Source: a virus (taxonomy: Duplodnaviria; Caudoviricetes). Taken from it: a DNA stretch of 64,000 nucleotides. This document shows, in pieces, positions 1 through 64,000 of this stretch; the stretch's first letter is position 1, and each line of letters opens with the position of its first letter. The translations under genes were made by a program, and so were the position numbers. The DNA lies in IMG/VR virus record IMGVR_UViG_3300020148_000032; one strand, given 5' to 3'. The notes under the pieces are model-generated. The model was not told the origin of the DNA and searched no databases. It saw only the letters and a program-made list of their open reading frames with translations.

Positions 1-2624
1 TCTTTTATTGCAAGCGGTTTAAATGGAGAAGAAAGTATTCTCTTTGCTTCATTTTTAGCCTCTTCAATACGTTCGGCGTGTTTAGCAAGTGATGCAAAAA
101 TCATTTCACTTCTTCCAGATTGTTCCGTGTTGAATATTTTACCTTCTCCACGGAGTTCAAGGTCGATTTTAGCAATATCAAACCCATTATCACTGTCAAC
201 AAGAGATTGAAGTCTCTTTTCACTTTGTTCATTGTTACCTAGTGATACTAAATAACATTTAGATTGTTTGCTATTACGCCCAACGCGACCTCGTATTTGG
301 TGGAGAGAACTTGCACCTAAACGTTCAGCTGAAAGTATAATCACTCGAGTAGCATCAGGTATGTCCACTCCAACTTCAACAACTGTAGAAGCGATCATTA
401 CATCAAATTTCTTGTCTCTGAATTGTTGCATTCGTTCTTTTTGTTCATCTTGCTTCATTTGCCCGTGAACATAACTAACTCTTAAACCTTGAAGAGAATG
501 TTCTGTTACGTGTTTGAAAGTTTGCTCAACGCTTGCAGCATCAATTTTGTCCGATTCATTAACAAGTGGGGTAATAATAAAAGTTTGGTTACCTTTATCA
601 GCCTCTTTAATAATGTCTGACCAAAGTGGAAGTATTTGTTCTTTAGTAATTAATACTGGATCTTCTTTAATCCACTCTGTAATGATTGGTAAACGTCCAG
701 GTGGCTTTTCTTTAAGTTGTAACATGTCCATGTCACCATAAATTACTTGAGCAACACTTCTTGGAATTGGTGTGGCACTCATCATGAGTAAGTCTGGAAT
801 TCGTCCATCAGGTCTAGAATTTAAAAGTTTAGTTCTCTGTTCAGCTCCGAATTTTTGTTGCTCGTCAATACATACTAGACCTAAATTAGAATACTCGACT
901 GAGTCGCTCATGACTGAGTGTGTTCCTACAATAATGTCAACTTCTCCAGAAGCAATATCTTTAAGTAAATCTTTTCTTTCTTTAACTTTCATTCCGCCGC
1001 CGAAATAACGGATTTTTACTTCTTCATCAAGAGTACTCACTAATTTTTCAAGTGTAGCAAATAATTGTCTTGAAAGTATGTCTGTTGGGCCTAATAGTAC
1101 GGCTTGGTGTCCACTTTCAACTGAGCGTAAACAAGCGAGTTGAGCGATAATTGTTTTACCTGAACCTACCTCAGCACTAAGTAAACTACTGGAGGGGTTT
1201 ATTGATTCTAATTTAGAGTTTAATTCTCTCATTGCATTCTTTTGAGAGTTAGTTAACTCAAACTGCAGTCTACGGACAGCGCTAAATTGCAGGTCACGAG
1301 ATGTACGCTTCTGTGATATACCCTGTCTACCGACGGATTTCTCGCGAGTCTCCTGCATAATGATCTGCATATACACAAGCTCATAATACGCTAGACTTTC
1401 TATTGCCTCTAAATGCTGTGCAAAAGTTTCGGGGAAATGAAGAGCATTCAAAGCATCATAATAACTCATTCTTCCATGTTGTCTGAAGTATGGCGGCAGC
1501 TCTAAAGAACCGATTCGAGAGATTAATTCTCTGTTAGCAGCAAGTAAAAGATATGTAGTAATTCCACGACTTTCAGATTGCTTGTAAATTGGAACTATTG
1601 GAAGAATTGCAGCTTCAGCAGCGTGTTCTATGCTTGAACCTGATAATTGAGGTTTTCCCTTCCACGTATCGTATTTACCAGTTACTAATACTACATCATC
1701 TTTTTTAAATTTAACTTTAAGCCAATTTTGCCTGAAGAATGTTACTCGTATTGTCTCGTTAATGTCTGTTTCAACATAGAAACTAATACCTAAATTATTA
1801 CTCATTTCGCTGATTTGAGTAATTTTCCCTACTATTGTTGCTGTTTCACCTTCAAGTAGGTCTCTAATTCTTTGAGGTTGTGATTTGTCAATATAACGGC
1901 GAGGTAACCAAAAGAGAAGATCATGAAGAGTTTCGATTCCAAAGTCTTTTATTTTCTCTTCAAGAGTCTTCCTTGAATTTTTCAAAGCCTTCATTGTTTG
2001 AGAATTTGTTTGAATAACGTTGAGAGAACTAATTGGAATATTTTTAAGAGAATCAAGAGTTCCATCAAATCCTACGATTGGCTCTCTTGTTAATTGAAGT
2101 ACTTCTTTATCAAAGATAATTTTCGGAAACTTTAATGTTTCAGTCTGAGCAAGTATTTCTAAGTCTATGACTCTTTTTAAATCTACTTTATAACCTATTT
2201 GTGTAGGGTAAGCGTTAAGTTTAGCGAGAAGATCTTTATACACTTTAAGATTTGGTGTCTTTACAAGAACGTGGCGTCTATCGTCACTAAGTGTTGCTTT
2301 CGGTAACTCAATAGTATCAGCAGCTTTAGTAAGCTCTTTTATGTCTTTTTCATCAATATGAATGTTTTTGATTCCAGTAAGGACCACTCTTAATACGAAT
2401 GCATTAATTGGTCCAAATCTCGTTTCATAGTAAAATGAATCCGATCTTTCTTCTTCTTTAATTCCTAGGAAGTTTGAGAATTCTGGTCTTTGTGATAGAT
2501 CTATTTTAGAGACAAAACAAATCATTGAATCTTTTATTAAAACATTGACAGTATATCCTTCAAGTTCTAGAGACTCTTTTTCCTCGTTTACATCTTCCTT
2601 TTCATTCCAAAGATCAAAAGTCAT
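1..2624 (-). CDS. recG: ATP-dependent DNA helicase RecG-like with N-terminal extension (3' end runs off the window)
   Basis: Not in the ORF track. Hand translation from ATG 2624 (MTFDLWNEKE) gives LLSAEVGSGKT (Walker A, in frame with the ATG), DEQQKFG, MSATPIPRS, VHGQM, STVVEVGVDIP and LHQIRGRVGR. The N-terminal part was not checked codon by codon. Confidence 0.9.
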   Translation of the reverse strand, partial: MTFDLWNEKEDVNEEKESLELEGYTVNVLIKDSMICFVSKIDLSQRPEFSNFLGIKEEERSDSFYYETRFGPINAFVLRVVLTGIKNIHIDEKDIKELTKAADTIELPKATLSDDRRHVLVKTPNLKVYKDLLAKLNAYPTQIGYKVDLKRVIDLEILAQTETLKFPKIIFDKEVLQLTREPIVGFDGTLDSLKNIPISSLNVIQTNSQTMKALKNSRKTLEEKIKDFGIETLHDLLFWLPRRYIDKSQPQRIRDLLEGETATIVGKITQISEMSNNLGISFYVETDINETIRVTFFRQNWLKVKFKKDDVVLVTGKYDTWKGKPQLSGSSIEHAAEAAILPIVPIYKQSESRGITTYLLLAANRELISRIGSLELPPYFRQHGRMSYYDALNALHFPETFAQHLEAIESLAYYELVYMQIIMQETREKSVGRQGISQKRTSRDLQFSAVRRLQFELTNSQKNAMRELNSKLESINPSSSLLSAEVGSGKTIIAQLACLRSVESGHQAVLLGPTDILSRQLFATLEKLVSTLDEEVKIRYFGGGMKVKERKDLLKDIASGEVDIIVGTHSVMSDSVEYSNLGLVCIDEQQKFGAEQRTKLLNSRPDGRIPDLLMMSATPIPRSVAQVIYGDMDMLQLKEKPPGRLPIITEWIKEDPVLITKEQILPLWSDIIKEADKGNQTFIITPLVNESDKIDAASVEQTFKHVTEHSLQGLRVSYVHGQMKQDEQKERMQQFRDKKFDVMIASTVVEVGVDIPDATRVIILSAERLGASSLHQIRGRVGRNSKQSKCYLVSLGNNEQSEKRLQSLVDSDNGFDIAKIDLELRGEGKIFNTEQSGRSEMIFASLAKHAERIEEAKNEAKRILSSPFKPLAIK

Positions 2625-3656
2625 TTACTCCTCTTCCTTAAACGCAGCGGACAATACTGATTCTGTTGCGGCAATATATTCAACTGCATTTGGGTCAAGA
2701 ATTTCTATTGCTTCTACTAGAGCTCTAGCATATTCAATTCGAGGTAATTGTTGATTAATTTGAGGTTCTACGAAGAGGTCGACTAGACTTCCTAATGCAA
2801 AGAGTATTTCTTCAGAGAGACCCATAATGTAGAACGCTCTTTCTACAGGGTCTTGTTTCTTTGCTTTGTTGAGAGCTGTTAATGATTTGCTTAGAACTGG
2901 AGATACATGAAGAGCTTTAAAGATAAATGTGGCTGAATCTTGAACGTTAAATTCTACGTTAGATATAAATTGACCAACGACTGATTTTTGATCATCGTTT
3001 AAAGCGTTATATGCTTTTGAAATGTTTACTATTCGAGCAATATATGACATTTCTTCTTCTGGAGAGAGAGTCCCTACCCGAGAGAAAGAGACCTCAGGGT
3101 CTGGTTTTGCAGGAGTTACTTTTTTGAAGTTTACTTGCGGGATCACTTGATCAATATGTGAATTTTGAGAATGGTGAACAAGATCATACATTCCACCTGG
3201 AACTGGTTGAGTTTCTACTGGGTTTTGAACGGAGGTCTGTTCGTAAACTGGCTCTTGGTATTGAGGTTGTGGGATTAATTCTGGAGCGGGCTCGTTTTTT
3301 CTTTCAGGAGCAACAAAGTCCGGTGAAAGTGGGTTTTGTGAATGTGTTGGCAAAACTGGGTCTTGAGCTTTTGGGGGCTCTGGAGCTTGGTAACTAAATT
3401 GATTTTCTTCTATTGGAGCGAAAGCATCAGAAAATGCTGATTCTTCTTCTTTTGGTTCAGGAGCACTAGTAACTGTTGGTTGTGGAGTGTGGGGTTCTTC
3501 ATCTTCGTTTGCGAAGGCTTTAAGGATCATTTGAGCTTCGTTATCTTCCTCTAAGGTAACGGAAGCATTAGCTTTTCTAGTCATTTCCTCAAAATCATCT
3601 TCGTCTGCGAAAAGGAAACCTCCACCTTCATTATTGTCAACATAATCTTTAGCCAC
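2625..3656 (-). CDS. Hypothetical protein with acidic/Pro-rich disordered N-half and helical C-terminal domain
   Basis: 343-aa ORF abutting recG and the clp-like gene; no recognised motif. Confidence 0.75.
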   Translation of the reverse strand: MAKDYVDNNEGGGFLFADEDDFEEMTRKANASVTLEEDNEAQMILKAFANEDEEPHTPQPTVTSAPEPKEEESAFSDAFAPIEENQFSYQAPEPPKAQDPVLPTHSQNPLSPDFVAPERKNEPAPELIPQPQYQEPVYEQTSVQNPVETQPVPGGMYDLVHHSQNSHIDQVIPQVNFKKVTPAKPDPEVSFSRVGTLSPEEEMSYIARIVNISKAYNALNDDQKSVVGQFISNVEFNVQDSATFIFKALHVSPVLSKSLTALNKAKKQDPVERAFYIMGLSEEILFALGSLVDLFVEPQINQQLPRIEYARALVEAIEILDPNAVEYIAATESVLSAAFKEEE

Positions 3657-3661
3657 TTGAA

Positions 3662-5701
3662 TTAGCCTCTTTCTTTCTCCATTTGCATAGACACTTCTAT
3701 TTTACCTTCTGAATTTAAAGAAAGTTCAATATGTTTACCAGAGTTTGAAATCATCTTTTGAGCGAGAGGATTAGAAACATTTCTGAGAATTATTCTTTGT
3801 ATTTCTCGGGCGCCGAATTTAGAAATGTCAGACAGTTCTAACAACCTATTAAGAATATCATCATTTACATTCTCAATAACAAACCCTTTCTTTTTAGCAC
3901 GCTCAAAAACAGTATTAAGTTCTTTCTGAAGAATTAACAAAGCAGTATCTTTTGATAATTCGTTAAAAATAATCATTTCGTCAATTCTGTTAATAAACTC
4001 TGGTTTGAAGAACTCGCTTACAGCTTTAGAAATAGTGCTTTGAGCGTCTTTTTGGCGTTGATTATATAATTCTTCAGTAGATTGAGTGATGAAGCCTGAG
4101 GGAGCTCTGTTAAGGTCTTTAATACCAAGGTTACTTGTCATAACAATAATAGAGTTACAAAAGTCTACTACTTCTCCATCCCCACCAGTCATTCGTCCGG
4201 CGTCAAAAATTTGTAAGAATGAATCCCATACTTGAGAATGCGCTTTCTCAACCTCATCAAGAAGTATTAATGAGTATGGATGCTTCTTTATAGCATTAGT
4301 GAGGACTCCACCTTCGCTATAACCAACATAACCTGGAGCGGCGCCAAAAAGTTTTGAAGCGTCAGCAGGATGAACATATTCGCTCATATCAAGTCTTACT
4401 ACGTTCATTTCTTCAGTAAATGTTTCTTTAGCAATATTAAGAGCTAATTCGGTTTTACCTACGCCAGTTGGACCTAAGAAGAGGAATGAACGCACTGGTT
4501 TCTTTTCATCATGAAGTCCGGCGGCGGAGACAAGAAGACTGTCAACAATTTTATCAATTGCAGAATCTTGTCCAAGAATTTTAGTTTTAAGGCGGTCACC
4601 AAGTGTTTCCATATTTGAATATTGAAGAGCGTTTATTTCTTGATAGTCATCTTGATGGGCTCCAAACCCTGGAAGTCCACTGGGAGAAACAATAATTCTC
4701 TTTGGGGAATTATTCCCATCATCTGGGAATAGACCGCTAAATATTTGGTCCATTACTGAATTCATTGGATCATCCATATTAGATGATTCGTCTACTTGGT
4801 AATTTTGAATAGACTCTAAAAATGAACCCTTATATTCCTCAAATACTTTTTTCACAACTTTTGTGATAGATTTTTGTTTTTTATCCATGATTGATTCGTC
4901 TGATGAAAAAATCATCAATCCCATGATTCTTTTAACAGCGTTAATCCAGAAACCTGGTGGAACGATTACTTTATCATCTACAAAGAGCTCTTTCATATTT
5001 CTTAAAGAATAAGAGACAAAGAGAGTAATAGTTTTCTTGTCAAGAACATAAGAAGAATCTTCGTATTTTGGAGCAAGTTCGTGATAAAGAGTGTTAATGA
5101 GATTTTTCTTTGACAAGTATAAATCATTAACATCAATGACTCTCCAAGAGCCCCATAATTTTGATTGGCCAGTATTCTCTGATTTAATGATTTGTACGAA
5201 AGAATAGACACTTGTTTCAAGTATGACATTAATACCTTTAGATATAGAGAATATATTTCTTGCTATTTCTGAACTTTCAGTAATAAAGCAGATTTCCTTT
5301 TCAGAACATTTGAGTTCTTCAGTAAGGATACGAATATATGTACGCCAAGTCCCGGGGATTCGTTCAATAACCTCTTGTTCGATTTCTGAAAGAAGAATCA
5401 TGTGTAGTTCTTGTTTGTCAGAAAGTTCAATAAAGCGGTCAATATTGTAAGCGAATTGCTCAATAATGTATGTTTTACCGGCGGTAGGGTCACCAAGAAC
5501 TATAGCATGTCCGCCGTCAGGGTCAAAAACTGACCCACCTAAATCATCAATGAAGTGCTGAACTTCAACTGGGGTTTCATCATAAAAAGATGGAGAGGAA
5601 ATAGGGTTGTCTAATATAAATCGTACCTTTAATGATTCAGTATTTTCTTCATCAACGCTTAATGCATTTTTGGGGAACGCTAGAGAAATAGAATCATTCA
5701 T
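3662..5701 (-). CDS. ClpA/ClpB-like AAA+ ATPase with degenerate first and intact second nucleotide-binding domain
   Basis: NBD2 motifs SFLFLGPTGVGKTELA, RLDMSEY, LFGAAPGYVGY, LLDEVEKAH, FKPEFINRID, FGAREIQR; NBD1 keeps only GDPTAGKT. Confidence 0.85.
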   Translation of the reverse strand: MNDSISLAFPKNALSVDEENTESLKVRFILDNPISSPSFYDETPVEVQHFIDDLGGSVFDPDGGHAIVLGDPTAGKTYIIEQFAYNIDRFIELSDKQELHMILLSEIEQEVIERIPGTWRTYIRILTEELKCSEKEICFITESSEIARNIFSISKGINVILETSVYSFVQIIKSENTGQSKLWGSWRVIDVNDLYLSKKNLINTLYHELAPKYEDSSYVLDKKTITLFVSYSLRNMKELFVDDKVIVPPGFWINAVKRIMGLMIFSSDESIMDKKQKSITKVVKKVFEEYKGSFLESIQNYQVDESSNMDDPMNSVMDQIFSGLFPDDGNNSPKRIIVSPSGLPGFGAHQDDYQEINALQYSNMETLGDRLKTKILGQDSAIDKIVDSLLVSAAGLHDEKKPVRSFLFLGPTGVGKTELALNIAKETFTEEMNVVRLDMSEYVHPADASKLFGAAPGYVGYSEGGVLTNAIKKHPYSLILLDEVEKAHSQVWDSFLQIFDAGRMTGGDGEVVDFCNSIIVMTSNLGIKDLNRAPSGFITQSTEELYNQRQKDAQSTISKAVSEFFKPEFINRIDEMIIFNELSKDTALLILQKELNTVFERAKKKGFVIENVNDDILNRLLELSDISKFGAREIQRIILRNVSNPLAQKMISNSGKHIELSLNSEGKIEVSMQMEKERG

Positions 5702-5724
5702 TTATTGACCTCACTTGTTAGACA

Positions 5725-5780
5725 AACTTACGCTTAATGTTAGGTTGTTTTACTATTATACCGAACATTAAGCGTAAGTT
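5725..5780. repeat. 17-bp perfect inverted repeat enclosing a minus-strand TATAAT
   Basis: aacttacgcttaatgtt (5725-5741) / aacattaagcgtaagtt (5764-5780); attata at 5755-5760 lies in the loop. Confidence 0.8.
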
Positions 5781-5800
5781 CTTTATCTAAAAAGTTTTTA

Positions 5801-6667
5801 TCAATTACGGATTTCCCAAAGGGTTTGGAATCTATTAAACCAACCAACTACTTCGATTAATTGATTATCAATTTCATCTTCGCGACTTTGCGGAATCAAT
5901 TTGATCATTTCGTCAGGTTCTGGAAGTGAAGTGATAGAATTTAATGCGTTAAAAAGGTTATAAAGATGCATTGAATCCTGAGGGGATAAGCTACCGTCCC
6001 CATCGCCTTCTACTTCAACTTCAATAAATTCACCATCTGCGCCAGAAGTCATATAGTCTGGTTGATCAGCCTCTAATAAATAGTCAGCCTGAGCTTCAAG
6101 CTCTGCACGACGTTTTTCTTCCTCAGCTTCATCAATCAATGCTTGTTTTGCTTTCAAAGCCTCTTCATCAAGCCTTCGCTGTTCTCTTGAATCTTCAACA
6201 ATTCTATCGATGATTTCTGAAGCATCTTTAGCATTTGAATCACTAGTTGCAGATGCAATCTGTTCAGTGATTCTTGGCAACTCTCTTTTGATATCACGAG
6301 CTTGCGCTTCAGTCAGACGAACTCGCGTCCCTTCTGGAGTAACTGCTTGAATTTCTTCAACTACTTTTGACAAGTCCATGAGTTGATAACTTCTTTGTGA
6401 AGACATTTCAAATTCAGTTTTTACATAGTCAGCCCAAGAATGATACCCAAGAGCTTTGTGTGCTTTTTGAGTGTGAGCTTGCGAAAGAAGAATGTAAGTA
6501 GCAGTAGAAGCAGAACGGATAGCTTCAGTGATTTCTTTAGCCTCTGCTTCATTCATTTCATATAATTGAAGGTCTCTAGAGGCTTCTTCAATCTCATCGT
6601 CAACTTCTTCAGATGGAGCTTCATAATCATCATCAAGCTCATCAAGAATATCTAGTATATCAGACAT
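5801..6667 (-). CDS. Hypothetical, probably DNA-binding protein with coiled coil
   Basis: LGYHSWADYVKTEFEMSSQRSYQLM resembles an HTH-like segment common in phage/plasmid proteins. Confidence 0.6.
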   Translation of the reverse strand: MSDILDILDELDDDYEAPSEEVDDEIEEASRDLQLYEMNEAEAKEITEAIRSASTATYILLSQAHTQKAHKALGYHSWADYVKTEFEMSSQRSYQLMDLSKVVEEIQAVTPEGTRVRLTEAQARDIKRELPRITEQIASATSDSNAKDASEIIDRIVEDSREQRRLDEEALKAKQALIDEAEEEKRRAELEAQADYLLEADQPDYMTSGADGEFIEVEVEGDGDGSLSPQDSMHLYNLFNALNSITSLPEPDEMIKLIPQSREDEIDNQLIEVVGWFNRFQTLWEIRN

Positions 6668-6700
6668 ATTAGTCTACCTTTCAATTTTAAATAAATACAA

Positions 6701-7381
6701 CTAATAAAAATATCGTTTTAAGAAAAAAATCATTGGATAAATAAGAGTTATTATTAAACTTGGGAAAAGAATAATAGGTACGGCAGGTATAGTGAATTTC
6801 ATACTCTTTTTATAAATTGCTATAAAAACTGCAATGATAAGGAAAAGAGAAATAATACTTAACGCTGTATACAGTATCCCATTTAGTCCAATGAGAGGAA
6901 AACTTCCAATAAGAATTAACATGAATGCTCTCCCGTCTGAAGCACCCATCAGTGGGAGAAGAACAAGCATAATTCCAGTGATTGCAAGTAGAGTAAAAGT
7001 AATAAGATTAGGTATTCCTAATACTATTGATGTGTAAACGCCCGCAATAAAGAAAAGAGAAATAATAGATATTTCTTGCGGCTTTCTTGCTACTAACCGC
7101 AATTTTAAATCGGTTAATAATGATTGAACTAAGAGATAAGAGACTGAACCAATAAAAAGAGTTGCTAATATTGAGGATAAAATACCCATTTTATTGTAAT
7201 ATAAGACAGATGAAAGTATGATGAAAAATGTTGAGATATAACATGCTCTTTTGTTGTAAGTAACCCAGGAAGTCTCCATAGAATTTTCAGAAATCCATTC
7301 TGGTACTCTTTTTAAAGAGTTGTGGTAAAGCAAAGTAACGAGCGCTTCACCGACCAGAATTGAAAGAAAAATCCATATCAT
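6701..7381 (-). CDS. Polytopic membrane protein, prepilin peptidase (A24)-like
   Basis: Many hydrophobic helices; two Asp motifs TDLKLRLV and MGASDGR match the A24 GxGD-type pattern. Confidence 0.6.
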   Translation of the reverse strand: MIWIFLSILVGEALVTLLYHNSLKRVPEWISENSMETSWVTYNKRACYISTFFIILSSVLYYNKMGILSSILATLFIGSVSYLLVQSLLTDLKLRLVARKPQEISIISLFFIAGVYTSIVLGIPNLITFTLLAITGIMLVLLPLMGASDGRAFMLILIGSFPLIGLNGILYTALSIISLFLIIAVFIAIYKKSMKFTIPAVPIILFPSLIITLIYPMIFFLKRYFY

Positions 7382-7414
7382 TATTGAGACTTCCTGGGTT
7401 ATTTAATTCATGTA

Positions 7415-8596
7415 TTAGTTTTGCGAGGGAACGGCAAGAGCGAATACATTATCGTTCACTTTTCCATTATCAAGAAGAGAACGAAGAACGATAGCTCCCT
7501 TCTGATCTGAGAAGTGGAATCTCATTTCAGGGGTAGCGATAGGGTTAAGAGAGCTGTTGATAATCTCTCGAACGATTTTAATTCGATAATCACCATCAGT
7601 CTCAAGTTCAGTTACGTCAACCTTCATTGTGTTATTTCCAGTCGAGTCACTTACAACAAGACCTTCTTTGCTAATCTCGAGGTAAATGTCTGTTTCTTCC
7701 CAAGCAAGTGATGAAACTACACCCATTGCTTTTTTGAAGTCCGAAACAACAAGATCGAAACTATTAGTTACCTTTTCGATAGAACTAGTCTTTAAATGTC
7801 CATAAAGAAGAGGCTCGAGTGACTTAAGTGAGAATAGAGCAAGTTTTCCATCAGTGAAAGAATAACCAAATTTTCCTGATTTTTCTTCAGTGACAAGAGT
7901 AAGTTGCTCGTTCAAGTTCTTACTTGGCGAAACAAGAATGGCTGATTGGTGTGTGAGGAACAAATGCGGGTTGTTTTCAATGAACTCTGCAGCCGAAGAA
8001 CGTGGAGTAAATTCCATAATTATTTCACCGAGTGAGTAACGGTCAGTTGCCATAAGGGTGATAGTCTTTTCCTCATTGTCAAGCTGAAGGTCAATAGTTT
8101 CAAGAACTGGCATGAAGCCAGCATTCTTTACATCACAGAGCTTCGCGAGTCTTTGAAGAGCATCGAAATATTCAACGTTATTTACATCACCGATTTCTTT
8201 AACAGTTGGCTCAGAGGATATACGTGAATCAAAAGTTGGCACAGTAAATCTTGAACCGGCACCTTTTACATCAAGAGTTGACTTCTCATTTGCGGAATCT
8301 TTCGAAAGAGTAATTTCCCCTTTGATATTTCCGAGAGCTCCAGCGAGACGTTGAATATAACGACCATCAAGAGCTAGTTTGAATGAATCTTTACCGTCAA
8401 GATCAACTGCACCTACAGAAAACGGAGCCTTCATAAACGAAGTAACATTTTCGTGAGTAAGGTAACCATTACCATCTTTATCAACATGTAACGCAATGAA
8501 AGCTTTATCATCTTTCATGTCAAAATTTTTAGTAACCCAATTGATCGCTTCAACAAATCCTTGAGCATTAAGCGATAGTTTCATACGTTTTCCCAA
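7415..8596 (-). CDS. dnaN: DNA polymerase III beta sliding clamp
   Basis: 393 aa; LMATDRYSL matches the clamp ATDxxRL motif; located near dnaB. Confidence 0.75.
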   Translation of the reverse strand: MGKRMKLSLNAQGFVEAINWVTKNFDMKDDKAFIALHVDKDGNGYLTHENVTSFMKAPFSVGAVDLDGKDSFKLALDGRYIQRLAGALGNIKGEITLSKDSANEKSTLDVKGAGSRFTVPTFDSRISSEPTVKEIGDVNNVEYFDALQRLAKLCDVKNAGFMPVLETIDLQLDNEEKTITLMATDRYSLGEIIMEFTPRSSAAEFIENNPHLFLTHQSAILVSPSKNLNEQLTLVTEEKSGKFGYSFTDGKLALFSLKSLEPLLYGHLKTSSIEKVTNSFDLVVSDFKKAMGVVSSLAWEETDIYLEISKEGLVVSDSTGNNTMKVDVTELETDGDYRIKIVREIINSSLNPIATPEMRFHFSDQKGAIVLRSLLDNGKVNDNVFALAVPSQN

Positions 8597-8617
8597 CTTT
8601 CATTTTTAAAAATACTT

Positions 8618-8965
8618 TTACTGGTCAAATGGAGAATCATTGTCTCTCCATAAATCAAAATCTTCAGATTCATCCTCATGTATGAGGTCAATATCTTCTA
8701 ATTCTTCATTGTGTTCAATATCTATTTTAACTTCTTTAACAGTCGTTTCTTCAGATTTTTGAATATTTTTTAATGGTTCTTCTTCAATTTCAGAGGTTCT
8801 ATTATATTCACCTCGCGAAAGCTCTTTTATTAACTCTAATTTTAAACTTTGTGCGTTATTGATAATAGTATCTAATTCTGAAACTTTTGCTTTAGCTTTT
8901 TCAATAATGTCTTGAGTTTTATGTAAAGATTGAATTAATTCTCTTGCCTCTTCAAATTCATCCAT
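8618..8965 (-). CDS. Hypothetical coiled-coil acidic protein
   Basis: 115-aa ORF overlapping the PBP stop; GGGAG SD upstream. Confidence 0.7.
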   Translation of the reverse strand: MDEFEEARELIQSLHKTQDIIEKAKAKVSELDTIINNAQSLKLELIKELSRGEYNRTSEIEEEPLKNIQKSEETTVKEVKIDIEHNEELEDIDLIHEDESEDFDLWRDNDSPFDQ

Positions 8966-11315
8966 TATATTCTCCCTTGTTTACATAAAGAATTACCTCT
9001 TTTGTTGTCCCTACATTTAAATTAGTACCTGGATCAATACTTTGTTCTATTATTACTCCACTTGGGAAGGTTGAATCATCTCTTTCATCAACACTTACAT
9101 GAGCAGTAATGCCAGAATTCTTAAGAACTGAAATCGCTACAGACGGTGGCATTCCTATCACTGAAGGAACTTCAAACTTATCAACACTTGTTGATTTAAT
9201 TGGAGTAAGAGTATCATCGCTTGATTCATAATTAAGAGGGATGTTTTCTTCACCTTCAAGAATCTTTTTCATGATAGTCCACCCACTATCGGCTGCAGCA
9301 TTATTAAACCATCTCGTTATTTGTCCCTTGTAAGAAATATAATCAATCTCATTAACAAGTTTATCCATGTCATACACATTAATATAAAGAGAATATTGGC
9401 CAGAAATCTGCGACCAAGCAAGATTGTAAAGCTGGTTTGTTCCAGATTTAGCAACAGTGTCATACCCAGGAACATCCTTCCCAATACCAAAAGCATTCGG
9501 GATCTCTCCAGATATATTAGCACGCATTGCTTGAAGAACAATACCAGCATCATGAGCGCTCATTACTTTACGACAACTATCGGAAGAACCATCATAGCTT
9601 TCTGGAACTTCTGGTTCTGTACCATCAGAATATGAATAACTCATGACTGGAGTGGGCGGACAATAGATTCCATCGTTAGCGAAAGTAGCAAAGGCTGCTG
9701 CCATATTCACTGGACTATTAGAGGTAGTTCCAAGAGTGTACGAAAGACTTCGTCCTCCAATTTCATCTGGCGCACTTAGTCCCACGCTCCTACTAAATTC
9801 TTTAATGTTTTCAACACCTACTTTAATAGTAAGTTCCGAGAACCAAGTGTTAGATGATAAAGCAGTCGCTTTTTTATAATCCATATAACCACCCTGAAGG
9901 GCACAACTAGAAGAGTTTTTAATTGAACCACTAGCAGGCATGTCGTAATCAGGGTCATATAAAGGACACCTTGAAGAGAAAGCTAGATCTTCTTCAGTAA
10001 AACCTTGATTCAAAGCTGTAGCAAGTGTGAACATTTTATATGTCGAACCTGTTCCAGTTGGATTAAGAGGAACATTAATCTCTGTTTCGCCATCGCCTTT
10101 ACCATACTCCCTATTAACAGAAATGGCAAGAACTCCGCCGGTTCCAGGCTGAACTACAGAAACAGGAGCTACTACTCGATGAGTGTTTGTAAAATTGGCT
10201 TCTAGAGTTTGATCAGCTATATCCATCACTTTTGGATCAAGGTAAGTGTAAACGTTTAAGCCGCCACGAGCAAGGATAGCATCCCTTTCACTTTGAGTAG
10301 AACCTAACTTCTCAGAGTTTTTCAAATAGTCAAGAACGTAATCACAATAGAATGGGTATTTGCTTGAGTAACAATTTCCATTCTGTTCAGCTTTATTAAA
10401 GATAAGAACTTGAGTATATGCAACGTCAGCTTGATGTTGAGTAATATCCCCTTGAGCTACCATACGTTGGAGAACTTGATATTGTCTGTCTTTCCATTGA
10501 GAGTCATCTTCATTATCAAGATTATAAAGAGATGGATTTTGAGCAGTTCCTATAAGAGCTGAAGCTTCTGATAGAGTAAGATCTTTAGCGCTTTTACTAA
10601 AAAAGTATTGACTTGCCGCTTCAATGCTGTAAACGTTAGGGTTTCCAAAAGAAACCGTATTAAAGTACTCTAAAAGAATCTCATTTTTAGTGTGATTTTC
10701 TTCGAATTGTAAAGAGTATTTTAATTCCTGTATTTTTCTTGCTATAGAATATTCTGTTGCTGATTCTGGGTCTTCAGAATCATAATTATAGAATTGCAAA
10801 TTTTTTACTAATTGCTGAGTAATCCCGGAACCCCCACCAGTTCCATATACTAATGAGCGCGCAGTTCCAATAGTGTCAATTCCGCTGTGATCATAAAACC
10901 TTTGGTCTTCAGTATCAATGAGCGCTCTAATTGCATAAGGGCTCACATCATCAAGAGAATCAAGAAGAATTCTATTTTGTGTCCAGATTTCAGCAAAAGG
11001 TTGCCCATTAATGTCATAAAAAGTATTTCTTTCAGCAATAGAAATAGTTTCTAGTTCGGACGGTAAGGATTGCCATGTATTGACAGTATCTTCAGAGACT
11101 ACAGCAGTAATCGAAAGGGCAATGATTCCCGGTATGGCAAAAATAACACCGCTTAAAACAGAGAGTAGAATGAAAGCAAAGAAGGCCAAAACTTTTTTAG
11201 CAGGCTCCGCTTTGGCCTTCTTTGCTTCTGAGTCTTTTATATGAAATCTGCTGAAGAAACTATGGATATTACTTTCTTCAAACTTAGATAACTTATATGG
11301 GATCTCAATTTTCAC
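8958..11315 (-). CDS. Class A penicillin-binding protein (transglycosylase + transpeptidase + PASTA)
   Basis: N-terminal TM; GT51 motifs EDQRFYDHSGID, GGSGITQQLVKN, RKIQE; transpeptidase STYK, SSN, KSGT; C-terminal PASTA (VPSVIGM...VIIEQS). Confidence 0.92.
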   Translation of the reverse strand: MKIEIPYKLSKFEESNIHSFFSRFHIKDSEAKKAKAEPAKKVLAFFAFILLSVLSGVIFAIPGIIALSITAVVSEDTVNTWQSLPSELETISIAERNTFYDINGQPFAEIWTQNRILLDSLDDVSPYAIRALIDTEDQRFYDHSGIDTIGTARSLVYGTGGGSGITQQLVKNLQFYNYDSEDPESATEYSIARKIQELKYSLQFEENHTKNEILLEYFNTVSFGNPNVYSIEAASQYFFSKSAKDLTLSEASALIGTAQNPSLYNLDNEDDSQWKDRQYQVLQRMVAQGDITQHQADVAYTQVLIFNKAEQNGNCYSSKYPFYCDYVLDYLKNSEKLGSTQSERDAILARGGLNVYTYLDPKVMDIADQTLEANFTNTHRVVAPVSVVQPGTGGVLAISVNREYGKGDGETEINVPLNPTGTGSTYKMFTLATALNQGFTEEDLAFSSRCPLYDPDYDMPASGSIKNSSSCALQGGYMDYKKATALSSNTWFSELTIKVGVENIKEFSRSVGLSAPDEIGGRSLSYTLGTTSNSPVNMAAAFATFANDGIYCPPTPVMSYSYSDGTEPEVPESYDGSSDSCRKVMSAHDAGIVLQAMRANISGEIPNAFGIGKDVPGYDTVAKSGTNQLYNLAWSQISGQYSLYINVYDMDKLVNEIDYISYKGQITRWFNNAAADSGWTIMKKILEGEENIPLNYESSDDTLTPIKSTSVDKFEVPSVIGMPPSVAISVLKNSGITAHVSVDERDDSTFPSGVIIEQSIDPGTNLNVGTTKEVILYVNKGEYNG

Positions 11316-11323
11316 TTTACACC

Positions 11324-12100
11324 TTAAAATAGTTCGGGATTAGTAAGATAAAGAGCGTTAAGATCGTCAACATCTTTCTTAGTATCCATAGCATGCCAGA
11401 AGCCTTCATGATAATAATAACCAAGCTCTCCAGCCTTACTCATTTCAGTAAGAGCTTCAAAACTAAAATCTCCACTTTGCGAATTTACTTTTGAAAGAAC
11501 CTTGTGATCACAAATAATAAACCCACCATTAATAAGTTCGTTCTTAGTATGTGACTTTTCAGAGAAAGAAAGAACTTTTCCTTTTTCGTCAGTTTCTAGA
11601 ACTCCGAAACGTTCGCTCTTATTAACAGCAGTAATGGTAGCAACAGAATTAGAGTTAAAGTGCTGTTCTTCCACTTTACTCAAGTCAACATCACTTAAAC
11701 TGTCTCCATAAGTGAGGAAGAACGACTCTCCATCGTTAATATATTGTCTTACAGCATTAAGACGTTGACCAGTAGTGGATTTCTCACCAGTTTCTACAAC
11801 GCGAACAATCCAATCTTCTACTTCATCATTATCTTCAATGTTCATTCCATATTTAGTGAAAACAACGCTCCTCTTTGAGAATCCGTAATCTCTAAAGTAC
11901 TTTTTGAACTCATCGCTCTTGTACCCAACTGCAAGAATGAATTCCCTATAACCCTGTTTATAAAAATGTCTCATAATGTGAACGATCACTGGATCTGGAC
12001 CAATAGGAACAAGAGGTTTAGGTATCATTTCTGTCTTCTCTGACAGTCTAGTTCCTGCACCTCCAGCAAAAATAACAACTTTTTTAATCTTTTGACACAT
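11324..12100 (-). CDS. rfbF: Glucose-1-phosphate cytidylyltransferase
   Basis: VIFAGGAGTRLSEKTEMIPKPLVPIG, LTYGD, INGGF, HEGFWHAMDT; adjacent to rfbG. Confidence 0.88.
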   Translation of the reverse strand: MCQKIKKVVIFAGGAGTRLSEKTEMIPKPLVPIGPDPVIVHIMRHFYKQGYREFILAVGYKSDEFKKYFRDYGFSKRSVVFTKYGMNIEDNDEVEDWIVRVVETGEKSTTGQRLNAVRQYINDGESFFLTYGDSLSDVDLSKVEEQHFNSNSVATITAVNKSERFGVLETDEKGKVLSFSEKSHTKNELINGGFIICDHKVLSKVNSQSGDFSFEALTEMSKAGELGYYYHEGFWHAMDTKKDVDDLNALYLTNPELF

Positions 12101-13172
12101 GGAGGAACTCCTTTATCTGTGTAGTAGTAATCTTATTAACATTGTACCCATTAATCCATTGTAAATACCATATAAATGTCTTATTAAGTATTTTTTCTTT
12201 TGTTTCCCACTCTGGCGCCCAATCAAAAGTTTCTCTGAATTTTGAACTATCGAGAGTGAGTATATTTGTTTCATGGAATTTCTCACCGTTAGAAGCATCA
12301 ATGATTTCTACTTTTAATTTTTCATGAGCGAAATCTGAGATTTCTTTAGTCTTCATGATACTTTCAGGATTAGGGCCAATATTGTAAGCTCCAGCGACAA
12401 CTGGGTTCTCATATTGTTCCTTAGCGAGGATTACATATGCAAAAACTGCATCAAGAACATGTTGATATGGTCTTACACTATCAAAGTTTCTAATAGAGAC
12501 GGAACTTTTGTTCTTCAATGCCCTTACAATGTCTGGAACAATACGATTAGCGGCAAAGTCTCCACCACCGATTACATTACCAGCGCGAACAGTTGAAAGG
12601 ATCTTCTCATTAGGGTCATTTTTAAAATACGATTCATTATAAGAATAACTGAGAATTTCTGAACAAGATTTACTTGAAGAATAAGGGTCACTACCCATTA
12701 ATTCTTCATCTTCTTTATACCCCTCTGATTTCTCATAATTCCGATAAACCTTATCAGTAGTAATATTAACGATAGACATTTTCTTTGGAGTTTTTCGTAC
12801 TCCTTCAAAAATATTTAGAGTACCCATGACATTAGTGAGATAAGTAGTATAAGGGTCCTCATAACCTACACTTACAATTGGTTGAGCCGCAAGATGGAAA
12901 AGAATGTCTGGTTCTTCAAAAGCGATAATATCTGACACTACTTTACTGTTAATGTCAAAATCATAAGAGTTAATACCCATTTCTTCGAAGTTCATTAATG
13001 GATATAAGACAGCTTCTTCTTGCTGGACTCCGATACCGACAACTTCCGCTCCAAGTTCATGAAGCAATGCCGCTAGCCAAGACCCCTTAAAGCCTTGGAT
13101 ACCAGTAATAACAACATTTTTACCTGCATAAAATGCTTTGAGCTCTTCCACTCTTTTATGATTCGAAAGCAT
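12084..13172 (-). CDS. rfbG: CDP-glucose 4,6-dehydratase
   Basis: ITGIQGFKGSWL, FHLAAQPIV, TTDKVY, DPYSSSK, VRAGNVIGGGD, RPYQHVLD. Confidence 0.93.
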   Translation of the reverse strand: MLSNHKRVEELKAFYAGKNVVITGIQGFKGSWLAALLHELGAEVVGIGVQQEEAVLYPLMNFEEMGINSYDFDINSKVVSDIIAFEEPDILFHLAAQPIVSVGYEDPYTTYLTNVMGTLNIFEGVRKTPKKMSIVNITTDKVYRNYEKSEGYKEDEELMGSDPYSSSKSCSEILSYSYNESYFKNDPNEKILSTVRAGNVIGGGDFAANRIVPDIVRALKNKSSVSIRNFDSVRPYQHVLDAVFAYVILAKEQYENPVVAGAYNIGPNPESIMKTKEISDFAHEKLKVEIIDASNGEKFHETNILTLDSSKFRETFDWAPEWETKEKILNKTFIWYLQWINGYNVNKITTTQIKEFLHVSKD

Positions 13173-13947
13173 TTAGCATCCTCTCATCCTCGGATTCTTC
13201 AACTTGACCATTTTTTTCATCATCGGTTAAGTCAAATAATTCGGGAGTTCTTGTTCCGTTAATTTTTACAGACACATCTGCAATTAAATGTTTGAATTTC
13301 GATGCGCCTGATACTGTAAGTTTCTCAGCAAAATGCGCTGAGGAATGATTACTTGTAAAAATTACAAGTAACGAATTAGAGTAGATGTGTTCAATGAGTT
13401 GTTCAATCATTGGAATATCTCTACGCTGGTCATATACATCTTTAGACCCTAAATTGTCAATAATATAAACTGAATATTGTTTATCTAGTGCTTTCTCAAA
13501 CTTAGCTCTACCCTCAAACCCTGTTGATGCATAATGAAGAAGTAAATTCTCATTAAGAAGTTTCACTCTAGAAGGGGTCGTTAGCCCAGCTCCTATGAAT
13601 TTTCTCACTGTAGCATAGGCTAAATAAGTTTTTCCAGATCCAGGGTCACCAAAGATAAAGAAGTTACTCTTTCCCTTATCTTTTATCATGTCAAGGATAG
13701 TTTTTGCAGCTGGGTTATCTATCTTTGAAAGTGAAGCTCCCCGCCAACGCTCAGGTACTTCAGAATCCCAAATTTTAAGGTTAGTAGCGCGTTCTCTAAG
13801 AGTCTTCTCTCTCTCAACTCTTTCATAAGTTTCGTTCATTGAATTCTGGAATTCATGGAAAGATTCATAATTAGTTTCGTTATGAATGATTTCTATTGGC
13901 TCTTCAGAATCATCAGCACTGAATAGTGAGCTTTCTTCAAAAGTCAT
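13156..13947 (-). CDS. DnaC/IstB-like AAA+ helicase loader
   Basis: VPERWRGASL, GDPGSGKT, YIIDNLG, IFTSN; downstream of dnaB. Confidence 0.8.
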   Translation of the reverse strand: MTFEESSLFSADDSEEPIEIIHNETNYESFHEFQNSMNETYERVEREKTLRERATNLKIWDSEVPERWRGASLSKIDNPAAKTILDMIKDKGKSNFFIFGDPGSGKTYLAYATVRKFIGAGLTTPSRVKLLNENLLLHYASTGFEGRAKFEKALDKQYSVYIIDNLGSKDVYDQRRDIPMIEQLIEHIYSNSLLVIFTSNHSSAHFAEKLTVSGASKFKHLIADVSVKINGTRTPELFDLTDDEKNGQVEESEDERMLNAFES

Positions 13948-14351
13948 ATCCTTCCGCTCCTTCCTTCAATACGTTTCTGTGACGCTAGTTGGCCTTTGTC
14001 AAATTTAATTCCAGCAAGATCTAAAGTTGTTACACCTAAAACAAGTTTGTTTTCAAAGATATCGTTAATACACGCAACGTATTTCTTTTCGCTCCACTTT
14101 TCAGATAAAACTAATTTTATATAAAAAGTTTTGATTTCTTTAAGGAGATGAGAATTCGTTTTTGCAGAACTATTAAAATATTCTTTAAATCTTGTAAAAG
14201 GATGAACTACTTCTAAATATTTTGACAAGAATTTTTCTGATTTTTGTGAATCAGTCAAAAGTATTAACTCTTCTGATTCTATATTATCAAAGGAAAGACC
14301 CTCTGATCCAGACATAAGGGGATTACGCTTAATAGGTATATTTTGATCCAT
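13944..14351 (-). CDS. Hypothetical protein between dnaB and the loader (possible initiator subunit)
   Basis: 135-aa ORF with ATGA overlap; function inferred from position only. Confidence 0.6.
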   Translation of the reverse strand: MDQNIPIKRNPLMSGSEGLSFDNIESEELILLTDSQKSEKFLSKYLEVVHPFTRFKEYFNSSAKTNSHLLKEIKTFYIKLVLSEKWSEKKYVACINDIFENKLVLGVTTLDLAGIKFDKGQLASQKRIEGRSGRI

Positions 14352-14360
14352 GTTTACCCC

Positions 14361-15800
14361 TTACCCTAGATCCAAGTCAACATCATCGTCAAAGTTAAGA
14401 TCATCTTCATTAAGTTCATTAAGATAATCATCGTCAGTTAATCTTTGAACATCTTTACTCTTCAAAACCTCACGGAATAGAGACGTTTCAAGGTTAGAAT
14501 GACACCTAATAATCTTATTAGCTTCACCGCCACGATTCTTAGCAATAATTACTAAAGTGTGTGGAGTTGAATCATCTAAGCTTCTATCTCTGTGTAATAA
14601 TATTACAATATCAGAGTCTTGTGCGATAGCGCCTGACTCACGAATTTGGTCAAGCGTAGGAATAGCATTCTCATCATCTTTAGATTCACGATTAAGCTGA
14701 ACAAGAATCATAATAGGGACTTGTAATTGCTTTGCAAGTAACTTCATATTACGAGACATGTCAGCAACAGCTTCCTGTCGGCTAGAGAAACGACCAACTG
14801 GAGTAATCAACTGTAAATAGTCAACAATGACAAGATCTAAACCTTCTGGTGTTTGAGCCTGTCTTAGAGCTTTTGCTCTAATGCTGTCAATCGTCACTTT
14901 AGGTTCAGTATCCATAAGAATTTTCATCTTTGAAAAATCTTCAGTCTTTATTTTGAGAATTTCTTTATCCTCATCACTAAGATCACCTTTTTTGATTTTG
15001 CTAAGAGAGATACCAGTCATACTAGAAATAATACGGTCAGTAATTTCAACCTCACTCATTTCGAGAGAGAAAAACATCACTGATTTTCCAGCACTAGCTG
15101 CAGCCGTGGCGCTATTAACAGCAAAAATAGATTTACCAATACCAGTTCTCGCTCCAATAGTAATTAGCTGTCCAGGTAACCAACCAGTAGTATATCCATT
15201 CAAAGACGGAAGCAAACTAGGAATACCTTGAAGACCATTAGAGACTTGAGCATTTAGTTCACTAAGGCGTTTTCGTTCTTCAATTAAAGAGAAATATTCA
15301 CCAAGGTAATTATTGAATTGAACTGTAGTAGCGTCATCTGATAGAGAATAAAGGATACTATTAAGTTCTGAAAGAATGTCTGAGACCGCCTCATTAACTG
15401 ACACTCCACTGTCATCCTTAACAACGGTTCCTGCTTCTGAAAGGATATTTTGGACTTTTTTCCTTGTACTAAAAGTCTTTACAAGTTTTGCATAAATATT
15501 AGGTGGAGCTTCTAAAATGTATTTGCGACCTTCCTCTCGGAGAGCATATAACTCTTTAGTTCCTCCAGATTTTGCGAGGTTGCCCAATTCTTCCAGATTC
15601 ATTGCTATTGTTTCTGGAGTAACTTGCTCATCCTTACGAGCAATGTTAACTATTGATTGAAAAATAAGTTCTAGAGTTGGCTCTTGAATATCATCAGGAG
15701 TAACAATTTCAAGTACTCTGTTTACTTTTGAACCGTCATACAAAAGGGTAGCGATTAAACGTCGCTGCACCTGTTGGTAACGATCATTTTTTTCAGACAT
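14361..15800 (-). CDS. dnaB: Replicative DNA helicase
   Basis: GARTGIGKS, FFSLEMS, IVDYLQL, VQLNRE, IRESGAIAQDSD, IAKNRGG. Confidence 0.96.
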   Translation of the reverse strand: MSEKNDRYQQVQRRLIATLLYDGSKVNRVLEIVTPDDIQEPTLELIFQSIVNIARKDEQVTPETIAMNLEELGNLAKSGGTKELYALREEGRKYILEAPPNIYAKLVKTFSTRKKVQNILSEAGTVVKDDSGVSVNEAVSDILSELNSILYSLSDDATTVQFNNYLGEYFSLIEERKRLSELNAQVSNGLQGIPSLLPSLNGYTTGWLPGQLITIGARTGIGKSIFAVNSATAAASAGKSVMFFSLEMSEVEITDRIISSMTGISLSKIKKGDLSDEDKEILKIKTEDFSKMKILMDTEPKVTIDSIRAKALRQAQTPEGLDLVIVDYLQLITPVGRFSSRQEAVADMSRNMKLLAKQLQVPIMILVQLNRESKDDENAIPTLDQIRESGAIAQDSDIVILLHRDRSLDDSTPHTLVIIAKNRGGEANKIIRCHSNLETSLFREVLKSKDVQRLTDDDYLNELNEDDLNFDDDVDLDLG

Positions 15801-15865
15801 GAAAACCTCTTCTTTTTAAACCACATTTATTCTAACAAAAGAACTTGTTAAAACTGCTGTAAAAT

Positions 15866-15897
15866 AAAAATAGAGTGCCCGAAGGCACCCTATTTTT
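15866..15897 (-). terminator. Rho-independent terminator (UUCG loop) after MoxR-1
   Basis: Minus strand AAAAATAGGGTGCC-TTCG-GGCACTCTATTTTT. Confidence 0.85.
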
Positions 15898-15918
15898 AGT
15901 GTGTTGTACTACTTTTAT

Positions 15919-17067
15919 TTACTTGTCAACTCGAAGATACTCGTTAATCTTGGGAAGGATTTCCTTAATGATGTACTGCTTGTTGTCATTACCAGTAACC
16001 TTCAAGTTGCTTAATTTCTTTGTCATATCCTGGAAGTAAGGAGCAACGTAGTTACCCTTACCCTGTTCAATGATGTGTGTCACAAGAGCGAGCACCTTAG
16101 GTGCGTTATCATCGTCAATAAGTTCAACAACAGAACGAAGAATAAGGCTCACATCGTTAAGAGAAATACTCTTCCAATTCACAGAAGCAGGGTTCTCAAT
16201 AACATCTTCAGGGTGGATAATGTCATTCTTACGAAGCCAATCCCTGAAAGCCGTACCTGCTGATGCACCGATAAGACCAAAAGCTACAAGATCCTGAGCT
16301 TCAGTTCGGTCACCAGCAAAGGGGAGAACCTTTGCAAGGTTATCCCAAGAACGACGAGAAGCCCATGCGTTTCGGTAAACAGTCATATCTGAAGGGTCAG
16401 ACTCGTTAATACCATAAGTATTAGGGTTAGAACTAGTAGAATTCTCGCGGTGAAGATATGAAGGGTTATCCATAATAAACCGAGTGATGAGTCGACGCCA
16501 GCGCATTTCCTCGTCCGAAACCTTCTCGTTCCACGCCCTATTCATACCGTCAATCCAAGCATCCATAGTAGGAGACCAAGAAATCCAAAGAATACGATTA
16601 GTAGTGGGGCTGTCAAGATCATAACCGTCGGCAGCCTGATCAGTAGGATTCATGGCTCCAATAACAATGGTTTCTTTCGGCATTGTCTCACCGTTAGGGA
16701 ACTCACGATTCTGTAGAAGTGTTAGCATCGAAGCGCGAGTAGCGGGTGAGGTATTAGAGAACTCATCAAGGAAGAGAATAACCTTCTTCTTTTGAAGAAC
16801 CTTAACCTGCCACCAAGGAGCAAGATTAACAGTACCAAAAATTGGAGTTCCGTCTTCTGCCTCCATCACTGGAGCTCCCTTAGGGAGACCAACGATATCA
16901 GTAGGGTCCATCTGAGAACCGATAAGGGTAATGAGTTCGTAGTTCATTTCCTTAGCGATTGATCGAATTGTGGCAGTTTTAGTGGTACCGGGTGCTCCAA
17001 CAAGAACTGCAGGAATGCGCGCCCGCATGGCAGACTTTAAAGCAACCTCTTGAAGACTAATGCTCAT
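15919..17067 (-). CDS. MoxR-type AAA+ ATPase
   Basis: GAPGTTKT, DPTDIVGLP, LFLDEF, IGAMNP, SRRSWD. Confidence 0.85.
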   Translation of the reverse strand: MSISLQEVALKSAMRARIPAVLVGAPGTTKTATIRSIAKEMNYELITLIGSQMDPTDIVGLPKGAPVMEAEDGTPIFGTVNLAPWWQVKVLQKKKVILFLDEFSNTSPATRASMLTLLQNREFPNGETMPKETIVIGAMNPTDQAADGYDLDSPTTNRILWISWSPTMDAWIDGMNRAWNEKVSDEEMRWRRLITRFIMDNPSYLHRENSTSSNPNTYGINESDPSDMTVYRNAWASRRSWDNLAKVLPFAGDRTEAQDLVAFGLIGASAGTAFRDWLRKNDIIHPEDVIENPASVNWKSISLNDVSLILRSVVELIDDDNAPKVLALVTHIIEQGKGNYVAPYFQDMTKKLSNLKVTGNDNKQYIIKEILPKINEYLRVDK

Positions 17068-17107
17068 GAGAATCCTTTCAATAAAGTATTACAACAACAC
17101 ATGTCTC

Positions 17108-17136
17108 ATGTTATCATGTTTTTAGAAATGTGTCAA
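17108..17136 (-). promoter_or_regulatory. Sigma70/SigA-like promoter for MoxR-1
   Basis: TTGACA-17 nt-TAACAT on the minus strand. Confidence 0.65.
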
Positions 17137-17151
17137 ATATACTCTTATAAT

Positions 17152-17179
17152 AAAAAAGCGACCCGAAAGTCGCTTTTTT
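17152..17179 (-). terminator. Rho-independent terminator after recA
   Basis: aaaaaagcgac-ccgaaa-gtcgctttttt. Confidence 0.85.
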
Positions 17180-17196
17180 ATATTGTTTTCTACAAT

Positions 17197-18297
17197 TTAG
17201 TCCTCTGAACTTTCATCAAGTTCAACATCGGACTCCTCAGAACCTTCACCGCCAGGTGAAAGTAAAGAGGCTTCAATAGCCTTTGCAAGAGCGACCGAGA
17301 GCCTGCTTTGAAGCTCTGAATCACCTTCAATCTTAGCAATAGCGTCAGCCTTGCTACTAGCGATAGGTTCACCAGTTTCAGTCTCAATGTAACTTCTTGC
17401 ATTAGGCTTAGTAATAACACCGTAATTTGGACCAACTTCTACCATTTCAGCGGCTTTGTTAATTCCTTGATTGAATGTAAGTACAGTAGGAGCTTCTTGG
17501 AAGGGTGGAGCAATCTTGTTTTTTACAATCTTTATCTTTACTTCGGTTCCGATAACCTTAGTTCCTTCTTTCACTTGACCCTTTCGGCGAATGTCAATTC
17601 TTTGGCTAGCGAAGAACTTCAAAGCCTTACCACCAGTAGTAGTTTCAGGGTTACCAAGAACGAAACCTACTTTTTCACGAAGCTGATTAATGAAAATAAC
17701 AGTACACTTGTTCTTGTTTGCAGTGTTAGCGAGTTTCTTCAATGAACGTGAGAGAATACGAGCAAGAAGAGCCATATTCTGATCTTCAAGAGTTCCTTCG
17801 AATTCAGCCTTAGGGACAAGTGCGGCGACCGAGTCAACAACAATAATATCCACTGAACCGCTAGCAGCAAGCTGTTCAACAAGCTCTAGAGCCTGTTCTG
17901 CATAATCAGGCTGAGCAATACCAAGACGACTCATGTCAACACCAAGTTTAGTTGCATAAGCCGGGTCAAGGGCATTTTCAAGGTCGATAAAAACAGCATT
18001 TCCGCCATTTTTCTGGACGTTACCTACAGCTGTAAGAGCAATAGAAGTTTTACCTGAAGCTTCTGGTCCATAAATTTCAATGATACGGCCGACTGGAAGG
18101 CCACCACCAGCGAGCGAATCAAGAACAAGACTTCCAGATGAAATAGTCTCGACACGGCGAGATTTATCACCAAATAATGTGACAAGTTTGTCACCCTGCT
18201 CAGTCTTGAATTGATTATTGATTGTTTTGAGTGCTGCTTCAAAAGCCTCAATTTTTGAAAGTGCGCCGTCAGTACCGGCCTCTCGTTTAGTTGCCAT
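17197..18297 (-). CDS. recA: Recombinase RecA
   Basis: GRIIEIYGPEASGKT, IVVDSVAALVPKAE, FINQLREKVG, PETTTGGKALKFFASQR, KNKIAPPF. Confidence 0.98.
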   Translation of the reverse strand: MATKREAGTDGALSKIEAFEAALKTINNQFKTEQGDKLVTLFGDKSRRVETISSGSLVLDSLAGGGLPVGRIIEIYGPEASGKTSIALTAVGNVQKNGGNAVFIDLENALDPAYATKLGVDMSRLGIAQPDYAEQALELVEQLAASGSVDIIVVDSVAALVPKAEFEGTLEDQNMALLARILSRSLKKLANTANKNKCTVIFINQLREKVGFVLGNPETTTGGKALKFFASQRIDIRRKGQVKEGTKVIGTEVKIKIVKNKIAPPFQEAPTVLTFNQGINKAAEMVEVGPNYGVITKPNARSYIETETGEPIASSKADAIAKIEGDSELQSRLSVALAKAIEASLLSPGGEGSEESDVELDESSED

Positions 18298-18502
18298 TTT
18301 ATTTCCTACTTACCTTAGTGTTGATTACTTTCTATTGAGAGAAATGTAATACTATTCTACCAAAAATAGGTTTCTAAACTGAATCTCTCGCAAACTTTTT
18401 AAAACTCCAAGTTGGCTTCTATGCGAAAATGAGAACAAAAAACATTAAAGTTGCTGAACTATACAGAAAACAGATTTTCTTTAAAAAATCGAAAATATTC
18501 TA

Positions 18503-18552
18503 AAGAATGTCAGCTATACACACGTAATAGTGTTATTATAGCTGACATTCTT
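18503..18552. repeat. 16-bp perfect inverted repeat (terminator/operator) after VWA-1
   Basis: aagaatgtcagctata / tatagctgacattctt with an 18-nt loop. Confidence 0.75.
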
Positions 18553-18571
18553 AGTTTAAAAAGTGAGATTA

Positions 18572-20041
18572 TCACTTTTTCTTAATAGATGCGGAAATAT
18601 CAATGACTGTTGCTAATTTTTTAACAGAATTAGGAATTGCATGAAAAGAATCCTCAGAAGTAATCAGGATAATGGACTTATAACTACCATGTGACTCGGA
18701 AAGTTCGCGCTCGACTCTACTCCAATCAGTAAAACCGTCAGTCGCGAGCACGAAAACATCGGGGCTCTTCCTCTTTGGTAAAGAATTAATGAACTTGAAA
18801 GCAACACTCATGTCAGTGCCGCCACCACCAGCGAGGTTTACCTGATCATAAGATCTAACAAGCTCAATCTTTTCAACCTGAGTAGTGACACAAAAAACTC
18901 CCACTCCATTCTTATTCTTCGAAAGAGTCTTAAGAATAGAATTAATTTCTGCAAAAGCATTTGCATAATCTTTAGAACTCATAGAGCCGCTAGTATCAAG
19001 ACCAATAATAGCGGTCGGCGTATACTGCACGACTCCAGGGAACACGTATTCACTATTAGCAAAACGGCGATTAGATCTCTTGTAAGAGTAATCAACACGA
19101 CCGCGCACAACATTCTCAAATGAACGAGAGAGAGCGCTTCGGAAAAGTGTTACCCATGAAACCTTAGGTGGTTCAAGTCGATCAAGAGCAACCTGTAAGA
19201 AATCATGCATGTAATCACTACCAAAATTCTTTGACTTCTTCAATTCCTCAACAATGCGTGCCCTTGCATTTTGCTTCATCACGGTTTGTTCAGCTTTAGA
19301 AGCCTGTTCAATACCTGCATTGTCAGCGGCTTCTGACCTCTGTGAAGTGGGGACAGCACATGTATAAGGAGTCTCACCATCTTTATTTCCATTGTTTTTA
19401 GAGTTTGAAGATGAGCCATTAGATTCAGATCCATCACCTTCAGATTCGCCTGAAGATGAACCTTCTCCATCCATTGGAATTCCGGCGCCTGATTGAGGTT
19501 CTCCAACTGAATCAGACATTTCGCCAAGAAGTTTCTCCAACTCAGCCTTCTTTTCCTCATCGTTCATATCTTCATTAAGAAGATAAATATACTGCTCCAT
19601 CGTAAGATCAAGAGGATAATTAAAAGGTTTCTTGTCAGGCATAATTGCAGAACCAAGGTCGATCTTTCGGACTCTAGAAAGCGAAGAGTTAATTTCGAAA
19701 TCTCCACCAATATTCATGAGTTCCATCTTGTACCCATTAGTACGAGCGCGAGCAAAATGATTATTAAGAACGTGCATCACTTCATGAAGAACAATAGCGC
19801 CACGCATTCTCACATTCTGCTCGAAAAACCAAGGCCCTAAACCGACTCGAGCGTGTTCGTCCGTATAAGCAGTAGAGCAACTCCCATCAAAGAACGGTCG
19901 CAAAAGTGCAACACCATCACGAAATGCTGGAACACAATCCAAAGCCATAGAAACAGACTGAGAGTAAAGTTCTGTTTCTCTTTCATTAAGCTTGCGAACA
20001 AGTGAATCTAGATTCACAAACATAGCTTTCGAAGAGTCCAT
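18572..20041 (-). CDS. DUF2201-type HExxH metallopeptidase-like + VWA protein (MoxR partner 1)
   Basis: VLHEVMHVL, DFEINS, Ser/Gly linker, MIDAS DTSGSM, GGGGTD, ATDG. Confidence 0.85.
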   Translation of the reverse strand: MDSSKAMFVNLDSLVRKLNERETELYSQSVSMALDCVPAFRDGVALLRPFFDGSCSTAYTDEHARVGLGPWFFEQNVRMRGAIVLHEVMHVLNNHFARARTNGYKMELMNIGGDFEINSSLSRVRKIDLGSAIMPDKKPFNYPLDLTMEQYIYLLNEDMNDEEKKAELEKLLGEMSDSVGEPQSGAGIPMDGEGSSSGESEGDGSESNGSSSNSKNNGNKDGETPYTCAVPTSQRSEAADNAGIEQASKAEQTVMKQNARARIVEELKKSKNFGSDYMHDFLQVALDRLEPPKVSWVTLFRSALSRSFENVVRGRVDYSYKRSNRRFANSEYVFPGVVQYTPTAIIGLDTSGSMSSKDYANAFAEINSILKTLSKNKNGVGVFCVTTQVEKIELVRSYDQVNLAGGGGTDMSVAFKFINSLPKRKSPDVFVLATDGFTDWSRVERELSESHGSYKSIILITSEDSFHAIPNSVKKLATVIDISASIKKK

Positions 20042-20073
20042 TGTTTACTCCTTTTAATAAGACCAATAAAACT

Positions 20074-20129
20074 ACTATATCATAATAGTCGCGGTTAAGC
20101 AATATTAAATAACTTAACCGCGACTATTA
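20074..20129 (-). promoter_or_regulatory. 17-bp inverted repeat overlapping a SigA-like promoter of VWA-1
   Basis: taatagtcgcggttaag (20083-20099) / cttaaccgcgactatta (20113-20129); minus strand TTGCTT-17-TATAGT (20102-20074) uses one arm as its spacer. Confidence 0.65.
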
Positions 20130-20131
20130 AT

Positions 20132-21160
20132 TTAGATACCGTGCTTTAGAAGGTATCCATTAGAGATGATCTTGAAATTAGCGTTCCGATCCATCCATTC
20201 TGGAGGGTTACCCACAATGTGGAAAACGATACCTTCATCTCGAACATCCTTAGTAACAGAACCCTTAAGTTCAGCCACCTTAGAAATCATTTCATCAAGA
20301 CTTCCATTAGGCTTCCACTCTTCATTGAGAAGAGGAGCTGACACTTCGAGAACCTCCTGTGGCCAATCAGTTCGATTAAGCTTCTGACCATTCATCCAAA
20401 TTGCAAAAACGAATGGACGTTGTTCATTAAGCTTAAGGCGATTCTTTTGAATCCCAGGACCAGCAAGTTCGAACTGAATAGACATTCCAAGGTTCTTCTC
20501 AAGAACATCAATAAGACCGAATCGTTCAGCAATCTTGAAACCAGCAGATTCGTTAGTTAACTCCCAATTACGAGAGAAAATACGCAGATTTCCATTATCA
20601 TTCACAAGAGTCTGACTAGTTCCATCGACCTTAACTGTTGCCTCCCAATCAAGATTTACAATTTCATTCCAATGGTCAGCAAGAGTCTGCACTCGAATAG
20701 CGTCAGACTTGGGCGCCCAACGAGTATCAAAAGGTCCAATAATTTCTCCAGAAACAGGAATTGGTTCTTCATACTTGAGAACATTCACCATTTCAGTGAT
20801 ATCAGTATCAACATCGTAGGTGTTTGGAATGCCTAGAGTATTGAGTCCCATAATAAGACCTTGAGAAACCACTCCTCGAAGCTTAATAGTCTTTACTACA
20901 TGACCCTTAACTTCCTGACCGTCACGATTGAGTTCCTTCTGGCCGCGCACTTGGAAATTTTCGTATGCGGGTACATCTTCAGGAAGGAAGGAGTCGACTT
21001 CAAAGTAAGCAATCTTTTCACCTACAGCGAACTCACCCTTCTGAACAACAATATTCCAACCCTTCACTCGAGCAGTCTCAATTCGATCTGCATCTGGAAT
21101 TGGAGTAATAGATTCAATCACTTGAATAGTAACAAGCTTTCGCATTTTAATACCTTTCAC
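20132..21160 (-). CDS. ATP-dependent RNA ligase, DRB0094-like (N-terminal OB domain + ligase)
   Basis: MRKLVTIQ...IPDADRIE...IKLRGVVSQGL N-domain; motif I KVDGTS, QFELAG, EGIVF, FKIIS. Confidence 0.9.
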   Translation of the reverse strand: MKGIKMRKLVTIQVIESITPIPDADRIETARVKGWNIVVQKGEFAVGEKIAYFEVDSFLPEDVPAYENFQVRGQKELNRDGQEVKGHVVKTIKLRGVVSQGLIMGLNTLGIPNTYDVDTDITEMVNVLKYEEPIPVSGEIIGPFDTRWAPKSDAIRVQTLADHWNEIVNLDWEATVKVDGTSQTLVNDNGNLRIFSRNWELTNESAGFKIAERFGLIDVLEKNLGMSIQFELAGPGIQKNRLKLNEQRPFVFAIWMNGQKLNRTDWPQEVLEVSAPLLNEEWKPNGSLDEMISKVAELKGSVTKDVRDEGIVFHIVGNPPEWMDRNANFKIISNGYLLKHGI

Positions 21161-21211
21161 TAGTTCTTTTTAGTTGGGGGAGCCAGTAAATAAATAAATA
21201 TTCACGTTTCT

Positions 21212-21239
21212 ATTATACTACTTTTTAAAAGAAAGTCAA
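21212..21239 (-). promoter_or_regulatory. SigA-like promoter for RNA ligase
   Basis: TTGACT-16 nt-TATAAT. Confidence 0.6.
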
Positions 21240-21252
21240 ACTTCTTCTCTTA

Positions 21253-21288
21253 CTCTTTAAGCGACCTCAAATGAGGCCGCTTAAAGAG
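21253..21288 (-). terminator. Hairpin terminator
   Basis: ctctttaagcgacctc-aaat-gaggccgcttaaagag. Confidence 0.65.
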
Positions 21289-21296
21289 CGTTTTAA

Positions 21297-21503
21297 TTAA
21301 AGCTTATTACCGCCACCGCGAATAATAAGAACGGCCGCTCGAATAGCATCATCTTCATGATTCTTGAAGTCGTCCTCAAGGTTCTTGAAAGCCTTCGGCT
21401 CGCTGTTCTTAAAAAGGATTACCTTGGCGCGCGGCTTGTCCCACATGAGCTCAACATTCGCCGGAACGTCAATAGGAAGAATACTCGTAATATTTTCCAT
21501 CAT
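21297..21503 (-). CDS. Small hypothetical protein
   Basis: 68-aa ORF with AAAGGA SD, followed by a terminator. Confidence 0.65.
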   Translation of the reverse strand: MMENITSILPIDVPANVELMWDKPRAKVILFKNSEPKAFKNLEDDFKNHEDDAIRAAVLIIRGGGNKL

Positions 21504-21568
21504 TAAATCCTTTCAATCACCATCATTATAGTTTTATTATACACATTCTTTATCAAAAGTAAAACTTA

Positions 21569-21883
21569 TTAAGAGTCAATATTAACAAGTACATAAGAGG
21601 CGCTAGTAGCAAAAGTATTTTCAATGATTCCATTTGCATAATCGAGTATGTCCGATTGGTCGTATTCCCCTAAAGTGCTAGGGTCCACATGAATAACAAG
21701 ACCATTATCACCAAGATTAGCGTATTCAGAATCATCTGTAGTTACTCTTACATCAACACCAGAAAACTTTGATTCTATAGAGGACTCAAGGAAAGAAGTT
21801 TCCTTTGATGTAAACCCACCATTAGAGCAAGCTGCTAAAAGGATAGCCCCTAATGCGATAGTGCTTAACATTTTGATTTTCAT
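21569..21883 (-). CDS. Small lipoprotein
   Basis: Signal peptide with lipobox LAAC. Confidence 0.75.
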   Translation of the reverse strand: MKIKMLSTIALGAILLAACSNGGFTSKETSFLESSIESKFSGVDVRVTTDDSEYANLGDNGLVIHVDPSTLGEYDQSDILDYANGIIENTFATSASYVLVNIDS

Positions 21884-21893
21884 TTATTTTCCT

Positions 21894-22577
21894 TTACATA
21901 GTAAAAAGATTAATAGGTTCGTCTATTTCTATTTTATCATCGTTCCAGCTAGGTGGAGCAAGAAAGCAAGAAATATTACTTTTTCGTGCGAGTTCTATAG
22001 TTTTAGACTTAAATTCTACAGCAATGAGAACTCCCTTGAAAGCTCTTTCTGGAAACCTTTCATTCAACGCCTCAAGATATCTCTTTACCTGACCAACACT
22101 GTTAAGAGACGCCCAACGTTTAACTTCTATTACTAATTCTTCATCAGAATCTTCAAGGTCGGCAATAATATCTACTGGGCCTGCTCCTGTTTCAAACTCT
22201 CTTGACCTAAAAACAGCACCGGGAATAATAGAGTCAAGATTTTCTGAAAGCCATAATTGTAATTGTGACTCAGTTTTATCACGGATAAGACCTGGATCAT
22301 CTGTACCTATATCGAAATTAGTGTCTTGATAAGTTTCATGGAGAGTCACTAATAGAGATTCATCCTTAGAGTAGAATTCAAGGAGTCTCTCTCCATTTAC
22401 ATCTTTTTCTTCGAAAGAGCGTGTCATCATCATGTAGTTAAGAGGTTTATATCCTTTTTCATTATGAACACTTACTGAACCGTCATTTTTAATAAGAAGC
22501 ATTCGTTTATAAGGAGGTAAATATGACTCTCCTCTTCCAGAATAAACAACTGAAAGCTCAGCAATAATAACTCTCAC
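21894..22577 (-). CDS. nucS: Mismatch-specific endonuclease NucS/EndoMS
   Basis: YSGRGES, LLIKNDGSVSVH, KPLNYM, ESQLQ, REFETGAGPVDII, VIEVKR, GQVKRY. Confidence 0.92.
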   Translation of the reverse strand: MRVIIAELSVVYSGRGESYLPPYKRMLLIKNDGSVSVHNEKGYKPLNYMMMTRSFEEKDVNGERLLEFYSKDESLLVTLHETYQDTNFDIGTDDPGLIRDKTESQLQLWLSENLDSIIPGAVFRSREFETGAGPVDIIADLEDSDEELVIEVKRWASLNSVGQVKRYLEALNERFPERAFKGVLIAVEFKSKTIELARKSNISCFLAPPSWNDDKIEIDEPINLFTM

Positions 22578-22641
22578 GAGAGTAACTCCTTAAATAACGA
22601 TGAGTTTATTTTATCGAAAATGTAAGAATAAACTTCTCTCA

Positions 22642-22677
22642 CTAGAAAAGGCACTCGATTAGGAATGCCTTTTCTAG
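22642..22677. terminator. Intergenic hairpin
   Basis: ctagaaaaggca...tgccttttctag. Confidence 0.55.
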
Positions 22678-22838
22678 ATTATAGAGACCTTATGATTCAG
22701 ATCCAATGTAGAATGGATTTTCGACATCCTACTATTGTTGAACCTTTATGAAAGCTCTTTTTCATTTAACTATTCCTAGTGAGTTATTTTTTACGTTCCT
22801 TAAAGGATATCAGGTTTTTGAATAAATTATACCAGATT

Positions 22839-25298
22839 CTACTCAAAATTTACTTGAACAGGCATACTAGAATTAGTCGTAGAATTATTACCGAGTTGAC
22901 CATTACCGTTAAGACCCCAAGTATATACTTTACCGTCGGAATCAAGGGCAAGGGAATGATGATTTCCCGCTGCTATTGTGGTTATTGTCTTGCCAGCGAG
23001 TACACCGCTAGTGTTAACTTGAACAGGTACGCTAGCACTAGTCGTAGAATTATTACCGAGTCGACCGGCACTGTTATTACCCCAAGCATAGACTTTACCT
23101 TCGGAATCAAGAGTGAGAGAATGATAACCGCCAGCTGCTATTGTGGTTATTGTTTTGCCAGCGAGTACACCGCTAGCGTTAACTTGAACAGGTACGCTAG
23201 AATTAGTCGTAGAATTATTACCGAGTTGACCGGAATCGTTACGACCCCAAGTATATACTTTACCGGCAGAATCAAGAGCCATAGAGTAATAGTCCCCCAC
23301 TGAGATTGCTGTTATTGTTTTGCCAGCGAGTACTCCGCTAGTGTTGACTTGAACAGGTATGTTAGAATTAGTAGTAGAATTATTACCGAGTTGACCGGAA
23401 TTGTTATAACCCCAAGCATAGACTTTACCTTCGGAATCAATCGCAAGAGAATAAGTACTGCCCGCTGCTATTGCGGTTATTGTTTTACCAGCGAGTACCC
23501 CGCTAGTGTAAACTTGAACAGGTACGCTAGAATTAGTCGGAGAATTATTACCGAGTTGACCATAACTGTTAAGACCCCAAGCGTAGACTTTACCGTCAGA
23601 ATCAATGGCAAGAGAATGAGCACCGCCACCGGAGATTGCGGTTATTGTCTTGCCAGCGAGTACACCGCTAGTGTCAACTTGAACAGGTACGCTAGAATTA
23701 CTCGTAGAATTATTACCGAGTCGACCAGAAGCGTTATTACCCCAAGCATAGACTTTACCTTCGGAATCAAGAGCCATAGAGTGATAGACTCCCGCTGCTA
23801 TTGCGGTTATTGTCTTGCCAGCGAGTACACCGCTAGTGTCAACTTGAACAGGTACACTAGAATCAGTCGTAGAATTATTACCGAGTTGACCATAACTGTT
23901 AAGACCCCAAGCATAAATTTTACCTTCGGAATCAAGAGCGAGGGAATGACTACCTCCTGCTGCTACCGAAACAATATTTGTAATATCTGGAAGATCATTC
24001 ACAGTCTTTTCAATTACTGGTGAGTAACCGGAAGAGTTATAGGCCGATACGCTTGCTTTAACTGTTGTTGCTGTTACTCCAGTCGGTCTGGAAATGTTCG
24101 TTGACGTTACTGATGAACTAACAGTGGTTTCTTCTGTAAAGACAATATTATTGCTAGAGTCGTATCCAGTGAGGGTTATTTTGTAGCCTTGGTGGTTAGA
24201 GTTGGTTGTGTCTGTCCATGTTATGTCGTAAGAGTGATTATTGTTAAGTACGTTTGGTGTTAGTTCTACATTGTCAACAGAATCAGGTGCGAGGATGATT
24301 TGTTCAATTTGACTAGTTTTTTTATCGCTACTTCCAAATCTATTAAGTGCTTCGACTCGAGCAATAGCGTATTTAACATCAGAACCATTAGTGCTAGTTA
24401 CAGTAGTTGAAAGGGTGTCGCCAACAGTTTTGCTAACAGAGCCAATATAATTTGGGTCAGTGTTATTCATCTGAATCACAATAGTTCCAAGGCTCGTACC
24501 TCCACTTGAAGGGTTGGCAGAGTACTCATCAACGGTTACTTGGTACCCAGTAATAGATGGGTCATTAGGGTCTTCCCATGTTACATCATAAACTAGGTTA
24601 GAGTCATTAAGTGAATATGAAAGATTCGCTTCAGGTGTTACTTGTGGGAGTAGAGCTCTTACTTGTGTGAGCGTGAAGTTTACACTGTTAAGGGGTATGT
24701 TTGTTTGCATGTTTTCGGTTGCAGTATCTTTGAACCATAATCGTAACTCAACAATTACATCAGTAATACTGCCGGGGGTAATCTCGAGATTTGATGCGAT
24801 GAGACTGTCTTGTATTGGAGCGTCAGCATAATTTGGACTTGAAAAAAGTATAGAGTAATTATCGTTAATGTTTATCCAAGAACCATTATTGATACGATAA
24901 TCAACTTCTATCTCGTTTGGAACAGTAGAATTTTGGAAATCAACAAGCAAATCGGCTAGAGCATGTTCTCCTTCGAGGGCTACTTGGACATCATATGTAC
25001 CGATAACAGTATCGCCCGGAACGATTCTGAAATCACTAATGTCTGTAATTGGCCCAGAAGCAGTCACTTTATCTAAGGACTCCTGAGAACCTTTACTTCC
25101 GTCTTTGAGAGATACGTCTTCCCAACTTGCATTAGTAACATTAAGATCAAGATTACCAGAATATATTTCTCCACCAGAAACTGTTGACTGGTCATTCCAA
25201 AGGGCGAATGTTCCACCGGCAGCAATTGCTGTAATAAGACCCAATCCTATTATTGTTGAGCCTTTAAGAATACTCTTATTCATAGAATGAAACTCCAA
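22839..25298 (-). CDS. Exported surface protein: SipW-type signal peptide/TasA-like N-domain, FN3-like domains, 7 RCC1/BLIP-II repeats
   Basis: AAGGTFALWND...IYSGNLDL alternate signal; YDVTW..YQVT and YDITW..YKIT FN3-like strands; seven 55-aa repeats. Confidence 0.85.
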   Translation of the reverse strand: MEFHSMNKSILKGSTIIGLGLITAIAAGGTFALWNDQSTVSGGEIYSGNLDLNVTNASWEDVSLKDGSKGSQESLDKVTASGPITDISDFRIVPGDTVIGTYDVQVALEGEHALADLLVDFQNSTVPNEIEVDYRINNGSWININDNYSILFSSPNYADAPIQDSLIASNLEITPGSITDVIVELRLWFKDTATENMQTNIPLNSVNFTLTQVRALLPQVTPEANLSYSLNDSNLVYDVTWEDPNDPSITGYQVTVDEYSANPSSGGTSLGTIVIQMNNTDPNYIGSVSKTVGDTLSTTVTSTNGSDVKYAIARVEALNRFGSSDKKTSQIEQIILAPDSVDNVELTPNVLNNNHSYDITWTDTTNSNHQGYKITLTGYDSSNNIVFTEETTVSSSVTSTNISRPTGVTATTVKASVSAYNSSGYSPVIEKTVNDLPDITNIVSVAAGGSHSLALDSEGKIYAWGLNSYGQLGNNSTTDSSVPVQVDTSGVLAGKTITAIAAGVYHSMALDSEGKVYAWGNNASGRLGNNSTSNSSVPVQVDTSGVLAGKTITAISGGGAHSLAIDSDGKVYAWGLNSYGQLGNNSPTNSSVPVQVYTSGVLAGKTITAIAAGSTYSLAIDSEGKVYAWGYNNSGQLGNNSTTNSNIPVQVNTSGVLAGKTITAISVGDYYSMALDSAGKVYTWGRNDSGQLGNNSTTNSSVPVQVNASGVLAGKTITTIAAGGYHSLTLDSEGKVYAWGNNSAGRLGNNSTTSASVPVQVNTSGVLAGKTITTIAAGNHHSLALDSDGKVYTWGLNGNGQLGNNSTTNSSMPVQVNFE
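22845..23975 (-). repeat. Seven coding tandem repeats, 165-bp unit (RCC1-like propeller blades)
   Basis: gccagcgagtacaccgctag recurs at 22992, 23157 etc.; the unit is 55 codons. Confidence 0.95.
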
Positions 25299-25463
25299 AT
25301 TTATATAGCGCGCTTATATGTTGTCAATATCAAAAAAAGATAAAACTCTTAAAAGTCCTTAGAAAAGGAATATTTTCCAAGTCAGTCAGTGTTTATCAAT
25401 AGTTTTTAACAAAACATCAACATTTTAACGAGAAAACGCAGCTAAAACAGATCTCTCGCAAAG

Positions 25464-25520
25464 AAAAACCGCCCTAATGTGACAAATTTAACTCAATCGT
25501 GTCACACTAAAGCGGTTTTT
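25464..25520 (-). terminator. Long-stem hairpin terminator
   Basis: Minus strand AAAAACCGCTTTAGTGTGACA...TGTCACATTAGGGCGGTTTTT; the mismatches are G.U pairs on this strand. Confidence 0.7.
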
Positions 25521-25532
25521 GAAAGAAAAATA

Positions 25533-25823
25533 TTAATCATTCATCTTTTTCACAAAACCAAGAGCAGAAAGGATAGTCTCATTATTATAAACAGAGTTAC
25601 CCTTCTCCTTCAACTCTTTCACACTGCCAAGTTTACCACCAAAGAAAAGATTACCAACACCATGACCAAAAGGCCCAGCAACCTTATAAGGGTTCAACGG
25701 GTTAAGGGCTCTCACGCGATCAAGGTCAGCCGTGCGCTCAACTCCATCCTTATCAACAACAGTTACAGGACGAGGCTCTCCATCAAGAACCCACATAAAA
25801 TCATAAGAAGTTGCCATTATCAC
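25533..25823 (-). CDS. Hypothetical protein
   Basis: 96-aa ORF with GGAG SD, TATAAT upstream and a terminator downstream. Confidence 0.65.
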   Translation of the reverse strand: MIMATSYDFMWVLDGEPRPVTVVDKDGVERTADLDRVRALNPLNPYKVAGPFGHGVGNLFFGGKLGSVKELKEKGNSVYNNETILSALGFVKKMND

Positions 25824-25964
25824 TCCAAAAATATTTTATACTCAATATATTATAACAAGAAGAAGAAATATCAAACAATCTCACGCAAAGAATACAAATC
25901 TTCATTCTTCTCAAAATCCCAAAATCTTTCCACAACATTTGAGTGAGTAGTTAAAAGGTTAGAT

Positions 25965-26876
25965 TCAGACATTATTTGCTACCTCTAATTCTTTATAAAA
26001 AGAATCAGCCGACTTCTTAGAAATCTTAAAATAATCAGCAATCTTACGCGCACTTAACTTATCAACATACGTAGAGAATACTCTTACCTCTTCCAAATCA
26101 AGCGGAATCACGTTAAAATCACGCACGCAAAAAATACATACTCTGCTATAACGATTCTCTCTATGAACCCGACAGTGAGCCGCCCATTCTTTCACATGAG
26201 AGTCATAAGTTTTAACTCCATTGACCTCTTGAACATGTTTTTGGCAAAACGAACGAGAATATTTCCTCTGAACCAGTTTAGAACAAAGAGGGTATTCACA
26301 CCGTTTATCGCTACTTATTACACCGTTTAATCGAGAATGACGCATACAATAACCATTACTTTTACTGCGCGATTGCTTACCGCATTCTTGATTCTTACAC
26401 AAAGCAGAACGCGAATCCTCATTCAACTCTTTAGCATGAACCTGGCAATATTGAAAATAATCTCCAGACCTTGCGACTCTCGCACATTCCTTCACAAGAC
26501 AAAGACCATCTTTAACTGTTAAGGAAAACCACGTTGATTCTAATGGATCCGAAAAGAATCTCTCTAAATAACGAATTGCTTTTGCTTGCTTTTCTGTAGT
26601 CCAAAGTTTATTATTTTTACTTTGATTGCAATAACGATGAGCATACTGAAGATTATCATTTGTATCTCCACCACCCAAAGACTTTGGAAGGATATGATCT
26701 ACAGTAAGGGATGCTGGATGAAACTTCTTGTTTATCTTTCCAGTATACACATTAGTAGGTATCGGTAAAAAACAAAGTCCACACAACAGACTAGAGTCTA
26801 AAACATATGAAGAGTCTATTTTATAAAGACTGTTAAAAGTCAGTATACTAGTCGTTACTTTCTTCAATTGGAGCAC
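25965..26876 (-). CDS. HNH endonuclease with C-terminal Cys/His-rich repeats
   Basis: CGLC...TVDHILPKSLGG...NLQYAHRYCNQSK; repeats CxxxxC...[FY]CxxH. Confidence 0.8.
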   Translation of the reverse strand: MLQLKKVTTSILTFNSLYKIDSSYVLDSSLLCGLCFLPIPTNVYTGKINKKFHPASLTVDHILPKSLGGGDTNDNLQYAHRYCNQSKNNKLWTTEKQAKAIRYLERFFSDPLESTWFSLTVKDGLCLVKECARVARSGDYFQYCQVHAKELNEDSRSALCKNQECGKQSRSKSNGYCMRHSRLNGVISSDKRCEYPLCSKLVQRKYSRSFCQKHVQEVNGVKTYDSHVKEWAAHCRVHRENRYSRVCIFCVRDFNVIPLDLEEVRVFSTYVDKLSARKIADYFKISKKSADSFYKELEVANNV

Positions 26877-28026
26877 CTACTGCTCGTTGTCCGTTGTAAC
26901 TTGTATAATCAACCTTGTGATGCACACGATTGTACGTCACAGTGATCTTAGCGTAGTTCGGTTGTGCTCGGGCGAGTACTTTACCTTTGTCGAGAGTACC
27001 GAACTTCTTATAAACTTCAGTCAATCCACCGCCTGTTTGGGTCGCTTCACTGTTGTAAGAGATCCCCTCGAAGAGCATGTTAATGAGTCCGTGTTTTGAT
27101 AACTCTAGCGAGGTAATCACATCGTTATTATGTTGTCCAAGGTGATTTATTTGAGTCTTTGTAGAGCTTAAGTAATAAGAGTAAACCCTTGTCCCTAATT
27201 TCCACATGACTGGAAGACTGAAAACAATACCGAATTTTTCCAGCCCTATGAATCCTGGGTTGCGTATTTTTACGGCAAGGTTTTCAATAGAGTTCATGAA
27301 ATCTTTATAGTCAAAGCCGTATTCTTCTTTAATATCTGAACATCTGTAGTAATCAAACTTGTTGTAGATTTCACCTGGAGCCATTGTTTCGCTACCTTTT
27401 TTGGCTTTCATGGCTAAACCTATAAAATCATCGTCAAGTGTCCAGTAGTGACTTTCTCCGATACTTCGCGAGAATGCGAGTAAAAAGTTGTAAATACCTG
27501 CTGTACCATGCATGTAATCGGGTGATTTTATTGAAGATACTAAATCAATCATTGTTTCATCTCTGAATGATGGATCTCTTACGATAATATGTTTTGGGTC
27601 GTGGTATTGCTTGTATTTTGCGTATTGTGTTGGGTCTACTGCTATGTAGTAATTTTTGACACCGAATCTCTCAAGTACTTTTACTGTTTTAGTGTCTTGA
27701 TACCTCTCATAGGAGGGGATATAAATGTTGAACTTCATTCCGTATTTTTCTTCGAAACCTGTCATGCAAGAGGGTTCGAATGTTGGGGGAATGTAAGCAG
27801 TCTTTTCGACAAGCTCACCATTAAGGTTCCTGAAGAATACTGGAAAGGGAATATGTCCGTCGGCGATGATTTCTTTTAGAGCCTCAGCCTCTTTAAAGTA
27901 TTCTTTCTTGTTCGTTTCAATGACTTCTTCATCGCTGTAGTGTTTGACATTTTCTTTAAGGGTAACTGAACCGTATTCGTTTATTGTGTAGAATTCGGTT
28001 TCTTTTGGTTCTTTTTTCTGAATCAT
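26848..28026 (-). CDS. TAGT-type (TET/JBP-associated, GREB1-like) GT-A glycosyltransferase, probable DNA base glycosylase-transferase
   Basis: IYIPSYER, GTAGIYNF, HYWTLDDD, HNNDVITSL, TQTGGGLT..Y..GTLDK and RVHHKVDY match the family pattern. Confidence 0.75.
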   Translation of the reverse strand: MIQKKEPKETEFYTINEYGSVTLKENVKHYSDEEVIETNKKEYFKEAEALKEIIADGHIPFPVFFRNLNGELVEKTAYIPPTFEPSCMTGFEEKYGMKFNIYIPSYERYQDTKTVKVLERFGVKNYYIAVDPTQYAKYKQYHDPKHIIVRDPSFRDETMIDLVSSIKSPDYMHGTAGIYNFLLAFSRSIGESHYWTLDDDFIGLAMKAKKGSETMAPGEIYNKFDYYRCSDIKEEYGFDYKDFMNSIENLAVKIRNPGFIGLEKFGIVFSLPVMWKLGTRVYSYYLSSTKTQINHLGQHNNDVITSLELSKHGLINMLFEGISYNSEATQTGGGLTEVYKKFGTLDKGKVLARAQPNYAKITVTYNRVHHKVDYTSYNGQRAVGAPIEESND

Positions 28027-28027
28027 A

Positions 28028-29281
28028 TTATCCCTCTAGATAGTCATTGTAGAGCTTGTGTGTGTCAATGTATTCGAGAGCCCATTCTTGTGGATCCTCA
28101 CCGGCAGGAATTTCTACACTTTCGTTAGTGAGAATGTTGATGAATTCTGCTGTACCGTTTTCGATATCAACTTTTAACATTTCTTCAAGAGCAGTTTCAA
28201 TTGCTCGTTGTTTTTTAATGTCTGCAACTTTTGCTTGTGTTGTACGGCGAGATTTCTGAGTACCATAATATTCATCTGGGTCTACGCCAAGAGTTTTGAT
28301 TCTGTGCTCATCATAATTATTTGTGATGATTTCGGCTCGTTCTTTCATTTCTTCAACATTTTTTGCAATTTCTTCCTTTGCGTCATATGTTTTGACAAAA
28401 TCTTCAGGGTTTGGTTGCATGTCAAAGAGAGAGAACATGTCTGCAGTCTTTCGTGGGCTCTTTTGAGCGGCGATTGCTTTTTTGCGTTCTTCCTCCTCTT
28501 TAATCTCTCGTGTTCTGTCAGCAGCCCATTCGGCAAGAGGTTTACTTTGAACGTATTCGCTCATTTGTGCGTTGTCAGAGTCAAGTCGGTAGTCAAGTAT
28601 TGTGTTACCGAAGTATGATACTGGGAGTATGTTATTACCGTAGAAACCGAGTGGTTCAAGTACTGGTCCAAGAGCTGGAATGTTGTCTACGTATTCATCA
28701 ACGTCAGAGTAAATCCATCGTTGGAATTCCTCCGAGCGGTTAATAACTAATCTTAGGAAGTCAGCTTTTTTGTTGCTGTCGTCTATCATAACTACCATGA
28801 TTGTATCTGAACCGTATCGTTTAGCAACTTCGTATCGTAAGTTACCGTCAATGATTTCATAACGACTGTTGATAAGGATCGGGTGAATGTATCCAGCGAC
28901 TTCGACTGCAGCTCTCACTTTTTCTACAGTATCAAAATTCATCCTCTTGTATTTGTTATTTGGAGTGATCTTTCGAAGTTCCATCGGTCCAAAATAGAGT
29001 ACATTGACATGGTCTGAGTCTTCATCAATGGTTGTTGACTCTACCTCATTATTGTGGTCAATGATGGAAAGTTTTGGCATGGTAAGTGAAATGTTAACGG
29101 TGACCGTTATACCTTTGAATGCGAACCAGCTTTCGATATATTCACTTACGTTTCTAATCTCTGTGTGGAGTTTTCCAGTGACGATATACCCAGCTTTATC
29201 TTTAATGATGTTGAGTACACCGTCAATGTTTTTATCTTCTTTTTGAAGATCTTGCAATAATTCTTTTTTTAAATTTTCCAT
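28028..29281 (-). CDS. ParB/Srx N-terminal domain protein of the modification operon
   Basis: GYIHPILINSRYEIIDGNLRYEVA; directly upstream of the TAGT gene. Confidence 0.75.
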   Translation of the reverse strand: MENLKKELLQDLQKEDKNIDGVLNIIKDKAGYIVTGKLHTEIRNVSEYIESWFAFKGITVTVNISLTMPKLSIIDHNNEVESTTIDEDSDHVNVLYFGPMELRKITPNNKYKRMNFDTVEKVRAAVEVAGYIHPILINSRYEIIDGNLRYEVAKRYGSDTIMVVMIDDSNKKADFLRLVINRSEEFQRWIYSDVDEYVDNIPALGPVLEPLGFYGNNILPVSYFGNTILDYRLDSDNAQMSEYVQSKPLAEWAADRTREIKEEEERKKAIAAQKSPRKTADMFSLFDMQPNPEDFVKTYDAKEEIAKNVEEMKERAEIITNNYDEHRIKTLGVDPDEYYGTQKSRRTTQAKVADIKKQRAIETALEEMLKVDIENGTAEFINILTNESVEIPAGEDPQEWALEYIDTHKLYNDYLEG

Positions 29282-29289
29282 TGTTGTCC

Positions 29290-30153
29290 TTATGAGAGAG
29301 TTTCTGGTAAGTCACAAATCGGGTGAGCGGTAAGTGTAAAACCCGGTAGGAAGTTTTTCCCTTCAGGTATTTCTACTATTTTACCAAAGAGTGGGAATTC
29401 TAGAGCACCTTTTTTGTAATGAGAGACTAGAGCTTCGGCAAGTTCGCTCAGGGTAATAGTATTCACTGGGTGAAACAACTCATATGTTCTTGTGCTTCCT
29501 AGTTCGAGAGTAGCAGCGAGTTCTGAGGCTTTAAGCAGCCCTCTTATTACGTCTCGTACATGTAATAGGTTAATCTTCTGATCCGCTGGTGAATTAAAAC
29601 TAAAGGTGTCTCCATTTTTAAGAGTGTTAGAAGCAAGATTGTGTACTTTTACTCGCCAGTCATTCGGGCCGTAAGTGTCTGGAAGAGTGAGGAAGACAGA
29701 TCGCACTTTAAAAGATGCAGCAAGAACTTCAACAGCTTTTTTAGTGGCCGCGTAAACTGTTGCTGGATGATATTCTCCGTTTTTGTCATATGCGGAGAAT
29801 GTTGAGGTAGAAACGAAAGTCGCTTGGGGGTTTCGCTCTGAAAGTTTTTGAAGTAAGTGAGTGCTGTAAATAATGTTACTTTCAACGAGTTTGTTAACAG
29901 TATCAGAATCGTCCCTAGTGTTATAGAGGGCAGCGAGGTGGAAAACTGCATCAATGTTCTCTACCACTGAGTCTAAACTCTCCGCAGTGCCGTCATAATA
30001 ATATGAGGTCACTTGATCAAGTATTTCATTTTTAACATGATGTGGGTAACTTCCAGCCCTGTAGAGAACGCTTACTTCGTGACCTTTTTTAAGTAGTTCT
30101 TCAACAAGTTGTGAACCAATGTAACCATTACCGCCGGTGACAAGATATTTCAT
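29290..30153 (-). CDS. NAD(P)-dependent NDP-sugar reductase/epimerase (extended SDR)
   Basis: VTGGNGYIG, VFHLAA, STST, YAATK, TYGP. Confidence 0.85.
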   Translation of the reverse strand: MKYLVTGGNGYIGSQLVEELLKKGHEVSVLYRAGSYPHHVKNEILDQVTSYYYDGTAESLDSVVENIDAVFHLAALYNTRDDSDTVNKLVESNIIYSTHLLQKLSERNPQATFVSTSTFSAYDKNGEYHPATVYAATKKAVEVLAASFKVRSVFLTLPDTYGPNDWRVKVHNLASNTLKNGDTFSFNSPADQKINLLHVRDVIRGLLKASELAATLELGSTRTYELFHPVNTITLSELAEALVSHYKKGALEFPLFGKIVEIPEGKNFLPGFTLTAHPICDLPETLS

Positions 30154-30702
30154 TTAGCGACCTACTTTTCTAGCAAATTCTGAGAAACTTTCTAACTCAA
30201 GATCGCGCGGACTTAAGAGCGCTTCCTCTTTAGTGATCCCCCAATTTAAGGGTAATTCAGTGTCGAATGGGTCAATTCCAGTATCTCCACCCGGAGAGAA
30301 GTCGGCTCCAGCGAGGTACAAAACTTTAGTGTAATCCTCAAGTGCGCGATAACCTAAAGCCCATTTTCCTGGAACGTAAAGTCTTTCTTCAGTTTCGACA
30401 GTAAGATTATATTCTCTCACCTCTCCGAATTCTGGAAGAGTTTCATCACAACATAAAACCCTTACTAATAATCCCTCTTTTGGACCAGTAATAAGTTTAA
30501 TAATCTTTGGTTGTGGAACATCAGATTGAAAGTGCATTCCACGGATAGTGTTCTTGTTGTTAGTAGTCATGAAAACTTCTTTGATTTCAAAACCTGGTAC
30601 TTCTATTTTTTCTGGAGTTTTACCGAAGAATTTCCGGTGAGAACCCCTTACATCATAATGAACAGAGTTTTCTACTAGAGCGGGATAAAGTGGGAGTGTC
30701 AT
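30154..30702 (-). CDS. RmlC/RfbC-like NDP-4-keto-6-deoxyhexose epimerase (cupin)
   Basis: DVRGSH, NTIRGMHFQ, LYVPGKWALGY, GIDPFD..L.WG, LSPRD. Confidence 0.85.
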   Translation of the reverse strand: MTLPLYPALVENSVHYDVRGSHRKFFGKTPEKIEVPGFEIKEVFMTTNNKNTIRGMHFQSDVPQPKIIKLITGPKEGLLVRVLCCDETLPEFGEVREYNLTVETEERLYVPGKWALGYRALEDYTKVLYLAGADFSPGGDTGIDPFDTELPLNWGITKEEALLSPRDLELESFSEFARKVGR

Positions 30703-30759
30703 GTGAGGCCTTTCCTAGTATCGCTTTATTCTATTTTAACAAAGTTTTCCGCAAAAACT

Positions 30760-30787
30760 TTTATAGCACCCCGAAGGGTGCTATAAA
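30760..30787 (-). terminator. Hairpin terminator with UUCG loop
   Basis: tttatagcaccc-cgaa-gggtgctataaa. Confidence 0.8.
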
Positions 30788-30798
30788 TTTTGAGAGAT

Positions 30799-31350
30799 TT
30801 AGACGTAAGCCTCTGAGAGGACCTTAATTAAAGCCTCTTGAAGCCTTTCTCTACGTGGTTGAGAGTCAATATAGAAGTTTGCAATTTTTGGTTGCTTCAT
30901 TCCTGCCTCTTCTGGAGTCTTGTCCTTCTTCCTACCATTACAGTCTGAACAAGCAGTGACAAGGTTGCCCCAAGTGTTCTTACCTCCACGTGACTTTGGG
31001 AATACGTGATCTATTGTGTCACCGTATTCTCCACAGTATTGACAAGTGTAGTTATCCCTCTTGTGAATGATGTTCTTCGCAACATCAGTCTCATTAGTGA
31101 CATACTTCTTTTGAGGTCCAGAAACTCGACCGACATACCTGTTAAGGCAAACCACGAGTGGGCGAGGAATGTTCACTTTTTGGCTTCTGATGAGAGAACC
31201 GTCTGAACGAGGAATAAGAGTGTAGGCCTTATTAGTCATTAAGAGCGTAACAGCATCTGTCCATTCAACTGTCCCGTTGACTTGCATTGCAGAGTCAACG
31301 ATAAGAACAGTGTTTTCGTGTATTTCCTTTTCAAGTATTTCGGTAGTCAT
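30799..31350 (-). CDS. HNH endonuclease (McrA-like)
   Basis: RDNYTCQYCG..TIDHVFPKSRGGKNTWGNLVTACSDCNGRK. Confidence 0.92.
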   Translation of the reverse strand: MTTEILEKEIHENTVLIVDSAMQVNGTVEWTDAVTLLMTNKAYTLIPRSDGSLIRSQKVNIPRPLVVCLNRYVGRVSGPQKKYVTNETDVAKNIIHKRDNYTCQYCGEYGDTIDHVFPKSRGGKNTWGNLVTACSDCNGRKKDKTPEEAGMKQPKIANFYIDSQPRRERLQEALIKVLSEAYV

Positions 31351-31430
31351 TTCTTTTTTCTCTTTTCGATTGTGTCCCCTTTCGAGGGTCTTTTCCCTAT
31401 ATGTATATGATAAATCCAGAAGTTATTATC

Positions 31431-32891
31431 TTATATGTTTTCTTCATTTTTGTCAAATCCTCTCGACGCTATAGTATTCATAATGTTTGAAGCATCGTAA
31501 TTCTCGATATCTTCATTATTTAACCTTGCACGCATTGTTTTAAATATAATGTCTCTTTCCAATGCGCCCAAGTCTTTAGGTAAACCAAGAACGAAGTCTT
31601 TCATGACTTGTTTTTTATCACCTGAAAGTTTTTCCTGAGGTATTGCTTTCACATAATTAATACCTTTTTCAAGATCTTTAGCTACAGGAAGTACAAGATC
31701 ATTGAATCTTTTCTCTCGCAATTCTTGAAGATCTTTGAATTCTTTTAACTCTTCCACAAAGATAGTATCTTTAATAGAAGGTATGTTGTAAAGATTTCCA
31801 GTTCTTGAGCTTTCAATAAGATCTTTATATGTCACTTTAGTTTCCCTTACAGTATCCCTTACATTCTTCATGCTGAAGTTAGTCATGAGTTTGTGTAACT
31901 TAAGATAATCATCTTGCTTGATCTTAATTTGGAATTGCTTTTCTGGAGTGTCACTAAGAATTCTTACAACGACACCTTCTCTACCCTTGCGATGAGGGAG
32001 GTTGAAGGCTTCAGTAACTGATTGTGCTGGCATTGATTCGGCAACAGTGAATCCTTTATCCGCCCATTCTTCTTTAAAGTCTTGCGTGCTGTAATAAAGA
32101 CCATCGCTCTTTCGTACTGAACCTAAGAAAGCAGTATCATCTTCATCATATTGAAGTACGATTCTATTATCCTTGCCCACAAGTTCAAACAAGAATGTCT
32201 TGTCAGGGTGATTCTGAATAAGGTTACTAATTGCATCTAATCGTGCTTCATCTTTACGCAACATATTAGTGTAATAAAGAGCTTGATCGGAAGCAAAGCT
32301 TGCCTTTGTTGAGAATGCTGGAAGACCGTCTGGTGCAACATAAAGAATACCTAAGCTACCATCCATCTTGTCAGTGACTTCAGCTTTAGCATTAAAGTCA
32401 AGAGTTGAAATATCTGCCTCAGCCGAAACAGTGTTCTCTTCATCACCTAACGCCCAACCTGATTCAAGTTGACTAAGAGTGAAGAATTTACGCCATGGAC
32501 GTTGTTCAATAATTGCATCATTCATTGAATTATCACTGTAACGAATTATTAAACCTCTTGCTTGTTTAGTGACTTCATTCCAAAGCCCAGCGTATTGAGC
32601 ATTCCTTGTATAGCACAAAATGTGAAGGTCTGGATCTTCAGGGTGATTGTTGTCATAAACATATCCCTCTCTTACCATTTTCTTTAACAAGTCTAAATCA
32701 AAGGCCTGCTCTAGAGGGTAATCGTTTTTGATGGAGGTTATTGTTCTTCCAGTCATAACTCTTTCGAAATCTTTTTGAGCCAAGTCTTTTGAAGAGTAAT
32801 GATCCTCAATTGGTAACCCAAATGGGCATGACTTTCTTGCCTGGCATATCCCAGGTTCTCCGGTTTCAGGATTTAAATGGTATCGAGTCAT
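31431..32891 (-). CDS. HCCH-leader protein 1: T4 Rnl1-like RNA ligase cargo
   Basis: Leader YHLNPETGEPGICQARKSCPFG..DHYSS; ligase motifs ARGLI, RPWRKFF, DKMDGSLG, FLFELVG, EGVVV, KIKQDDY. Confidence 0.88.
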   Translation of the reverse strand: MTRYHLNPETGEPGICQARKSCPFGLPIEDHYSSKDLAQKDFERVMTGRTITSIKNDYPLEQAFDLDLLKKMVREGYVYDNNHPEDPDLHILCYTRNAQYAGLWNEVTKQARGLIIRYSDNSMNDAIIEQRPWRKFFTLSQLESGWALGDEENTVSAEADISTLDFNAKAEVTDKMDGSLGILYVAPDGLPAFSTKASFASDQALYYTNMLRKDEARLDAISNLIQNHPDKTFLFELVGKDNRIVLQYDEDDTAFLGSVRKSDGLYYSTQDFKEEWADKGFTVAESMPAQSVTEAFNLPHRKGREGVVVRILSDTPEKQFQIKIKQDDYLKLHKLMTNFSMKNVRDTVRETKVTYKDLIESSRTGNLYNIPSIKDTIFVEELKEFKDLQELREKRFNDLVLPVAKDLEKGINYVKAIPQEKLSGDKKQVMKDFVLGLPKDLGALERDIIFKTMRARLNNEDIENYDASNIMNTIASRGFDKNEENI

Positions 32892-32922
32892 GTTTTCCCC
32901 TTGATAAAGATTGTGTGTTTTG

Positions 32923-32970
32923 TTTTCTAAAAAAGGCCCAGGTGTTTTGCATCCTGAGCCTCTTTTAGAA
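32923..32970 (-). terminator. Hairpin whose arms contain the TTAGAAAA element
   Basis: ttttctaaaaaaggcccagg...cctgagcctcttttagaaaa. Confidence 0.65.
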
Positions 32971-32981
32971 AATATTAAGTT

Positions 32982-33287
32982 CTATACTGGCCTGTATGCA
33001 TCATTATTTGAAGCCTCTGGTGTGGTAGGATCTTCAAACATGATATAGGACTGATCATCAATTGACCATCCGTTGTTCAAAAGAGCTACAACATTTTTAT
33101 TCCCGTGGTGACCACAAAAGAGCAACTCTGAAGTTTTTTCATTACTGTCTTTAATGGCTCGTACGAGAGCTCTAGAGGCGCACGCATCACAACGATCTTT
33201 CTCTAGAAGAGCGTCAGTCTTAATGAAGAGCTCTCTGTTAAGAGAGTCATGCTTAAGAAGACTTTTCTCTTTAGCTAGTGTATTCAT
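32982..33287 (-). CDS. Small Zn-finger-like protein of a conserved actinobacterial family
   Basis: DRCDACASRALVR...ELLFCGHH. Confidence 0.7.
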   Translation of the reverse strand: MNTLAKEKSLLKHDSLNRELFIKTDALLEKDRCDACASRALVRAIKDSNEKTSELLFCGHHGNKNVVALLNNGWSIDDQSYIMFEDPTTPEASNNDAYRPV

Positions 33288-33335
33288 TGTTCTCCCAATC
33301 TTTAGAGTAAATGCATAATGTATAATATCAAAATT

Positions 33336-34775
33336 TTAAACAGTAAGTCTGAAATCCTTTAAATCATAAACCATGTCAGGTGAGCCCACTGCTTTATATA
33401 GCAATCGCTGAATAATTTGCGTGTCTCCAGGCTTGATTCCCATCCAGAACCAATTCTTCCTCATCATTTCATAGTCTTCATGAGAAGTTCCGTAGTTAAA
33501 GTATGTTTCACCATCAGTGATAACAAGAACATAAGACTTAGTCTTGTTCTCCCGGTCGTAAGTCTTAACGTACTGAAGAACGTTATCGATGTTAGTTCCA
33601 AAGCGACCAGCGATCCTCTTAAGAGTAGGGTCAAAAGGAACAACAGTATCAGACCACGTAATAGCATGAGGGATAATGTACTTGTCAGGAATGTTCATAG
33701 CAATGCTCGAAAGCTCTTCAATCGCATAACGCGGGATTGAGCCACTTACATCAAGTGCAAGAATAAGGTGAGGCGTAGTATCACCCTTACCAATCGGGTT
33801 CGGATTCTCACGGAAAGTAGGGAGAACAATTTCTGGGTAAGAATTTGCCATCTTCCGGCGAGGAGAATGCCACGACTCAACATACTTGCGCTTTCCAATA
33901 GACTTGATCTTCGGGTTAATCTTAGCAAGTAGATCATCCCACTCAAGAGTCACTGCAGTGTGGTTATTGCTGAAGACTGAACTCTTGTTAGGGTTAATGT
34001 TGATAGACACACCATTCGAACCCTTGACAGAATAATCATCGTTCTGTGCAAGAGCATCAAGGATGTCTTCAATAGCTTCAGTCATATCATCATTGTCAAT
34101 GTTTTCTGCAGCTTTATTGACAAGAACCGAAACAAGGTCCTTAAAATCTTGCAAGTTCTCTGAATCAACTCCAGTGACACCTCCGCAAGACTCAAAAATA
34201 GGCAATTCCTGCTGTTGAGAGCCAGAATCGCTAGAACCGTGACCTTCGGAAGAATCATTAGATTCGGAACCTTCTCCAGAGTCAGAACCTGATTCGGAGT
34301 CGTTAGGCATTTCAAGCTTGTCTTCAGTCTGGTCCTTAAGAGACATGATGTAATCATATGCCTGCTTTGTAGAAAAGACTGAGAAGTCAGCGCCATAAAG
34401 TGAAAGACCTGACATTCCACCTTCGGGAAGGTCAAGACCAGTGTTACCGAAGAGACCATCGTTGATAATGCACTCGTGAGCGTGAGTCAGAACCTGAGAA
34501 TCAGGATAGCTTACTCTGTCAGCAGCTTCCGAAAGGTGGTTAAGAACAATGTGATACGTCTCGTGAGCAAAAACAGCGCCAAGCTCGATATCAGACAACT
34601 TCTCAGCAAAATGAGGATTCACTTCGAAATAAATCTTCTTCTCATTGTGAACATATTTTACCTGAGCAGTAGGGATATTCTCGTTTTCAATAGGCTGACC
34701 GATTGATCGCGTTAAGGCGAAGAATGAAGGGCTGATAAAGGCGATTGCCTCTAGTCCGCGCTTGAAGTCATTCAT
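33336..34775 (-). CDS. DUF2201-type HExxH + VWA protein (MoxR partner 2)
   Basis: AHETYHIV, ECIIND, Ser-rich linker, DVSGS, FGT, VITDG. Confidence 0.83.
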   Translation of the reverse strand: MNDFKRGLEAIAFISPSFFALTRSIGQPIENENIPTAQVKYVHNEKKIYFEVNPHFAEKLSDIELGAVFAHETYHIVLNHLSEAADRVSYPDSQVLTHAHECIINDGLFGNTGLDLPEGGMSGLSLYGADFSVFSTKQAYDYIMSLKDQTEDKLEMPNDSESGSDSGEGSESNDSSEGHGSSDSGSQQQELPIFESCGGVTGVDSENLQDFKDLVSVLVNKAAENIDNDDMTEAIEDILDALAQNDDYSVKGSNGVSININPNKSSVFSNNHTAVTLEWDDLLAKINPKIKSIGKRKYVESWHSPRRKMANSYPEIVLPTFRENPNPIGKGDTTPHLILALDVSGSIPRYAIEELSSIAMNIPDKYIIPHAITWSDTVVPFDPTLKRIAGRFGTNIDNVLQYVKTYDRENKTKSYVLVITDGETYFNYGTSHEDYEMMRKNWFWMGIKPGDTQIIQRLLYKAVGSPDMVYDLKDFRLTV

Positions 34776-34821
34776 GTCTTTTACCCCTTGTTAGAATGTT
34801 TGAATTAATAGTATCACAGGT

Positions 34822-35892
34822 TTACGCGAGAGTAAAACCCTTAAGGCGCATTTCGTAACGAAGTTCACCCTTCTTGTAAGTGGTCCAACCCATCATAAGA
34901 GTGTTGACCTGTACGTCAGTGAAGTTCTGAAGGATTTCACCCCAGTTTTCAGCAATACGTGCAGGGCCAACACCCTTCGAAAGTGCATTAGCAAGAGCAG
35001 TGTTAAGTCGGTTAATCTCATCATTAGTGAGGTTCCCATCCTTGTAGATTGCTCGAAGAGCAAGGATATTCTTGCTGCTCCTAAGAAGCTCGTTGGGCAT
35101 GTTGACGAACTCGTTAACAGTTAGCCTAGACTTGCTATTCTTTGAGTTTGCGCGAACGTCAGCTGGAGTAAATGCTTCAGCGAGAAGGCGAGTCCACTGG
35201 TCGAGAGAAATAATTGCACCAGGGGTAAGAGTATCACGCAGGGTCTCCTTCTTAGGGATTGCCTGGAATGCGGATACCATCATATCCATACGACGCGGAG
35301 AAAGATAAACAGCCTTCTTAGCAACATTGTTCTTTACGGCGTTCTTATAGCTGTTGTTGTACTCTTCCCAGAGAGACTTTACGACTCGAGCCACATCGGT
35401 ACCGTACTTCTTCGAGAAGTAGCCAGCATCAATCGAAGGGGTAGAGTCGAGGAACACATCGAATCGGTCAAGAAGTGCAGGGTCGATATCATCGACAGTG
35501 TAAGAACCATCGTTAGGGTTGATAGCTGCAGCGACTGCCTTAAGGTTAGGGAGAGGCTCACCGTTAATAGTTCCAAACTGGATGATCTCGAAAAGAGTAT
35601 TCCGAGTCCTGTCATCTGCTCGGTTGAACTCGTCCATGATAACAATTTCTGCCTCATCGAGGTCACGAGGGCGGTAGAACTCTACGGTCTTGGTCTCCTT
35701 ATTAGGAACTGGGATACCCACAAGATCAGTGTAAGGGTCAAGGGTGGCGGTGGAGTAATACTTCACCTTGTACCCAAGCTGGTTTGCAGCTTCAGTAAGG
35801 ATAGCAGTCTTACCAGTACCGAGAGGGCCAGAAATGAGAATGTTGAGTCCATTGCTCATGTAGTTCTTCACGTTGTTTACATTGATAGCCAT
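34822..35892 (-). CDS. MoxR-type AAA+ ATPase 2
   Basis: GPLGTGKT, DLVGIP, IMDEFNRA, AAINP, DPALLDRF, SPRR. Confidence 0.87.
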   Translation of the reverse strand: MAINVNNVKNYMSNGLNILISGPLGTGKTAILTEAANQLGYKVKYYSTATLDPYTDLVGIPVPNKETKTVEFYRPRDLDEAEIVIMDEFNRADDRTRNTLFEIIQFGTINGEPLPNLKAVAAAINPNDGSYTVDDIDPALLDRFDVFLDSTPSIDAGYFSKKYGTDVARVVKSLWEEYNNSYKNAVKNNVAKKAVYLSPRRMDMMVSAFQAIPKKETLRDTLTPGAIISLDQWTRLLAEAFTPADVRANSKNSKSRLTVNEFVNMPNELLRSSKNILALRAIYKDGNLTNDEINRLNTALANALSKGVGPARIAENWGEILQNFTDVQVNTLMMGWTTYKKGELRYEMRLKGFTLA

Positions 35893-35931
35893 TAGAATTC
35901 CTTAACGGTTACTAAATTGTTTGACAGATCT

Positions 35932-35960
35932 ATACTACATGAAAAATTAAAATAAGTCAA
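35932..35960 (-). promoter_or_regulatory. SigA-like promoter of the MoxR-2/VWA-2 operon
   Basis: TTGACT-17 nt-TAGTAT. Confidence 0.7.
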
Positions 35961-36007
35961 CATATGAATAGTGTTCCTCTTTTTATTTTTGTGTTATTAT
36001 ATGAATA

Positions 36008-36646
36008 ATGAGGTGGAAGGATTCTCTTATGGCTTTTATTTCTCTTGAGACTTTATTGAAAGAATATAAACCTGCGTATCCAGAAAATGGAACATGGAAT
36101 GACACGATTAAAGGAATTCTCGATTCTCCCTATGATAATGAGATAGTCACTCTTCTTATGGAAGATTTACAAATGTCAGAATATTTTAGGGAACCAATTG
36201 CTCTCACTCCAGATGAAGATGTTGATGAATATGGATCTTTTGTTTGCAATGGAACGCATCGCGTAGTCGCTCATATCCTTTCCGGCTCGAAAACTGTTTT
36301 TGTTCAATACGGATTTCCAGATATTGACGAGGAGGAATCTATAGAAACCACTGAGATTCTTATTGGATTCAGTAAAAAAGATTTAGAAGAAAGATACTCT
36401 CACGATGATGCTCTTTTTGAATTATTTGACATTATTTTTACCATCTCTCGTTCTTTAAAAATCTCTGACACTCTTTGGATTGAGAGTAATTTTATGAGTG
36501 AGAACTCTGACTCTTTCTATATTTCTTATCCACGATTATCTCCAGAAGTAACTTTCGATGTAATCCGGAAGATTTATGACACTCTTGCGAAGGAAACAGA
36601 CCTTTCGTTCAGTATTTCTTCTAAAAACGAAGTTCTTGATTTTTAA
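36008..36646 (+). CDS. ParB/Srx-like domain protein
   Basis: FREPIAL...FVCNGTHRVVA. Confidence 0.55.
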   Translation: MRWKDSLMAFISLETLLKEYKPAYPENGTWNDTIKGILDSPYDNEIVTLLMEDLQMSEYFREPIALTPDEDVDEYGSFVCNGTHRVVAHILSGSKTVFVQYGFPDIDEEESIETTEILIGFSKKDLEERYSHDDALFELFDIIFTISRSLKISDTLWIESNFMSENSDSFYISYPRLSPEVTFDVIRKIYDTLAKETDLSFSISSKNEVLDF

Positions 36647-38013
36647 TCAAAGGAGAAGAAATTATAAGGGAATTTCATCCAACTAAACTTTGATAATGCT
36701 GGGTGACGCATGAATGTAGAGCTTGATGTTTCAGTTTCAACATAAGAGCTATTAGCTTTGACGTTCTTGTAATTCATTTGACCATCAGTGAAACGAGTCC
36801 TTAATTTTAAGAAAGAAACGGACTTTGAGTCTTTGTTATGGATAGGAATAATGAGCCCATCAGTTCTTTTAGAAACAAAGATCGGCTTTAAAGCAATTCT
36901 CTCATCGTTGACAAACTCTTCAATAGTTGGGATTCTACCTTTTGTAATTTCATTTTTAGAATGATTGACATAATACGCTGGAGTATTTCTTAACCCCATA
37001 AGCCTTGCAATGAATTCTCTTTTTTGAATACTATCGGAGGCTTCAAATTTTTCTTTCCAAATTGAATTAACCGCCACTTGACGTTTCTTTGAAAGTTGTA
37101 TGTATTCTGGGTCATTCCCAATTTCTGCCCAATTCTTTGTAATATATTTTGAAAGAGTCTTTTGAGCAAAAGGAGTAGCTTTCCAAGTGTGAATATTTTT
37201 AAGATCAACAAGTGGGATATCGTAAGAAGTTCCAGAGAATTGATAAGTTGCTATAGTGTTAAGATCATTAACTTTTAACTTTCCAGAAGCAATGTCAGAT
37301 TCTATTCTTGAGCGATAATATGCAAGTATTTCATTATCAATCGACTCGACTCTCTCGTCATTATAAAGATTAAAATTTTCAAGGCCTAGAGCTTCACCGA
37401 CTTTTGCGACTGAACCATTGTGTAATATGTTTGATTCCGACTTGATACTTACTGGGTAATCTTTTCCATTAACAGTAATTCCAATGTCACCTACTGTACC
37501 GTCAGTTCCATGCGTACTCTCTTTTGCCATCCACCTAAGATTCTCGATAATTTCTTTATCATTGAGGCCTTCGTGTTTGAAAATTGAATATGACACTTGA
37601 GCAATTTGAACAGCTGATTGTATCTTCTCGTCCTCTTTCTTATCATTAGAGAGTTTTGCTGCAAGAACTAACAATTCTTCATAATTTTTAGTGCTTTTAG
37701 GTAAAGAGGTAATAATATGAATAAGATCGTCTTTAGTCTTCACTTGATTAATGTCTTTACCTCTTGCAAGAGCAATAACAAGAGCCTGTGAACCTGCTTC
37801 AGTAATCTCAGTATTGCGGGCGGTGCTCCCGCCGAATGAATGAGTATTTGAAAGAACGCGCACTTTTTCTTGGGATTCTACGTTTGATTCATACGCATCT
37901 CTGGCTTCTTCTTTAGTTGAATAATGTTCAAATTTATCTCCGAAAGGGCACGCTTTTTTAGCATGACAAACACCTGGGTTGCCAGTTTTTGGATTAATGT
38001 GATATGCAGACAT
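36643..38013 (-). CDS. HCCH-leader protein 2: PD-(D/E)xK-like nuclease cargo (HaeIII-like)
   Basis: Leader YHINPKTGNPGVCHAKKACPFG..EHYSTKEEARDAYE; GTVGDIGI...YPVSIKSESNILHN resembles the GDxxDI...GxSxK signature. Confidence 0.55.
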   Translation of the reverse strand: MSAYHINPKTGNPGVCHAKKACPFGDKFEHYSTKEEARDAYESNVESQEKVRVLSNTHSFGGSTARNTEITEAGSQALVIALARGKDINQVKTKDDLIHIITSLPKSTKNYEELLVLAAKLSNDKKEDEKIQSAVQIAQVSYSIFKHEGLNDKEIIENLRWMAKESTHGTDGTVGDIGITVNGKDYPVSIKSESNILHNGSVAKVGEALGLENFNLYNDERVESIDNEILAYYRSRIESDIASGKLKVNDLNTIATYQFSGTSYDIPLVDLKNIHTWKATPFAQKTLSKYITKNWAEIGNDPEYIQLSKKRQVAVNSIWKEKFEASDSIQKREFIARLMGLRNTPAYYVNHSKNEITKGRIPTIEEFVNDERIALKPIFVSKRTDGLIIPIHNKDSKSVSFLKLRTRFTDGQMNYKNVKANSSYVETETSSSTFMRHPALSKFSWMKFPYNFFSFD

Positions 38014-38113
38014 GAATACTCCTTAAATCTATATCTTTTCTAAAAAGAAGAGGAGTTAGATTTATTAAAAATTTTTTAAAATGATATAATATAGGTTCAT
38101 CAGGAGGTTTATA

Positions 38114-38899
38114 ATGGTGACTTATCTTACTGACATTTCTCATTCTGAGAAGGTTAGCGGAATGAAAGATGGAACTATAGGTTCTTTTCATTCTTGGGAA
38201 TTGGTAACAAGTGTTGACGGTCCTGGGACAAGACTGACTCTTTTTGTTAATGGCTGTCCACTTCGTTGTCTTTATTGCCATAATCCTGACACAATGAAAA
38301 TGAAAGATGGAAATCTTGTATCAGTAGAAGAAATTGGAAAACTTTTAAGAAGATATTCTCCGACTCTTAAGGCCACTAACGGAGGATTAACTCTTTCCGG
38401 TGGGGAAATTCTTATGCAGGCAAAATTTGCATTTAATCTCTTGAAAGAGGCAAAGAAACTTCATCTTCATACAGCTTTAGACACAAGCGGTTTCTTAGGA
38501 TTATATTGTACGCAAGACATGCTTGATCTTACTGATCTTGTCCTTCTAGATATAAAATCAGGTAATGAAGAAACATATAAAAAAGTCACTGGCAGGTCTT
38601 TACAACCAACAATAGATTTCGGAGAACGACTCGTAAAGAATAATAAGAAAATGTGGATCCGATTTGTTCTTGTCCCAGGGCTTACTGATGATGAACAGAA
38701 CATAAGAGATGTAGCAGATCTTATTAAAAATTGGAATACTGTTGAAAGAGTAGAAGTTCTCCCTTTCCATCAAATGGGTAAAGAAAAATGGCATGAACTT
38801 TCCATGCCGTATCTCTTAGAGGAAACTCTACCGCCAACATCAGAGGTGGTAGAGTTTGCCAAAAATATTTTTAAAGAATACGGTTTACCTGTTAAATAA
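38114..38899 (+). CDS. pflA: Pyruvate formate-lyase activating enzyme (glycyl-radical activase, radical SAM)
   Basis: HSWELVTSVDGPGTR, GCPLRCLYCHNPDT, GLTLSGGE, LDTSG, LLDIK, RFVLVPG, LPFHQMG. Confidence 0.92.
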   Translation: MVTYLTDISHSEKVSGMKDGTIGSFHSWELVTSVDGPGTRLTLFVNGCPLRCLYCHNPDTMKMKDGNLVSVEEIGKLLRRYSPTLKATNGGLTLSGGEILMQAKFAFNLLKEAKKLHLHTALDTSGFLGLYCTQDMLDLTDLVLLDIKSGNEETYKKVTGRSLQPTIDFGERLVKNNKKMWIRFVLVPGLTDDEQNIRDVADLIKNWNTVERVEVLPFHQMGKEKWHELSMPYLLEETLPPTSEVVEFAKNIFKEYGLPVK

Positions 38900-38901
38900 T
38901 A

Positions 38902-39738
38902 TTAGTATTTAACATTAAACTTTTCTTCAAGTTCTTTCCAACTTTTCTCAGGAATGTTAACTTCTGCATAATGACCACCCCAAGGGTAATCAGTATTCTT
39001 TAGAACATACTTCATCATTTCATAATAATTCTCTTTGAACGTTTTGCGTGTTTCAAAATCGTTTCTGAGAGTAATAAACTTTGGATCGGCTTTTATTTGT
39101 TCATCAGTTTTACGTTCTTTCTTTAATTTTCGAGTATAATCTCTTAATTCTTCCTCTGCTTTATATGCTTGAGTAAGAGCAATATCTCTAGAGTCTTTAA
39201 ATTCTACATTAACGTAGAAGTTTCTATCAAAATAATCAAATTGTGATTCACTTCTATCATAATTGAAAGAGTTAGCGATAAGTGTCACTTTATCTCTAAT
39301 TACTGAAACTTCTGAGTTAATATTTACAGCAGAGCCACTTAAGTCTTTAGTTTCGTCAGGGTGTGCATTAGATTCAATAATAATACTAATAGCTTGGTGA
39401 CTAGTCTTTCGGACTTTAAAACGGAGACCTTTAGGTAAATAATTCCCTTGTACGGCTTTCTTTAATTCTTCACGAATTGAAGCGGCGATTTGGGTAGTCG
39501 AAAGTTTTTGATCATAATTTGATCCTCGCCAACCATTTCCATATGGAGCTTCAATAGTTTCTCCGTCACCAACAGTATATGTTACTTCATTAAAAGAGTC
39601 AGACTTTGCTTCATATGCTGCTCGTGCTTCTGATTTTGATTCGTAATGCTCTTCAGAAGAGCCAAAAGGGCACCTGCCCTTCTCAGCATGACAGATGCCT
39701 GGATTGCCAGTCTTAGGATTAATGTGATAAGTAGACAT
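38902..39738 (-). CDS. HCCH-leader protein 3: LPD29-like cargo (start re-placed to MSTYH)
   Basis: AAGGAG SD before ATG 39738; IAASIREELK...RFKVR...NYDRSESQFDYFDRNFY. Confidence 0.65.
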   Translation of the reverse strand: MSTYHINPKTGNPGICHAEKGRCPFGSSEEHYESKSEARAAYEAKSDSFNEVTYTVGDGETIEAPYGNGWRGSNYDQKLSTTQIAASIREELKKAVQGNYLPKGLRFKVRKTSHQAISIIIESNAHPDETKDLSGSAVNINSEVSVIRDKVTLIANSFNYDRSESQFDYFDRNFYVNVEFKDSRDIALTQAYKAEEELRDYTRKLKKERKTDEQIKADPKFITLRNDFETRKTFKENYYEMMKYVLKNTDYPWGGHYAEVNIPEKSWKELEEKFNVKY

Positions 39739-39760
39739 GAAAAACTCCTTCAATATAAAG

Positions 39761-39837
39761 TTTTTCTAAATAGTTCTTTACTTATTTTCTTCTAATTCTA
39801 GAATAATTTTATTTCCCACAGAATAAGAACCCTTGAT
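39761..39837. repeat. 77-bp direct repeat, copy 1
   Basis: tttttctaaatagttc...gaacccttgat, identical to 41507-41583. Confidence 0.95.
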
Positions 39838-39949
39838 ATGCTTCTTCTAAAGTAGAATAGTGTTCTTCAAGAGATCCAAAAGGGCAGCGACCATGAGTTG
39901 CACGACAAAGGTCGGCATTTCCACTTTTTGGATTGATATGATATGTCAT
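39809..39949 (-). pseudogene. HCCH-leader protein 4: leader only, truncated by the direct repeat
   Basis: MTYHINPKSGNADLCRATHGRCPFGSLEEHYSTLEEAY then QGFLFCGK* supplied by the repeat; AAGGTGG SD. Confidence 0.7.
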
Positions 39950-40110
39950 AACGGCCACCTTTATCCATAAGTTTTCTAAAAGGCTTTTAAATAAAGTTTG
40001 CTTTTTATTCTCATTCATATTAAAATAAATTCAAAAACAAAGAGATTTAATGCATCATCTACATGCTAAAAATAGGTGCTCGAGCACGCGAAAGTTTAGA
40101 AAGATATTGT

Positions 40111-40497
40111 ATGAAGTATCATATTAATTCTCGTGGTGATGTAAAACCATGTAGCGCGGCTAAAGGTAAATGTCCCTTTGGTGGACAAGAGAATCATTAT
40201 CTTAATAAGGCTTTAGCTCTTAAAGCTGTTGAAGACAAGTATGAAGCTTTTTCAATAGTTCCAGATACTCAATCTTCTGTGATATCATACATTTATACCC
40301 AATATTGCATTGAGAATAAACGTCTTCATAATTCTATCAATATTGGAGACCCTGCAGAGTTATTTTATTATTCATCTGCTCAAGGTAGACTAGAATTAGA
40401 AAGAAGATTATCTTATCGTAAAGATGATAAGAGATATCATTTCCATTTCAGATTTATAAAGAAGATCCAAGTTTTGGAGACATTGTTTTTGAAGTGA
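40111..40497 (+). CDS. HCCH-leader protein 5 (start re-placed to MKYH), unknown cargo
   Basis: MKYHINSRGDVKPCSAAKGKCPFGGQENHY. Confidence 0.75.
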   Translation: MKYHINSRGDVKPCSAAKGKCPFGGQENHYLNKALALKAVEDKYEAFSIVPDTQSSVISYIYTQYCIENKRLHNSINIGDPAELFYYSSAQGRLELERRLSYRKDDKRYHFHFRFIKKIQVLETLFLK

Positions 40498-40688
40498 GAA
40501 TTATGATTCTTGATGATATGTGGAATTATGTTCTCTTTGATGAAGAAATAGGGTTTGATGTAATTCAAAAAATAGAAGATCTTGCTCATCTTGCTACTGT
40601 TAACAAACTTAACAGAAGTTTTGATGATTACTTTTATTCTCATAATCTTGAAAGAGCTTTTATAGAAAAGATCAAGAATTTTATTTAA
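40494..40688 (+). CDS. Small hypothetical protein (possibly a split C-terminus of the previous gene)
   Basis: GTGA overlap with the upstream ORF. Confidence 0.45.
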   Translation: MRIMILDDMWNYVLFDEEIGFDVIQKIEDLAHLATVNKLNRSFDDYFYSHNLERAFIEKIKNFI

Positions 40689-40725
40689 TTCTTTTTAGAA
40701 AAGACTTTATACAGAGGAGTTTTTT

Positions 40726-41490
40726 ATGTCTAAATACCATGTTAATCCAGAAACAGGTAATCCTGGAGTATGTAAAGCAACTACTGGAAATTGTCCATTC
40801 GGTAGTGATGATCTTCATTTTAATACTAAATGGGAAGCCAGAATTTCCTATGAGCAATCACAGAGAGATGAAATTCTCAAAAAAATTTATGTATCAGATG
40901 AAGATAAAGTAAGTCTTTTGACAAGAACTCATTCTGATTATAAGAAAGAGCTCAATGATATGAGGGAAAGTGGAATTCTACCTAAAAATGTAAAGATAAG
41001 ATCTTATATTGTGTCATGGACACACGATGTTTATACTAGAATCAGTGTTCCAAAAGAAAACTTTTCTGATTTTTATGAATTCCCCTCTGTATATAAAATC
41101 TCTCAAAAATATAATGAGATAAACGATTCTCTTAAAGATTTAGATCAAAAGTATCATGAAAAGTTTAGTTCTGTAAGTATTGGAAAGACTTTTGTTTATT
41201 CTTATTTTACAAGCCCTCTAGAAGATATTGAAAATGGAGAATATAGAGAAAGAACAAAGCTTAACAGAGAAATACAAAAACTTAAAGATTCTGGGCTTGA
41301 TGATTTTTCTATTAATAATCTGGACAAAATCAAAGAACTTAAAGCTAGTTATTCAAAGAAAAATTTAACTCTCTTAAAAGTCAAGAAAATGCAAGAATAT
41401 ATGTGGAAAAATAAAGATAAGGTACTCCCTGAAAAGAATTGGGAAGAATTACTTACACGTTTTGATCTTAAAGATGATCTTATGAAGTAA
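40726..41490 (+). CDS. HCCH-leader protein 6, diverged paralogue of protein 3
   Basis: YHVNPETGNPGVCKATTGNCPFG..LHF; LPKNVKIR vs LPKGLRFKVR; LPEKNWEEL vs IPEKSWKEL. Confidence 0.8.
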   Translation: MSKYHVNPETGNPGVCKATTGNCPFGSDDLHFNTKWEARISYEQSQRDEILKKIYVSDEDKVSLLTRTHSDYKKELNDMRESGILPKNVKIRSYIVSWTHDVYTRISVPKENFSDFYEFPSVYKISQKYNEINDSLKDLDQKYHEKFSSVSIGKTFVYSYFTSPLEDIENGEYRERTKLNREIQKLKDSGLDDFSINNLDKIKELKASYSKKNLTLLKVKKMQEYMWKNKDKVLPEKNWEELLTRFDLKDDLMK

Positions 41491-41506
41491 TTCTTTTTAG
41501 AAAAGT

Positions 41507-41583
41507 TTTTTCTAAATAGTTCTTTACTTATTTTCTTCTAATTCTAGAATAATTTTATTTCCCACAGAATAAGAACCCTTGAT
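41507..41583. repeat. 77-bp direct repeat, copy 2
   Basis: Identical to 39761-39837. Confidence 0.95.
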
Positions 41584-41851
41584 CTGTAGAATAATAGTAC
41601 AATTCTATTGGAGAACCAACTAATGTACCATTATGCATAATATTGTTTATATATACAATATTGTGAGTATTTTAAAGAAACTTCAGACGATTCTATATCA
41701 GGGTCTCTCGTGAAAGTATCATGAGTTAACTCAAAAACTTTTCAGAATCTCTCTTGTTTTCAAAATGAAATTCTGAACCTCCAAAAGGGCAAGGTTTCTT
41801 TACTGCTTGACATTTACCTATTTGTTGAGTCTCTTCATTAAAGTGATACAT
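41555..41851 (-). pseudogene. HCCH-leader protein 7: frameshifted paralogue of protein 5 (absent from the ORF track)
   Basis: MYHFNEETQQIGKCQAVKKPCPFGGSEFHFENK...stop at 41726. Other frames continue HDTFTRDPDIESSEVSLKYSQYCI and NNIMHNGTLVGSPIELYYYSTDQG, which align with protein 5. Confidence 0.8.
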
Positions 41852-41853
41852 TC

Positions 41854-42741
41854 TTACTCCTCAATATGAGAAATCAACGCATCATATTCAGACCAGAAAA
41901 CAAATTTGGCAGTCCTCTCTCCGTTAAAATACGCCTCAATATTAATTTTTCCTTGGTCAATATCATCAATAAATGTGTGCAGATTGTGACTAACCATAGT
42001 TAAATCTGTATATCGCACTTTTGTTTGTCCGCGATCTTCTTTAATGTCATAATGAGCAATAGCGATATGCTCGTATTTCTCTTTTATTCTATTATTTATT
42101 TGATCAAAAGTCCAATAAAAATCTTGAGTGTTAGTGAGATTGCTCCCGTCTTTATCAGCTACAATCATTCGTAATTTCTGGTGTTTATAGTCAACAAATA
42201 AAGCAAACCGATGATTTCCAATAGTTTGCCAACTTTGTGTACTCATTGATTTTCTTACATAACCTTTACCAATAAGAGCTTTGAATTTATTTTTATTTAT
42301 AAGTGAGAGTGAACCCAGAGTAACATTATTTCCTCTTCCCGATGATCTATGTGTTTTTAATTCCACTTGACCGAGGTCCGCTGAAGCTTTAGAATCTTTC
42401 TTTAAACCAAAGAGTTCTTCAAGTTTTAATCCAGGGGTTCCTTTATTTTCATCATAACCTTTAAGGGTAAAGAATTTTCCTTTAATGTCTTTTTCGAATT
42501 TGTCTTTTACCTGTTGTGGAGTACTTGCAAGGGAGTTATCTTTTGCGTTGTAAGAAGAATCACTTTTCCCTTCTTTCTTTACGAAAGTTTTTATTTCGGA
42601 AGTTTTATATTGGTTTTCTATATGTTGGTAGGCTGCCGACATAGAATCGAAATGAGATTCGGCGTTTCCATATGGACATGTCTTTTTAACTGCATGACAC
42701 GCGCTAGGAACAAGTGTTTCAGGATTAATGTGATATAGCAT
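41854..42741 (-). CDS. HCCH-leader protein 8: MvaI/BcnI-like restriction endonuclease cargo
   Basis: YHINPETLVPSACHAVKKTCPYG..SHF; GTPGLKLEELFGL...ADLGQVELKTHR...VTL. Confidence 0.7.
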   Translation of the reverse strand: MLYHINPETLVPSACHAVKKTCPYGNAESHFDSMSAAYQHIENQYKTSEIKTFVKKEGKSDSSYNAKDNSLASTPQQVKDKFEKDIKGKFFTLKGYDENKGTPGLKLEELFGLKKDSKASADLGQVELKTHRSSGRGNNVTLGSLSLINKNKFKALIGKGYVRKSMSTQSWQTIGNHRFALFVDYKHQKLRMIVADKDGSNLTNTQDFYWTFDQINNRIKEKYEHIAIAHYDIKEDRGQTKVRYTDLTMVSHNLHTFIDDIDQGKINIEAYFNGERTAKFVFWSEYDALISHIEE

Positions 42742-42782
42742 TCAAACCTCTCTTTACTAAATCTTTTCTAAAAAGCGAGGTT

Positions 42783-43274
42783 TTATTTATTATAGAAGTC
42801 AATGATTTCAAATGCCTTGTCAGTAAAAATTCGTTGTATTTCGTGATTATGGCAACATTCAACTCCATAAAGGGATAATTTTTCTTCTAATCTTTGAGCG
42901 AGAAATAATTCGTGTTCTTTTTTAGGGATAGTAAATAATTCATATTCATCATCCCAAGCACTCTTAATATAATCCCATGTTCCATCATCATGAATGATAA
43001 CTCTCACTTCTAGGAGGGGCTCTTTAAATCTGTATAAAAGAGGTACAGTAATGATTTTATTAAATAATTGTTTTTCTTCTTTAGAAGAAAAACGATATGG
43101 AGTTTCTATGAAATTCTTTTTAAGAAGAAGAATAACACTTTCCGAAAGCCTATCAAATTCTTTTTCTATTTCTATCATTTTTTGTAAAGCTTGAGTTTTA
43201 TGTAATTCTTTAGAGTGAATAACGTTCTTAGGTCCGTATTTCTCTTTAATATAAAGATCAGTGCGTGTTGACAT
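42783..43274 (-). CDS. Hypothetical protein
   Basis: 163-aa ORF. Confidence 0.6.
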   Translation of the reverse strand: MSTRTDLYIKEKYGPKNVIHSKELHKTQALQKMIEIEKEFDRLSESVILLLKKNFIETPYRFSSKEEKQLFNKIITVPLLYRFKEPLLEVRVIIHDDGTWDYIKSAWDDEYELFTIPKKEHELFLAQRLEEKLSLYGVECCHNHEIQRIFTDKAFEIIDFYNK

Positions 43275-43361
43275 TTTAGCCTTTTCTCAAACAATAAAAA
43301 ATGTATGAGAAAAATATCAGAATGTGAAAATAGTCACATTCTCGTCAATTGATATTCTCGT

Positions 43362-43829
43362 TTGGTAATACTGAATGAAAGGGTCATTGTGAGAATTGAA
43401 TTAACGAGAGAAACTCTCATTATGATCTTTAATAATAATTACAATCACACTGTTTTATTCTTTCCAGAGAGTTACCCTGGTGGACCGTATGACCCGCGTT
43501 ACTCAATAGTGAGTGGATATAAAGAAGTCCACCCTTTACTAGAATTCAAGCGCATTTACATTTTTATTGAAACCCTTTTCTTCAAAAGGTTAGCTTTTGA
43601 CTCTTATCAAGATAGCGGGGGAGATCTTAATCATGTTGAGGATTTTGACATTGAATCTCCATTCGATTTTAAAACAGGCGAACTGCTTACTAAACCAGGT
43701 TTATATCCAGATTTTTCTACACCAAAAACGCTCGAAACAGACATTATTAGATATTACGATCTTGATGATAAAATTCTATTTCAATGGCATCAAGAGTTTA
43801 ATGACTTTGCGAAAAGAATTAGAACTTAA
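43362..43829 (+). CDS. Hypothetical protein
   Basis: 155-aa ORF; start may be GTG 43389 after AAAGGG. Confidence 0.6.
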   Translation: MVILNERVIVRIELTRETLIMIFNNNYNHTVLFFPESYPGGPYDPRYSIVSGYKEVHPLLEFKRIYIFIETLFFKRLAFDSYQDSGGDLNHVEDFDIESPFDFKTGELLTKPGLYPDFSTPKTLETDIIRYYDLDDKILFQWHQEFNDFAKRIRT

Positions 43830-44194
43830 TAAAGATTCTTTTTACTACTAGTAGAGAAAATTTCACCTAAAGTGTAAGCATGATTAAGAATTTCGTCTCT
43901 TAATTTTTCTTTAAAACCATTAGATAGAGCACATTCAATAAATAACTCTTCATCAGAAAAAGAGTAACTCATATCCTCATTAATTCTCATGTAAATTTTT
44001 TCACTAGAATTATCAGCATTAAAAGAAACAATATGGTATTTCTTATCAAATGAAGAGTATGAAAGAGAGTATTGAGAAAGTATCAAAAAATACTCATTAA
44101 GATAACCTTCGAGCTCTTCTTGCAAATTCTTTTCTTCGAAAGAATTTAAAATTCTAGAATAAGACTCTTTTAATGTCACCATATAAACCTCCAC
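43826..44194 (-). CDS. Hypothetical protein
   Basis: 122-aa ORF; GGAGG lies before an internal ATG. Confidence 0.6.
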   Translation of the reverse strand: MEVYMVTLKESYSRILNSFEEKNLQEELEGYLNEYFLILSQYSLSYSSFDKKYHIVSFNADNSSEKIYMRINEDMSYSFSDEELFIECALSNGFKEKLRDEILNHAYTLGEIFSTSSKKNLY

Positions 44195-44298
44195 TCACCT
44201 TTGACCATTGTAACTTTTCTTTTTAAAAGTCTGTAAAAATACAAGTCCGTCTTATTGCTTATTGGTAAAATATCTTTTGATAGGAAAGGAGGTTTTTC

Positions 44299-46431
44299 AT
44301 GGAACTCAAGAAAGAAGATAGCATCATAGAAGCTTTCGGAGTTGACTACACAAAACTTGCTTCTGAAGGAAAGTTAGATCCAGTCATTGGGCGCGATGAA
44401 GAAATACGTCGAATTATTCAAGTCCTCGCGCGGAGAACTAAAAATAATGCTGTTATTATTGGTGAACCCGGAGTTGGAAAGACCGCAATTGTAGAAGGGC
44501 TTGCTCAAAGGATTATTAATAAAGACGTCCCGAATAGCCTTAAGGATTGCTCACTTGTCTCTATAGAGATTAGCTCTCTCATTGCTGGAGCCGCCTATAG
44601 GGGGCAATTTGAGGAAAGAATGAAGAAACTTCTTGAAGAAGTAGAAGCTTCAGAAGGAAAAATTATACTTTTTGTTGATGAACTTCATACTATTATGAGA
44701 GCAGGTGGAGGAGAAGGTTCAGTTGATGCTGGAAATATTCTTAAACCTATGCTTGCAAGAGGGAAACTCCGCATGATTGGAGCCACAACTTTTAACGAGT
44801 ATCGCACTTCTATAGAGAAAGATTCTGCTCTCGAAAGACGATTCCAACCAATTTATGTTGGCGAACCTTCTATTGATGATGCTATTACAATCCTTAGAGG
44901 AATTCAAGAAAAGTACGAGGTTCACCACGGAGTGAATATTACTGATGATGCTCTTGTTGCTGCTGTGCAATTATCTCAACGTTACCTCCCAGACCGATTC
45001 TTGCCAGACAAAGCAGTAGACCTTATTGATGAAGCCACTGCTGCTTTAAAAATACAGCTTGATTCAATGCCAGCAGAACTCGATAAGCAATTAAGATCAC
45101 TTCAGAGGTTGAAAATTGAGAGAACTCAAGTCTCTAAAGAAACATCTAAAGAATCAATCGAAAGACTTGCAGAGATTGATGATGAAATCGCTAAACTTGA
45201 GAAAAACACTAATACCTTGAAAGAAAAATGGGATAAAGAAAAATTCTTTGTTCAATCTTTATCAAAGCATACTGAGATGCTAGAAAAATTAAAACTATCT
45301 CTTGATCAAGCTGAACGCGAGGGAGAGCTTGAAACAGCCGGTCGTATTAAATATGGAGAAATCCCTGTTGTTCAAAAGAAAATAGATGAGGACAGAGCGG
45401 GTCTGGATAGTATCCCTCTAGAAGAAAGACTTCTTAGAGAAGAAGTTGAGAAGAAGGACATTGCTGAGGTTATTTCTCGATGGACAGGTATACCCCTTGA
45501 CAAACTTCTTACTGAGGAAATCTCTAAACTTGCTAATTTAGAAGATTTACTACACAAGAGAGTTGTCGGTCAAGATGAAGCAATTCATTCTATTTCTAAT
45601 AGTATTCGTAGATCAAGGGCTGGCATTTCAGACGAAAACAAACCTATCGGATCATTTTTATTCTTGGGGCCTACTGGAGTAGGTAAAACTGAACTTGCTA
45701 AAGCTCTTGCTGAACAATTATTCAATGATGAGAACGCTCTTGTGCGTATTGACATGTCAGAATACATGGAAGCTCATTCAGTGGCAAGACTCATTGGTTC
45801 ACCTCCAGGTTATGTTGGTTATAACGAGGGTGGCCAGCTTACTGAAATTGTAAGAAGGAGACCTTACAGTGTTGTCCTTTTTGATGAAGTAGAAAAAGCC
45901 CATCCTGATATCTGGAATGCTCTTTTACAAGTCCTTGATGATGGAAGACTTACTGACGGCCAAGGTCGCACTGTCAACTTTAAAAACTCTGTTATCATAC
46001 TTACGAGTAATATTGGTAGCCCACTTATTCTCTCTTGGGATGGGAAAGATAAAGGATCTCTAGAAAATGAAGTAATGAAAGAATTAAAGAATTCTTTCAG
46101 ACCTGAATTCCTTAATAGAATTGATGAAATCGTCTTATTTGACAGAATAAGCAATTCAAATATGGAGGCAATCGTTCGTAAGGAACTTGATAGAACTGCT
46201 GTTAGAGTCAAGTCTAATCGCGGTATCTCCGTTATCTTTGACGACACCTTAGTTCACGAACTATCTGAACGAGGTTACGACCCGGCATTTGGAGCTAGAC
46301 CACTTAAGAGACTTATCCAAAACGAAGTTCTTAATCTTCTTGCTGAAAAAATTATTAAAGGTGAATTTGTAGAATCTGACGAGGTGAGAGTTTCATATAC
46401 TTACGGTCAAGTCGTAATGGAAAAGCTGTAA
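44299..46431 (+). CDS. clpB: ClpB disaggregase lacking the N-terminal Clp-repeat domain
   Basis: Starts just before GKLDPVIGRDEEIRR; GEPGVGKT, LFVDELH, middle coiled coil (IKYGEIP), GPTGVGKT, FGARPLKR. Confidence 0.95.
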   Translation: MELKKEDSIIEAFGVDYTKLASEGKLDPVIGRDEEIRRIIQVLARRTKNNAVIIGEPGVGKTAIVEGLAQRIINKDVPNSLKDCSLVSIEISSLIAGAAYRGQFEERMKKLLEEVEASEGKIILFVDELHTIMRAGGGEGSVDAGNILKPMLARGKLRMIGATTFNEYRTSIEKDSALERRFQPIYVGEPSIDDAITILRGIQEKYEVHHGVNITDDALVAAVQLSQRYLPDRFLPDKAVDLIDEATAALKIQLDSMPAELDKQLRSLQRLKIERTQVSKETSKESIERLAEIDDEIAKLEKNTNTLKEKWDKEKFFVQSLSKHTEMLEKLKLSLDQAEREGELETAGRIKYGEIPVVQKKIDEDRAGLDSIPLEERLLREEVEKKDIAEVISRWTGIPLDKLLTEEISKLANLEDLLHKRVVGQDEAIHSISNSIRRSRAGISDENKPIGSFLFLGPTGVGKTELAKALAEQLFNDENALVRIDMSEYMEAHSVARLIGSPPGYVGYNEGGQLTEIVRRRPYSVVLFDEVEKAHPDIWNALLQVLDDGRLTDGQGRTVNFKNSVIILTSNIGSPLILSWDGKDKGSLENEVMKELKNSFRPEFLNRIDEIVLFDRISNSNMEAIVRKELDRTAVRVKSNRGISVIFDDTLVHELSERGYDPAFGARPLKRLIQNEVLNLLAEKIIKGEFVESDEVRVSYTYGQVVMEKL

Positions 46432-46534
46432 GGTCAAACATGTCTCTCTTCTGTGCATGACATTCGTTTATGTCACCAGTATGAGGGTTTATATGATACA
46501 TGAAATTTTTCTAATCATTTTAGTTAAAATATAA

Positions 46535-47128
46535 ATGAATGAAAGGGAGACTCTTATGTTAGAGGCTATTAAAAGAGGTCGAGATGTTTCGCGCCCAATG
46601 GAAAGTTATGTTCCAAAAGAGGGAGAATTTTCTTTAAAGGAGCTTTCGAGTGTTAAACCGGACTTTTGGGCTCTACCTAGCCAAAAGTATAAAACCCCTA
46701 AGCCTTCTTTTCTAGTTCTTAATGACTATATAGCTATATTATCTAGAGGAGAAAGAGCTTTATTCTCATATGAGATTTTATCAGCATATACTTTATTTAA
46801 TCTACAATTAAAGCAATATGCAAGCAATCTCCGTATATTAGGTTACTCTAATACTTGTGACAAGCTTCTGAAAGAGGTTGAGCATTCCCTTTCTTATTCA
46901 GAATCAGTAAGCGGGTACAAGAAAAGCATTGATTTTGATTATAAATCAGTTATTAATACCTTTGAAAAAGAAAATAAGACTAAATGCCCTAATGAGAGAC
47001 TGATGACAGTTGAAGCTTTCGTCAACGATATCGAAATTTTTGTTGATTCTCTCCCATTTTTAAAATCTAGAAGTTATACTGCAGCATACTCAGTTTATAA
47101 AAGATTAATTAAGCTTTCTACATACTGA
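46535..47128 (+). CDS. Hypothetical protein
   Basis: 197-aa ORF. Confidence 0.6.
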   Translation: MNERETLMLEAIKRGRDVSRPMESYVPKEGEFSLKELSSVKPDFWALPSQKYKTPKPSFLVLNDYIAILSRGERALFSYEILSAYTLFNLQLKQYASNLRILGYSNTCDKLLKEVEHSLSYSESVSGYKKSIDFDYKSVINTFEKENKTKCPNERLMTVEAFVNDIEIFVDSLPFLKSRSYTAAYSVYKRLIKLSTY

Positions 47129-47238
47129 CACTCTTAATAATATTTTTCACATCAAATATCTCATGAAAGAGAGTCAGGAGTGAGAAAAGTCTTATATTCT
47201 GGCGCGGATTCTCACTATAAATAGACGTTCACGCTTTC

Positions 47239-47691
47239 TTACATGTAACGAGTGACTGGAGCGAGAGAAGAAGAAATGATAAGCTTAATAAAGGTCTCCT
47301 TCAGAGAGTGAAAATAAGTGTTGTGATGAGCGGGAGCAGTTTCTCCCTCATATGCAGGACCCTCAATTGCGCGAAGGGCGCGAATAAGAGTCTCCGAAAC
47401 TTTGGTAAATTCAAGGTTAATCTCGTGATCAGCGGGTAGAGAATGACGAGCGGTAAGGCGAGCAAGACCAAAGAGCTCAATTGCTTCGCGAGCCTCACGG
47501 ATGCTGGAATGATCCAGGGGAACCATTTCCATTGCCTCGTGAACCTTGCGCTGAAGACCAAACTTTTCAACATTCTCATCAACCTTTACAAGGTAATCAA
47601 CCTGATGGTTAAAGAATGAAATGACCTTCTCTGGAGTCGACTCAAGAACGTCAGCCATCGCAAGAGTGTTAATAAACGGGTTAATCGACAT
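47239..47691 (-). CDS. Hypothetical protein with its own SigA-like promoter
   Basis: 150-aa ORF, AAGGA SD. Confidence 0.7.
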   Translation of the reverse strand: MSINPFINTLAMADVLESTPEKVISFFNHQVDYLVKVDENVEKFGLQRKVHEAMEMVPLDHSSIREAREAIELFGLARLTARHSLPADHEINLEFTKVSETLIRALRAIEGPAYEGETAPAHHNTYFHSLKETFIKLIISSSLAPVTRYM

Positions 47692-47727
47692 GAGAAAATC
47701 CTTAATCTAAGATTTATTAGTAGTTTC

Positions 47728-47756
47728 ACTATATCATAGTAAACATTTTAAGTCAA
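47728..47756 (-). promoter_or_regulatory. SigA-like promoter
   Basis: TTGACT-17 nt-TATAGT. Confidence 0.7.
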
Positions 47757-47758
47757 TG

Positions 47759-48724
47759 CTAGATAAGAGTAATTTTTTCTTTCACATATTCTGGGTAGTC
47801 TTCCCATATTACTCCAGACGTATCAAACGCTACAAGTTTACCGTTCTTATCTATACCATAATTATTAAAATGATCATCATGGCCAGAAAGATTCATCTTT
47901 AATAATTCTTTAGAAGATAATCTCTCGCTATGCCTCATTTTTAATGATTCTTGAGCAACAAAACCGTAATCGCCTAAATTATAATAAGATTCTTTAACAT
48001 AGCGAATGTTTTTACTTTTCGGGAAGGCTTCTTTAGAAAGTATTGCTTGATGTATGTACTCTTCCGAACTCACATCATCAAATAAAGACGTTTTCCAAAT
48101 AAGATCTTTACTCGGTTGATAAAAGACAACTTGCTCTTTACCTGAATTAATAAGTATAAACCCATTTTCTTCAAAAGCATTATTATGTTCGTGTTCTCTT
48201 AAAAGATCTTTAAGGTCTAATTCTTTAATAGTCTTTGATAAGAGTTTAGCATCATCAATAGTTGACTTTAAACTCTTGTCTTCAAGCAAGAATTTTTGAT
48301 TGATTGGAGCTCTGTTAAGCTCTTTCTTGTATTCATATTGTAATTTCTTCATGTATTCTTCCCAAAATTCTTGCTTGTCTGGAAAGGAAGAAATAGTGTG
48401 AATAATGTCTCTATTATAGGACTCTAAATCCTGTTCATCAATCTGCATTTCAAGTTCTTGCTGAACGAATTGTCTTATCTTTTTCATAATAGTTCGGTGA
48501 AGTAGCGGCACATCATCTTCAGTCGCTACCCTCACCTCACTACTTATTGATAACATTTCATGAGCAAATTTTTTAGAATGAGATTCTATCTTTTCATGAA
48601 GATTAGTAATGAATTCTTTCGCTTCCTCTTTAGTTTGGAAATGATTTTCGTCTCCACCAAAGCGACATTTATTTTTTGCTGAGCATTTAAGAATTCGCTC
48701 TTCATGATTAACGTGAAATTTCAT
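47759..48724 (-). CDS. HCCH-leader protein 9: protein-kinase-like cargo
   Basis: FHVNHEERILKCSAKNKCRFGGDENHF; INSGKEQVVF, IWKT, DDHFNNYG (catalytic loop), LVAFD. Confidence 0.65.
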   Translation of the reverse strand: MKFHVNHEERILKCSAKNKCRFGGDENHFQTKEEAKEFITNLHEKIESHSKKFAHEMLSISSEVRVATEDDVPLLHRTIMKKIRQFVQQELEMQIDEQDLESYNRDIIHTISSFPDKQEFWEEYMKKLQYEYKKELNRAPINQKFLLEDKSLKSTIDDAKLLSKTIKELDLKDLLREHEHNNAFEENGFILINSGKEQVVFYQPSKDLIWKTSLFDDVSSEEYIHQAILSKEAFPKSKNIRYVKESYYNLGDYGFVAQESLKMRHSERLSSKELLKMNLSGHDDHFNNYGIDKNGKLVAFDTSGVIWEDYPEYVKEKITLI

Positions 48725-48765
48725 TCTAAACCTTTTAATTCAACATTGTTATCTATGTTTCTATA

Positions 48766-49332
48766 TCATGCAATAAAATTCTTTACAGAGTTTCTTACCT
48801 CATTATTTATTGTAGTGTCTTTTATAACAGTGACACCTGAATAATTACTAGCAAAAATATTTGGAGTAATTAACAGGCCTAACTCGTCAACAATTTCTGC
48901 TTCTAAATATTCAAGAACATTTCGTGTAGCCTCAAAGTTAAATATTCCCTTGTTTGAGCTTATTGTTGCAGTAAGAAGGAGTACTTTCTTCCCAGCCCAA
49001 GAATTAGAACCCCAAGGGCGAGAAGCCCAATCAATAGCATTTTTAAGTGGAGCACTTATAGAATGATTATATTCTGGAGATACGATGATTATTTTTTCGA
49101 CTGACTCTATACCATCTTTTAATTCTTTCCCAAAGTCTGGAAAATCATTGTCATAATCAGCAGAATAAAAGGGGAGCTTATTAATTGGGAGGAAGACGAC
49201 TTCTTCGTCCAAATCATGAAGAATTTCTGAAACTGCTTTAGAGAGTTTCTTGTTTAACCCATTTGAAGCAACGCTTCCTGTAATAAGACCAATTGTCATT
49301 TTAACCTCTTTCTTTAAAGTTGATTTCAACAA
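48766..49332 (-). CDS. NADPH-dependent FMN reductase
   Basis: ITGS, LPFYSAD, VSPEYNHSISAPLKNAIDWASRPWG..WAGK. Confidence 0.92.
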   Translation of the reverse strand: MLKSTLKKEVKMTIGLITGSVASNGLNKKLSKAVSEILHDLDEEVVFLPINKLPFYSADYDNDFPDFGKELKDGIESVEKIIIVSPEYNHSISAPLKNAIDWASRPWGSNSWAGKKVLLLTATISSNKGIFNFEATRNVLEYLEAEIVDELGLLITPNIFASNYSGVTVIKDTTINNEVRNSVKNFIA

Positions 49333-49344
49333 GTAGATTAGAGT

Positions 49345-49887
49345 TTAATTCCCAATGAGCCCACCCAAGTCAAAAATAATTTCATTAAACGCTCGAGAAG
49401 TAAGAGCATCATGAGTATGATTCCTCTTGTAGAAGCTCTCTAATACTTTCTTGTCATATTTCTTAATAAGATGACTTATTCCTAACAAGTGGAAATCAAC
49501 AATCTCGCTTATGACATAACCTTTACTCTTGTTTTTCTCATAGACTTTCTCAACATATAACCAAAAGTCTAATTTGATACAAAGGACTTCATATCTTTGC
49601 TCTTTTTCCATCGATAATCTACCTAGGTCTTTTTCCTTATCTAAAAGAAGCAATGATTTCTTGTCTTTTTTCATGAGAGTAAAGATTTTTGTATTCACTC
49701 TACTATTAGGGTTATAATTGACAGGAATGTTTCCAAACTCTTTAATAAGTCTTTTGTCAGAGATAACTTTTTGTGGTTTTGTCACTTCAGGTTTAGTATC
49801 AAAATGCTGTTCTTCAACACAATTTTCTAAATTTCTACAAATGTTTATACGATTAGTCTTTGAATTAATGTGATACATCCCTGTCAT
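49345..49887 (-). CDS. HCCH-leader protein 10 (divergent leader), unknown cargo
   Basis: YHINSKTNRINICRNLENCVEEQHFDTK. Confidence 0.7.
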   Translation of the reverse strand: MTGMYHINSKTNRINICRNLENCVEEQHFDTKPEVTKPQKVISDKRLIKEFGNIPVNYNPNSRVNTKIFTLMKKDKKSLLLLDKEKDLGRLSMEKEQRYEVLCIKLDFWLYVEKVYEKNKSKGYVISEIVDFHLLGISHLIKKYDKKVLESFYKRNHTHDALTSRAFNEIIFDLGGLIGN

Positions 49888-49921
49888 CCCTCTTATCGAA
49901 ATATGACATTATTATATCAAT

Positions 49922-50719
49922 TTATCGAAGATATTCTCCTAAAGCGTCGGAAAGCATGTCACTAGCAGTAAACCACACTTGAGCCTCTTTAGTATCACCT
50001 GAAGCGTCAGCGCGATGAGCTCTCAAACGCCACTCTTCTTGCAAATCATTAAGCTCATTCATATTTTTACTAAACTCAGCTAAAGATTTAGAGTATTCCA
50101 TCTTTTGCGAAATTGGATCAAGTTCTGCGCGAGCTTTAAGGATAGTACTAATTTGCCCTTTAACATATTTTGAAATACCGTCAACATCATCTTTCAATTT
50201 TGTAATTTTGTCTCTTGTGGATAAGTAACTTTCTGTTACATCATATGAAGGTTCAGGGGTAACCCAAGGGTTATCATCGTGTAAAGGTTGTGCAAGAACG
50301 CTTCCGTCACTATTAACAGTCACTAAAGCAGGTTTATCAGAGTCACTTTCCTCATCGTAATAGTAACCCTCGTATTGCCCAGCAATAAGCATTCTTCCCA
50401 TATCAGTTGGGAAACCCTCAGTGATAGGCATATCATACGGATCATCTGGGTTTGGGATAGTAATGAAAGTATCTTTAGGCAATGTAGGAATATTATTTGA
50501 AGACTTTGAAGAATCAAGGTCTAATTCTGTTGGTGCCACTTCTGAATCAGCAATTCTTTTCAAAGTAGAGACAAGGTTTGCTTCTTGAATTTTCTCGTAT
50601 GCAAGAATTGCTTCTTCCTTAGACGAATAGTGTTCTTCGACAGAACCGAATGGGCAACCACCGCTTGTTGCTTTGCAAATTCCAGGTTCACCTTTACTAT
50701 TAATATGAAATTTAGACAT
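49922..50719 (-). CDS. HCCH-leader protein 11, acidic/helical cargo
   Basis: FHINSKGEPGICKATSGGCPFGSVEEHYSSKEEAILAYE. Confidence 0.8.
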   Translation of the reverse strand: MSKFHINSKGEPGICKATSGGCPFGSVEEHYSSKEEAILAYEKIQEANLVSTLKRIADSEVAPTELDLDSSKSSNNIPTLPKDTFITIPNPDDPYDMPITEGFPTDMGRMLIAGQYEGYYYDEESDSDKPALVTVNSDGSVLAQPLHDDNPWVTPEPSYDVTESYLSTRDKITKLKDDVDGISKYVKGQISTILKARAELDPISQKMEYSKSLAEFSKNMNELNDLQEEWRLRAHRADASGDTKEAQVWFTASDMLSDALGEYLR

Positions 50720-50821
50720 GACTTATACCCCTTTAGTGTATGATAAAAACTTTTCTAAATCATTCTTCCGAAAGGTATGAAATAATATCCTTATTAGAAG
50801 AGCTTGTTAATCCTCCTCATT

Positions 50822-51640
50822 TTAAAATTGGTAAATACTTTCTGGATTTGAAAGATATTCTTGAGTAAAGACAATACAATTAGCATCTGTACCGTAGTTA
50901 CCCTCGTGAAGACCAATGACATGACCATATTCAGTCCTTCTCGTGAAGCGAGAATGATAATGACCATGTACAAGAAAGGTTGGCTTCACTGCGTGAAAAA
51001 CAGCGTCAAGGTTACGGCGATGAAGAGCGCTCTTATCAATGTTCTCTTTACCGAATAAACTAATCCCTCTCAGTTGGCTCCTTATCTCATCAGTGACAGG
51101 ATTAGGGCAACTTGCTGGAGAGTCATGCATAAGCATAAGCTTGATATCTTTACCTTTAGAATTCTCTATCGAAAGGGCTAATTCCTCAGGGGTAACCCAT
51201 TCTTCAATAAACCAATCTCTTCTGTCAGTTCTCATATTCTTATCAACAGAATATGCGCCACCTAGAGCAAGAACATCATGTTCTCCCCACTTGAAAACGA
51301 GACCTCTAGGTAGGTGAATGATGTTACTTCTTAAAGTTCTAGTGCCATCTTCATTAAGAGGGTAGCGGTAAAGATACTCGAAGTTTTCATGGTTACCATC
51401 AACGAAGTAAATAGTGATGCCAGACTTCTTAGCGGTCCAGTTCAAACCTTTGAGGTACTTTTCATATGAAGGGTACACACCAAAGTCTCCAACATGGAAA
51501 ATCGTTGTGATTCCTTCATTAACAGCTTTTTGAATAGCCTGTTTACCTTGAAAAAGAACTCCATGCCAGTCTCCAGCAATAAGAACTTTCTCATCATGTA
51601 TAGTGAACACAATAGACCTCCTTATTGTATTGTAACACAA
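50822..51640 (-). CDS. Calcineurin-like metallophosphoesterase
   Basis: GDWHG, VGDFG, DGNHE, GGAYSVD, MHDSP, HGHYH. Confidence 0.9.
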   Translation of the reverse strand: MCYNTIRRSIVFTIHDEKVLIAGDWHGVLFQGKQAIQKAVNEGITTIFHVGDFGVYPSYEKYLKGLNWTAKKSGITIYFVDGNHENFEYLYRYPLNEDGTRTLRSNIIHLPRGLVFKWGEHDVLALGGAYSVDKNMRTDRRDWFIEEWVTPEELALSIENSKGKDIKLMLMHDSPASCPNPVTDEIRSQLRGISLFGKENIDKSALHRRNLDAVFHAVKPTFLVHGHYHSRFTRRTEYGHVIGLHEGNYGTDANCIVFTQEYLSNPESIYQF

Positions 51641-51659
51641 AAGGGTCTATAAAGTAAAC

Positions 51660-52835
51660 TTACTCTTTATAGAATTTTGCTCCTGATAAGAATCCATCAC
51701 CGCGCTCAGTAGTATCAACAAAGAACTTGTAACCTTCGATTGATCTGAGTTCTCCCTTATTAGTAACGTGGCGAATGTCAGAATACTCGTTACCTTTAGA
51801 GTCATGTAATGCATCATAAGTGTCATAAGAGTTCCAACCAGTAATTCTTCTTACTACTTCATCAGTTCCATTCTCTATTTTTACCCATAAATTCTTAATG
51901 TTACCTGACGAGTCAGTGATAAGATCGCTCCCTTTAATTTCGTGAACATAAATTGGTTTCCCTGGACGTTCCATATTAAATTTATATGGTTTAGCTTTTT
52001 CTCTCCACTCGATTTGCTCTTGTACTTTTTTTATGAATTCTCTATTTTTGAGACCTTCAGAAATAAGATTATTAGCTTTTTGGGTATACTCATCATATTC
52101 TTTCTTTTCTCTTAAAGAAATTTTATGTTCTTCTTTTAAGAAAGAAATATTTTGATTAGTTTTCTCAATAAGATCGGAACCTTTTCTGGATACAAAGAAG
52201 TCATCTAATACTTTCTTCATAAACTCTTTCTGTTCCTGATTTTCTAGTTCTGGAGTAAGTTTCTCTTTAGTAATCTCACTGTTAATAAACTCTTGCTTTT
52301 TATCTCTTAATGGAGTAAAGAAATGCTGAGCCCATATTTTAGGTAAACCTTGTTGCCGAGCGTATGCTTCTAGGGCATCAATAGTTTGATCGTATTCTCT
52401 ATTCTCTTTAGCTCTATACATTGCTAAATCAAATTTTTCAGGATCTTTATAATGATGTTTAAGGTAAAACCTTGCATTCCATTCAGATATTTTTTCGTAA
52501 AGAGAGAAGTATTCATCAGATATTTTTTCTTCTTTTGATTTAAGCCTTTGGATAAAAGTTTTAAGTTCATTTTCGTTAAGTTCAAAAAGTTTTTCAAAAT
52601 CTGGCTCATCAGAATTATCCCATTCGGAATTTATGAGTTCTACTTGAATGTGACTAGTGCTTGTATAGACTTTTTGTTTTGGAAGGGGGACAAGGACATC
52701 CGAGTACTTTTCTTCTATATGTTTTTGGGCTTCTTCTTTACTTTTAAAGTGCTCGTTATTAGACCCTAGTGGGCAATTATTGTCTTTTGCGCGACAGATT
52801 GCTGGTACACCTTTTTTGTTAATATGATATGTCAT
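51660..52835 (-). CDS. HCCH-leader protein 12, coiled-coil cargo
   Basis: YHINKKGVPAICRAKDNNCPLGSNNEHFKSKEEAQ. Confidence 0.8.
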   Translation of the reverse strand: MTYHINKKGVPAICRAKDNNCPLGSNNEHFKSKEEAQKHIEEKYSDVLVPLPKQKVYTSTSHIQVELINSEWDNSDEPDFEKLFELNENELKTFIQRLKSKEEKISDEYFSLYEKISEWNARFYLKHHYKDPEKFDLAMYRAKENREYDQTIDALEAYARQQGLPKIWAQHFFTPLRDKKQEFINSEITKEKLTPELENQEQKEFMKKVLDDFFVSRKGSDLIEKTNQNISFLKEEHKISLREKKEYDEYTQKANNLISEGLKNREFIKKVQEQIEWREKAKPYKFNMERPGKPIYVHEIKGSDLITDSSGNIKNLWVKIENGTDEVVRRITGWNSYDTYDALHDSKGNEYSDIRHVTNKGELRSIEGYKFFVDTTERGDGFLSGAKFYKE

Positions 52836-52873
52836 AGAAACTCCTTCGATATGAACTTATCTAACTTATTGGG

Positions 52874-53008
52874 TTACCCTATCTTTCTTTTTTTAGGTTC
52901 TCCGAATCTCTCAATATACTCTTCATATATTGCTTGCATTTGCTCTTCAGTGAGTTCAAACCATTCTTCAGGAATTTCTTTTAATAATTCATTAAGCTTT
53001 TTATTCAC
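52874..53008 (-). CDS. Small hypothetical protein (44 aa, below the ORF-track cutoff)
   Basis: GTG start: MNKKLNELLKEIPEEWFELTEEQMQAIYEEYIERFGEPKKRKIG; GCAGG SD. Confidence 0.5.
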   Translation of the reverse strand: MNKKLNELLKEIPEEWFELTEEQMQAIYEEYIERFGEPKKRKIG

Positions 53009-53058
53009 GATAAAAACCTGCTTTCTTTAAGAATTATTATTATTTTATCGAGAATATG

Positions 53059-53108
53059 AAGAAACCCCTCAATACTTAGTGGTAGTGGATAATATTAAGG
53101 GGTTTCTT
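53059..53108 (-). terminator. Hairpin
   Basis: aagaaacccct...aggggtttctt. Confidence 0.55.
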
Positions 53109-53315
53109 TTATAGAGAGTCAAATTCTTCTAATACTTCTTCTATTGACTCAAGCATTCTTTCTAGTTCTCTTACGCCTAACAATTCATGATTTTTTAATT
53201 GATAGTGTAAAGTTTGTAATAACTCTAGAAGGTTTTGTTTTTGTAAAAGCAATGTTTCCCTGTCTAAATCTTTTTCAAGTTTAACATTGCTCATTTCAAA
53301 ATATAATTCTGTCAA
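53109..53315 (-). CDS. Small helical hypothetical protein
   Basis: 68-aa ORF. Confidence 0.5.
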   Translation of the reverse strand: MTELYFEMSNVKLEKDLDRETLLLQKQNLLELLQTLHYQLKNHELLGVRELERMLESIEEVLEEFDSL

Positions 53316-53373
53316 TCTTTAACTCCGTTATGCTTCAAGTGAAAATGAAATCAATATCGGAATTGCGAATGGT

Positions 53374-53748
53374 TTAAACGAATTCTAGTTGGGAAGAACT
53401 TATATTAATAGCTCGGGCGTTCTTTTGAAGATAAGCTCTTAGTGTAGAATTAGTTTTTCTCACTCTTTGTTCTGTTCGTAAGGCGTTTAATTCCTTAAAA
53501 GTTTCATTGACCTCTCGAGTAACTCTAGCGGCTTTAATAGCTTTAGTGTTATTCAAGCGGAGGTTTTGAATTCTTGAAGAAGCTCCTAATGTTTGAAATT
53601 GACCATATTGTTTAGAGGCGATATCTTCGTATGCTCGTCCTGCTTCTTGAATTGTCTCGTAGTGTTCTCCGCCTGCTGCTCCATAGGGACAATCGCGGAC
53701 TGTAGCCTTACATTCTTTAGGCCCGTCGTCAGTAATGTGAAACTTCAT
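53374..53748 (-). CDS. HCCH-leader protein 13, short basic cargo
   Basis: FHITDDGPKECKATVRDCPYGAAGGEHYETIQEAGRAYE. Confidence 0.8.
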   Translation of the reverse strand: MKFHITDDGPKECKATVRDCPYGAAGGEHYETIQEAGRAYEDIASKQYGQFQTLGASSRIQNLRLNNTKAIKAARVTREVNETFKELNALRTEQRVRKTNSTLRAYLQKNARAINISSSQLEFV

Positions 53749-53805
53749 TGCAAATACTCCAAAAATAAGATTTAAAGTAATTTCTAACCAAAAATGATAA
53801 CAACT

Positions 53806-54237
53806 TTAAATATTCAAAAAGCGAAGCGCATCAAGACGCCAAGTAAGATATTTTTCAATAAGAAGAATAAAACCTTCGTCTTCTATTACATAAGTATTTC
53901 TTTCGGGGAAATCTCCGTCACCTAAATCTAAAACAACTTCGAGATTTTCCATAATATACACTTCTTTACCTAATAAAGAAAAACGAATATTATAGAGAGT
54001 TTCAGAATTATCTTTAATTCTAAAAACCGCACTTAATTCTTCAATAGTATAAAGAGAAATTTCATCGCCTGAAGTTAACCGTTTTCTTTCAGCTTCAATG
54101 TTCTTCTTTAACTCATCAAGAAATTCTTTTACAAGCTCGCTAGAAATTCTCATAAAGAACCCTTTCTTTGTAGATATTTTTAATATCATGAAAAGGTTAG
54201 GCTTGATAACCTGCCATACTTTGATCATATTTGTCAA
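53806..54237 (-). CDS. Hypothetical protein (true start probably MRISS at 54153)
   Basis: AAAGGG SD before the internal ATG. Confidence 0.55.
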   Translation of the reverse strand: MTNMIKVWQVIKPNLFMILKISTKKGFFMRISSELVKEFLDELKKNIEAERKRLTSGDEISLYTIEELSAVFRIKDNSETLYNIRFSLLGKEVYIMENLEVVLDLGDGDFPERNTYVIEDEGFILLIEKYLTWRLDALRFLNI

Positions 54238-54727
54238 AATAATCTTTATTCATATTGTTATTAACAATTGAGGATTCTACCCTGCTTGTTGTAATTTCAA
54301 GATCTGGATTATCGACTCCTATAAAAAGAGCTGAATCAGTAGGTTCGAGACGCACAATTCTCAATGAATTATACTTTTCAATTTTTCCGTCTTTTTTATG
54401 AACTGTAAGATTCCATACGTCATCTCCGTATTCAGTTTCAGCAACATATTGAAGAACATAAGTTGATCCACTCTTTGTAGAGAATGCTAGTCGATCACCT
54501 GGGCGAGCTGACCTATATTTAGCAGCATTAATAACTGGGAGCCTACTATAGAGAACATCCATTCTGTTCTCTCCATCCTGAATGGCTTCTTGAACATTAT
54601 CGAAATGTGTAGGAGCATCTGGGTCCATTCGAGAATATGGACATTGTCCATGTTCAGCTTTACAAATACCTACTTCTCCAGTATTGGGATTAACATGAAA
54701 TACTTTATCCATTATCTGTTCATCCAA
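54197..54727 (-). CDS. HCCH-leader protein 14, small beta-rich cargo
   Basis: FHVNPNTGEVGICKAEHGQCPYS...THFDNVQEA; FSTKSGSTY. Confidence 0.78.
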   Translation of the reverse strand: MDEQIMDKVFHVNPNTGEVGICKAEHGQCPYSRMDPDAPTHFDNVQEAIQDGENRMDVLYSRLPVINAAKYRSARPGDRLAFSTKSGSTYVLQYVAETEYGDDVWNLTVHKKDGKIEKYNSLRIVRLEPTDSALFIGVDNPDLEITTSRVESSIVNNNMNKDYFDKYDQSMAGYQA

Positions 54728-55407
54728 TCATCCGCATCTTCATATTCATATGGATCCTCATCATCCCAATAATCTTCCTCTTCCTCTTCATAATAATCAC
54801 CAGTAGGAATTGAAAGATTACCAATGAGAATATCCCCATCTTCAGTTCGAGTAAGTCGAGTATTCTCGCTAAAAGTAACAAAAGATCCTAAATCGTCAAT
54901 ATCTGTTTCTTTAAGCCCTTGGGCTTTCAATAATTCTACATCAACTACACCAATCATTCCTGAGTCAACTCCATAAACTCGACCTTTTTGATCAGTATAT
55001 TCACCATCACCATATTGTGTACTTAAACCTATGACAAGATGATTATCAATAGTTCCAGCAGCAATGACTTCTCTTTCTTTATAAGTAGCATTAACCCACC
55101 TTTGCCATACAGTACCCACATCTTTTACCGCATAACATGGGTCACCTACAAAGTAACGACCTGCTGGAATGTTAATGGCTGTACCGGCTGATGAGTACAT
55201 TGATTTGTCAACTTCTTTTACTTCAGCAGTATTTGGATCATATTTTTTCACTTTATTGAAAGAAGGTTGTTGTCTTTTCTCGAATGATGCGCGAGCTTCT
55301 TCTTTAGATTCAAAATGATTCTCGGCTCCACCATGAGGGCAAGGTTTCTTGTTAGCTCTACAGATACCTGGATTCCCAGTTTCCGGGTTAATGTGATAAA
55401 CAGTCAT
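54712..55407 (-). CDS. HCCH-leader protein 15: GDPCY-family (DUF4241-like) cargo
   Basis: YHINPETGNPGICRANKKPCPHG..NHFESKEEAR; YFVGDPCY, TQYGDGEY, VDSGMIG; acidic tail. Confidence 0.75.
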   Translation of the reverse strand: MTVYHINPETGNPGICRANKKPCPHGGAENHFESKEEARASFEKRQQPSFNKVKKYDPNTAEVKEVDKSMYSSAGTAINIPAGRYFVGDPCYAVKDVGTVWQRWVNATYKEREVIAAGTIDNHLVIGLSTQYGDGEYTDQKGRVYGVDSGMIGVVDVELLKAQGLKETDIDDLGSFVTFSENTRLTRTEDGDILIGNLSIPTGDYYEEEEEDYWDDEDPYEYEDADDWMNR

Positions 55408-55442
55408 AGAAATAATCCTTAGTTATGTTGTTTTCACTTTTT

Positions 55443-56306
55443 CTAACGATTTTTAGAAAGTTTACGTTCAGATTCGAGAACTAATTCTTCTAACTGTTTA
55501 ACAGCCCCATGGTTAAAATCTTTAGGATTTAATTGATAAAGGTTATCAAAACCCTCAAGTCTTTTTATTAAGAACTCGTGGTAGAAGTTTTCATAATCTT
55601 TTTTGCGAATAAATGGGTAATGAGTGCTATAAATAGCAAGAACGATTGATTGAATGATTGCAAAAAACGCACCTTCCGCCTCATCAGATATTTCATAGAT
55701 ATCATCAGTGTCAAACTCATCATTAATTCTTGCAAGTGGGTTCTGAACAAGTCCAGTCTGAACTAAATTTGTATGGTGTGCAATATATAATTCCATTACT
55801 AGCTTTTGAAGTACATATTTTTGTAAGGGAAGCATGCGCTTTGATTTAAGAGTAAGGTTAAATTTTCTTGTTTCTCCATAAGAGTAAAAAGAACGCATAG
55901 AATATGGAGCTATTTGCTGAAAGCCTCCTAAAACAAGTGCGACAGAATTATCCCTCTCATCGTACATTTCTCCAATTTCTCTATCAACATCTTTACAAGT
56001 TTGAAGGAATTCTGGGGTCATTTCACCTTCAAGTTCTACATTAATGTTCTTTAAGTCAAGACTTTCAACAAAGACTGGAGCTTTTCCATCCTTCTCTCTA
56101 AAATAACCATTCTTTTGAGGAGCAAAATCTGCAAGTAACTCTAAGGTTTCAGGAGTATTTAATTCTGCTGACCATTGTTCAAAGTTATTTAAGTTAGACT
56201 TCTTTATTTTTGGATACTTAAAATATTGGTATGCGCTAAAGAACCCTAACACAATAATTCCCAAAGCAGTTATATATGAGAGAAGTAAACCCAATCCATC
56301 GTCCAT
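55443..56306 (-). CDS. Hypothetical protein with N-terminal membrane anchor
   Basis: Single hydrophobic helix at residues ~5-27. Confidence 0.65.
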   Translation of the reverse strand: MDDGLGLLLSYITALGIIVLGFFSAYQYFKYPKIKKSNLNNFEQWSAELNTPETLELLADFAPQKNGYFREKDGKAPVFVESLDLKNINVELEGEMTPEFLQTCKDVDREIGEMYDERDNSVALVLGGFQQIAPYSMRSFYSYGETRKFNLTLKSKRMLPLQKYVLQKLVMELYIAHHTNLVQTGLVQNPLARINDEFDTDDIYEISDEAEGAFFAIIQSIVLAIYSTHYPFIRKKDYENFYHEFLIKRLEGFDNLYQLNPKDFNHGAVKQLEELVLESERKLSKNR

Positions 56307-57674
56307 TTATGACAAACCTTTTCCTAGTAAGAGAGACTTAATTGAATCAGTAAAGGTACTTGATACCCGATTCTTCCTTTCATCTATTCCAATGAGATTA
56401 ATTACCATTTGAGAAGGAAGACCTTCAAAAGATTCAAGATCATCTAAAGCTTTCTCCCATTGACTTTTATTTGGGCAAAATTGTGTATCTTCAACTAAAA
56501 AACTCGACAAGATTTTAACAAAACTTTTTGCTTTATTCTTCTCTAGAATACTAATAATAAAATCATTTACATTGTCTTCTGATTTAGCACAAATCCAAGA
56601 ACCTGGTTTTAAAACAGCTGAAATTAAAGAAAGTATTTCTTTAGAATTAAGATCATTCTCATTATCTTCTAACCATTGAAGAATAATTTTTAATTTGTCA
56701 ATTTCTTTTACCATTATTGATGTAGAAGGAAGATTCCCAATAAGAGAAAAAACAAGTGGAATAAAATACTCGTTCTTCTCAAAAGCATTTTCCTTTATTA
56801 CTGATTTAAGAATCATTTTTACATAGCTGTTCATAATGACATTGTAATTATCCGTTTTTGATAAAGAATTATTCACAGTATAGAAAGTTTTAACAGATCT
56901 TTTTGAAGAACGAATATTATGGAGAGTATTGTCAGAAAGAAGAGCTCTTAACTCTTTCTGATTTAATGAAAAAAAGAATTCTTCAATTTTGTTATTATAA
57001 GCAAGATTAAGAAAAATAGTTTTGGTATTGTCTTCAAATCGGGTTAATAGGTTTGGAGTATGAGGGTATGCTTTAAGGAGAGAGAAATCAGAATAGAATT
57101 TTTCTAAATCTCCGTCATCTCTTAATTTATTAAAAAAATCTCCATATTTTTCTATGCCTTTAGAATCATGTAAATATTCATTCATTGCATATAAAGTATA
57201 AAGGAACCAATAATCAAGATCTTTCGAAGATTCTGGGGTAAGAGTAAAACGAACATCAAGAATATAAGAAATATTATATGTAGGAGAGTTCTTAGTCGCT
57301 ATTGCAGCATTAATTTTACTTCCAATAAATTGATCATTCATCAAACTTTTGACACTATTAACATACTCGTCTAAAGTGAAAGAATTAGGTAGCCCTTTAT
57401 AATACTGATGAATATTATTATAAAGATTAGTCTCGCTCTCATAAGTGATCGCTTTATCGTGAAGATAAGTGTTTAGGGTATCGTCTATGTTATAGAGATT
57501 TCGATTTTTATATGAAATAACCGTACCTCCCCAAGAAGAAACGGGAGGAGAAATATTTTTCGGAATAAGACTAAGATCTGGATGCTTCTCTAAAACACCT
57601 TTAGGGAATTGATCTGGAATCAAACGTCGCATATAATGCGGATCGTTGGCATTAAACATTCTTACTCCTACCAC
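56307..57674 (-). CDS. Hypothetical helical protein
   Basis: 455-aa ORF. Confidence 0.65.
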   Translation of the reverse strand: MVGVRMFNANDPHYMRRLIPDQFPKGVLEKHPDLSLIPKNISPPVSSWGGTVISYKNRNLYNIDDTLNTYLHDKAITYESETNLYNNIHQYYKGLPNSFTLDEYVNSVKSLMNDQFIGSKINAAIATKNSPTYNISYILDVRFTLTPESSKDLDYWFLYTLYAMNEYLHDSKGIEKYGDFFNKLRDDGDLEKFYSDFSLLKAYPHTPNLLTRFEDNTKTIFLNLAYNNKIEEFFFSLNQKELRALLSDNTLHNIRSSKRSVKTFYTVNNSLSKTDNYNVIMNSYVKMILKSVIKENAFEKNEYFIPLVFSLIGNLPSTSIMVKEIDKLKIILQWLEDNENDLNSKEILSLISAVLKPGSWICAKSEDNVNDFIISILEKNKAKSFVKILSSFLVEDTQFCPNKSQWEKALDDLESFEGLPSQMVINLIGIDERKNRVSSTFTDSIKSLLLGKGLS

Positions 57675-57709
57675 TTTGATAGGATTTTATCAAACTCTTA
57701 TATTGATTG

Positions 57710-59116
57710 TCAACCCTCTAGAATACGAACTCTAGTAATAATAGTTTGGTCAACACCATTATATTCTCCATGGTATTTTACTGAACCAGAACTAACTGTA
57801 ATCTCGTCACCTGGCTTATAATCAAGTTCTTTATTTGCCCACCACACTATCTGGTGACCTTCCTCATCTTTCATGATCATTTGTGAAGCATTATGATCAT
57901 TGTCATAATAACCATAACCTGCTTGTAGTCGAACTTTATTTTCCATTACAGTAAACTTTGTACCTTTTGGAATTTTTTCTTTAGGAGTTAAATAATGACC
58001 GTGAGTGAATGTCTCACCTTTTTTCTTGCGAGCCTCAGCAGCAGCAAGTTTCATTTCCTCACGATATGGACCAACAACGGCGCTGGCAAGAAGTCCAGTG
58101 TGCTTTGGAGAGAACCAATCACTTTTTGAAAGAGCCTGTAGGTTGGCTCCATAGTCTGATTGAGAATCAAGTGTATTAATGTATTCTTTAACTTTATCAA
58201 TCTCTCCGTTATTAGAATATTCTTGAGCTTTTGCGAACATTTCTTCACGCCAAGCTTGATCAACATTCCTACCACCGTAAAGAACATCCGCCACTAATTG
58301 TTTAGTAGGGACACCATCCCATGCAGAGGCAGACACATAAGCTTTACCCCCATTAGTAACAGCAAGTGATATTGCGAGAACGTCTTTTACTGGAAGGTGA
58401 TATGAATGGGCAGAGTCTTTAGAGAAAATGAGAGGATCACTATCATCTGTTTCTTTAGGAGTTGGATCAAATGTGAGAGACCATAAACCTTCAGGTTTAA
58501 TACCTAAGTATGATTGAACACAAGATGAACCAATCTGATGTAGTTTTCCATCGGGACCCTTAATAATGTAAGTTTTAGACCTTGGGCGAGAAATTCCACA
58601 ATGTTCACATTTAAGACTGTCAGGGCGCCAACCTTTAAGGTCAGTATTTTTAGCGGTACTCATGATCATACCGCCTTCTTCTTGATTAACGACAGCTTGG
58701 AAGGTGTAACCCTCTTGACCAATAAGAGGTTTGTTGAGAGTGAGGTCGTATACTTTTTTAGAAACTGGGAATAGCATTCCTTCTAATTGTGAGGTGACCA
58801 TTCGTTCAGAAACTTCATATTCGAAGCGTTCGCTGATACCAGCTTTTTCAAGTCGACGGTTAGCCTTCTCAATATTCTTTATTGCTTGAAAATAGCGAGA
58901 TTCGCTGTATGTGTATGTGTATTTTTCTTCAGGGTCTTCCTCTTGCTCTTCATCCCTAAGATATTCAGTGGGAAGGTTCTTATCTTTCATTGACTCTTCG
59001 TACATTTTCAATGTTTCATCGAAAGTGTCACCGTGTCCTTCTTCCCCATATCTGCAATGGCCGACTTCAGCACGGCAAATTCTTACTTCACCTTTAGGAT
59101 TAACGTGGTATCTCAT
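57710..59116 (-). CDS. HCCH-leader protein 16: Zn-ribbon + C-terminal OB-fold-like cargo
   Basis: YHVNPKGEVRICRAEVGHCRYGEEGH; CEHCGISRPR...QIGSSC; MKDEEGHQIVWW...VKYHGEYNGVDQTIITR. Confidence 0.7.
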   Translation of the reverse strand: MRYHVNPKGEVRICRAEVGHCRYGEEGHGDTFDETLKMYEESMKDKNLPTEYLRDEEQEEDPEEKYTYTYSESRYFQAIKNIEKANRRLEKAGISERFEYEVSERMVTSQLEGMLFPVSKKVYDLTLNKPLIGQEGYTFQAVVNQEEGGMIMSTAKNTDLKGWRPDSLKCEHCGISRPRSKTYIIKGPDGKLHQIGSSCVQSYLGIKPEGLWSLTFDPTPKETDDSDPLIFSKDSAHSYHLPVKDVLAISLAVTNGGKAYVSASAWDGVPTKQLVADVLYGGRNVDQAWREEMFAKAQEYSNNGEIDKVKEYINTLDSQSDYGANLQALSKSDWFSPKHTGLLASAVVGPYREEMKLAAAEARKKKGETFTHGHYLTPKEKIPKGTKFTVMENKVRLQAGYGYYDNDHNASQMIMKDEEGHQIVWWANKELDYKPGDEITVSSGSVKYHGEYNGVDQTIITRVRILEG

Positions 59117-59165
59117 TATTTCACCTTCTTTTAAAGAACCAATATACAGTTTTTTCTAAAACACT

Positions 59166-60047
59166 TTAGTGGAACAAAAGGTAATTTGTAGCATCTATCC
59201 CGGCTTTAGCTCCATCGCCAGCAGCTATAATAACTTGTCGATATTCTGGGTTCTTAACGTCGCCCGCTACAAAGAACCCATCCACAACAGGAGCGTCTAT
59301 AAACCCGTCAGACTGCAGCCTAGCGATAGTCTCCGCGACCTTAGAATTAGGTGTTTGACCAACAGCTATAAAACAACCATTAACGGTAAATTCTTCCCCA
59401 TTGTTTGTTAAGACTGATTCAAGATTACCATCTAAACCCTTAAATTCTTTGACTTCAGTATTAAAATGAACAATAATGTTCTCTTTAGAATTCACTTTTT
59501 CGACTGCAGCACGAGAGGCTCTCCATTCTTCTTTCCGAATGAAAACGTGTACTTTGCTTGCGAGTTGACTAAGGTAAAGAGCCTCCTCAGCGGCAGTCTC
59601 ACCACCACCAACAAGAATCACTTCCTCATCTTGGAAGAACATTCCATCACAAGTCGCACAGTATGATACTCCAGAAAGCTCTTCACCTGGTTTGTTTAGT
59701 TTTTTAGGAGTGCTACCAGTTGCATAAATAACTGCTTTAGCAAGATGTTGTTTTTTCTCGCCCTCCATAGTAATAGTAAAGAAACCAGATTGTTCTTTCA
59801 CTATTTCTTTTACATCACCACGGTAGAATTCACCGCCCAATTCTTTTACATGTTCAGTAAACTTATTAGCCATCTCAATACCTTCAGTACCAAGTAGACC
59901 TAAATAATTGTCGATGACTTCAGTAGTTGTTACTAAACCACCTGGCATTGAACCTTCGATAATAAGAGTGGAAAGGTTTGCTCGTAAAGTGTAAACGGCG
60001 GCGCTTAAACCAGCTGGTCCACTACCAATAATAATAATGTCGTACAT
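59166..60047 (-). CDS. trxB: Thioredoxin reductase
   Basis: IIGSGPAGLSAA, GVSYCATCDG, VGGGETAAEEA, FVAGDV, QVIIAAGDG. Confidence 0.93.
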   Translation of the reverse strand: MYDIIIIGSGPAGLSAAVYTLRANLSTLIIEGSMPGGLVTTTEVIDNYLGLLGTEGIEMANKFTEHVKELGGEFYRGDVKEIVKEQSGFFTITMEGEKKQHLAKAVIYATGSTPKKLNKPGEELSGVSYCATCDGMFFQDEEVILVGGGETAAEEALYLSQLASKVHVFIRKEEWRASRAAVEKVNSKENIIVHFNTEVKEFKGLDGNLESVLTNNGEEFTVNGCFIAVGQTPNSKVAETIARLQSDGFIDAPVVDGFFVAGDVKNPEYRQVIIAAGDGAKAGIDATNYLLFH

Positions 60048-60089
60048 GTAAAAATCCTCTAAATAAAGTGTTCTTATCTTACCAATTAA

Positions 60090-60875
60090 TTATTTTAATG
60101 ACTTGAAAACAAATGCGCGGTCATTAAGGAAATTAAATAATTCTTCATCTCTCAAATCTTTTTTAATCACTTGAAAATTAATTTCTTTAAGAGAATTAAA
60201 GAATAGATCTCTTTCTTCGGGAGAGAATCTCACATCAAAATCTAAACCTTGATCTATTGCTCTGTTCCCAAGAATGAGTGTTCTATAACATGACTTGATT
60301 GACTTTAATTCCCTTTTATTAGTTAATTCTTTATCTTTCATTCTTCGAAGTGTAGAAAGGGTGAACGAAATTGCTTTATCATGATACTCATAAGGAGAAT
60401 ATCGAAAATTCTGCAAGAAGTCTTGATACTTAGTGTCAGAATATTGTAGAGTGTGAGAATAAAGTAGGTCGATTTCTGGAAGAGAAGTATCAAAAAGTCT
60501 TCTTACATAATGAAATACTGGATACACTCTTAAATCATATTCATCATTGATGTACTGCTTATCATTAGACTTCCCTTCAATAATGATAGATAAGTCAATG
60601 TCGCTTGTTGGAAGAGATAAACCATACATGTGACTTCCAGAATAACCATAAGATTGAACGTCTCTTACTGACGGGTGTTCTCTAATAGCTTTAGCAAAAA
60701 TTTCTGGAAGGTTTTCTTTTTTAGTAATAGATTCAATAGCCATTGTTTGCATGACTTTTTCGTATGTCTCTCTTGCTTTTTCTGGAGTATCTTCGTGTAT
60801 GAAACTATATTTGCAAGCTCTAGTTGTTGCCTGACATGGTTTAACTTCACCATTTTTAGTAACGTGATACTTCAT
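60090..60875 (-). CDS. HCCH-leader protein 17: Pol-beta superfamily nucleotidyltransferase cargo
   Basis: YHVTKNGEVKPCQATTRACKYSFIH; GSHMYGLSLPTSDIDL...YDLRVY (GS..DxD..D). Confidence 0.8.
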   Translation of the reverse strand: MKYHVTKNGEVKPCQATTRACKYSFIHEDTPEKARETYEKVMQTMAIESITKKENLPEIFAKAIREHPSVRDVQSYGYSGSHMYGLSLPTSDIDLSIIIEGKSNDKQYINDEYDLRVYPVFHYVRRLFDTSLPEIDLLYSHTLQYSDTKYQDFLQNFRYSPYEYHDKAISFTLSTLRRMKDKELTNKRELKSIKSCYRTLILGNRAIDQGLDFDVRFSPEERDLFFNSLKEINFQVIKKDLRDEELFNFLNDRAFVFKSLK

Positions 60876-60911
60876 GAGTTTCCTTTTTTAACCTTCTCTA
60901 AAAAGAATTAG

Positions 60912-60963
60912 ACGCGAGGCCCCTTGGAGGATAGCGATAAGGAAGAACGTTGGGGCCCCGCGT
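60912..60963 (-). ncRNA. Candidate small RNA or leader hairpin: 12-bp GC-rich stem with a CU-rich loop
   Basis: ACGCGGGGCCCC-28 nt-GGGGCCTCGCGT; TATAAT 8 nt upstream (60977-60972). Confidence 0.4.
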
Positions 60964-61037
60964 ATAAAAATATTATAACTAAAATTTTATTAGCTTTTGT
61001 CAAAAGTGATAAATATTGCTTCTTTCAAAGAAGTGTC

Positions 61038-61235
61038 TTATTTTGAGAATTCTTCAACAAACTCCCAAAAAGGTTTATCCCTATAAACAGTAAATCCTGC
61101 TCCTTCGACGGTAATCATTTTTTCAGCCATAGCATTAATGTCATAATCCTTTACTGACAAGTGAGCCTTATTAAGAGGAATAACAATCTCTTCCTCAATA
61201 GCGTCTTCAAAACTAGAATAAGTCTTCTTAATCAT
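61038..61235 (-). CDS. Small hypothetical protein
   Basis: 65-aa ORF, GAAGGTG SD. Confidence 0.6.
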   Translation of the reverse strand: MIKKTYSSFEDAIEEEIVIPLNKAHLSVKDYDINAMAEKMITVEGAGFTVYRDKPFWEFVEEFSK

Positions 61236-61314
61236 GTTTACACCTTCCTAAGAACAGTATTTAATTATAAACCCATCATTGGGTTAGTATTATCTTATCT
61301 AAAAAGTAAGAGTT

Positions 61315-61587
61315 TTATACAGTAATAAGAGCGCGAGCTGAAACAAGTAATTTATTATCAAGGGTAGATGAATACTTTTTAATTTCTTCAAAAGCTTTCA
61401 CAAAATTCATCATTTGTACAGTTTTACAATCTTCTGGCGACTCGCAAAGGGTCCACATTTCTTTTTTAAAGTCTTCATATAATTTCGGGTCAGAGCTATC
61501 AAGCAAAACTGACTGAAACTTATTCAGGCCCTCCTGGAGAGATTTATTCGTCAGATTTTCCCAATCAGTTTTATTAATCGCCTGCAT
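61315..61587 (-). CDS. Hypothetical protein
   Basis: 90-aa ORF, AAGGAG SD. Confidence 0.65.
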   Translation of the reverse strand: MQAINKTDWENLTNKSLQEGLNKFQSVLLDSSDPKLYEDFKKEMWTLCESPEDCKTVQMMNFVKAFEEIKKYSSTLDNKLLVSARALITV

Positions 61588-62860
61588 TTTTCGCTCCTTC
61601 TTTTATTGTTTTTGTTAAATCAAACCCCATGTTAAGAGGTAATCCTCGCAAGTTTTCTTGCGTAAGTTTGTTAATTGTTTCTCTCCAATTTATTGAATCC
61701 TTTATATTATTGCCATACACACTATTATAGAAAGCATTCTCTTTAAAGAACCTTCCAAATTCTATTGATTGTTCGACTTCAAAATCTACATTAATACAAT
61801 AGTGCATAAAAGCGATTTTTGACATAACAGTAAAATGCACTTTTTCACTAATTAAAGTAAAAGCTTTTTCTGCTTTGTCCCCATAAATAAAGGTTATCTT
61901 TTTATGAAGAGCGTTATATCCAATTTGGTCAAAATAACTATACATATCTTTAGTCTCTTTGCTCAACAAGAAATCTATAGTTTCTGTTCTTTGCTCCTCA
62001 AGCTTTTTAAAGAACTCTGGTTTCAAAAAGTCAGAGTATTCTTTAGTGAAAGATTTTGAAAAAAGAGCATAAAGCATATTGTCAACACCAGTCAGACCTT
62101 TATCAAAATCTTGAACTATTTTTCGTGTTTCATTTAATTGATTCAGAAGTAACTTATCAAGAGAATTATCATATTCAAAGTATTCTCTGATCTTCTTCTC
62201 TCTATAGAACTCTACAAATGCAACATGAAAAGGTCTATTGCTATTTAAAGTATATGCTAATGCAAGAGGCAAACAGTTAAAATTGTATTGTTGTTCGGCA
62301 GTATTATTCTCAGTAGCAACAACATTTCCAAAGGCTGCAGAGCCACGTAAAATATTACACGGATCAAGCGGTATAACCCAAGGAGTTAAATAATATTCAA
62401 CTCCTCGCTCTCTCACAAGAGGGTATTCAGAGGCATTCTTCATATTCGAAAGTCTACCAATAAGATCCTCAGAAGTAAGCCGCGAAAGGATCTTAATATT
62501 TGAAAGGTAGGAAATGATTCCTAAAAACTTCCTGTAATCGTCAAGCGTTGAATCGAGAATATTATCAACATGAAGAACATTTTCGCTATTACTGAAATAA
62601 ATTGATTTCTTAATTCTGATAGTGAACGGTTCTCTAGTGGCTTCTTCTATACTCGCCTTAGTAGCCTCTAGAAGTTCAAGAAAAACATTAATGTAAAGCC
62701 GGCCCTTATAACGCTTTCTAGCAATTTCAGTAAATTGAAAAATTACATCTCTATCGGGCGCGCCCTTTACTCTAAATTCGACAAGATCAGTATCATAGAC
62801 ATGATACTCATAATTCTCGGAGGTCTTCATGCGAATAATCTTTCGATCAGATCTAGACAT
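61574..62860 (-). CDS. Hypothetical protein
   Basis: 428-aa ORF, AGGAGG SD. Confidence 0.75.
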   Translation of the reverse strand: MSRSDRKIIRMKTSENYEYHVYDTDLVEFRVKGAPDRDVIFQFTEIARKRYKGRLYINVFLELLEATKASIEEATREPFTIRIKKSIYFSNSENVLHVDNILDSTLDDYRKFLGIISYLSNIKILSRLTSEDLIGRLSNMKNASEYPLVRERGVEYYLTPWVIPLDPCNILRGSAAFGNVVATENNTAEQQYNFNCLPLALAYTLNSNRPFHVAFVEFYREKKIREYFEYDNSLDKLLLNQLNETRKIVQDFDKGLTGVDNMLYALFSKSFTKEYSDFLKPEFFKKLEEQRTETIDFLLSKETKDMYSYFDQIGYNALHKKITFIYGDKAEKAFTLISEKVHFTVMSKIAFMHYCINVDFEVEQSIEFGRFFKENAFYNSVYGNNIKDSINWRETINKLTQENLRGLPLNMGFDLTKTIKEGAKNAGD

Positions 62861-62896
62861 GAATAAATACCTCCTTTAGGCAAATAAGTTATTCTC

Positions 62897-62925
62897 ATCA
62901 TAATTGATAAAGCAATAAAAGTCAA
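62897..62925 (-). promoter_or_regulatory. SigA-like promoter
   Basis: TTGACT-17 nt-TATGAT. Confidence 0.7.
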
Positions 62926-62987
62926 ACTCCATTTATGAAAGATTTAACAGTATGTTAAAAGATAATCCATTTTTAATACCACCTCTC

Positions 62988-64000: not shown

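Follow-up and report, generated by a model that had tools for sequence, protein, structure and literature searches.

Which sugar is made, and onto which molecule it is placed, is the question raised by a locus in which sugar-nucleotide enzymes adjoin a ParB-fold protein and a glycosyltransferase (GT) in an uncultured, giant phage-like element of 437 kb, whose host is probably an anaerobic Firmicutes. In the window (the whole stretch of DNA that was analyzed, 64,000 nucleotides), five minus-strand genes running from 30702 to 25965 encode an RmlC-like NDP-4-keto-6-deoxyhexose 3,5- (or 3- or 5-) epimerase (30154..30702, 182 aa, the first gene; PF00908), an extended SDR predicted to be an NDP-4-keto-sugar 4-reductase (29290..30153, 287 aa; PF01370), a ParB-fold (ParB/Srx NTP-binding) protein predicted to be the partner or activator of the GT (28028..29281, 417 aa; phrog_8071 and fold), a soluble TAGT-family GT-A glycosyltransferase with a DDD motif at residues 198-200 (26848..28026, 392 aa; PF20691, phrog_842), and an HNH endonuclease that overlaps the end of the GT gene (25965..26876, 303 aa; PF01844 at 2e-10). 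All five ORFs were found where the preliminary description had placed a tightly packed epimerase-SDR-ParB-TAGT-HNH operon, with matching domain profiles, gaps of 0-8 nt, and a 29-nt overlap between the last two genes. A strong intrinsic terminator-like hairpin (30760..30787, minus strand; 12-bp stem and T-run) marks the 5' boundary of the operon and separates it from the upstream gene of a second HNH endonuclease (30799..31350, minus strand, 183 aa; PF14279 at 3e-15).

The arrangement is not a product of chance, because it recurs in 11 related loci (30-65% protein identity) on elements of up to 697 kb. The upstream HNH gene is a conserved neighbor of the module: L014, L015, and L023 have a homologue in the corresponding place (36-54% identity), and L019 has a partial one. 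The downstream HNH gene (25965-26876) is present in two of the 11 loci; a homologue (34% identity, same position) occurs only in L021 and the other nine are without it, and it is probably a homing-type insertion. The ORF and its overlap with the GT gene are thus as previously described, and its membership of the core module is not upheld.

The donor half of the question was addressed with Pfam or NCBIfam profile scans that took in nearly all window ORFs of at least 100 aa. The RmlC-like protein matches PF00908 (dTDP_sugar_isom) over its full length (77.8 bits, E 1e-21) and keeps the catalytic His (RGMHFQ) and Lys, which align with solved RmlC structures. Its score against TIGR01221 (62 bits) is under the equivalog cut-off, and a dTDP-RmlC orthologue was therefore ruled out as the identity of this product. 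The SDR matches PF01370 (Epimerase; 101.7 bits, E 6e-29) and keeps the Rossmann GxxGxxG (as GGNGYIGS) and catalytic YxxxK (as YAATK) motifs; both enzymes are predicted from their conserved motifs to be active on a 4-keto intermediate. About 13 kb from the operon, as had been noted, rfbG and rfbF lie in the dnaB operon of the window, after dnaB and a DnaC-like gene. The RfbG/DdhB-type protein (12084..13172, minus strand) is an equivalog-level CDP-glucose 4,6-dehydratase (358 bits against TIGR02622, cut-off 278). The RfbF/DdhA-type protein (11324..12100, minus strand; its gene overlaps that of RfbG by 17 nt) scores 217.6 bits against TIGR02623, which is under the equivalog cut-off of 300.25, and 92 bits against the next-best nucleotidyltransferase model, and is most like a glucose-1-phosphate cytidylyltransferase. 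The RfbF/RfbG pathway yields CDP-4-keto-6-deoxy-D-glucose. The proposal that the element makes its own CDP-6-deoxy sugar donor is well supported by the RfbG and RfbF profiles, the kept RmlC and SDR motifs, and the gene linkage in relatives.

That linkage bears on whether one system or two are present. Conceivably, RfbF and RfbG could serve the envelope together with the class A PBP whose gene comes after RfbF (in the window and in G003), the ParB-like/TAGT pair could draw on a nucleotide sugar of the host (UDP-glucose, for example), and the RmlC-like and SDR genes could be incidental. In keeping with this, 13 kb separates the two sets of genes in the window, the RfbF score is under the equivalog cut-off, and G001 and G002 have no RmlC-like gene beside the GT, their dehydratase and nucleotidyltransferase genes being divergent and far away. 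We nevertheless consider two unrelated systems improbable, as an RmlC-like epimerase and a 4-reductase depend for their substrate on a 4,6-dehydratase, of which the window has just one, RfbG. Within 9 kb of L024 lie the SDR, ParB-like, TAGT, and DnaB genes, two small genes, and then RfbG, RfbF, and RmlC; these last three are contiguous, 3 kb from TAGT, and the SDR remains beside TAGT; the whole set spans 13 kb in L023, and all genes lie within 13-15 kb in L023 and G003. The order in which RfbG comes after dnaB and a DnaC-like gene is repeated in G003, L023, and L024. An SDR homologue is found in nine of the 11 loci, adjoining the ParB-like/TAGT pair except in L015 and L022 (a few kb off), and the two loci without it, L019 and L021, are short contigs. 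The RmlC-like gene is present in 7/11 loci, and in L022 a UDP-galactopyranose mutase and an SDR stand in place of the sugar genes, a type of donor already proposed for phage DNA (PMC13326640). The sugar-tailoring genes thus vary and shuffle, with their linkage to the ParB-like/TAGT pair kept.

The GT matches the TAGT profile PF20691 over positions 1-205 of 205 (39.3 bits, cut-off 27.5), has no Glycos_transf_2 match in the Pfam scan, and falls at 1e-23 in phrog_842, the family of the T-even 'beta-glucosyl-HMC-alpha-glucosyltransferase'. Its predicted model (pLDDT 82) has a GT-A fold with GT-A neighbors in the PDB, and the structure search that had been suggested for this product (Foldseek/BFVD) returned TAGT-domain phage proteins as best viral matches (TM 0.85), along with 'beta-glucosyl-HMC-alpha-glucosyl-transferase'. 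Across 19 homologues, D199 and D200 of the DDD motif never vary, and D198 is conserved in at least 90%. The homologues form 142 clusters, many on contigs of 0.2-0.7 Mb, and carry PF20691 too. Relatives were found by tblastn in T4-like Aeromonas phages and the Ackermannviridae phage Kuja, and in Vibrio phages 1.124.O and henriette the homologue lies among genes for helicases, Dam, dUTPase, DNA polymerase, and the clamp loader.

The ParB-fold protein was matched by phrog_8071 (1e-12) and by Pfam ParB_N at 22.8 bits, under the cut-off of 26.3; its AlphaFold model (pLDDT 79) resembles pNOB8 ParB-N, Noc, ParB-CDP, and KorB with a Foldseek probability of 1.0. A small alpha/beta N-domain precedes the ParB nucleotide-binding domain (about residues 93-185), which is followed by a conserved helical segment (186-230) and a long coiled-coil C-terminus. 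G146 and R149 of the P-motif GxxR are invariant in 43 homologues, and the family comprises 60 representative clusters at E<1e-30, after which there is a gap before generic ParB_N. The protein is acidic (pI 4.8), and no helix-turn-helix (HTH) was recognizable in the predicted model. A canonical segregation ParB was rejected, given a TIGR00180 score of 19 bits (cut-off 58), no recognizable HTH, and no adjoining ParA within the window. The gene stands directly upstream of TAGT in 11/11 loci, sometimes as two tandem paralogues, and in two relatives a thymidine kinase gene sits between the ParB-like and TAGT genes. ParB-fold domains are repeatedly seen alongside DNA-modifying enzymes: phages have ParB_N-methylase fusions (PMC12704722) and thymine dioxygenases that depend on ParB (PMC13229309), and published gene clusters for phage DNA hypermodification contain GT, ParB, and sugar-epimerase genes together (PMC13229309; bioRxiv 10.1101/2023.12.21.572611).

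In all 11 loci, the module lies among replication and recombination genes (e.g., recA, dnaB, nucS, RNA ligase, MoxR/VWA) and not among structural or lysis genes. As the module adjoins T4 Rnl1-type and Rnl2-type RNA ligases, the target could be RNA instead of DNA, for example the element's own tRNAs. We regard this as highly improbable: activity on RNA is not known for any TAGT-family member, the known ParB-fold partners are those of DNA enzymes, and the RNA ligase is not beside the module in several relatives.

A weightier alternative is that the self-made 6-deoxyhexose is placed on a non-DNA acceptor, such as a virion or pilus protein, the ParB-like protein, or a wall polymer (teichoic acid), with the aim of altering surface recognition or excluding other phages. 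GREB1, a member of the TAGT family, O-glycosylates protein (PMC7968844), and the PDB fold neighbors of the GT include TarP (a prophage wall-teichoic-acid GT) and polysaccharide GT-A enzymes. NDP-sugar and GT clusters of jumbo phages are thought to remodel surface polysaccharide (PMC7824862), and the class A PBP gene shares its gene run with the only polytopic membrane protein of the window, which resembles prepilin peptidase (6701-7381). The finding of no acceptor-making DNA enzyme in the window and G001 also favors such an acceptor. TarP is, however, also the top PDB match of DNA-active phage GT-A enzymes (bioRxiv 10.1101/2023.12.21.572611), and the invariant partner has a ParB fold, a known accessory of DNA-modifying enzymes. 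The module contains one GT only, and that GT shows no Glycos_transf_2 signature; transmembrane segments are absent from all of its proteins, and its setting is that of replication. In Pfam and NCBIfam scans of the window, we found no Wzx/Wzy, flippase or ABC exporter, polymerase, priming transferase, or set of several GTs, in line with the absence of flippase, polymerase, and lipid-carrier transferase noted earlier. A non-DNA acceptor is thus possible and, in our view, doubtful. A surface-polysaccharide cluster proper (O-antigen, capsule, teichoic acid) was rejected, with no exporter, polymerase, or priming transferase in the window and a single GT devoid of membrane segments.

If DNA is the acceptor, an enzyme that prepares the base might be expected nearby. 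Profile scans of nearly all window ORFs of at least 100 aa detected no Tet/JBP (PF12851), thymidylate-synthase homologue, or DNA methylase, and C5-methylase, non-canonical ThyA homologue, ThyX, and TGT were likewise not found in the window. The absence stated in the preliminary description therefore holds, and it extends to the 8-10 kb flanks of nine related metagenomic loci (precomputed Pfam lists) and to the complete 325-kb relative G001, which yielded no C5-methylase, ThyX, TGT, or 2OG-oxygenase and no Tet/JBP in a search run without a positive control. The sole thymidylate-synthase homologue of G001 looks canonical because it retains L143, D169, and N177 (residue criteria from PMC13326640). 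The genomic association of TAGT with Tet/JBP (5mYOX) was accordingly not seen in the window, the nine flanks, or G001. With no acceptor-maker in any of these, a straightforward model in which hmC or hmU carries the sugar is weakened. Moreover, a PflA gene in the window suggests an anaerobic host, in which oxygen-dependent acceptor routes would fail. We counted against a DNA target the lack of an acceptor-maker, the protein target of GREB1, the acidic and HTH-less ParB-like protein, and the PBP after RfbF. On restriction, 4-mer palindromes are not avoided in the window (O/E 0.78-1.08). CCWGG occurs there 47 times and CCSGG 16 times, and among the window's genes is one for an MvaI/BcnI-family nuclease, for which no methylase was seen; both the lack of avoidance and the nuclease without a methylase were counted in favor of DNA.

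The best reading, which we hold to be just on the probable side, is DNA glycosylation with a self-made CDP-6-deoxyhexose, because the module is soluble and has one GT, flippase, polymerase, and priming transferase were not seen in the window, and GT relatives in cultured phages lie in replication modules. Of the earlier proposal that such a sugar is attached to a DNA base, the donor half stands well supported, and the DNA-acceptor half draws on what surrounds the GT and on its family: it is a TAGT enzyme and the single GT, its partner is ParB-like, the proteins are soluble, and the module sits among replication genes. The module would be a DNA-glycosylation (hypermodification) system common to a clade of huge phage-like elements. 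RfbF and RfbG, co-transcribed with the replicative helicase, would by their family assignment supply CDP-4-keto-6-deoxy-D-glucose, which the RmlC-like epimerase and SDR may turn into a CDP-6-deoxyhexose, probably an L-sugar. Judging from family, partner, and context, the soluble TAGT GT-A enzyme would then move the sugar (about +146 Da) to the element's own DNA after replication. By analogy with the ParB homologues of phage thymine dioxygenases, the ParB-fold protein may be the cognate NTP-binding partner that holds or activates the GT on duplex DNA. The likely benefit would be that the DNA is shielded both from restriction by the host and from orphan nucleases that the element itself encodes. 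In an unlikely variant, no hydroxymethyl- or hydroxy-pyrimidine would be needed as precursor: once loaded on duplex DNA by the ParB-fold partner, the GT-A enzyme would place the CDP-derived 6-deoxyhexose on one of the canonical bases or on an acceptor that a novel enzyme makes independently of oxygen. If true, this would be a DNA sugar coat for huge phages of anaerobes made by a route not yet described.

Several known systems resemble parts of this proposed DNA glycosylation. In the phage GT-A (TAGT/JGT-like) 'subclass II' clusters of Pyle et al. (bioRxiv 10.1101/2023.12.21.572611), also viral, a DDD-motif GT-A enzyme likewise lies beside a sugar-nucleotide tailoring enzyme, with ParB-like genes among the neighbors. 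There, however, C5-methylase and 5mYOX (or a ThyS homologue) give 5hmC and the donors come from the host sugar-nucleotide pool (hexose, HexNAc, HexA, Kdo, heptose), whereas the present element encodes what is predicted to be its entire donor pathway, which is CDP-based and directed to a 6-deoxyhexose, has the ParB-like protein as the invariant immediate partner, and yielded no acceptor-maker. In the 5mYOX176/ParB176 pair (O'Toole et al. 2026, PMC13229309), a ParB homologue is likewise encoded beside its partner, a post-replicative DNA-modifying enzyme for which it is specific; ParB176 shares the nucleotide-binding domain, a C-terminal dimerization region, and the lack of an obvious DNA-binding domain. 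The partner here is a glycosyltransferase and not a dioxygenase, no 5mYOX is found in any locus, and activation by ParB is proposed by analogy.

T-even and RB69/DLP3/RL38J1 phages, which put sugars on hmC or 5hoC, make or tailor nucleotide sugars of their own (UDP-arabinose, UDP-galactofuranose; PMC13326640), and phrog_842 ties the GT here to the enzyme that adds the second glucose in T-even phages. In these systems, cytosine is replaced before replication with the aid of a non-canonical ThyA homologue (N177D, D169N), a dCTPase, and a kinase, whereas G001 has only a canonical-looking ThyA. In kinetoplastid base J synthesis (JBP1/2 and JGT), the GT-A enzyme JGT glycosylates a DNA base after replication; among cellular proteins, Pyle et al. 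(bioRxiv 10.1101/2023.12.21.572611) found it to be structurally the nearest to the GT-A enzymes of phages that act on DNA. The base J route depends on UDP-glucose and on a JBP hydroxylase that requires oxygen, neither of which suits the present element, with its predicted CDP-sugar donor, its probably anaerobic host (PflA), and no Tet/JBP detected. The O-antigen rfb/ddh pathways of Salmonella and Yersinia begin with the same two RfbF/RfbG-type steps and likewise go on to tailor the product with an epimerase and a reductase, but the present locus has no E1/E3 3-deoxygenation pair and no Wzx/Wzy or priming transferase, and combines one soluble GT with a replication module.

Phage DNA glycosyltransferases and ParB partners of DNA enzymes are already known; what is probably new here is a ParB-paired putative DNA glycosyltransferase. 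In the literature compared, phage DNA glycosylation starts from 5hmC, 5hmU, or 5hoC. These bases come from either a homologue of thymidylate synthase or a dioxygenase that needs oxygen, and the donor, where one is proposed, is usually a UDP-sugar. With 142 GT clusters and about 60 representative clusters of the ParB-like protein, the present module is widespread among huge phage-like elements. It is set apart by a complete predicted CDP-6-deoxyhexose pathway, by a GT coupled to a ParB-fold protein and not to a dioxygenase, and by no known acceptor-maker being seen in a seemingly anaerobic host. DNA modified in this way may withstand restriction enzymes and CRISPR tools, and virome sequencing of gut or sediment samples may under-represent or mis-call it. 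If DNA is the target, the module would bring a new sugar class to DNA, widen the idea of ParB as an activator of DNA-modifying enzymes to glycosyltransferases, and point to a novel, oxygen-independent way of making or choosing the acceptor.

Pfam, NCBIfam and PHROG scans bore out the packed epimerase-SDR-ParB-TAGT-HNH operon of the preliminary description, as all five of its minus-strand ORFs are real, closely spaced, and matched to a family gene by gene. They encode an RmlC-family cupin (30154-30702; PF00908, 1e-21), an extended SDR (29290-30153; PF01370, 6e-29), a ParB_N-like protein (28028-29281; phrog_8071, 1e-12, with a Pfam score of 22.8 bits, below the cut-off), a TAGT-family glycosyltransferase (GT; 26848-28026; PF20691, 39.3 bits against a cut-off of 27.5; phrog_842, 1e-23), and an HNH nuclease (25965-26876; PF01844, 2e-10). 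A second HNH gene (30799-31350), kept in four other loci, lies upstream of the operon and is set off from it by a terminator hairpin with a 12-bp stem (30787-30760). The downstream HNH gene, the last of the operon, was rejected as a core component because of its distribution. Because it is limited to the window and one related locus, L021, it is most simply read as a homing-type insertion. Just downstream of the operon, a gene (22839-25298, minus strand) encodes an 819-aa protein that has a hydrophobic segment at its N-terminus and seven RCC1 repeats (PF00415, 1e-99). Two gene pairs for MoxR-type AAA+ and VWA/DUF2201 metallopeptidase-like proteins (15919-20041 and 33336-35892, minus strand) lie on either side of the module, an arrangement kept in relatives.

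It had been proposed that the element makes its own CDP-6-deoxyhexose, by RfbF and RfbG with the epimerase and SDR, and puts it on a DNA base. The sugar-donor half of this proposal is well supported. RfbG (TIGR02622, 358 bits, exceeding the cut-off) and an RfbF-like cytidylyltransferase (top match TIGR02623, 218 bits, under the cut-off) are encoded at 11324-13172, with dnaB and a DnaC-like gene immediately before them. The catalytic His and Lys are retained in the RmlC-like protein, as are the GxxGxxG and YxxxK motifs in the SDR. No membrane segments were found in RfbF, RfbG, or any of the operon's five products. The main argument that the sugar genes and the GT form one pathway comes from comparison with 11 related loci: G001 (an IMG/VR genome that is complete at 324,925 bp and bears terminal repeats), G002, G003, three ENA/JGI contigs (697 kb, 670 kb, and 130 kb), and five shorter contigs. 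The IMG/VR loci were found by an alignment-based search; a single-protein query found none. Across these loci the set of sugar genes varies and their linkage is kept. The order is RmlC, SDR, ParB-like, TAGT in L023, with RfbG and RfbF about 7 kb further on, and SDR, ParB-like, TAGT, DnaB, two small genes, RfbG, RfbF, RmlC in L024; G001 and G002 have only ParB-like, SDR, and TAGT at the module, and a divergent dehydratase elsewhere. Because order shuffles while linkage persists, we take RfbF/RfbG, the RmlC-like protein, the SDR, and the GT to form one pathway.

The setting is constant: recA, dnaB, nucS, RNA ligases, and MoxR/VWA pairs surround the module, and in all 11 loci TAGT has a ParB-like homologue directly upstream. 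A thymidine kinase gene is inserted between the two in L005 (9382-10002) and L016 (9336-9932), and a GIY-YIG gene in L019. One sub-lineage has tandem ParB-like paralogues, two diverged copies upstream of TAGT (L015:7759-9955, L019:1453-3344, and L021:1425-3301). In five relatives, a DsbA-like (Thioredoxin_4) gene of about 285 aa is directly upstream of the sugar/ParB-like/TAGT module (L005:5970-6860, L014:6406-7257, L015:6360-7214, L016:5547-6413, and L024:7208-7990); it is absent from the equivalent position in the window. In G001, SecY and SecA genes (L003:4254-7735) directly precede ParB-like/SDR/TAGT, and genes for ParA-like and AAA_10 (VirB4/TraC-like) ATPases follow. A Pfam search for a terminase in G001 gave sub-threshold matches only.

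The GT family comprises 142 homologous clusters, many from contigs of 0.2-0.7 Mb; the GT's own cluster is on a 436,884-bp contig. A DNA search of INPHARED with the window found no match, and exact matching against IMG/VR recovered no copy. The radical-SAM gene at 38114-38899 (plus strand) was considered as QueE of the 7-deazaguanine route and rejected, since it encodes PflA (TIGR02493, 300 bits, above the cut-off). That the element carries PflA suggests that its host is anaerobic and that the element drives glycyl-radical metabolism. Directly after RfbF, in the same order as in G003, there is a class A PBP with transglycosylase, transpeptidase, and PASTA domains (8958-11315, minus strand), an uncommon cargo for a phage-like element. 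The same gene run includes a 226-aa protein (6701-7381, minus strand) with about seven TM segments, unmatched in Pfam and NCBIfam, for which the Atlas gives Peptidase_A24 (prepilin peptidase) clusters of Bacillota as structure neighbours. A GT homologue was also found on a contig binned as Clostridiales. Together, PflA, the PASTA-bearing PBP, Firmicute-type features of the relatives, and the Clostridiales-binned homologue point to an anaerobic Gram-positive host.

The TAGT-like identity of the GT stands on structure as well as on its Pfam score. The model (pLDDT 82, pTM 0.84) has a GT-A fold and weak PDB matches (WrtF, K4CP, and TarP), and viral TAGT-domain proteins match it strongly (TM 0.85), the structural matches including a T4-like phage 'beta-glucosyl-HMC-alpha-glucosyl-transferase' and phiRSL1 proteins. 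In its DDD motif (198-200), the last two aspartates (D199 and D200) are invariant and the first (D198) almost so. In the model of the ParB-like protein (pLDDT 79), a small alpha/beta N-domain is followed by a ParB nucleotide-binding domain, then by a helical segment of high conservation and an extended coiled coil. Its structural matches at probability 1.0 include pNOB8 ParB-N, Noc, ParB-CDP, and KorB. Exhaustive profile searching with the trimmed core recovered about 60 representative clusters as a discrete family, labelled viral in the Atlas and separated by a gap from generic ParB_N proteins; a word-indexed search with the full alignment, dominated by low-complexity words, yielded three matches. 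The GxxR motif is invariant in 43 homologues, and the family's weak Atlas structural neighbours (TM <0.4) include viral ParB_N-DNA-methylase fusion families. The pI is uninformative on DNA binding, as the whole proteome is acidic.

The DNA-acceptor half of the proposal depends on GT family, the invariant ParB-fold partner, the replication-module setting, a single GT without membrane segments, and the literature, from which we lean slightly towards DNA glycosylation by the module. Phage clusters for DNA hypermodification are known in which genes for a GT, a ParB protein, and a sugar epimerase occur together (PMC13229309; bioRxiv 10.1101/2023.12.21.572611), phage thymine dioxygenases are activated on dsDNA by ParB homologues that have no DNA-binding domain (PMC13229309), and phage DNA methylases are often fused to ParB folds (PMC12704722). 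Action of the GT on a non-DNA acceptor is the less probable reading, and we consider it rather unlikely. Counting against action on DNA, Pyle et al. warn that GT-A genes lacking a 5mYOX or ThyS neighbour are possibly not DNA-active (bioRxiv 10.1101/2023.12.21.572611), the TAGT enzyme GREB1 is able to glycosylate protein (PMC7968844), and the RfbF gene run also holds the PBP and prepilin-peptidase-like genes. Weak side evidence for the DNA reading comes from the absence of palindrome avoidance in the window and from its abundant CCWGG and CCSGG sites, present together with an MvaI/BcnI-family restriction-like nuclease (41854-42741, minus strand) and no methylase. The window also encodes a NucS endonuclease (21894-22577, minus strand), and no DNA methylase was detected in it. 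A search for longer, fused GT forms came back empty, a weak negative.

Known DNA glycosylation requires as acceptor 5hmC/5hmU from Tet/JBP or a ThyA-like hydroxymethylase, or 5hoC from a D169N ThyA homologue (PMC13326640). The earlier remark that no acceptor-making enzyme is visible holds more widely: none of these was found in the 64-kb window, in precomputed Pfam lists for the flanks of nine related metagenomic loci, or in complete G001, which is also without C5-methylase, 2OG-FeII_Oxy_3, ThyX, and TGT. The Tet_JBP search that was empty in G001 was also empty in four cultured TAGT-bearing phages used as a positive control, which makes its negative in G001 provisional. Candidate hidden dioxygenases were rejected, the 206-aa gene that separates ParB-like from TAGT in L005 being the thymidine kinase and the 343-aa and 275-280-aa genes of L015, L019, and L021 being ParB-like paralogues. 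The single, canonical-looking ThyA of G001 (L003:14404-15990, minus strand; 528 aa, also in L004), 3.3 kb from the TAGT gene, is extended by 64 aa at the N-terminus and carries, at the Lactobacillus-type small-domain site, about 205 inserted residues. It keeps L143, D169, N177, and the C-terminus, and was rejected as a hydroxymethylase by its active-site residues. In contrast, the thymidylate-synthase homologues of the cultured TAGT-bearing Vibrio phages henriette 12B8 (Q165C) and Kuja (H147M) deviate at the active site, keep N177, and may be dUMP hydroxymethylases. A host that is probably anaerobic would also disfavour oxygen-dependent acceptor routes.

Our limited literature search found no description of a deoxyhexose on phage DNA, and none was found of the ParB-GT pair or of TAGT modules in huge phages. 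A jumbo-phage survey reported no Tet/JBP and interpreted NDP-sugar clusters as related to the surface (PMC7824862). As a general kind, phage clusters for GT-A DNA glycosylation that have epimerase and ParB neighbours are already known. In L022, the Clostridiales-binned contig, genes for a UDP-galactopyranose mutase (GLF) and an SDR (12724-14755) replace RfbG/RfbF beside dnaB, a swap which suggests that the donor sugar varies among related elements.

Follow-up and report, generated by a model that had tools for sequence, protein, structure and literature searches.

A recurrent HCCH head on seventeen proteins of an uncultured extrachromosomal element: a candidate metal-stabilised docking domain with variable cargoes

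The stretch of DNA analysed here (64,000 nt; hereafter the window) harbors seventeen open reading frames that all open with a head of about 42 amino acids, named HCCH after its His, Cys, Cys and His residues, and they lie on the minus strand except where plus is indicated. Some of the cargoes behind the head belong to recognisable families: g32891 (31431..32891, 486 aa; TAGAAA at 32924-32929, 38 nt upstream) joins a head at residues 1-45 to an Rnl1-type RNA ligase (Pfam PF09511 RNA_lig_T4_1, residues 110-329, E 2.4e-13); g42741 (41854..42741, 295 aa; TAGAAA 42765-42770) carries an MvaI/BcnI-type restriction-endonuclease fold (Pfam PF15515 MvaI_BcnI, residues 85-270, E 4.9e-13); g55407 (54712..55407, 231 aa; TAGAAA 55440-55445) consists of a head (1-45), a linker (48-59), a 'GDPCY' region (63-200) that matches phrog_20074, the 'GDPCY' family, from residue 78, and an acidic tail; and g59116 (57710..59116, 468 aa; TAGAAA 59153-59158) bears a phrog_2319-type cargo (residues 66-464, E 2e-51). 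Weaker resemblances were observed in g60875 (60090..60875, 261 aa), which has a divergent head of 49.7 bits and a nucleotidyltransferase-like cargo (NTP_transf_2, E 0.004, sub-threshold), and in g39738 (38902..39738, 278 aa; TAGAAA 39763-39768), which has the top-scoring head of all (80 bits) and an LPD29-like stretch at 21.1 bits, under the 27-bit Pfam cut-off. No family was found in Pfam or PHROG for the cargoes of g38013 (36643..38013, 456 aa; TAGAAA 38037-38042) and g40111 (40111..40497, plus, 128 aa), and unknown cargoes are likewise carried by g40726 (40726..41490, plus, 254 aa; TAGAAA 40696-40701); g48724 (47759..48724, 321 aa; TAGAAA 48758-48763 and TAGATA 48750-48755); g49887 (49345..49887, 180 aa), with a divergent head of 49.7 bits that lacks the CPFG knuckle, and a TATAAT-like box but no TAGAAA motif upstream; g50719 (49922..50719, 265 aa; TAGAAA 50752-50757); g52835 (51660..52835, 391 aa; TAGATA 52858-52863); g53748 (53374..53748, 124 aa, a short cargo; TAGAAA 53781-53786); and g54712 (54197..54712, 171 aa), with a longer loop between knuckle and His. 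The description of the cargoes as unrelated in the earlier note therefore stands for RNA_lig_T4_1, MvaI_BcnI, phrog_20074 and phrog_2319, whereas NTP_transf_2 and LPD29 are sub-threshold and the rest returned no family from Pfam or PHROGs. Two further genes are stand-alone HCCH mini-ORFs, g39949 (39809..39949, 46 aa; TAGAAA 39973-39978), which ends early at the 98-nt repeat D3 (39743-39840 and 41489-41586), and g41851 (41726..41851, 41 aa), which lies directly downstream of g42741, lacks its own promoter motif and is probably transcribed together with that gene. The start of g54712, also without its own motif, overlaps the end of g55407, and these two are probably co-transcribed as well. The start first assigned to g54712, at 54727, is a TTG, while the ATG at 54712 places the module 4 residues from the Met.

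The head follows the consensus [KR][YF]H[IV]NPxTGxPGxCxAxxxxCP[FY]Gx4H[YF]x[ST]KEEAxxA[YF]E, in which the H, C, C and H are invariant in 17/17 heads of the window and in 148 diverse metagenomic representatives, and 16 of the 17 window heads also share the Ala that comes behind the first Cys. An HMM built from the seventeen leaders and run on the six-frame translation of the whole window recovered every copy at 49-80 bits, so that the sharing of one N-terminal module by 17 reading frames was fully borne out. The next match is a truncated eighteenth copy on the minus strand (46355..46501; 29 bits at 46501; TAGAAA 46508-46513), a relic that keeps the first half of the head only, MYHINPHTGDINECHAQK..., with no CP[FY]G...H continuation in any frame; all other matches in the six-frame search fall below 6 bits, and no copy occurs at positions 1-31000. 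None of the window's replication and metabolic genes carries the head, in agreement with the earlier description. On average, pairs of leaders are 52% identical in nucleotides, 41% in amino acids and 42% at the third positions of codons, and both synonymous codons occur at the invariant H, C, C and H sites; the proposal that the module is under protein-level selection is thereby confirmed.

A differential distribution was also observed for a promoter-like motif, TTTAGAAAA, found about 30-40 nt upstream of tagged genes. The form TAGA[AT]A occurs 20-60 nt upstream of 12/17 tagged genes and of 3/61 untagged genes (Fisher p = 5e-8), and of the five tagged genes without it in that range, two adjoin or run into a tagged gene on their upstream side and a third has its copy at a distance of 14 nt. 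In G001, a relative of the element, this motif lies in front of 8/8 recovered HCCH genes, although the recA and dnaB of G001 are only 67-68% identical to those of the window. Duplication of the head could have carried the motif along, in which case it would not define a regulon; against such hitchhiking, the motif persists although identity of the leader DNA has dropped to 52%.

The head alone is predicted by AF2 as a confident beta-hairpin plus helix (pLDDT 82), and the full-length model of g55407 reproduces the same secondary structure, followed by a linker at residues 48-59 with pLDDT below 50 and a separate cargo domain. The ligands are spaced approximately as H-x10-C-x6-C-x7-H, that is, four ligands at fixed spacing as in zinc fingers. 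The view of the head as a small ligand-bearing module is thus supported by four invariant residues of metal-ligand type within a confidently predicted mini-fold, and on the invariant ligands together with this predicted fold the head probably binds zinc. Foldseek with the predicted head returned nothing at E<=0.001, VIA-align returned Kunitz-like topology only (Z 4.8 or lower), and no known zinc-finger fold was returned by these fold searches. At the sequence level, the head gave no match above threshold in Pfam, NCBIfam, PHROG or PDB, and described zinc-finger families gave no above-threshold match in Pfam, NCBIfam or PDB; judged by sequence comparison, the HCCH head is an undescribed domain, in line with the earlier statement that it was not recognised as a named one.

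Neither 50,697 phage records nor 72,556 plasmid records yielded the HCCH head, which occurs in 5,251 metagenomic clusters (50% identity) at E<=1e-3 and in 1,258 at E<=1e-10. Among the best 150 metagenomic representatives, 142 carry it at most 12 residues from the protein start, five have a C-terminal copy that follows a Ser/Thr-rich linker, their stop codons lying within the contig, and eight contain two copies; the claim that the module is always at the extreme N-terminus consequently applies to the great majority and fails for the C-terminal and two-copy forms. The C-terminal subfamily ends in a basic tail of 12-17 residues, and mini-proteins of 146-149 aa with the arrangement head-coiled-coil-head exist in metagenomes. 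The C-terminal, tandem and bivalent heads fit a binding module that can be tethered at either end, together with bivalent adaptors. The word leader, as first applied, was not upheld, as the head appears to be a folded, portable domain with C-terminal and two-copy forms rather than a leader peptide, and as to the leader cleavage that the earlier note named as a check, no conserved motif or conserved residues follow the helix among the 148 representatives and the 17 window proteins. The metagenomic cargoes include HD, Zeta-toxin kinase, ART, HNH, GNAT and DnaQ-type exonuclease domains, as well as topoisomerase zinc finger, pentapeptide repeats and HEAT. The cargo families of g55407 and g59116 occur headless in cultured-phage PHROGs and in metagenomes, the headless homologues of the g55407 cargo being 138-163 aa long.

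The carrier is an uncultured extrachromosomal element of about 437 kb, its type being read from two relatives of 310 and 438 kb (G001 and G002) that share recA and dnaB with the window. Both relatives contain a conserved cluster of transfer type (Tad-like/AAA_10), which comprises T2SSF twice, T2SSE, a CpaE-like gene and an AAA_10 ATPase; within the G001 cluster lies one HCCH gene. Searches of G001 and G002 with Terminase_6N, Terminase_6C, TerL_ATPase, the phage G TerL, Phage_portal and Phage_capsid (HK97) gave no match, although divergent capsid genes may escape them. With a Tad-like/AAA_10 cluster detected instead of terminase, portal or HK97 capsid in the two relatives, the loading into a virion proposed in the earlier note is unsupported.

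The reading favored here, to which about even credence is given, is that the HCCH head is a metal-stabilised docking domain which marks a class of co-regulated accessory enzymes for one shared partner. Each tagged gene would encode a two-part protein, in which an independently folding HCCH mini-domain of about 42 residues is connected through some 15-65 residues of polar, disordered linker to a variable cargo, mostly a nucleic-acid- or protein-modifying accessory enzyme, with many unknowns besides. In the predicted layout, the beta-hairpin would hold the His and the first Cys, the CP[FY]G knuckle would supply the second Cys, and the last His would be followed by an amphipathic helix (..KEEAxxAYE), the four ligands most likely holding one Zn2+. 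The head would act as a portable binding module and not as a cleaved signal, a common docking handle which brings the co-regulated accessory proteins to one partner, either the element's or the host's, and the class would be defined by the TTTAGAAAA motif before each transcription unit.

An unlikely alternative is that the head serves as a delivery tag, a handle for a transfer machine or virion by which dozens of proteins enter the new cell with the DNA and act before transcription, with tRNA repair, host DNA cleavage and ADP-ribosylation as examples. Such a role is consistent with cargoes suited to early host takeover or counter-defence (Rnl1 ligase, restriction-endonuclease fold, ARTs, Zeta-type kinase and ART-PolyVal neighbours) and with the transfer-type cluster of G001 and G002 and the HCCH gene inside it in G001; the relaxase-like protein and pilus ATPases of G001, moreover, have disordered acidic arms whose NPF/NPL-acidic motifs could be docking sites. 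The virion version is left without a vehicle, since no virion genes were detected in the two large relatives. The type IV secretion signals known to date lie at the C-terminus or inside the protein, and their substrates are threaded unfolded, whereas 142/150 HCCH heads are N-terminal and would be metal-stabilised. A tagged DnaQ-type exonuclease would work equally well if made after entry, no conserved processing site follows the head, and the tagged genes are individually provided with a promoter-like motif, which points to a class expressed de novo. The basic tail of the C-terminal subfamily may recall bipartite type IV secretion signals, such as the BID domain plus basic tail of Bartonella Bep effectors and relaxases, in which a folded domain is combined with a positively charged tail. 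Like BID, the HCCH head is a small, predictedly folded domain common to diverse cargoes, and the relatives of the element also encode conjugation-type ATPases; BID has about 100 residues and is helical, metal-free and C-terminal, unlike the mostly N-terminal HCCH heads, so the likeness would be one of logic only. In phage T4, the internal proteins IPI-III and Alt carry a capsid-targeting sequence (CTS), a short peptide without structure that the prohead protease cuts off. This sequence shares with the HCCH head the character of an N-terminal element common to unrelated mobile-element proteins, including host-modifying ADP-ribosyltransferases, and differs from it in that the head is a predicted folded module of 42 residues with four invariant metal-ligand residues, is followed by no conserved cleavage site, also occurs C-terminally and in two copies, and belongs to elements in whose relatives G001 and G002 no capsid, portal or terminase was detected. 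That the head is a short unstructured peptide of the T4 CTS type is contradicted by the confidently predicted 42-residue fold, obtained alone and at full length, and by the invariant H, C, C and H. A more specific proposal, judged decidedly improbable, is that a clade of giant (0.3-0.8 Mb) virion-less bacterial elements uses the head as a universal cargo handle, with dozens of co-regulated enzymes docking through their heads on the NPF/NPL arms and a Tad/conjugation hybrid delivering these proteins with the DNA into the recipient; the arms would be the acidic ones of the relaxase-like protein and pilus ATPases, and, if true, this would represent a new type of protein-delivery system with a zinc-domain signal.

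It is distinctly unlikely that the head is a zinc knuckle which binds RNA, tRNA or modified DNA of the element and so concentrates the enzymes on their substrate. Many cargoes would act on nucleic-acid ends or bases (RNA ligase, nucleotidyltransferase, restriction-endonuclease fold, HNH, HD, DnaQ-type exonuclease and topoisomerase zinc finger), and this richness in RNA- and DNA-end enzymes was counted against the docking reading. The conserved aromatics of the head profile, Y2, F23, Y30 and Y40, could stack on bases, but they resemble core residues of a 42-residue fold, and a few members match CCCH-type zinc-finger models weakly and below threshold, with no nucleic-acid-binding zinc-finger structure among the fold-search matches of the predicted head. 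The pentapeptide-repeat, HEAT, GNAT and kinase cargoes have no nucleic-acid role, and the net charge of the head is close to zero (mean -0.13, sd 2, range -6 to +5), atypical for nucleic-acid-binding knuckles, which are basic; the neutral charge was counted for the docking reading.

It is very improbable that the head works as a cap, sensitive to metal or redox state, through which the whole expression class is regulated in its folding, stability or timed degradation, for example by the Lon-like protease of the element or by host proteases. Besides a Lon-like protease (3662-5701), a thioredoxin-reductase-like gene and an FMN reductase, the window has a gene for a ClpB-type AAA+ protein that lacks the N-domain (44299-46431) and is situated amid the tagged genes, and a Cys2His2 site could respond to oxidation or zinc supply. 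This basis is, however, gene neighbourhood only, and the ClpB-type protein has a full M-domain with no ClpP-docking loop seen. Degrons are normally short peptides, unlike the conserved fold of the head, and stand-alone and bivalent head proteins are hard to square with them. Hardly credible at all is mutual binding of the heads, by which bivalent minis would cross-link the enzymes into one body: it needs no separate receptor gene and could use the head-coiled-coil-head minis and tandem-head proteins, but a neutral 42-residue domain with one short helix offers little interface.

Compared with described systems, the docking-domain candidate shows partial likenesses. Polymorphic toxins carry N-terminal trafficking domains such as LXG, PAAR, MIX and others (Zhang et al. 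2012, PMC3482391), and the polyvalent proteins encoded by phages and conjugative elements combine 2-15 domains per chain, including LPD-type domains (Iyer et al. 2017, PMC5512222). Both resemble the HCCH proteins in a constant head with swappable conflict-type cargo, and the repertoires overlap in ART, restriction-endonuclease fold, HNH, kinase and an LPD-like stretch; the HCCH head matches none of their domains and, unlike the trafficking domains, is linked to no export system. The HCCH proteins also fall outside the polyvalent class, being small chains of 124-486 aa with one head and one cargo, in which the sole LPD hit is LPD29 (21.1 against 27 bits). A zinc ribbon that has undergone a lineage-specific expansion, to about 35 copies, in Bacillus phage G (Iyer et al. 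2021, PMC7824862) is likewise a small zinc-type module multiplied in one giant element, and since the HCCH profile has no match at E<=0.1 in the phage G genome (JN638751), the head is a different module. The haloarchaeal DUF7552 (PF24422) gave weak hits in 15/130 heads (residues 10-44, E up to 5, best 0.004); membership was rejected, the best scores (G002-G004) being 13-16.5 bits against a 27-bit gathering cut-off. The predicted head superposes on Kunitz residues 18-57 (Z 4.1-4.8, rmsd 2.2-2.6 A, 40-43 residues), a Z below 5 for a 45-residue model lying within the range of a common arrangement, and Kunitz/BPTI domains are secreted with three disulfides, whereas the HCCH head has two Cys only.

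All 17 genes credited by the earlier note with a shared N-terminal leader were observed, by motif scan and translation, to open with [YF]H[IVLF][NT]...C.A....C[PRK][FYL]G....H, an in-frame ATG at 54712 being the likelier start for the gene placed at 54727. Alignment of the first 45 residues of the 17 proteins with MAFFT showed H5, C16, C23 and H31 to be invariant and A18 nearly invariant in this His-Cys-Cys-His module (HCCH, hereafter the head). An HMM built from the 17 heads and searched against the full 64-kb window translated in six frames recovered all of them at 49.7–80.1 bits, together with a truncated copy at 46501 (−) that covers HMM positions 2–20 (29 bits) and reads MYHINPHTGDINECHAQK before the motif is lost in all three frames; nothing else in the window scored above 6 bits, and no copy was found by HMM in the replication half (1–31000). 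Two of the 17 tagged ORFs stand alone as minis, 46 and 41 residues long. Both synonymous codons are in use at the invariant sites (CAT/CAC 7:10 and 11:6 for the two histidines, TGT/TGC 13:4 and 7:10 for the two cysteines), and the mean pairwise identity of the leaders is 52% for nucleotides, 41% for amino acids and 42% for third codon positions. The codon usage and the third-position identity thus indicate conservation at the protein level, as had been proposed, and not recent gene conversion.

The 17-row alignment yielded a confident AlphaFold2 mini-fold with a mean pLDDT of 81.9, predicted to comprise strands at residues 3–6 and 13–16, a short turn and a helix at 35–44. The same elements are seen in the full-length model of g55407 (54712–55407, −), where they are followed by a linker at 48–59 (pLDDT <50), the cargo domain at 63–200 and an acidic tail; the linkers of the other tagged proteins are polar and exhibit no common motif. 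A profile of 159 head copies from 150 representatives reads [KR][YF]H[IV]NPxTGxPGxC[RK]AxxGxCP[FY]Gx4H[YF]x[ST]KEEA[RQ]xA[YF]E, and the Cys2His2 ligand set suggests zinc as the bound metal. The heads of the window's tagged proteins fall within no Pfam or PHROG family, and no NCBIfam family was found among 130 isolated heads, for which a Pfam scan at E ≤ 5 gave weak matches only, the commonest being DUF7552 (15 members, best E 0.004). Identity with DUF7552 was rejected, as the genome searches reach 13–16 bits against a cut-off of 27 bits; among the control genomes, this family exceeds its cut-off in Haloferax only. Profile search of PDB sequences gave chance-level matches (E 0.43 or worse), Foldseek with the head model returned nothing at E ≤ 0.001, the ESM Atlas feature search gave no usable match, and the ESM Atlas structure search retrieved only unnamed viral-labelled clusters bearing the same head. 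The sole VIA-align match, which recurs with both models, is a Kunitz-like hairpin-plus-helix (Z 4.1–4.8, rmsd 2.2–2.6 Å over 40–43 residues); given that Z and so tiny a model, the modelled resemblance is a common arrangement and no evidence of kinship. For the cargo domain of g55407, the best matches of a fold search did not exceed Z 2.6. No description of the head was found in the literature, and it is treated here as an undescribed, putatively metal-binding domain.

Among 1.84 billion proteins, the profile matched 5,251 cluster representatives (clustering at 50% identity) with E ≤ 1e-3 and, at the stricter limit of E ≤ 1e-10, 1,258. The head lies within 12 residues of the start in 142 of the 150 best representatives, so that the extreme N-terminal position claimed for it by the earlier note is the rule and not universal: among the same 150, five proteins carry it at the C-terminus behind a Ser/Thr/Gly-rich stretch, and eight are two-headed, with tandem heads as well as proteins of 146–149 residues with a head-coiled coil-head arrangement. 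The C-terminal heads lack a preceding Met, bear a distinctive TGR[PA]NKC signature and end in a 12–17-residue basic tail, and their placement is real since the stop codon falls inside the contig for two of the five. Most cargoes of the metagenomic head proteins are unnamed; among the identifiable ones are HD, Zeta-toxin/AAA_33 kinase, MvaI/BcnI, ADP-ribosyltransferase, HNH, GNAT, RNase_T-type exonuclease, topoisomerase zinc finger, pentapeptide repeats and HEAT. The cargo of g55407 ('GDPCY', phrog_20074) occurs with the head in proteins of 234–245 residues and without it in proteins of 138–163 residues, and the cargoes of g55407 and g59116 (phrog_2319) match cultured-phage PHROGs from profile position 2–4, beginning at residues 78 and 66, respectively. 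The head with its linker is thus an add-on to otherwise complete proteins.

The hexamer TAGA[AT]A, mostly inside TTTAGAAAA, is located 20–60 nt upstream of 12 of the 17 tagged starts vs 3 of ~61 untagged window genes (Fisher p = 5e-8). In g40111 the motif stands 14 nt upstream, outside that range, while g41851 and g54712, which have none, each abut or overlap an upstream tagged gene. The same motif was observed ~33–56 nt upstream of all eight HCCH genes located in G001, a 309.5-kb IMG/VR relative with 11 heads, whose recA and dnaB share only 67–68% nucleotide identity with those of the window. The motif has thus been retained while the leader DNA diverged, which argues from sequence comparison that the tagged genes form a co-regulated class, each with its own putative start signal.

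The window lies on a 436,884-bp contig, and its DNA occurs in ant metagenomes of three studies and partly in compost, none of the listed sequencing runs that contain it being recorded as RNA; given these sources, the element is unlikely to be an oral 'Inocle' (PMC12340149), although size and GC are similar. Genes in the left half of the window specify a DnaB-type helicase, a RecA/UvsX-type recombinase, further helicases, a Lon-like protease, an RCC1-repeat protein, a glycosyltransferase and a ParB-like protein. A second relative, G002 (IMGVR_UViG_3300012642_000011; 437,576 bp), gave 19 head matches. Hits on this record fall in mirror pairs (x, ~437,576−x) that extend 107 kb or more inwards from both ends, so that most of G002 is an inverted duplication, which may reflect a palindromic or hairpin-type replicon or else an artefact of assembly; IMG/VR labels it 'inverted terminal repeats' and 100% complete. 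Neither relative matched Terminase_6N, Terminase_6C, TerL_ATPase, the phage G large terminase, Phage_portal or Phage_capsid, in searches that very divergent capsid genes could escape, and with this the positive basis for the capsid loading suggested in the earlier note is removed. In each, a single region contains several T2SSE ATPases along with one conjugation-type ATPase (AAA_10); in G001 this region (238000–257900, locus L017) runs as T2SSF; T2SSE with a homing-endonuclease (intein-like) insert (L017:1797–5006, +); T2SSF; a DUF4379 protein; AAA_10; a CpaE/ParA-like protein; an HCCH-tagged protein of 402 residues; a 544-residue protein with no named family; a PilT-like T2SSE (L017:15686–17410, −); and an acidic, relaxase-like protein of 801 residues (L017:17398–19803, −). 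The first of these T2SSE ATPases, a Tad-type protein of 1,069 aa, probably contains an intein, as Hom_end/LAGLIDADG matches fall at aa 686–757. Other heads were observed on contigs of 683–765 kb rich in unknown genes, with ART-PolyVal, DUF87, seryl-tRNA synthetase and TAGT near. Head-bearing loci range from 36% to 58% GC; at 55% GC, a JGI 3300055085 contig, with four successive ~415-aa genes at 6526–12540 including the HCCH protein P0188, and with two split topoisomerase IA genes, DUF3228 and NlpC/P60 adjacent to them, places the head on much higher-GC giant elements too. The negative virion searches point to a giant plasmid-like or conjugative element as the carrier, and doubt is raised whether these 'viral' IMG/VR records are phages at all.

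A tethered binding module is the best fit to the data: the head is predicted to be folded and metal-stabilised, is neutral in charge (mean net charge −0.13, sd 2.1, 159 copies), is joined by a disordered linker, can sit at either end of a protein, sometimes occurs twice in one chain and has been attached to proteins existing elsewhere without it. On these properties, the preferred reading, given about an even chance, is that of a common docking handle that would bring co-expressed accessory enzymes to one shared partner. Delivery of the tagged proteins together with the DNA by the Tad/AAA_10 machine, a virion being the less likely vehicle, is an unlikely alternative for which one lead comes from the G001 transfer proteins: the relaxase-like protein has a Ser/Asp/Glu-rich arm with two SFNPFVDEEDE copies, the TadA-like ATPase (L017:1797–5006) begins MVEFTNPF, and the PilT-like ATPase (L017:15686–17410) carries a pair of NPLLDD motifs within an acidic extension of its N-terminus. 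These NPF/NPL-acidic motifs may represent a short linear docking motif; none was found in the window proteins or in 217 HCCH proteins examined, and none was seen in the G002 loci examined. A nucleic-acid tether is somewhat less probable again, a metal- or redox-dependent stability switch is improbable, and a self-assembly tag is the least credible of all. Co-folding of two heads with Zn scored 0.01 against a mark of 0.42, which is evidence neither way.

The logic of a docking handle shared by diverse cargoes is known, and the domain itself is new. The T4 capsid-targeting sequence, the trafficking domains of polymorphic toxins, polyvalent proteins and BID-type secretion signals all combine one constant element with many cargoes, and the head is a member of none of them. 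Bacillus phage G carries its own ~35-copy zinc ribbon (PMC7824862), which is a different module, since no head was matched in this phage by profile. Also new are the C-terminal and bivalent forms, the link between the promoter-like motif and tagged genes, which is conserved in relatives, the cargo homologues that lack a head, and carriers that look like Tad/conjugation-type elements and not demonstrable phages. One undescribed domain of 42 residues heads no fewer than 5,000 distinct protein clusters; so far it is almost wholly restricted to uncultured giant extrachromosomal elements, where in some stretches a tenth of the genes or more carry it. Were its partner identified, it would become clear how such elements organise or deliver their large and rapidly changing arsenal of enzymes directed at the host; the head and the promoter-like motif together offer a sequence handle for listing that arsenal in any metagenome, and the tagged unknown cargoes are a ready catalogue of candidate counter-defence and host-takeover functions.

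With one 45-aa head as query, tblastn gave no match at E ≤ 0.05 in 50,697 phage or 72,556 plasmid records, a search that distant copies could escape, and 25 kb of the region compared with both collections by megablast also remained without a match. Two cases were found among cellular genomes. A 'Pararhizobium' MAG has 19 head copies, all on small contigs, which are probably binning carry-over. Gordonia sinesedis JCM 12126 encodes a single 94-residue head protein next to an Lsr2-like gene, in a stretch of lower GC, and no copy was found by profile in 300 further genomes of its order. In the locus concerned (BAAAJU010000007, 424521–432641), the head protein lies at 2981–3265 (+), a second, degenerate HCCH copy without the last His at 3650–3880 (+) and the Lsr2-like gene at 1437–1844 (−), the region being 53–59% GC and close to the contig end. 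This cultured actinobacterium could serve as a tractable experimental entry point.

Several untagged genes are interspersed among the tagged ones in the window. These include a ClpB-type double AAA+ protein that lacks the N-terminal domain and retains a complete coiled-coil M-domain, encoded in the middle of the HCCH gene array (44299–46431, +); a two-gene module of a MoxR-type AAA+ ATPase and a DUF2201_N putative metallopeptidase, adjoining tagged genes (33336–35892, −); and a 101-aa DUF7455 protein (CxxC...CGHH, E 3e-16) adjoining the tagged RNA ligase (32982–33287, −), a family name that the literature search met only in a paper on the Mycobacterium abscessus SigD regulon. Radical-SAM activase-like, FMN reductase, metallophosphatase and thioredoxin-reductase-like genes were also observed there. 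A direct repeat of 98 nt, 91% identical with a long exact core, occurs at 39743–39840 and 41489–41586, contains the TAGAAA motif and the tail of one truncated tagged ORF, and flanks an inverted pair of tagged paralogues; short-read contigs of other samples end exactly at this repeat, which looks like a recent cassette duplication or shuffling among HCCH genes.
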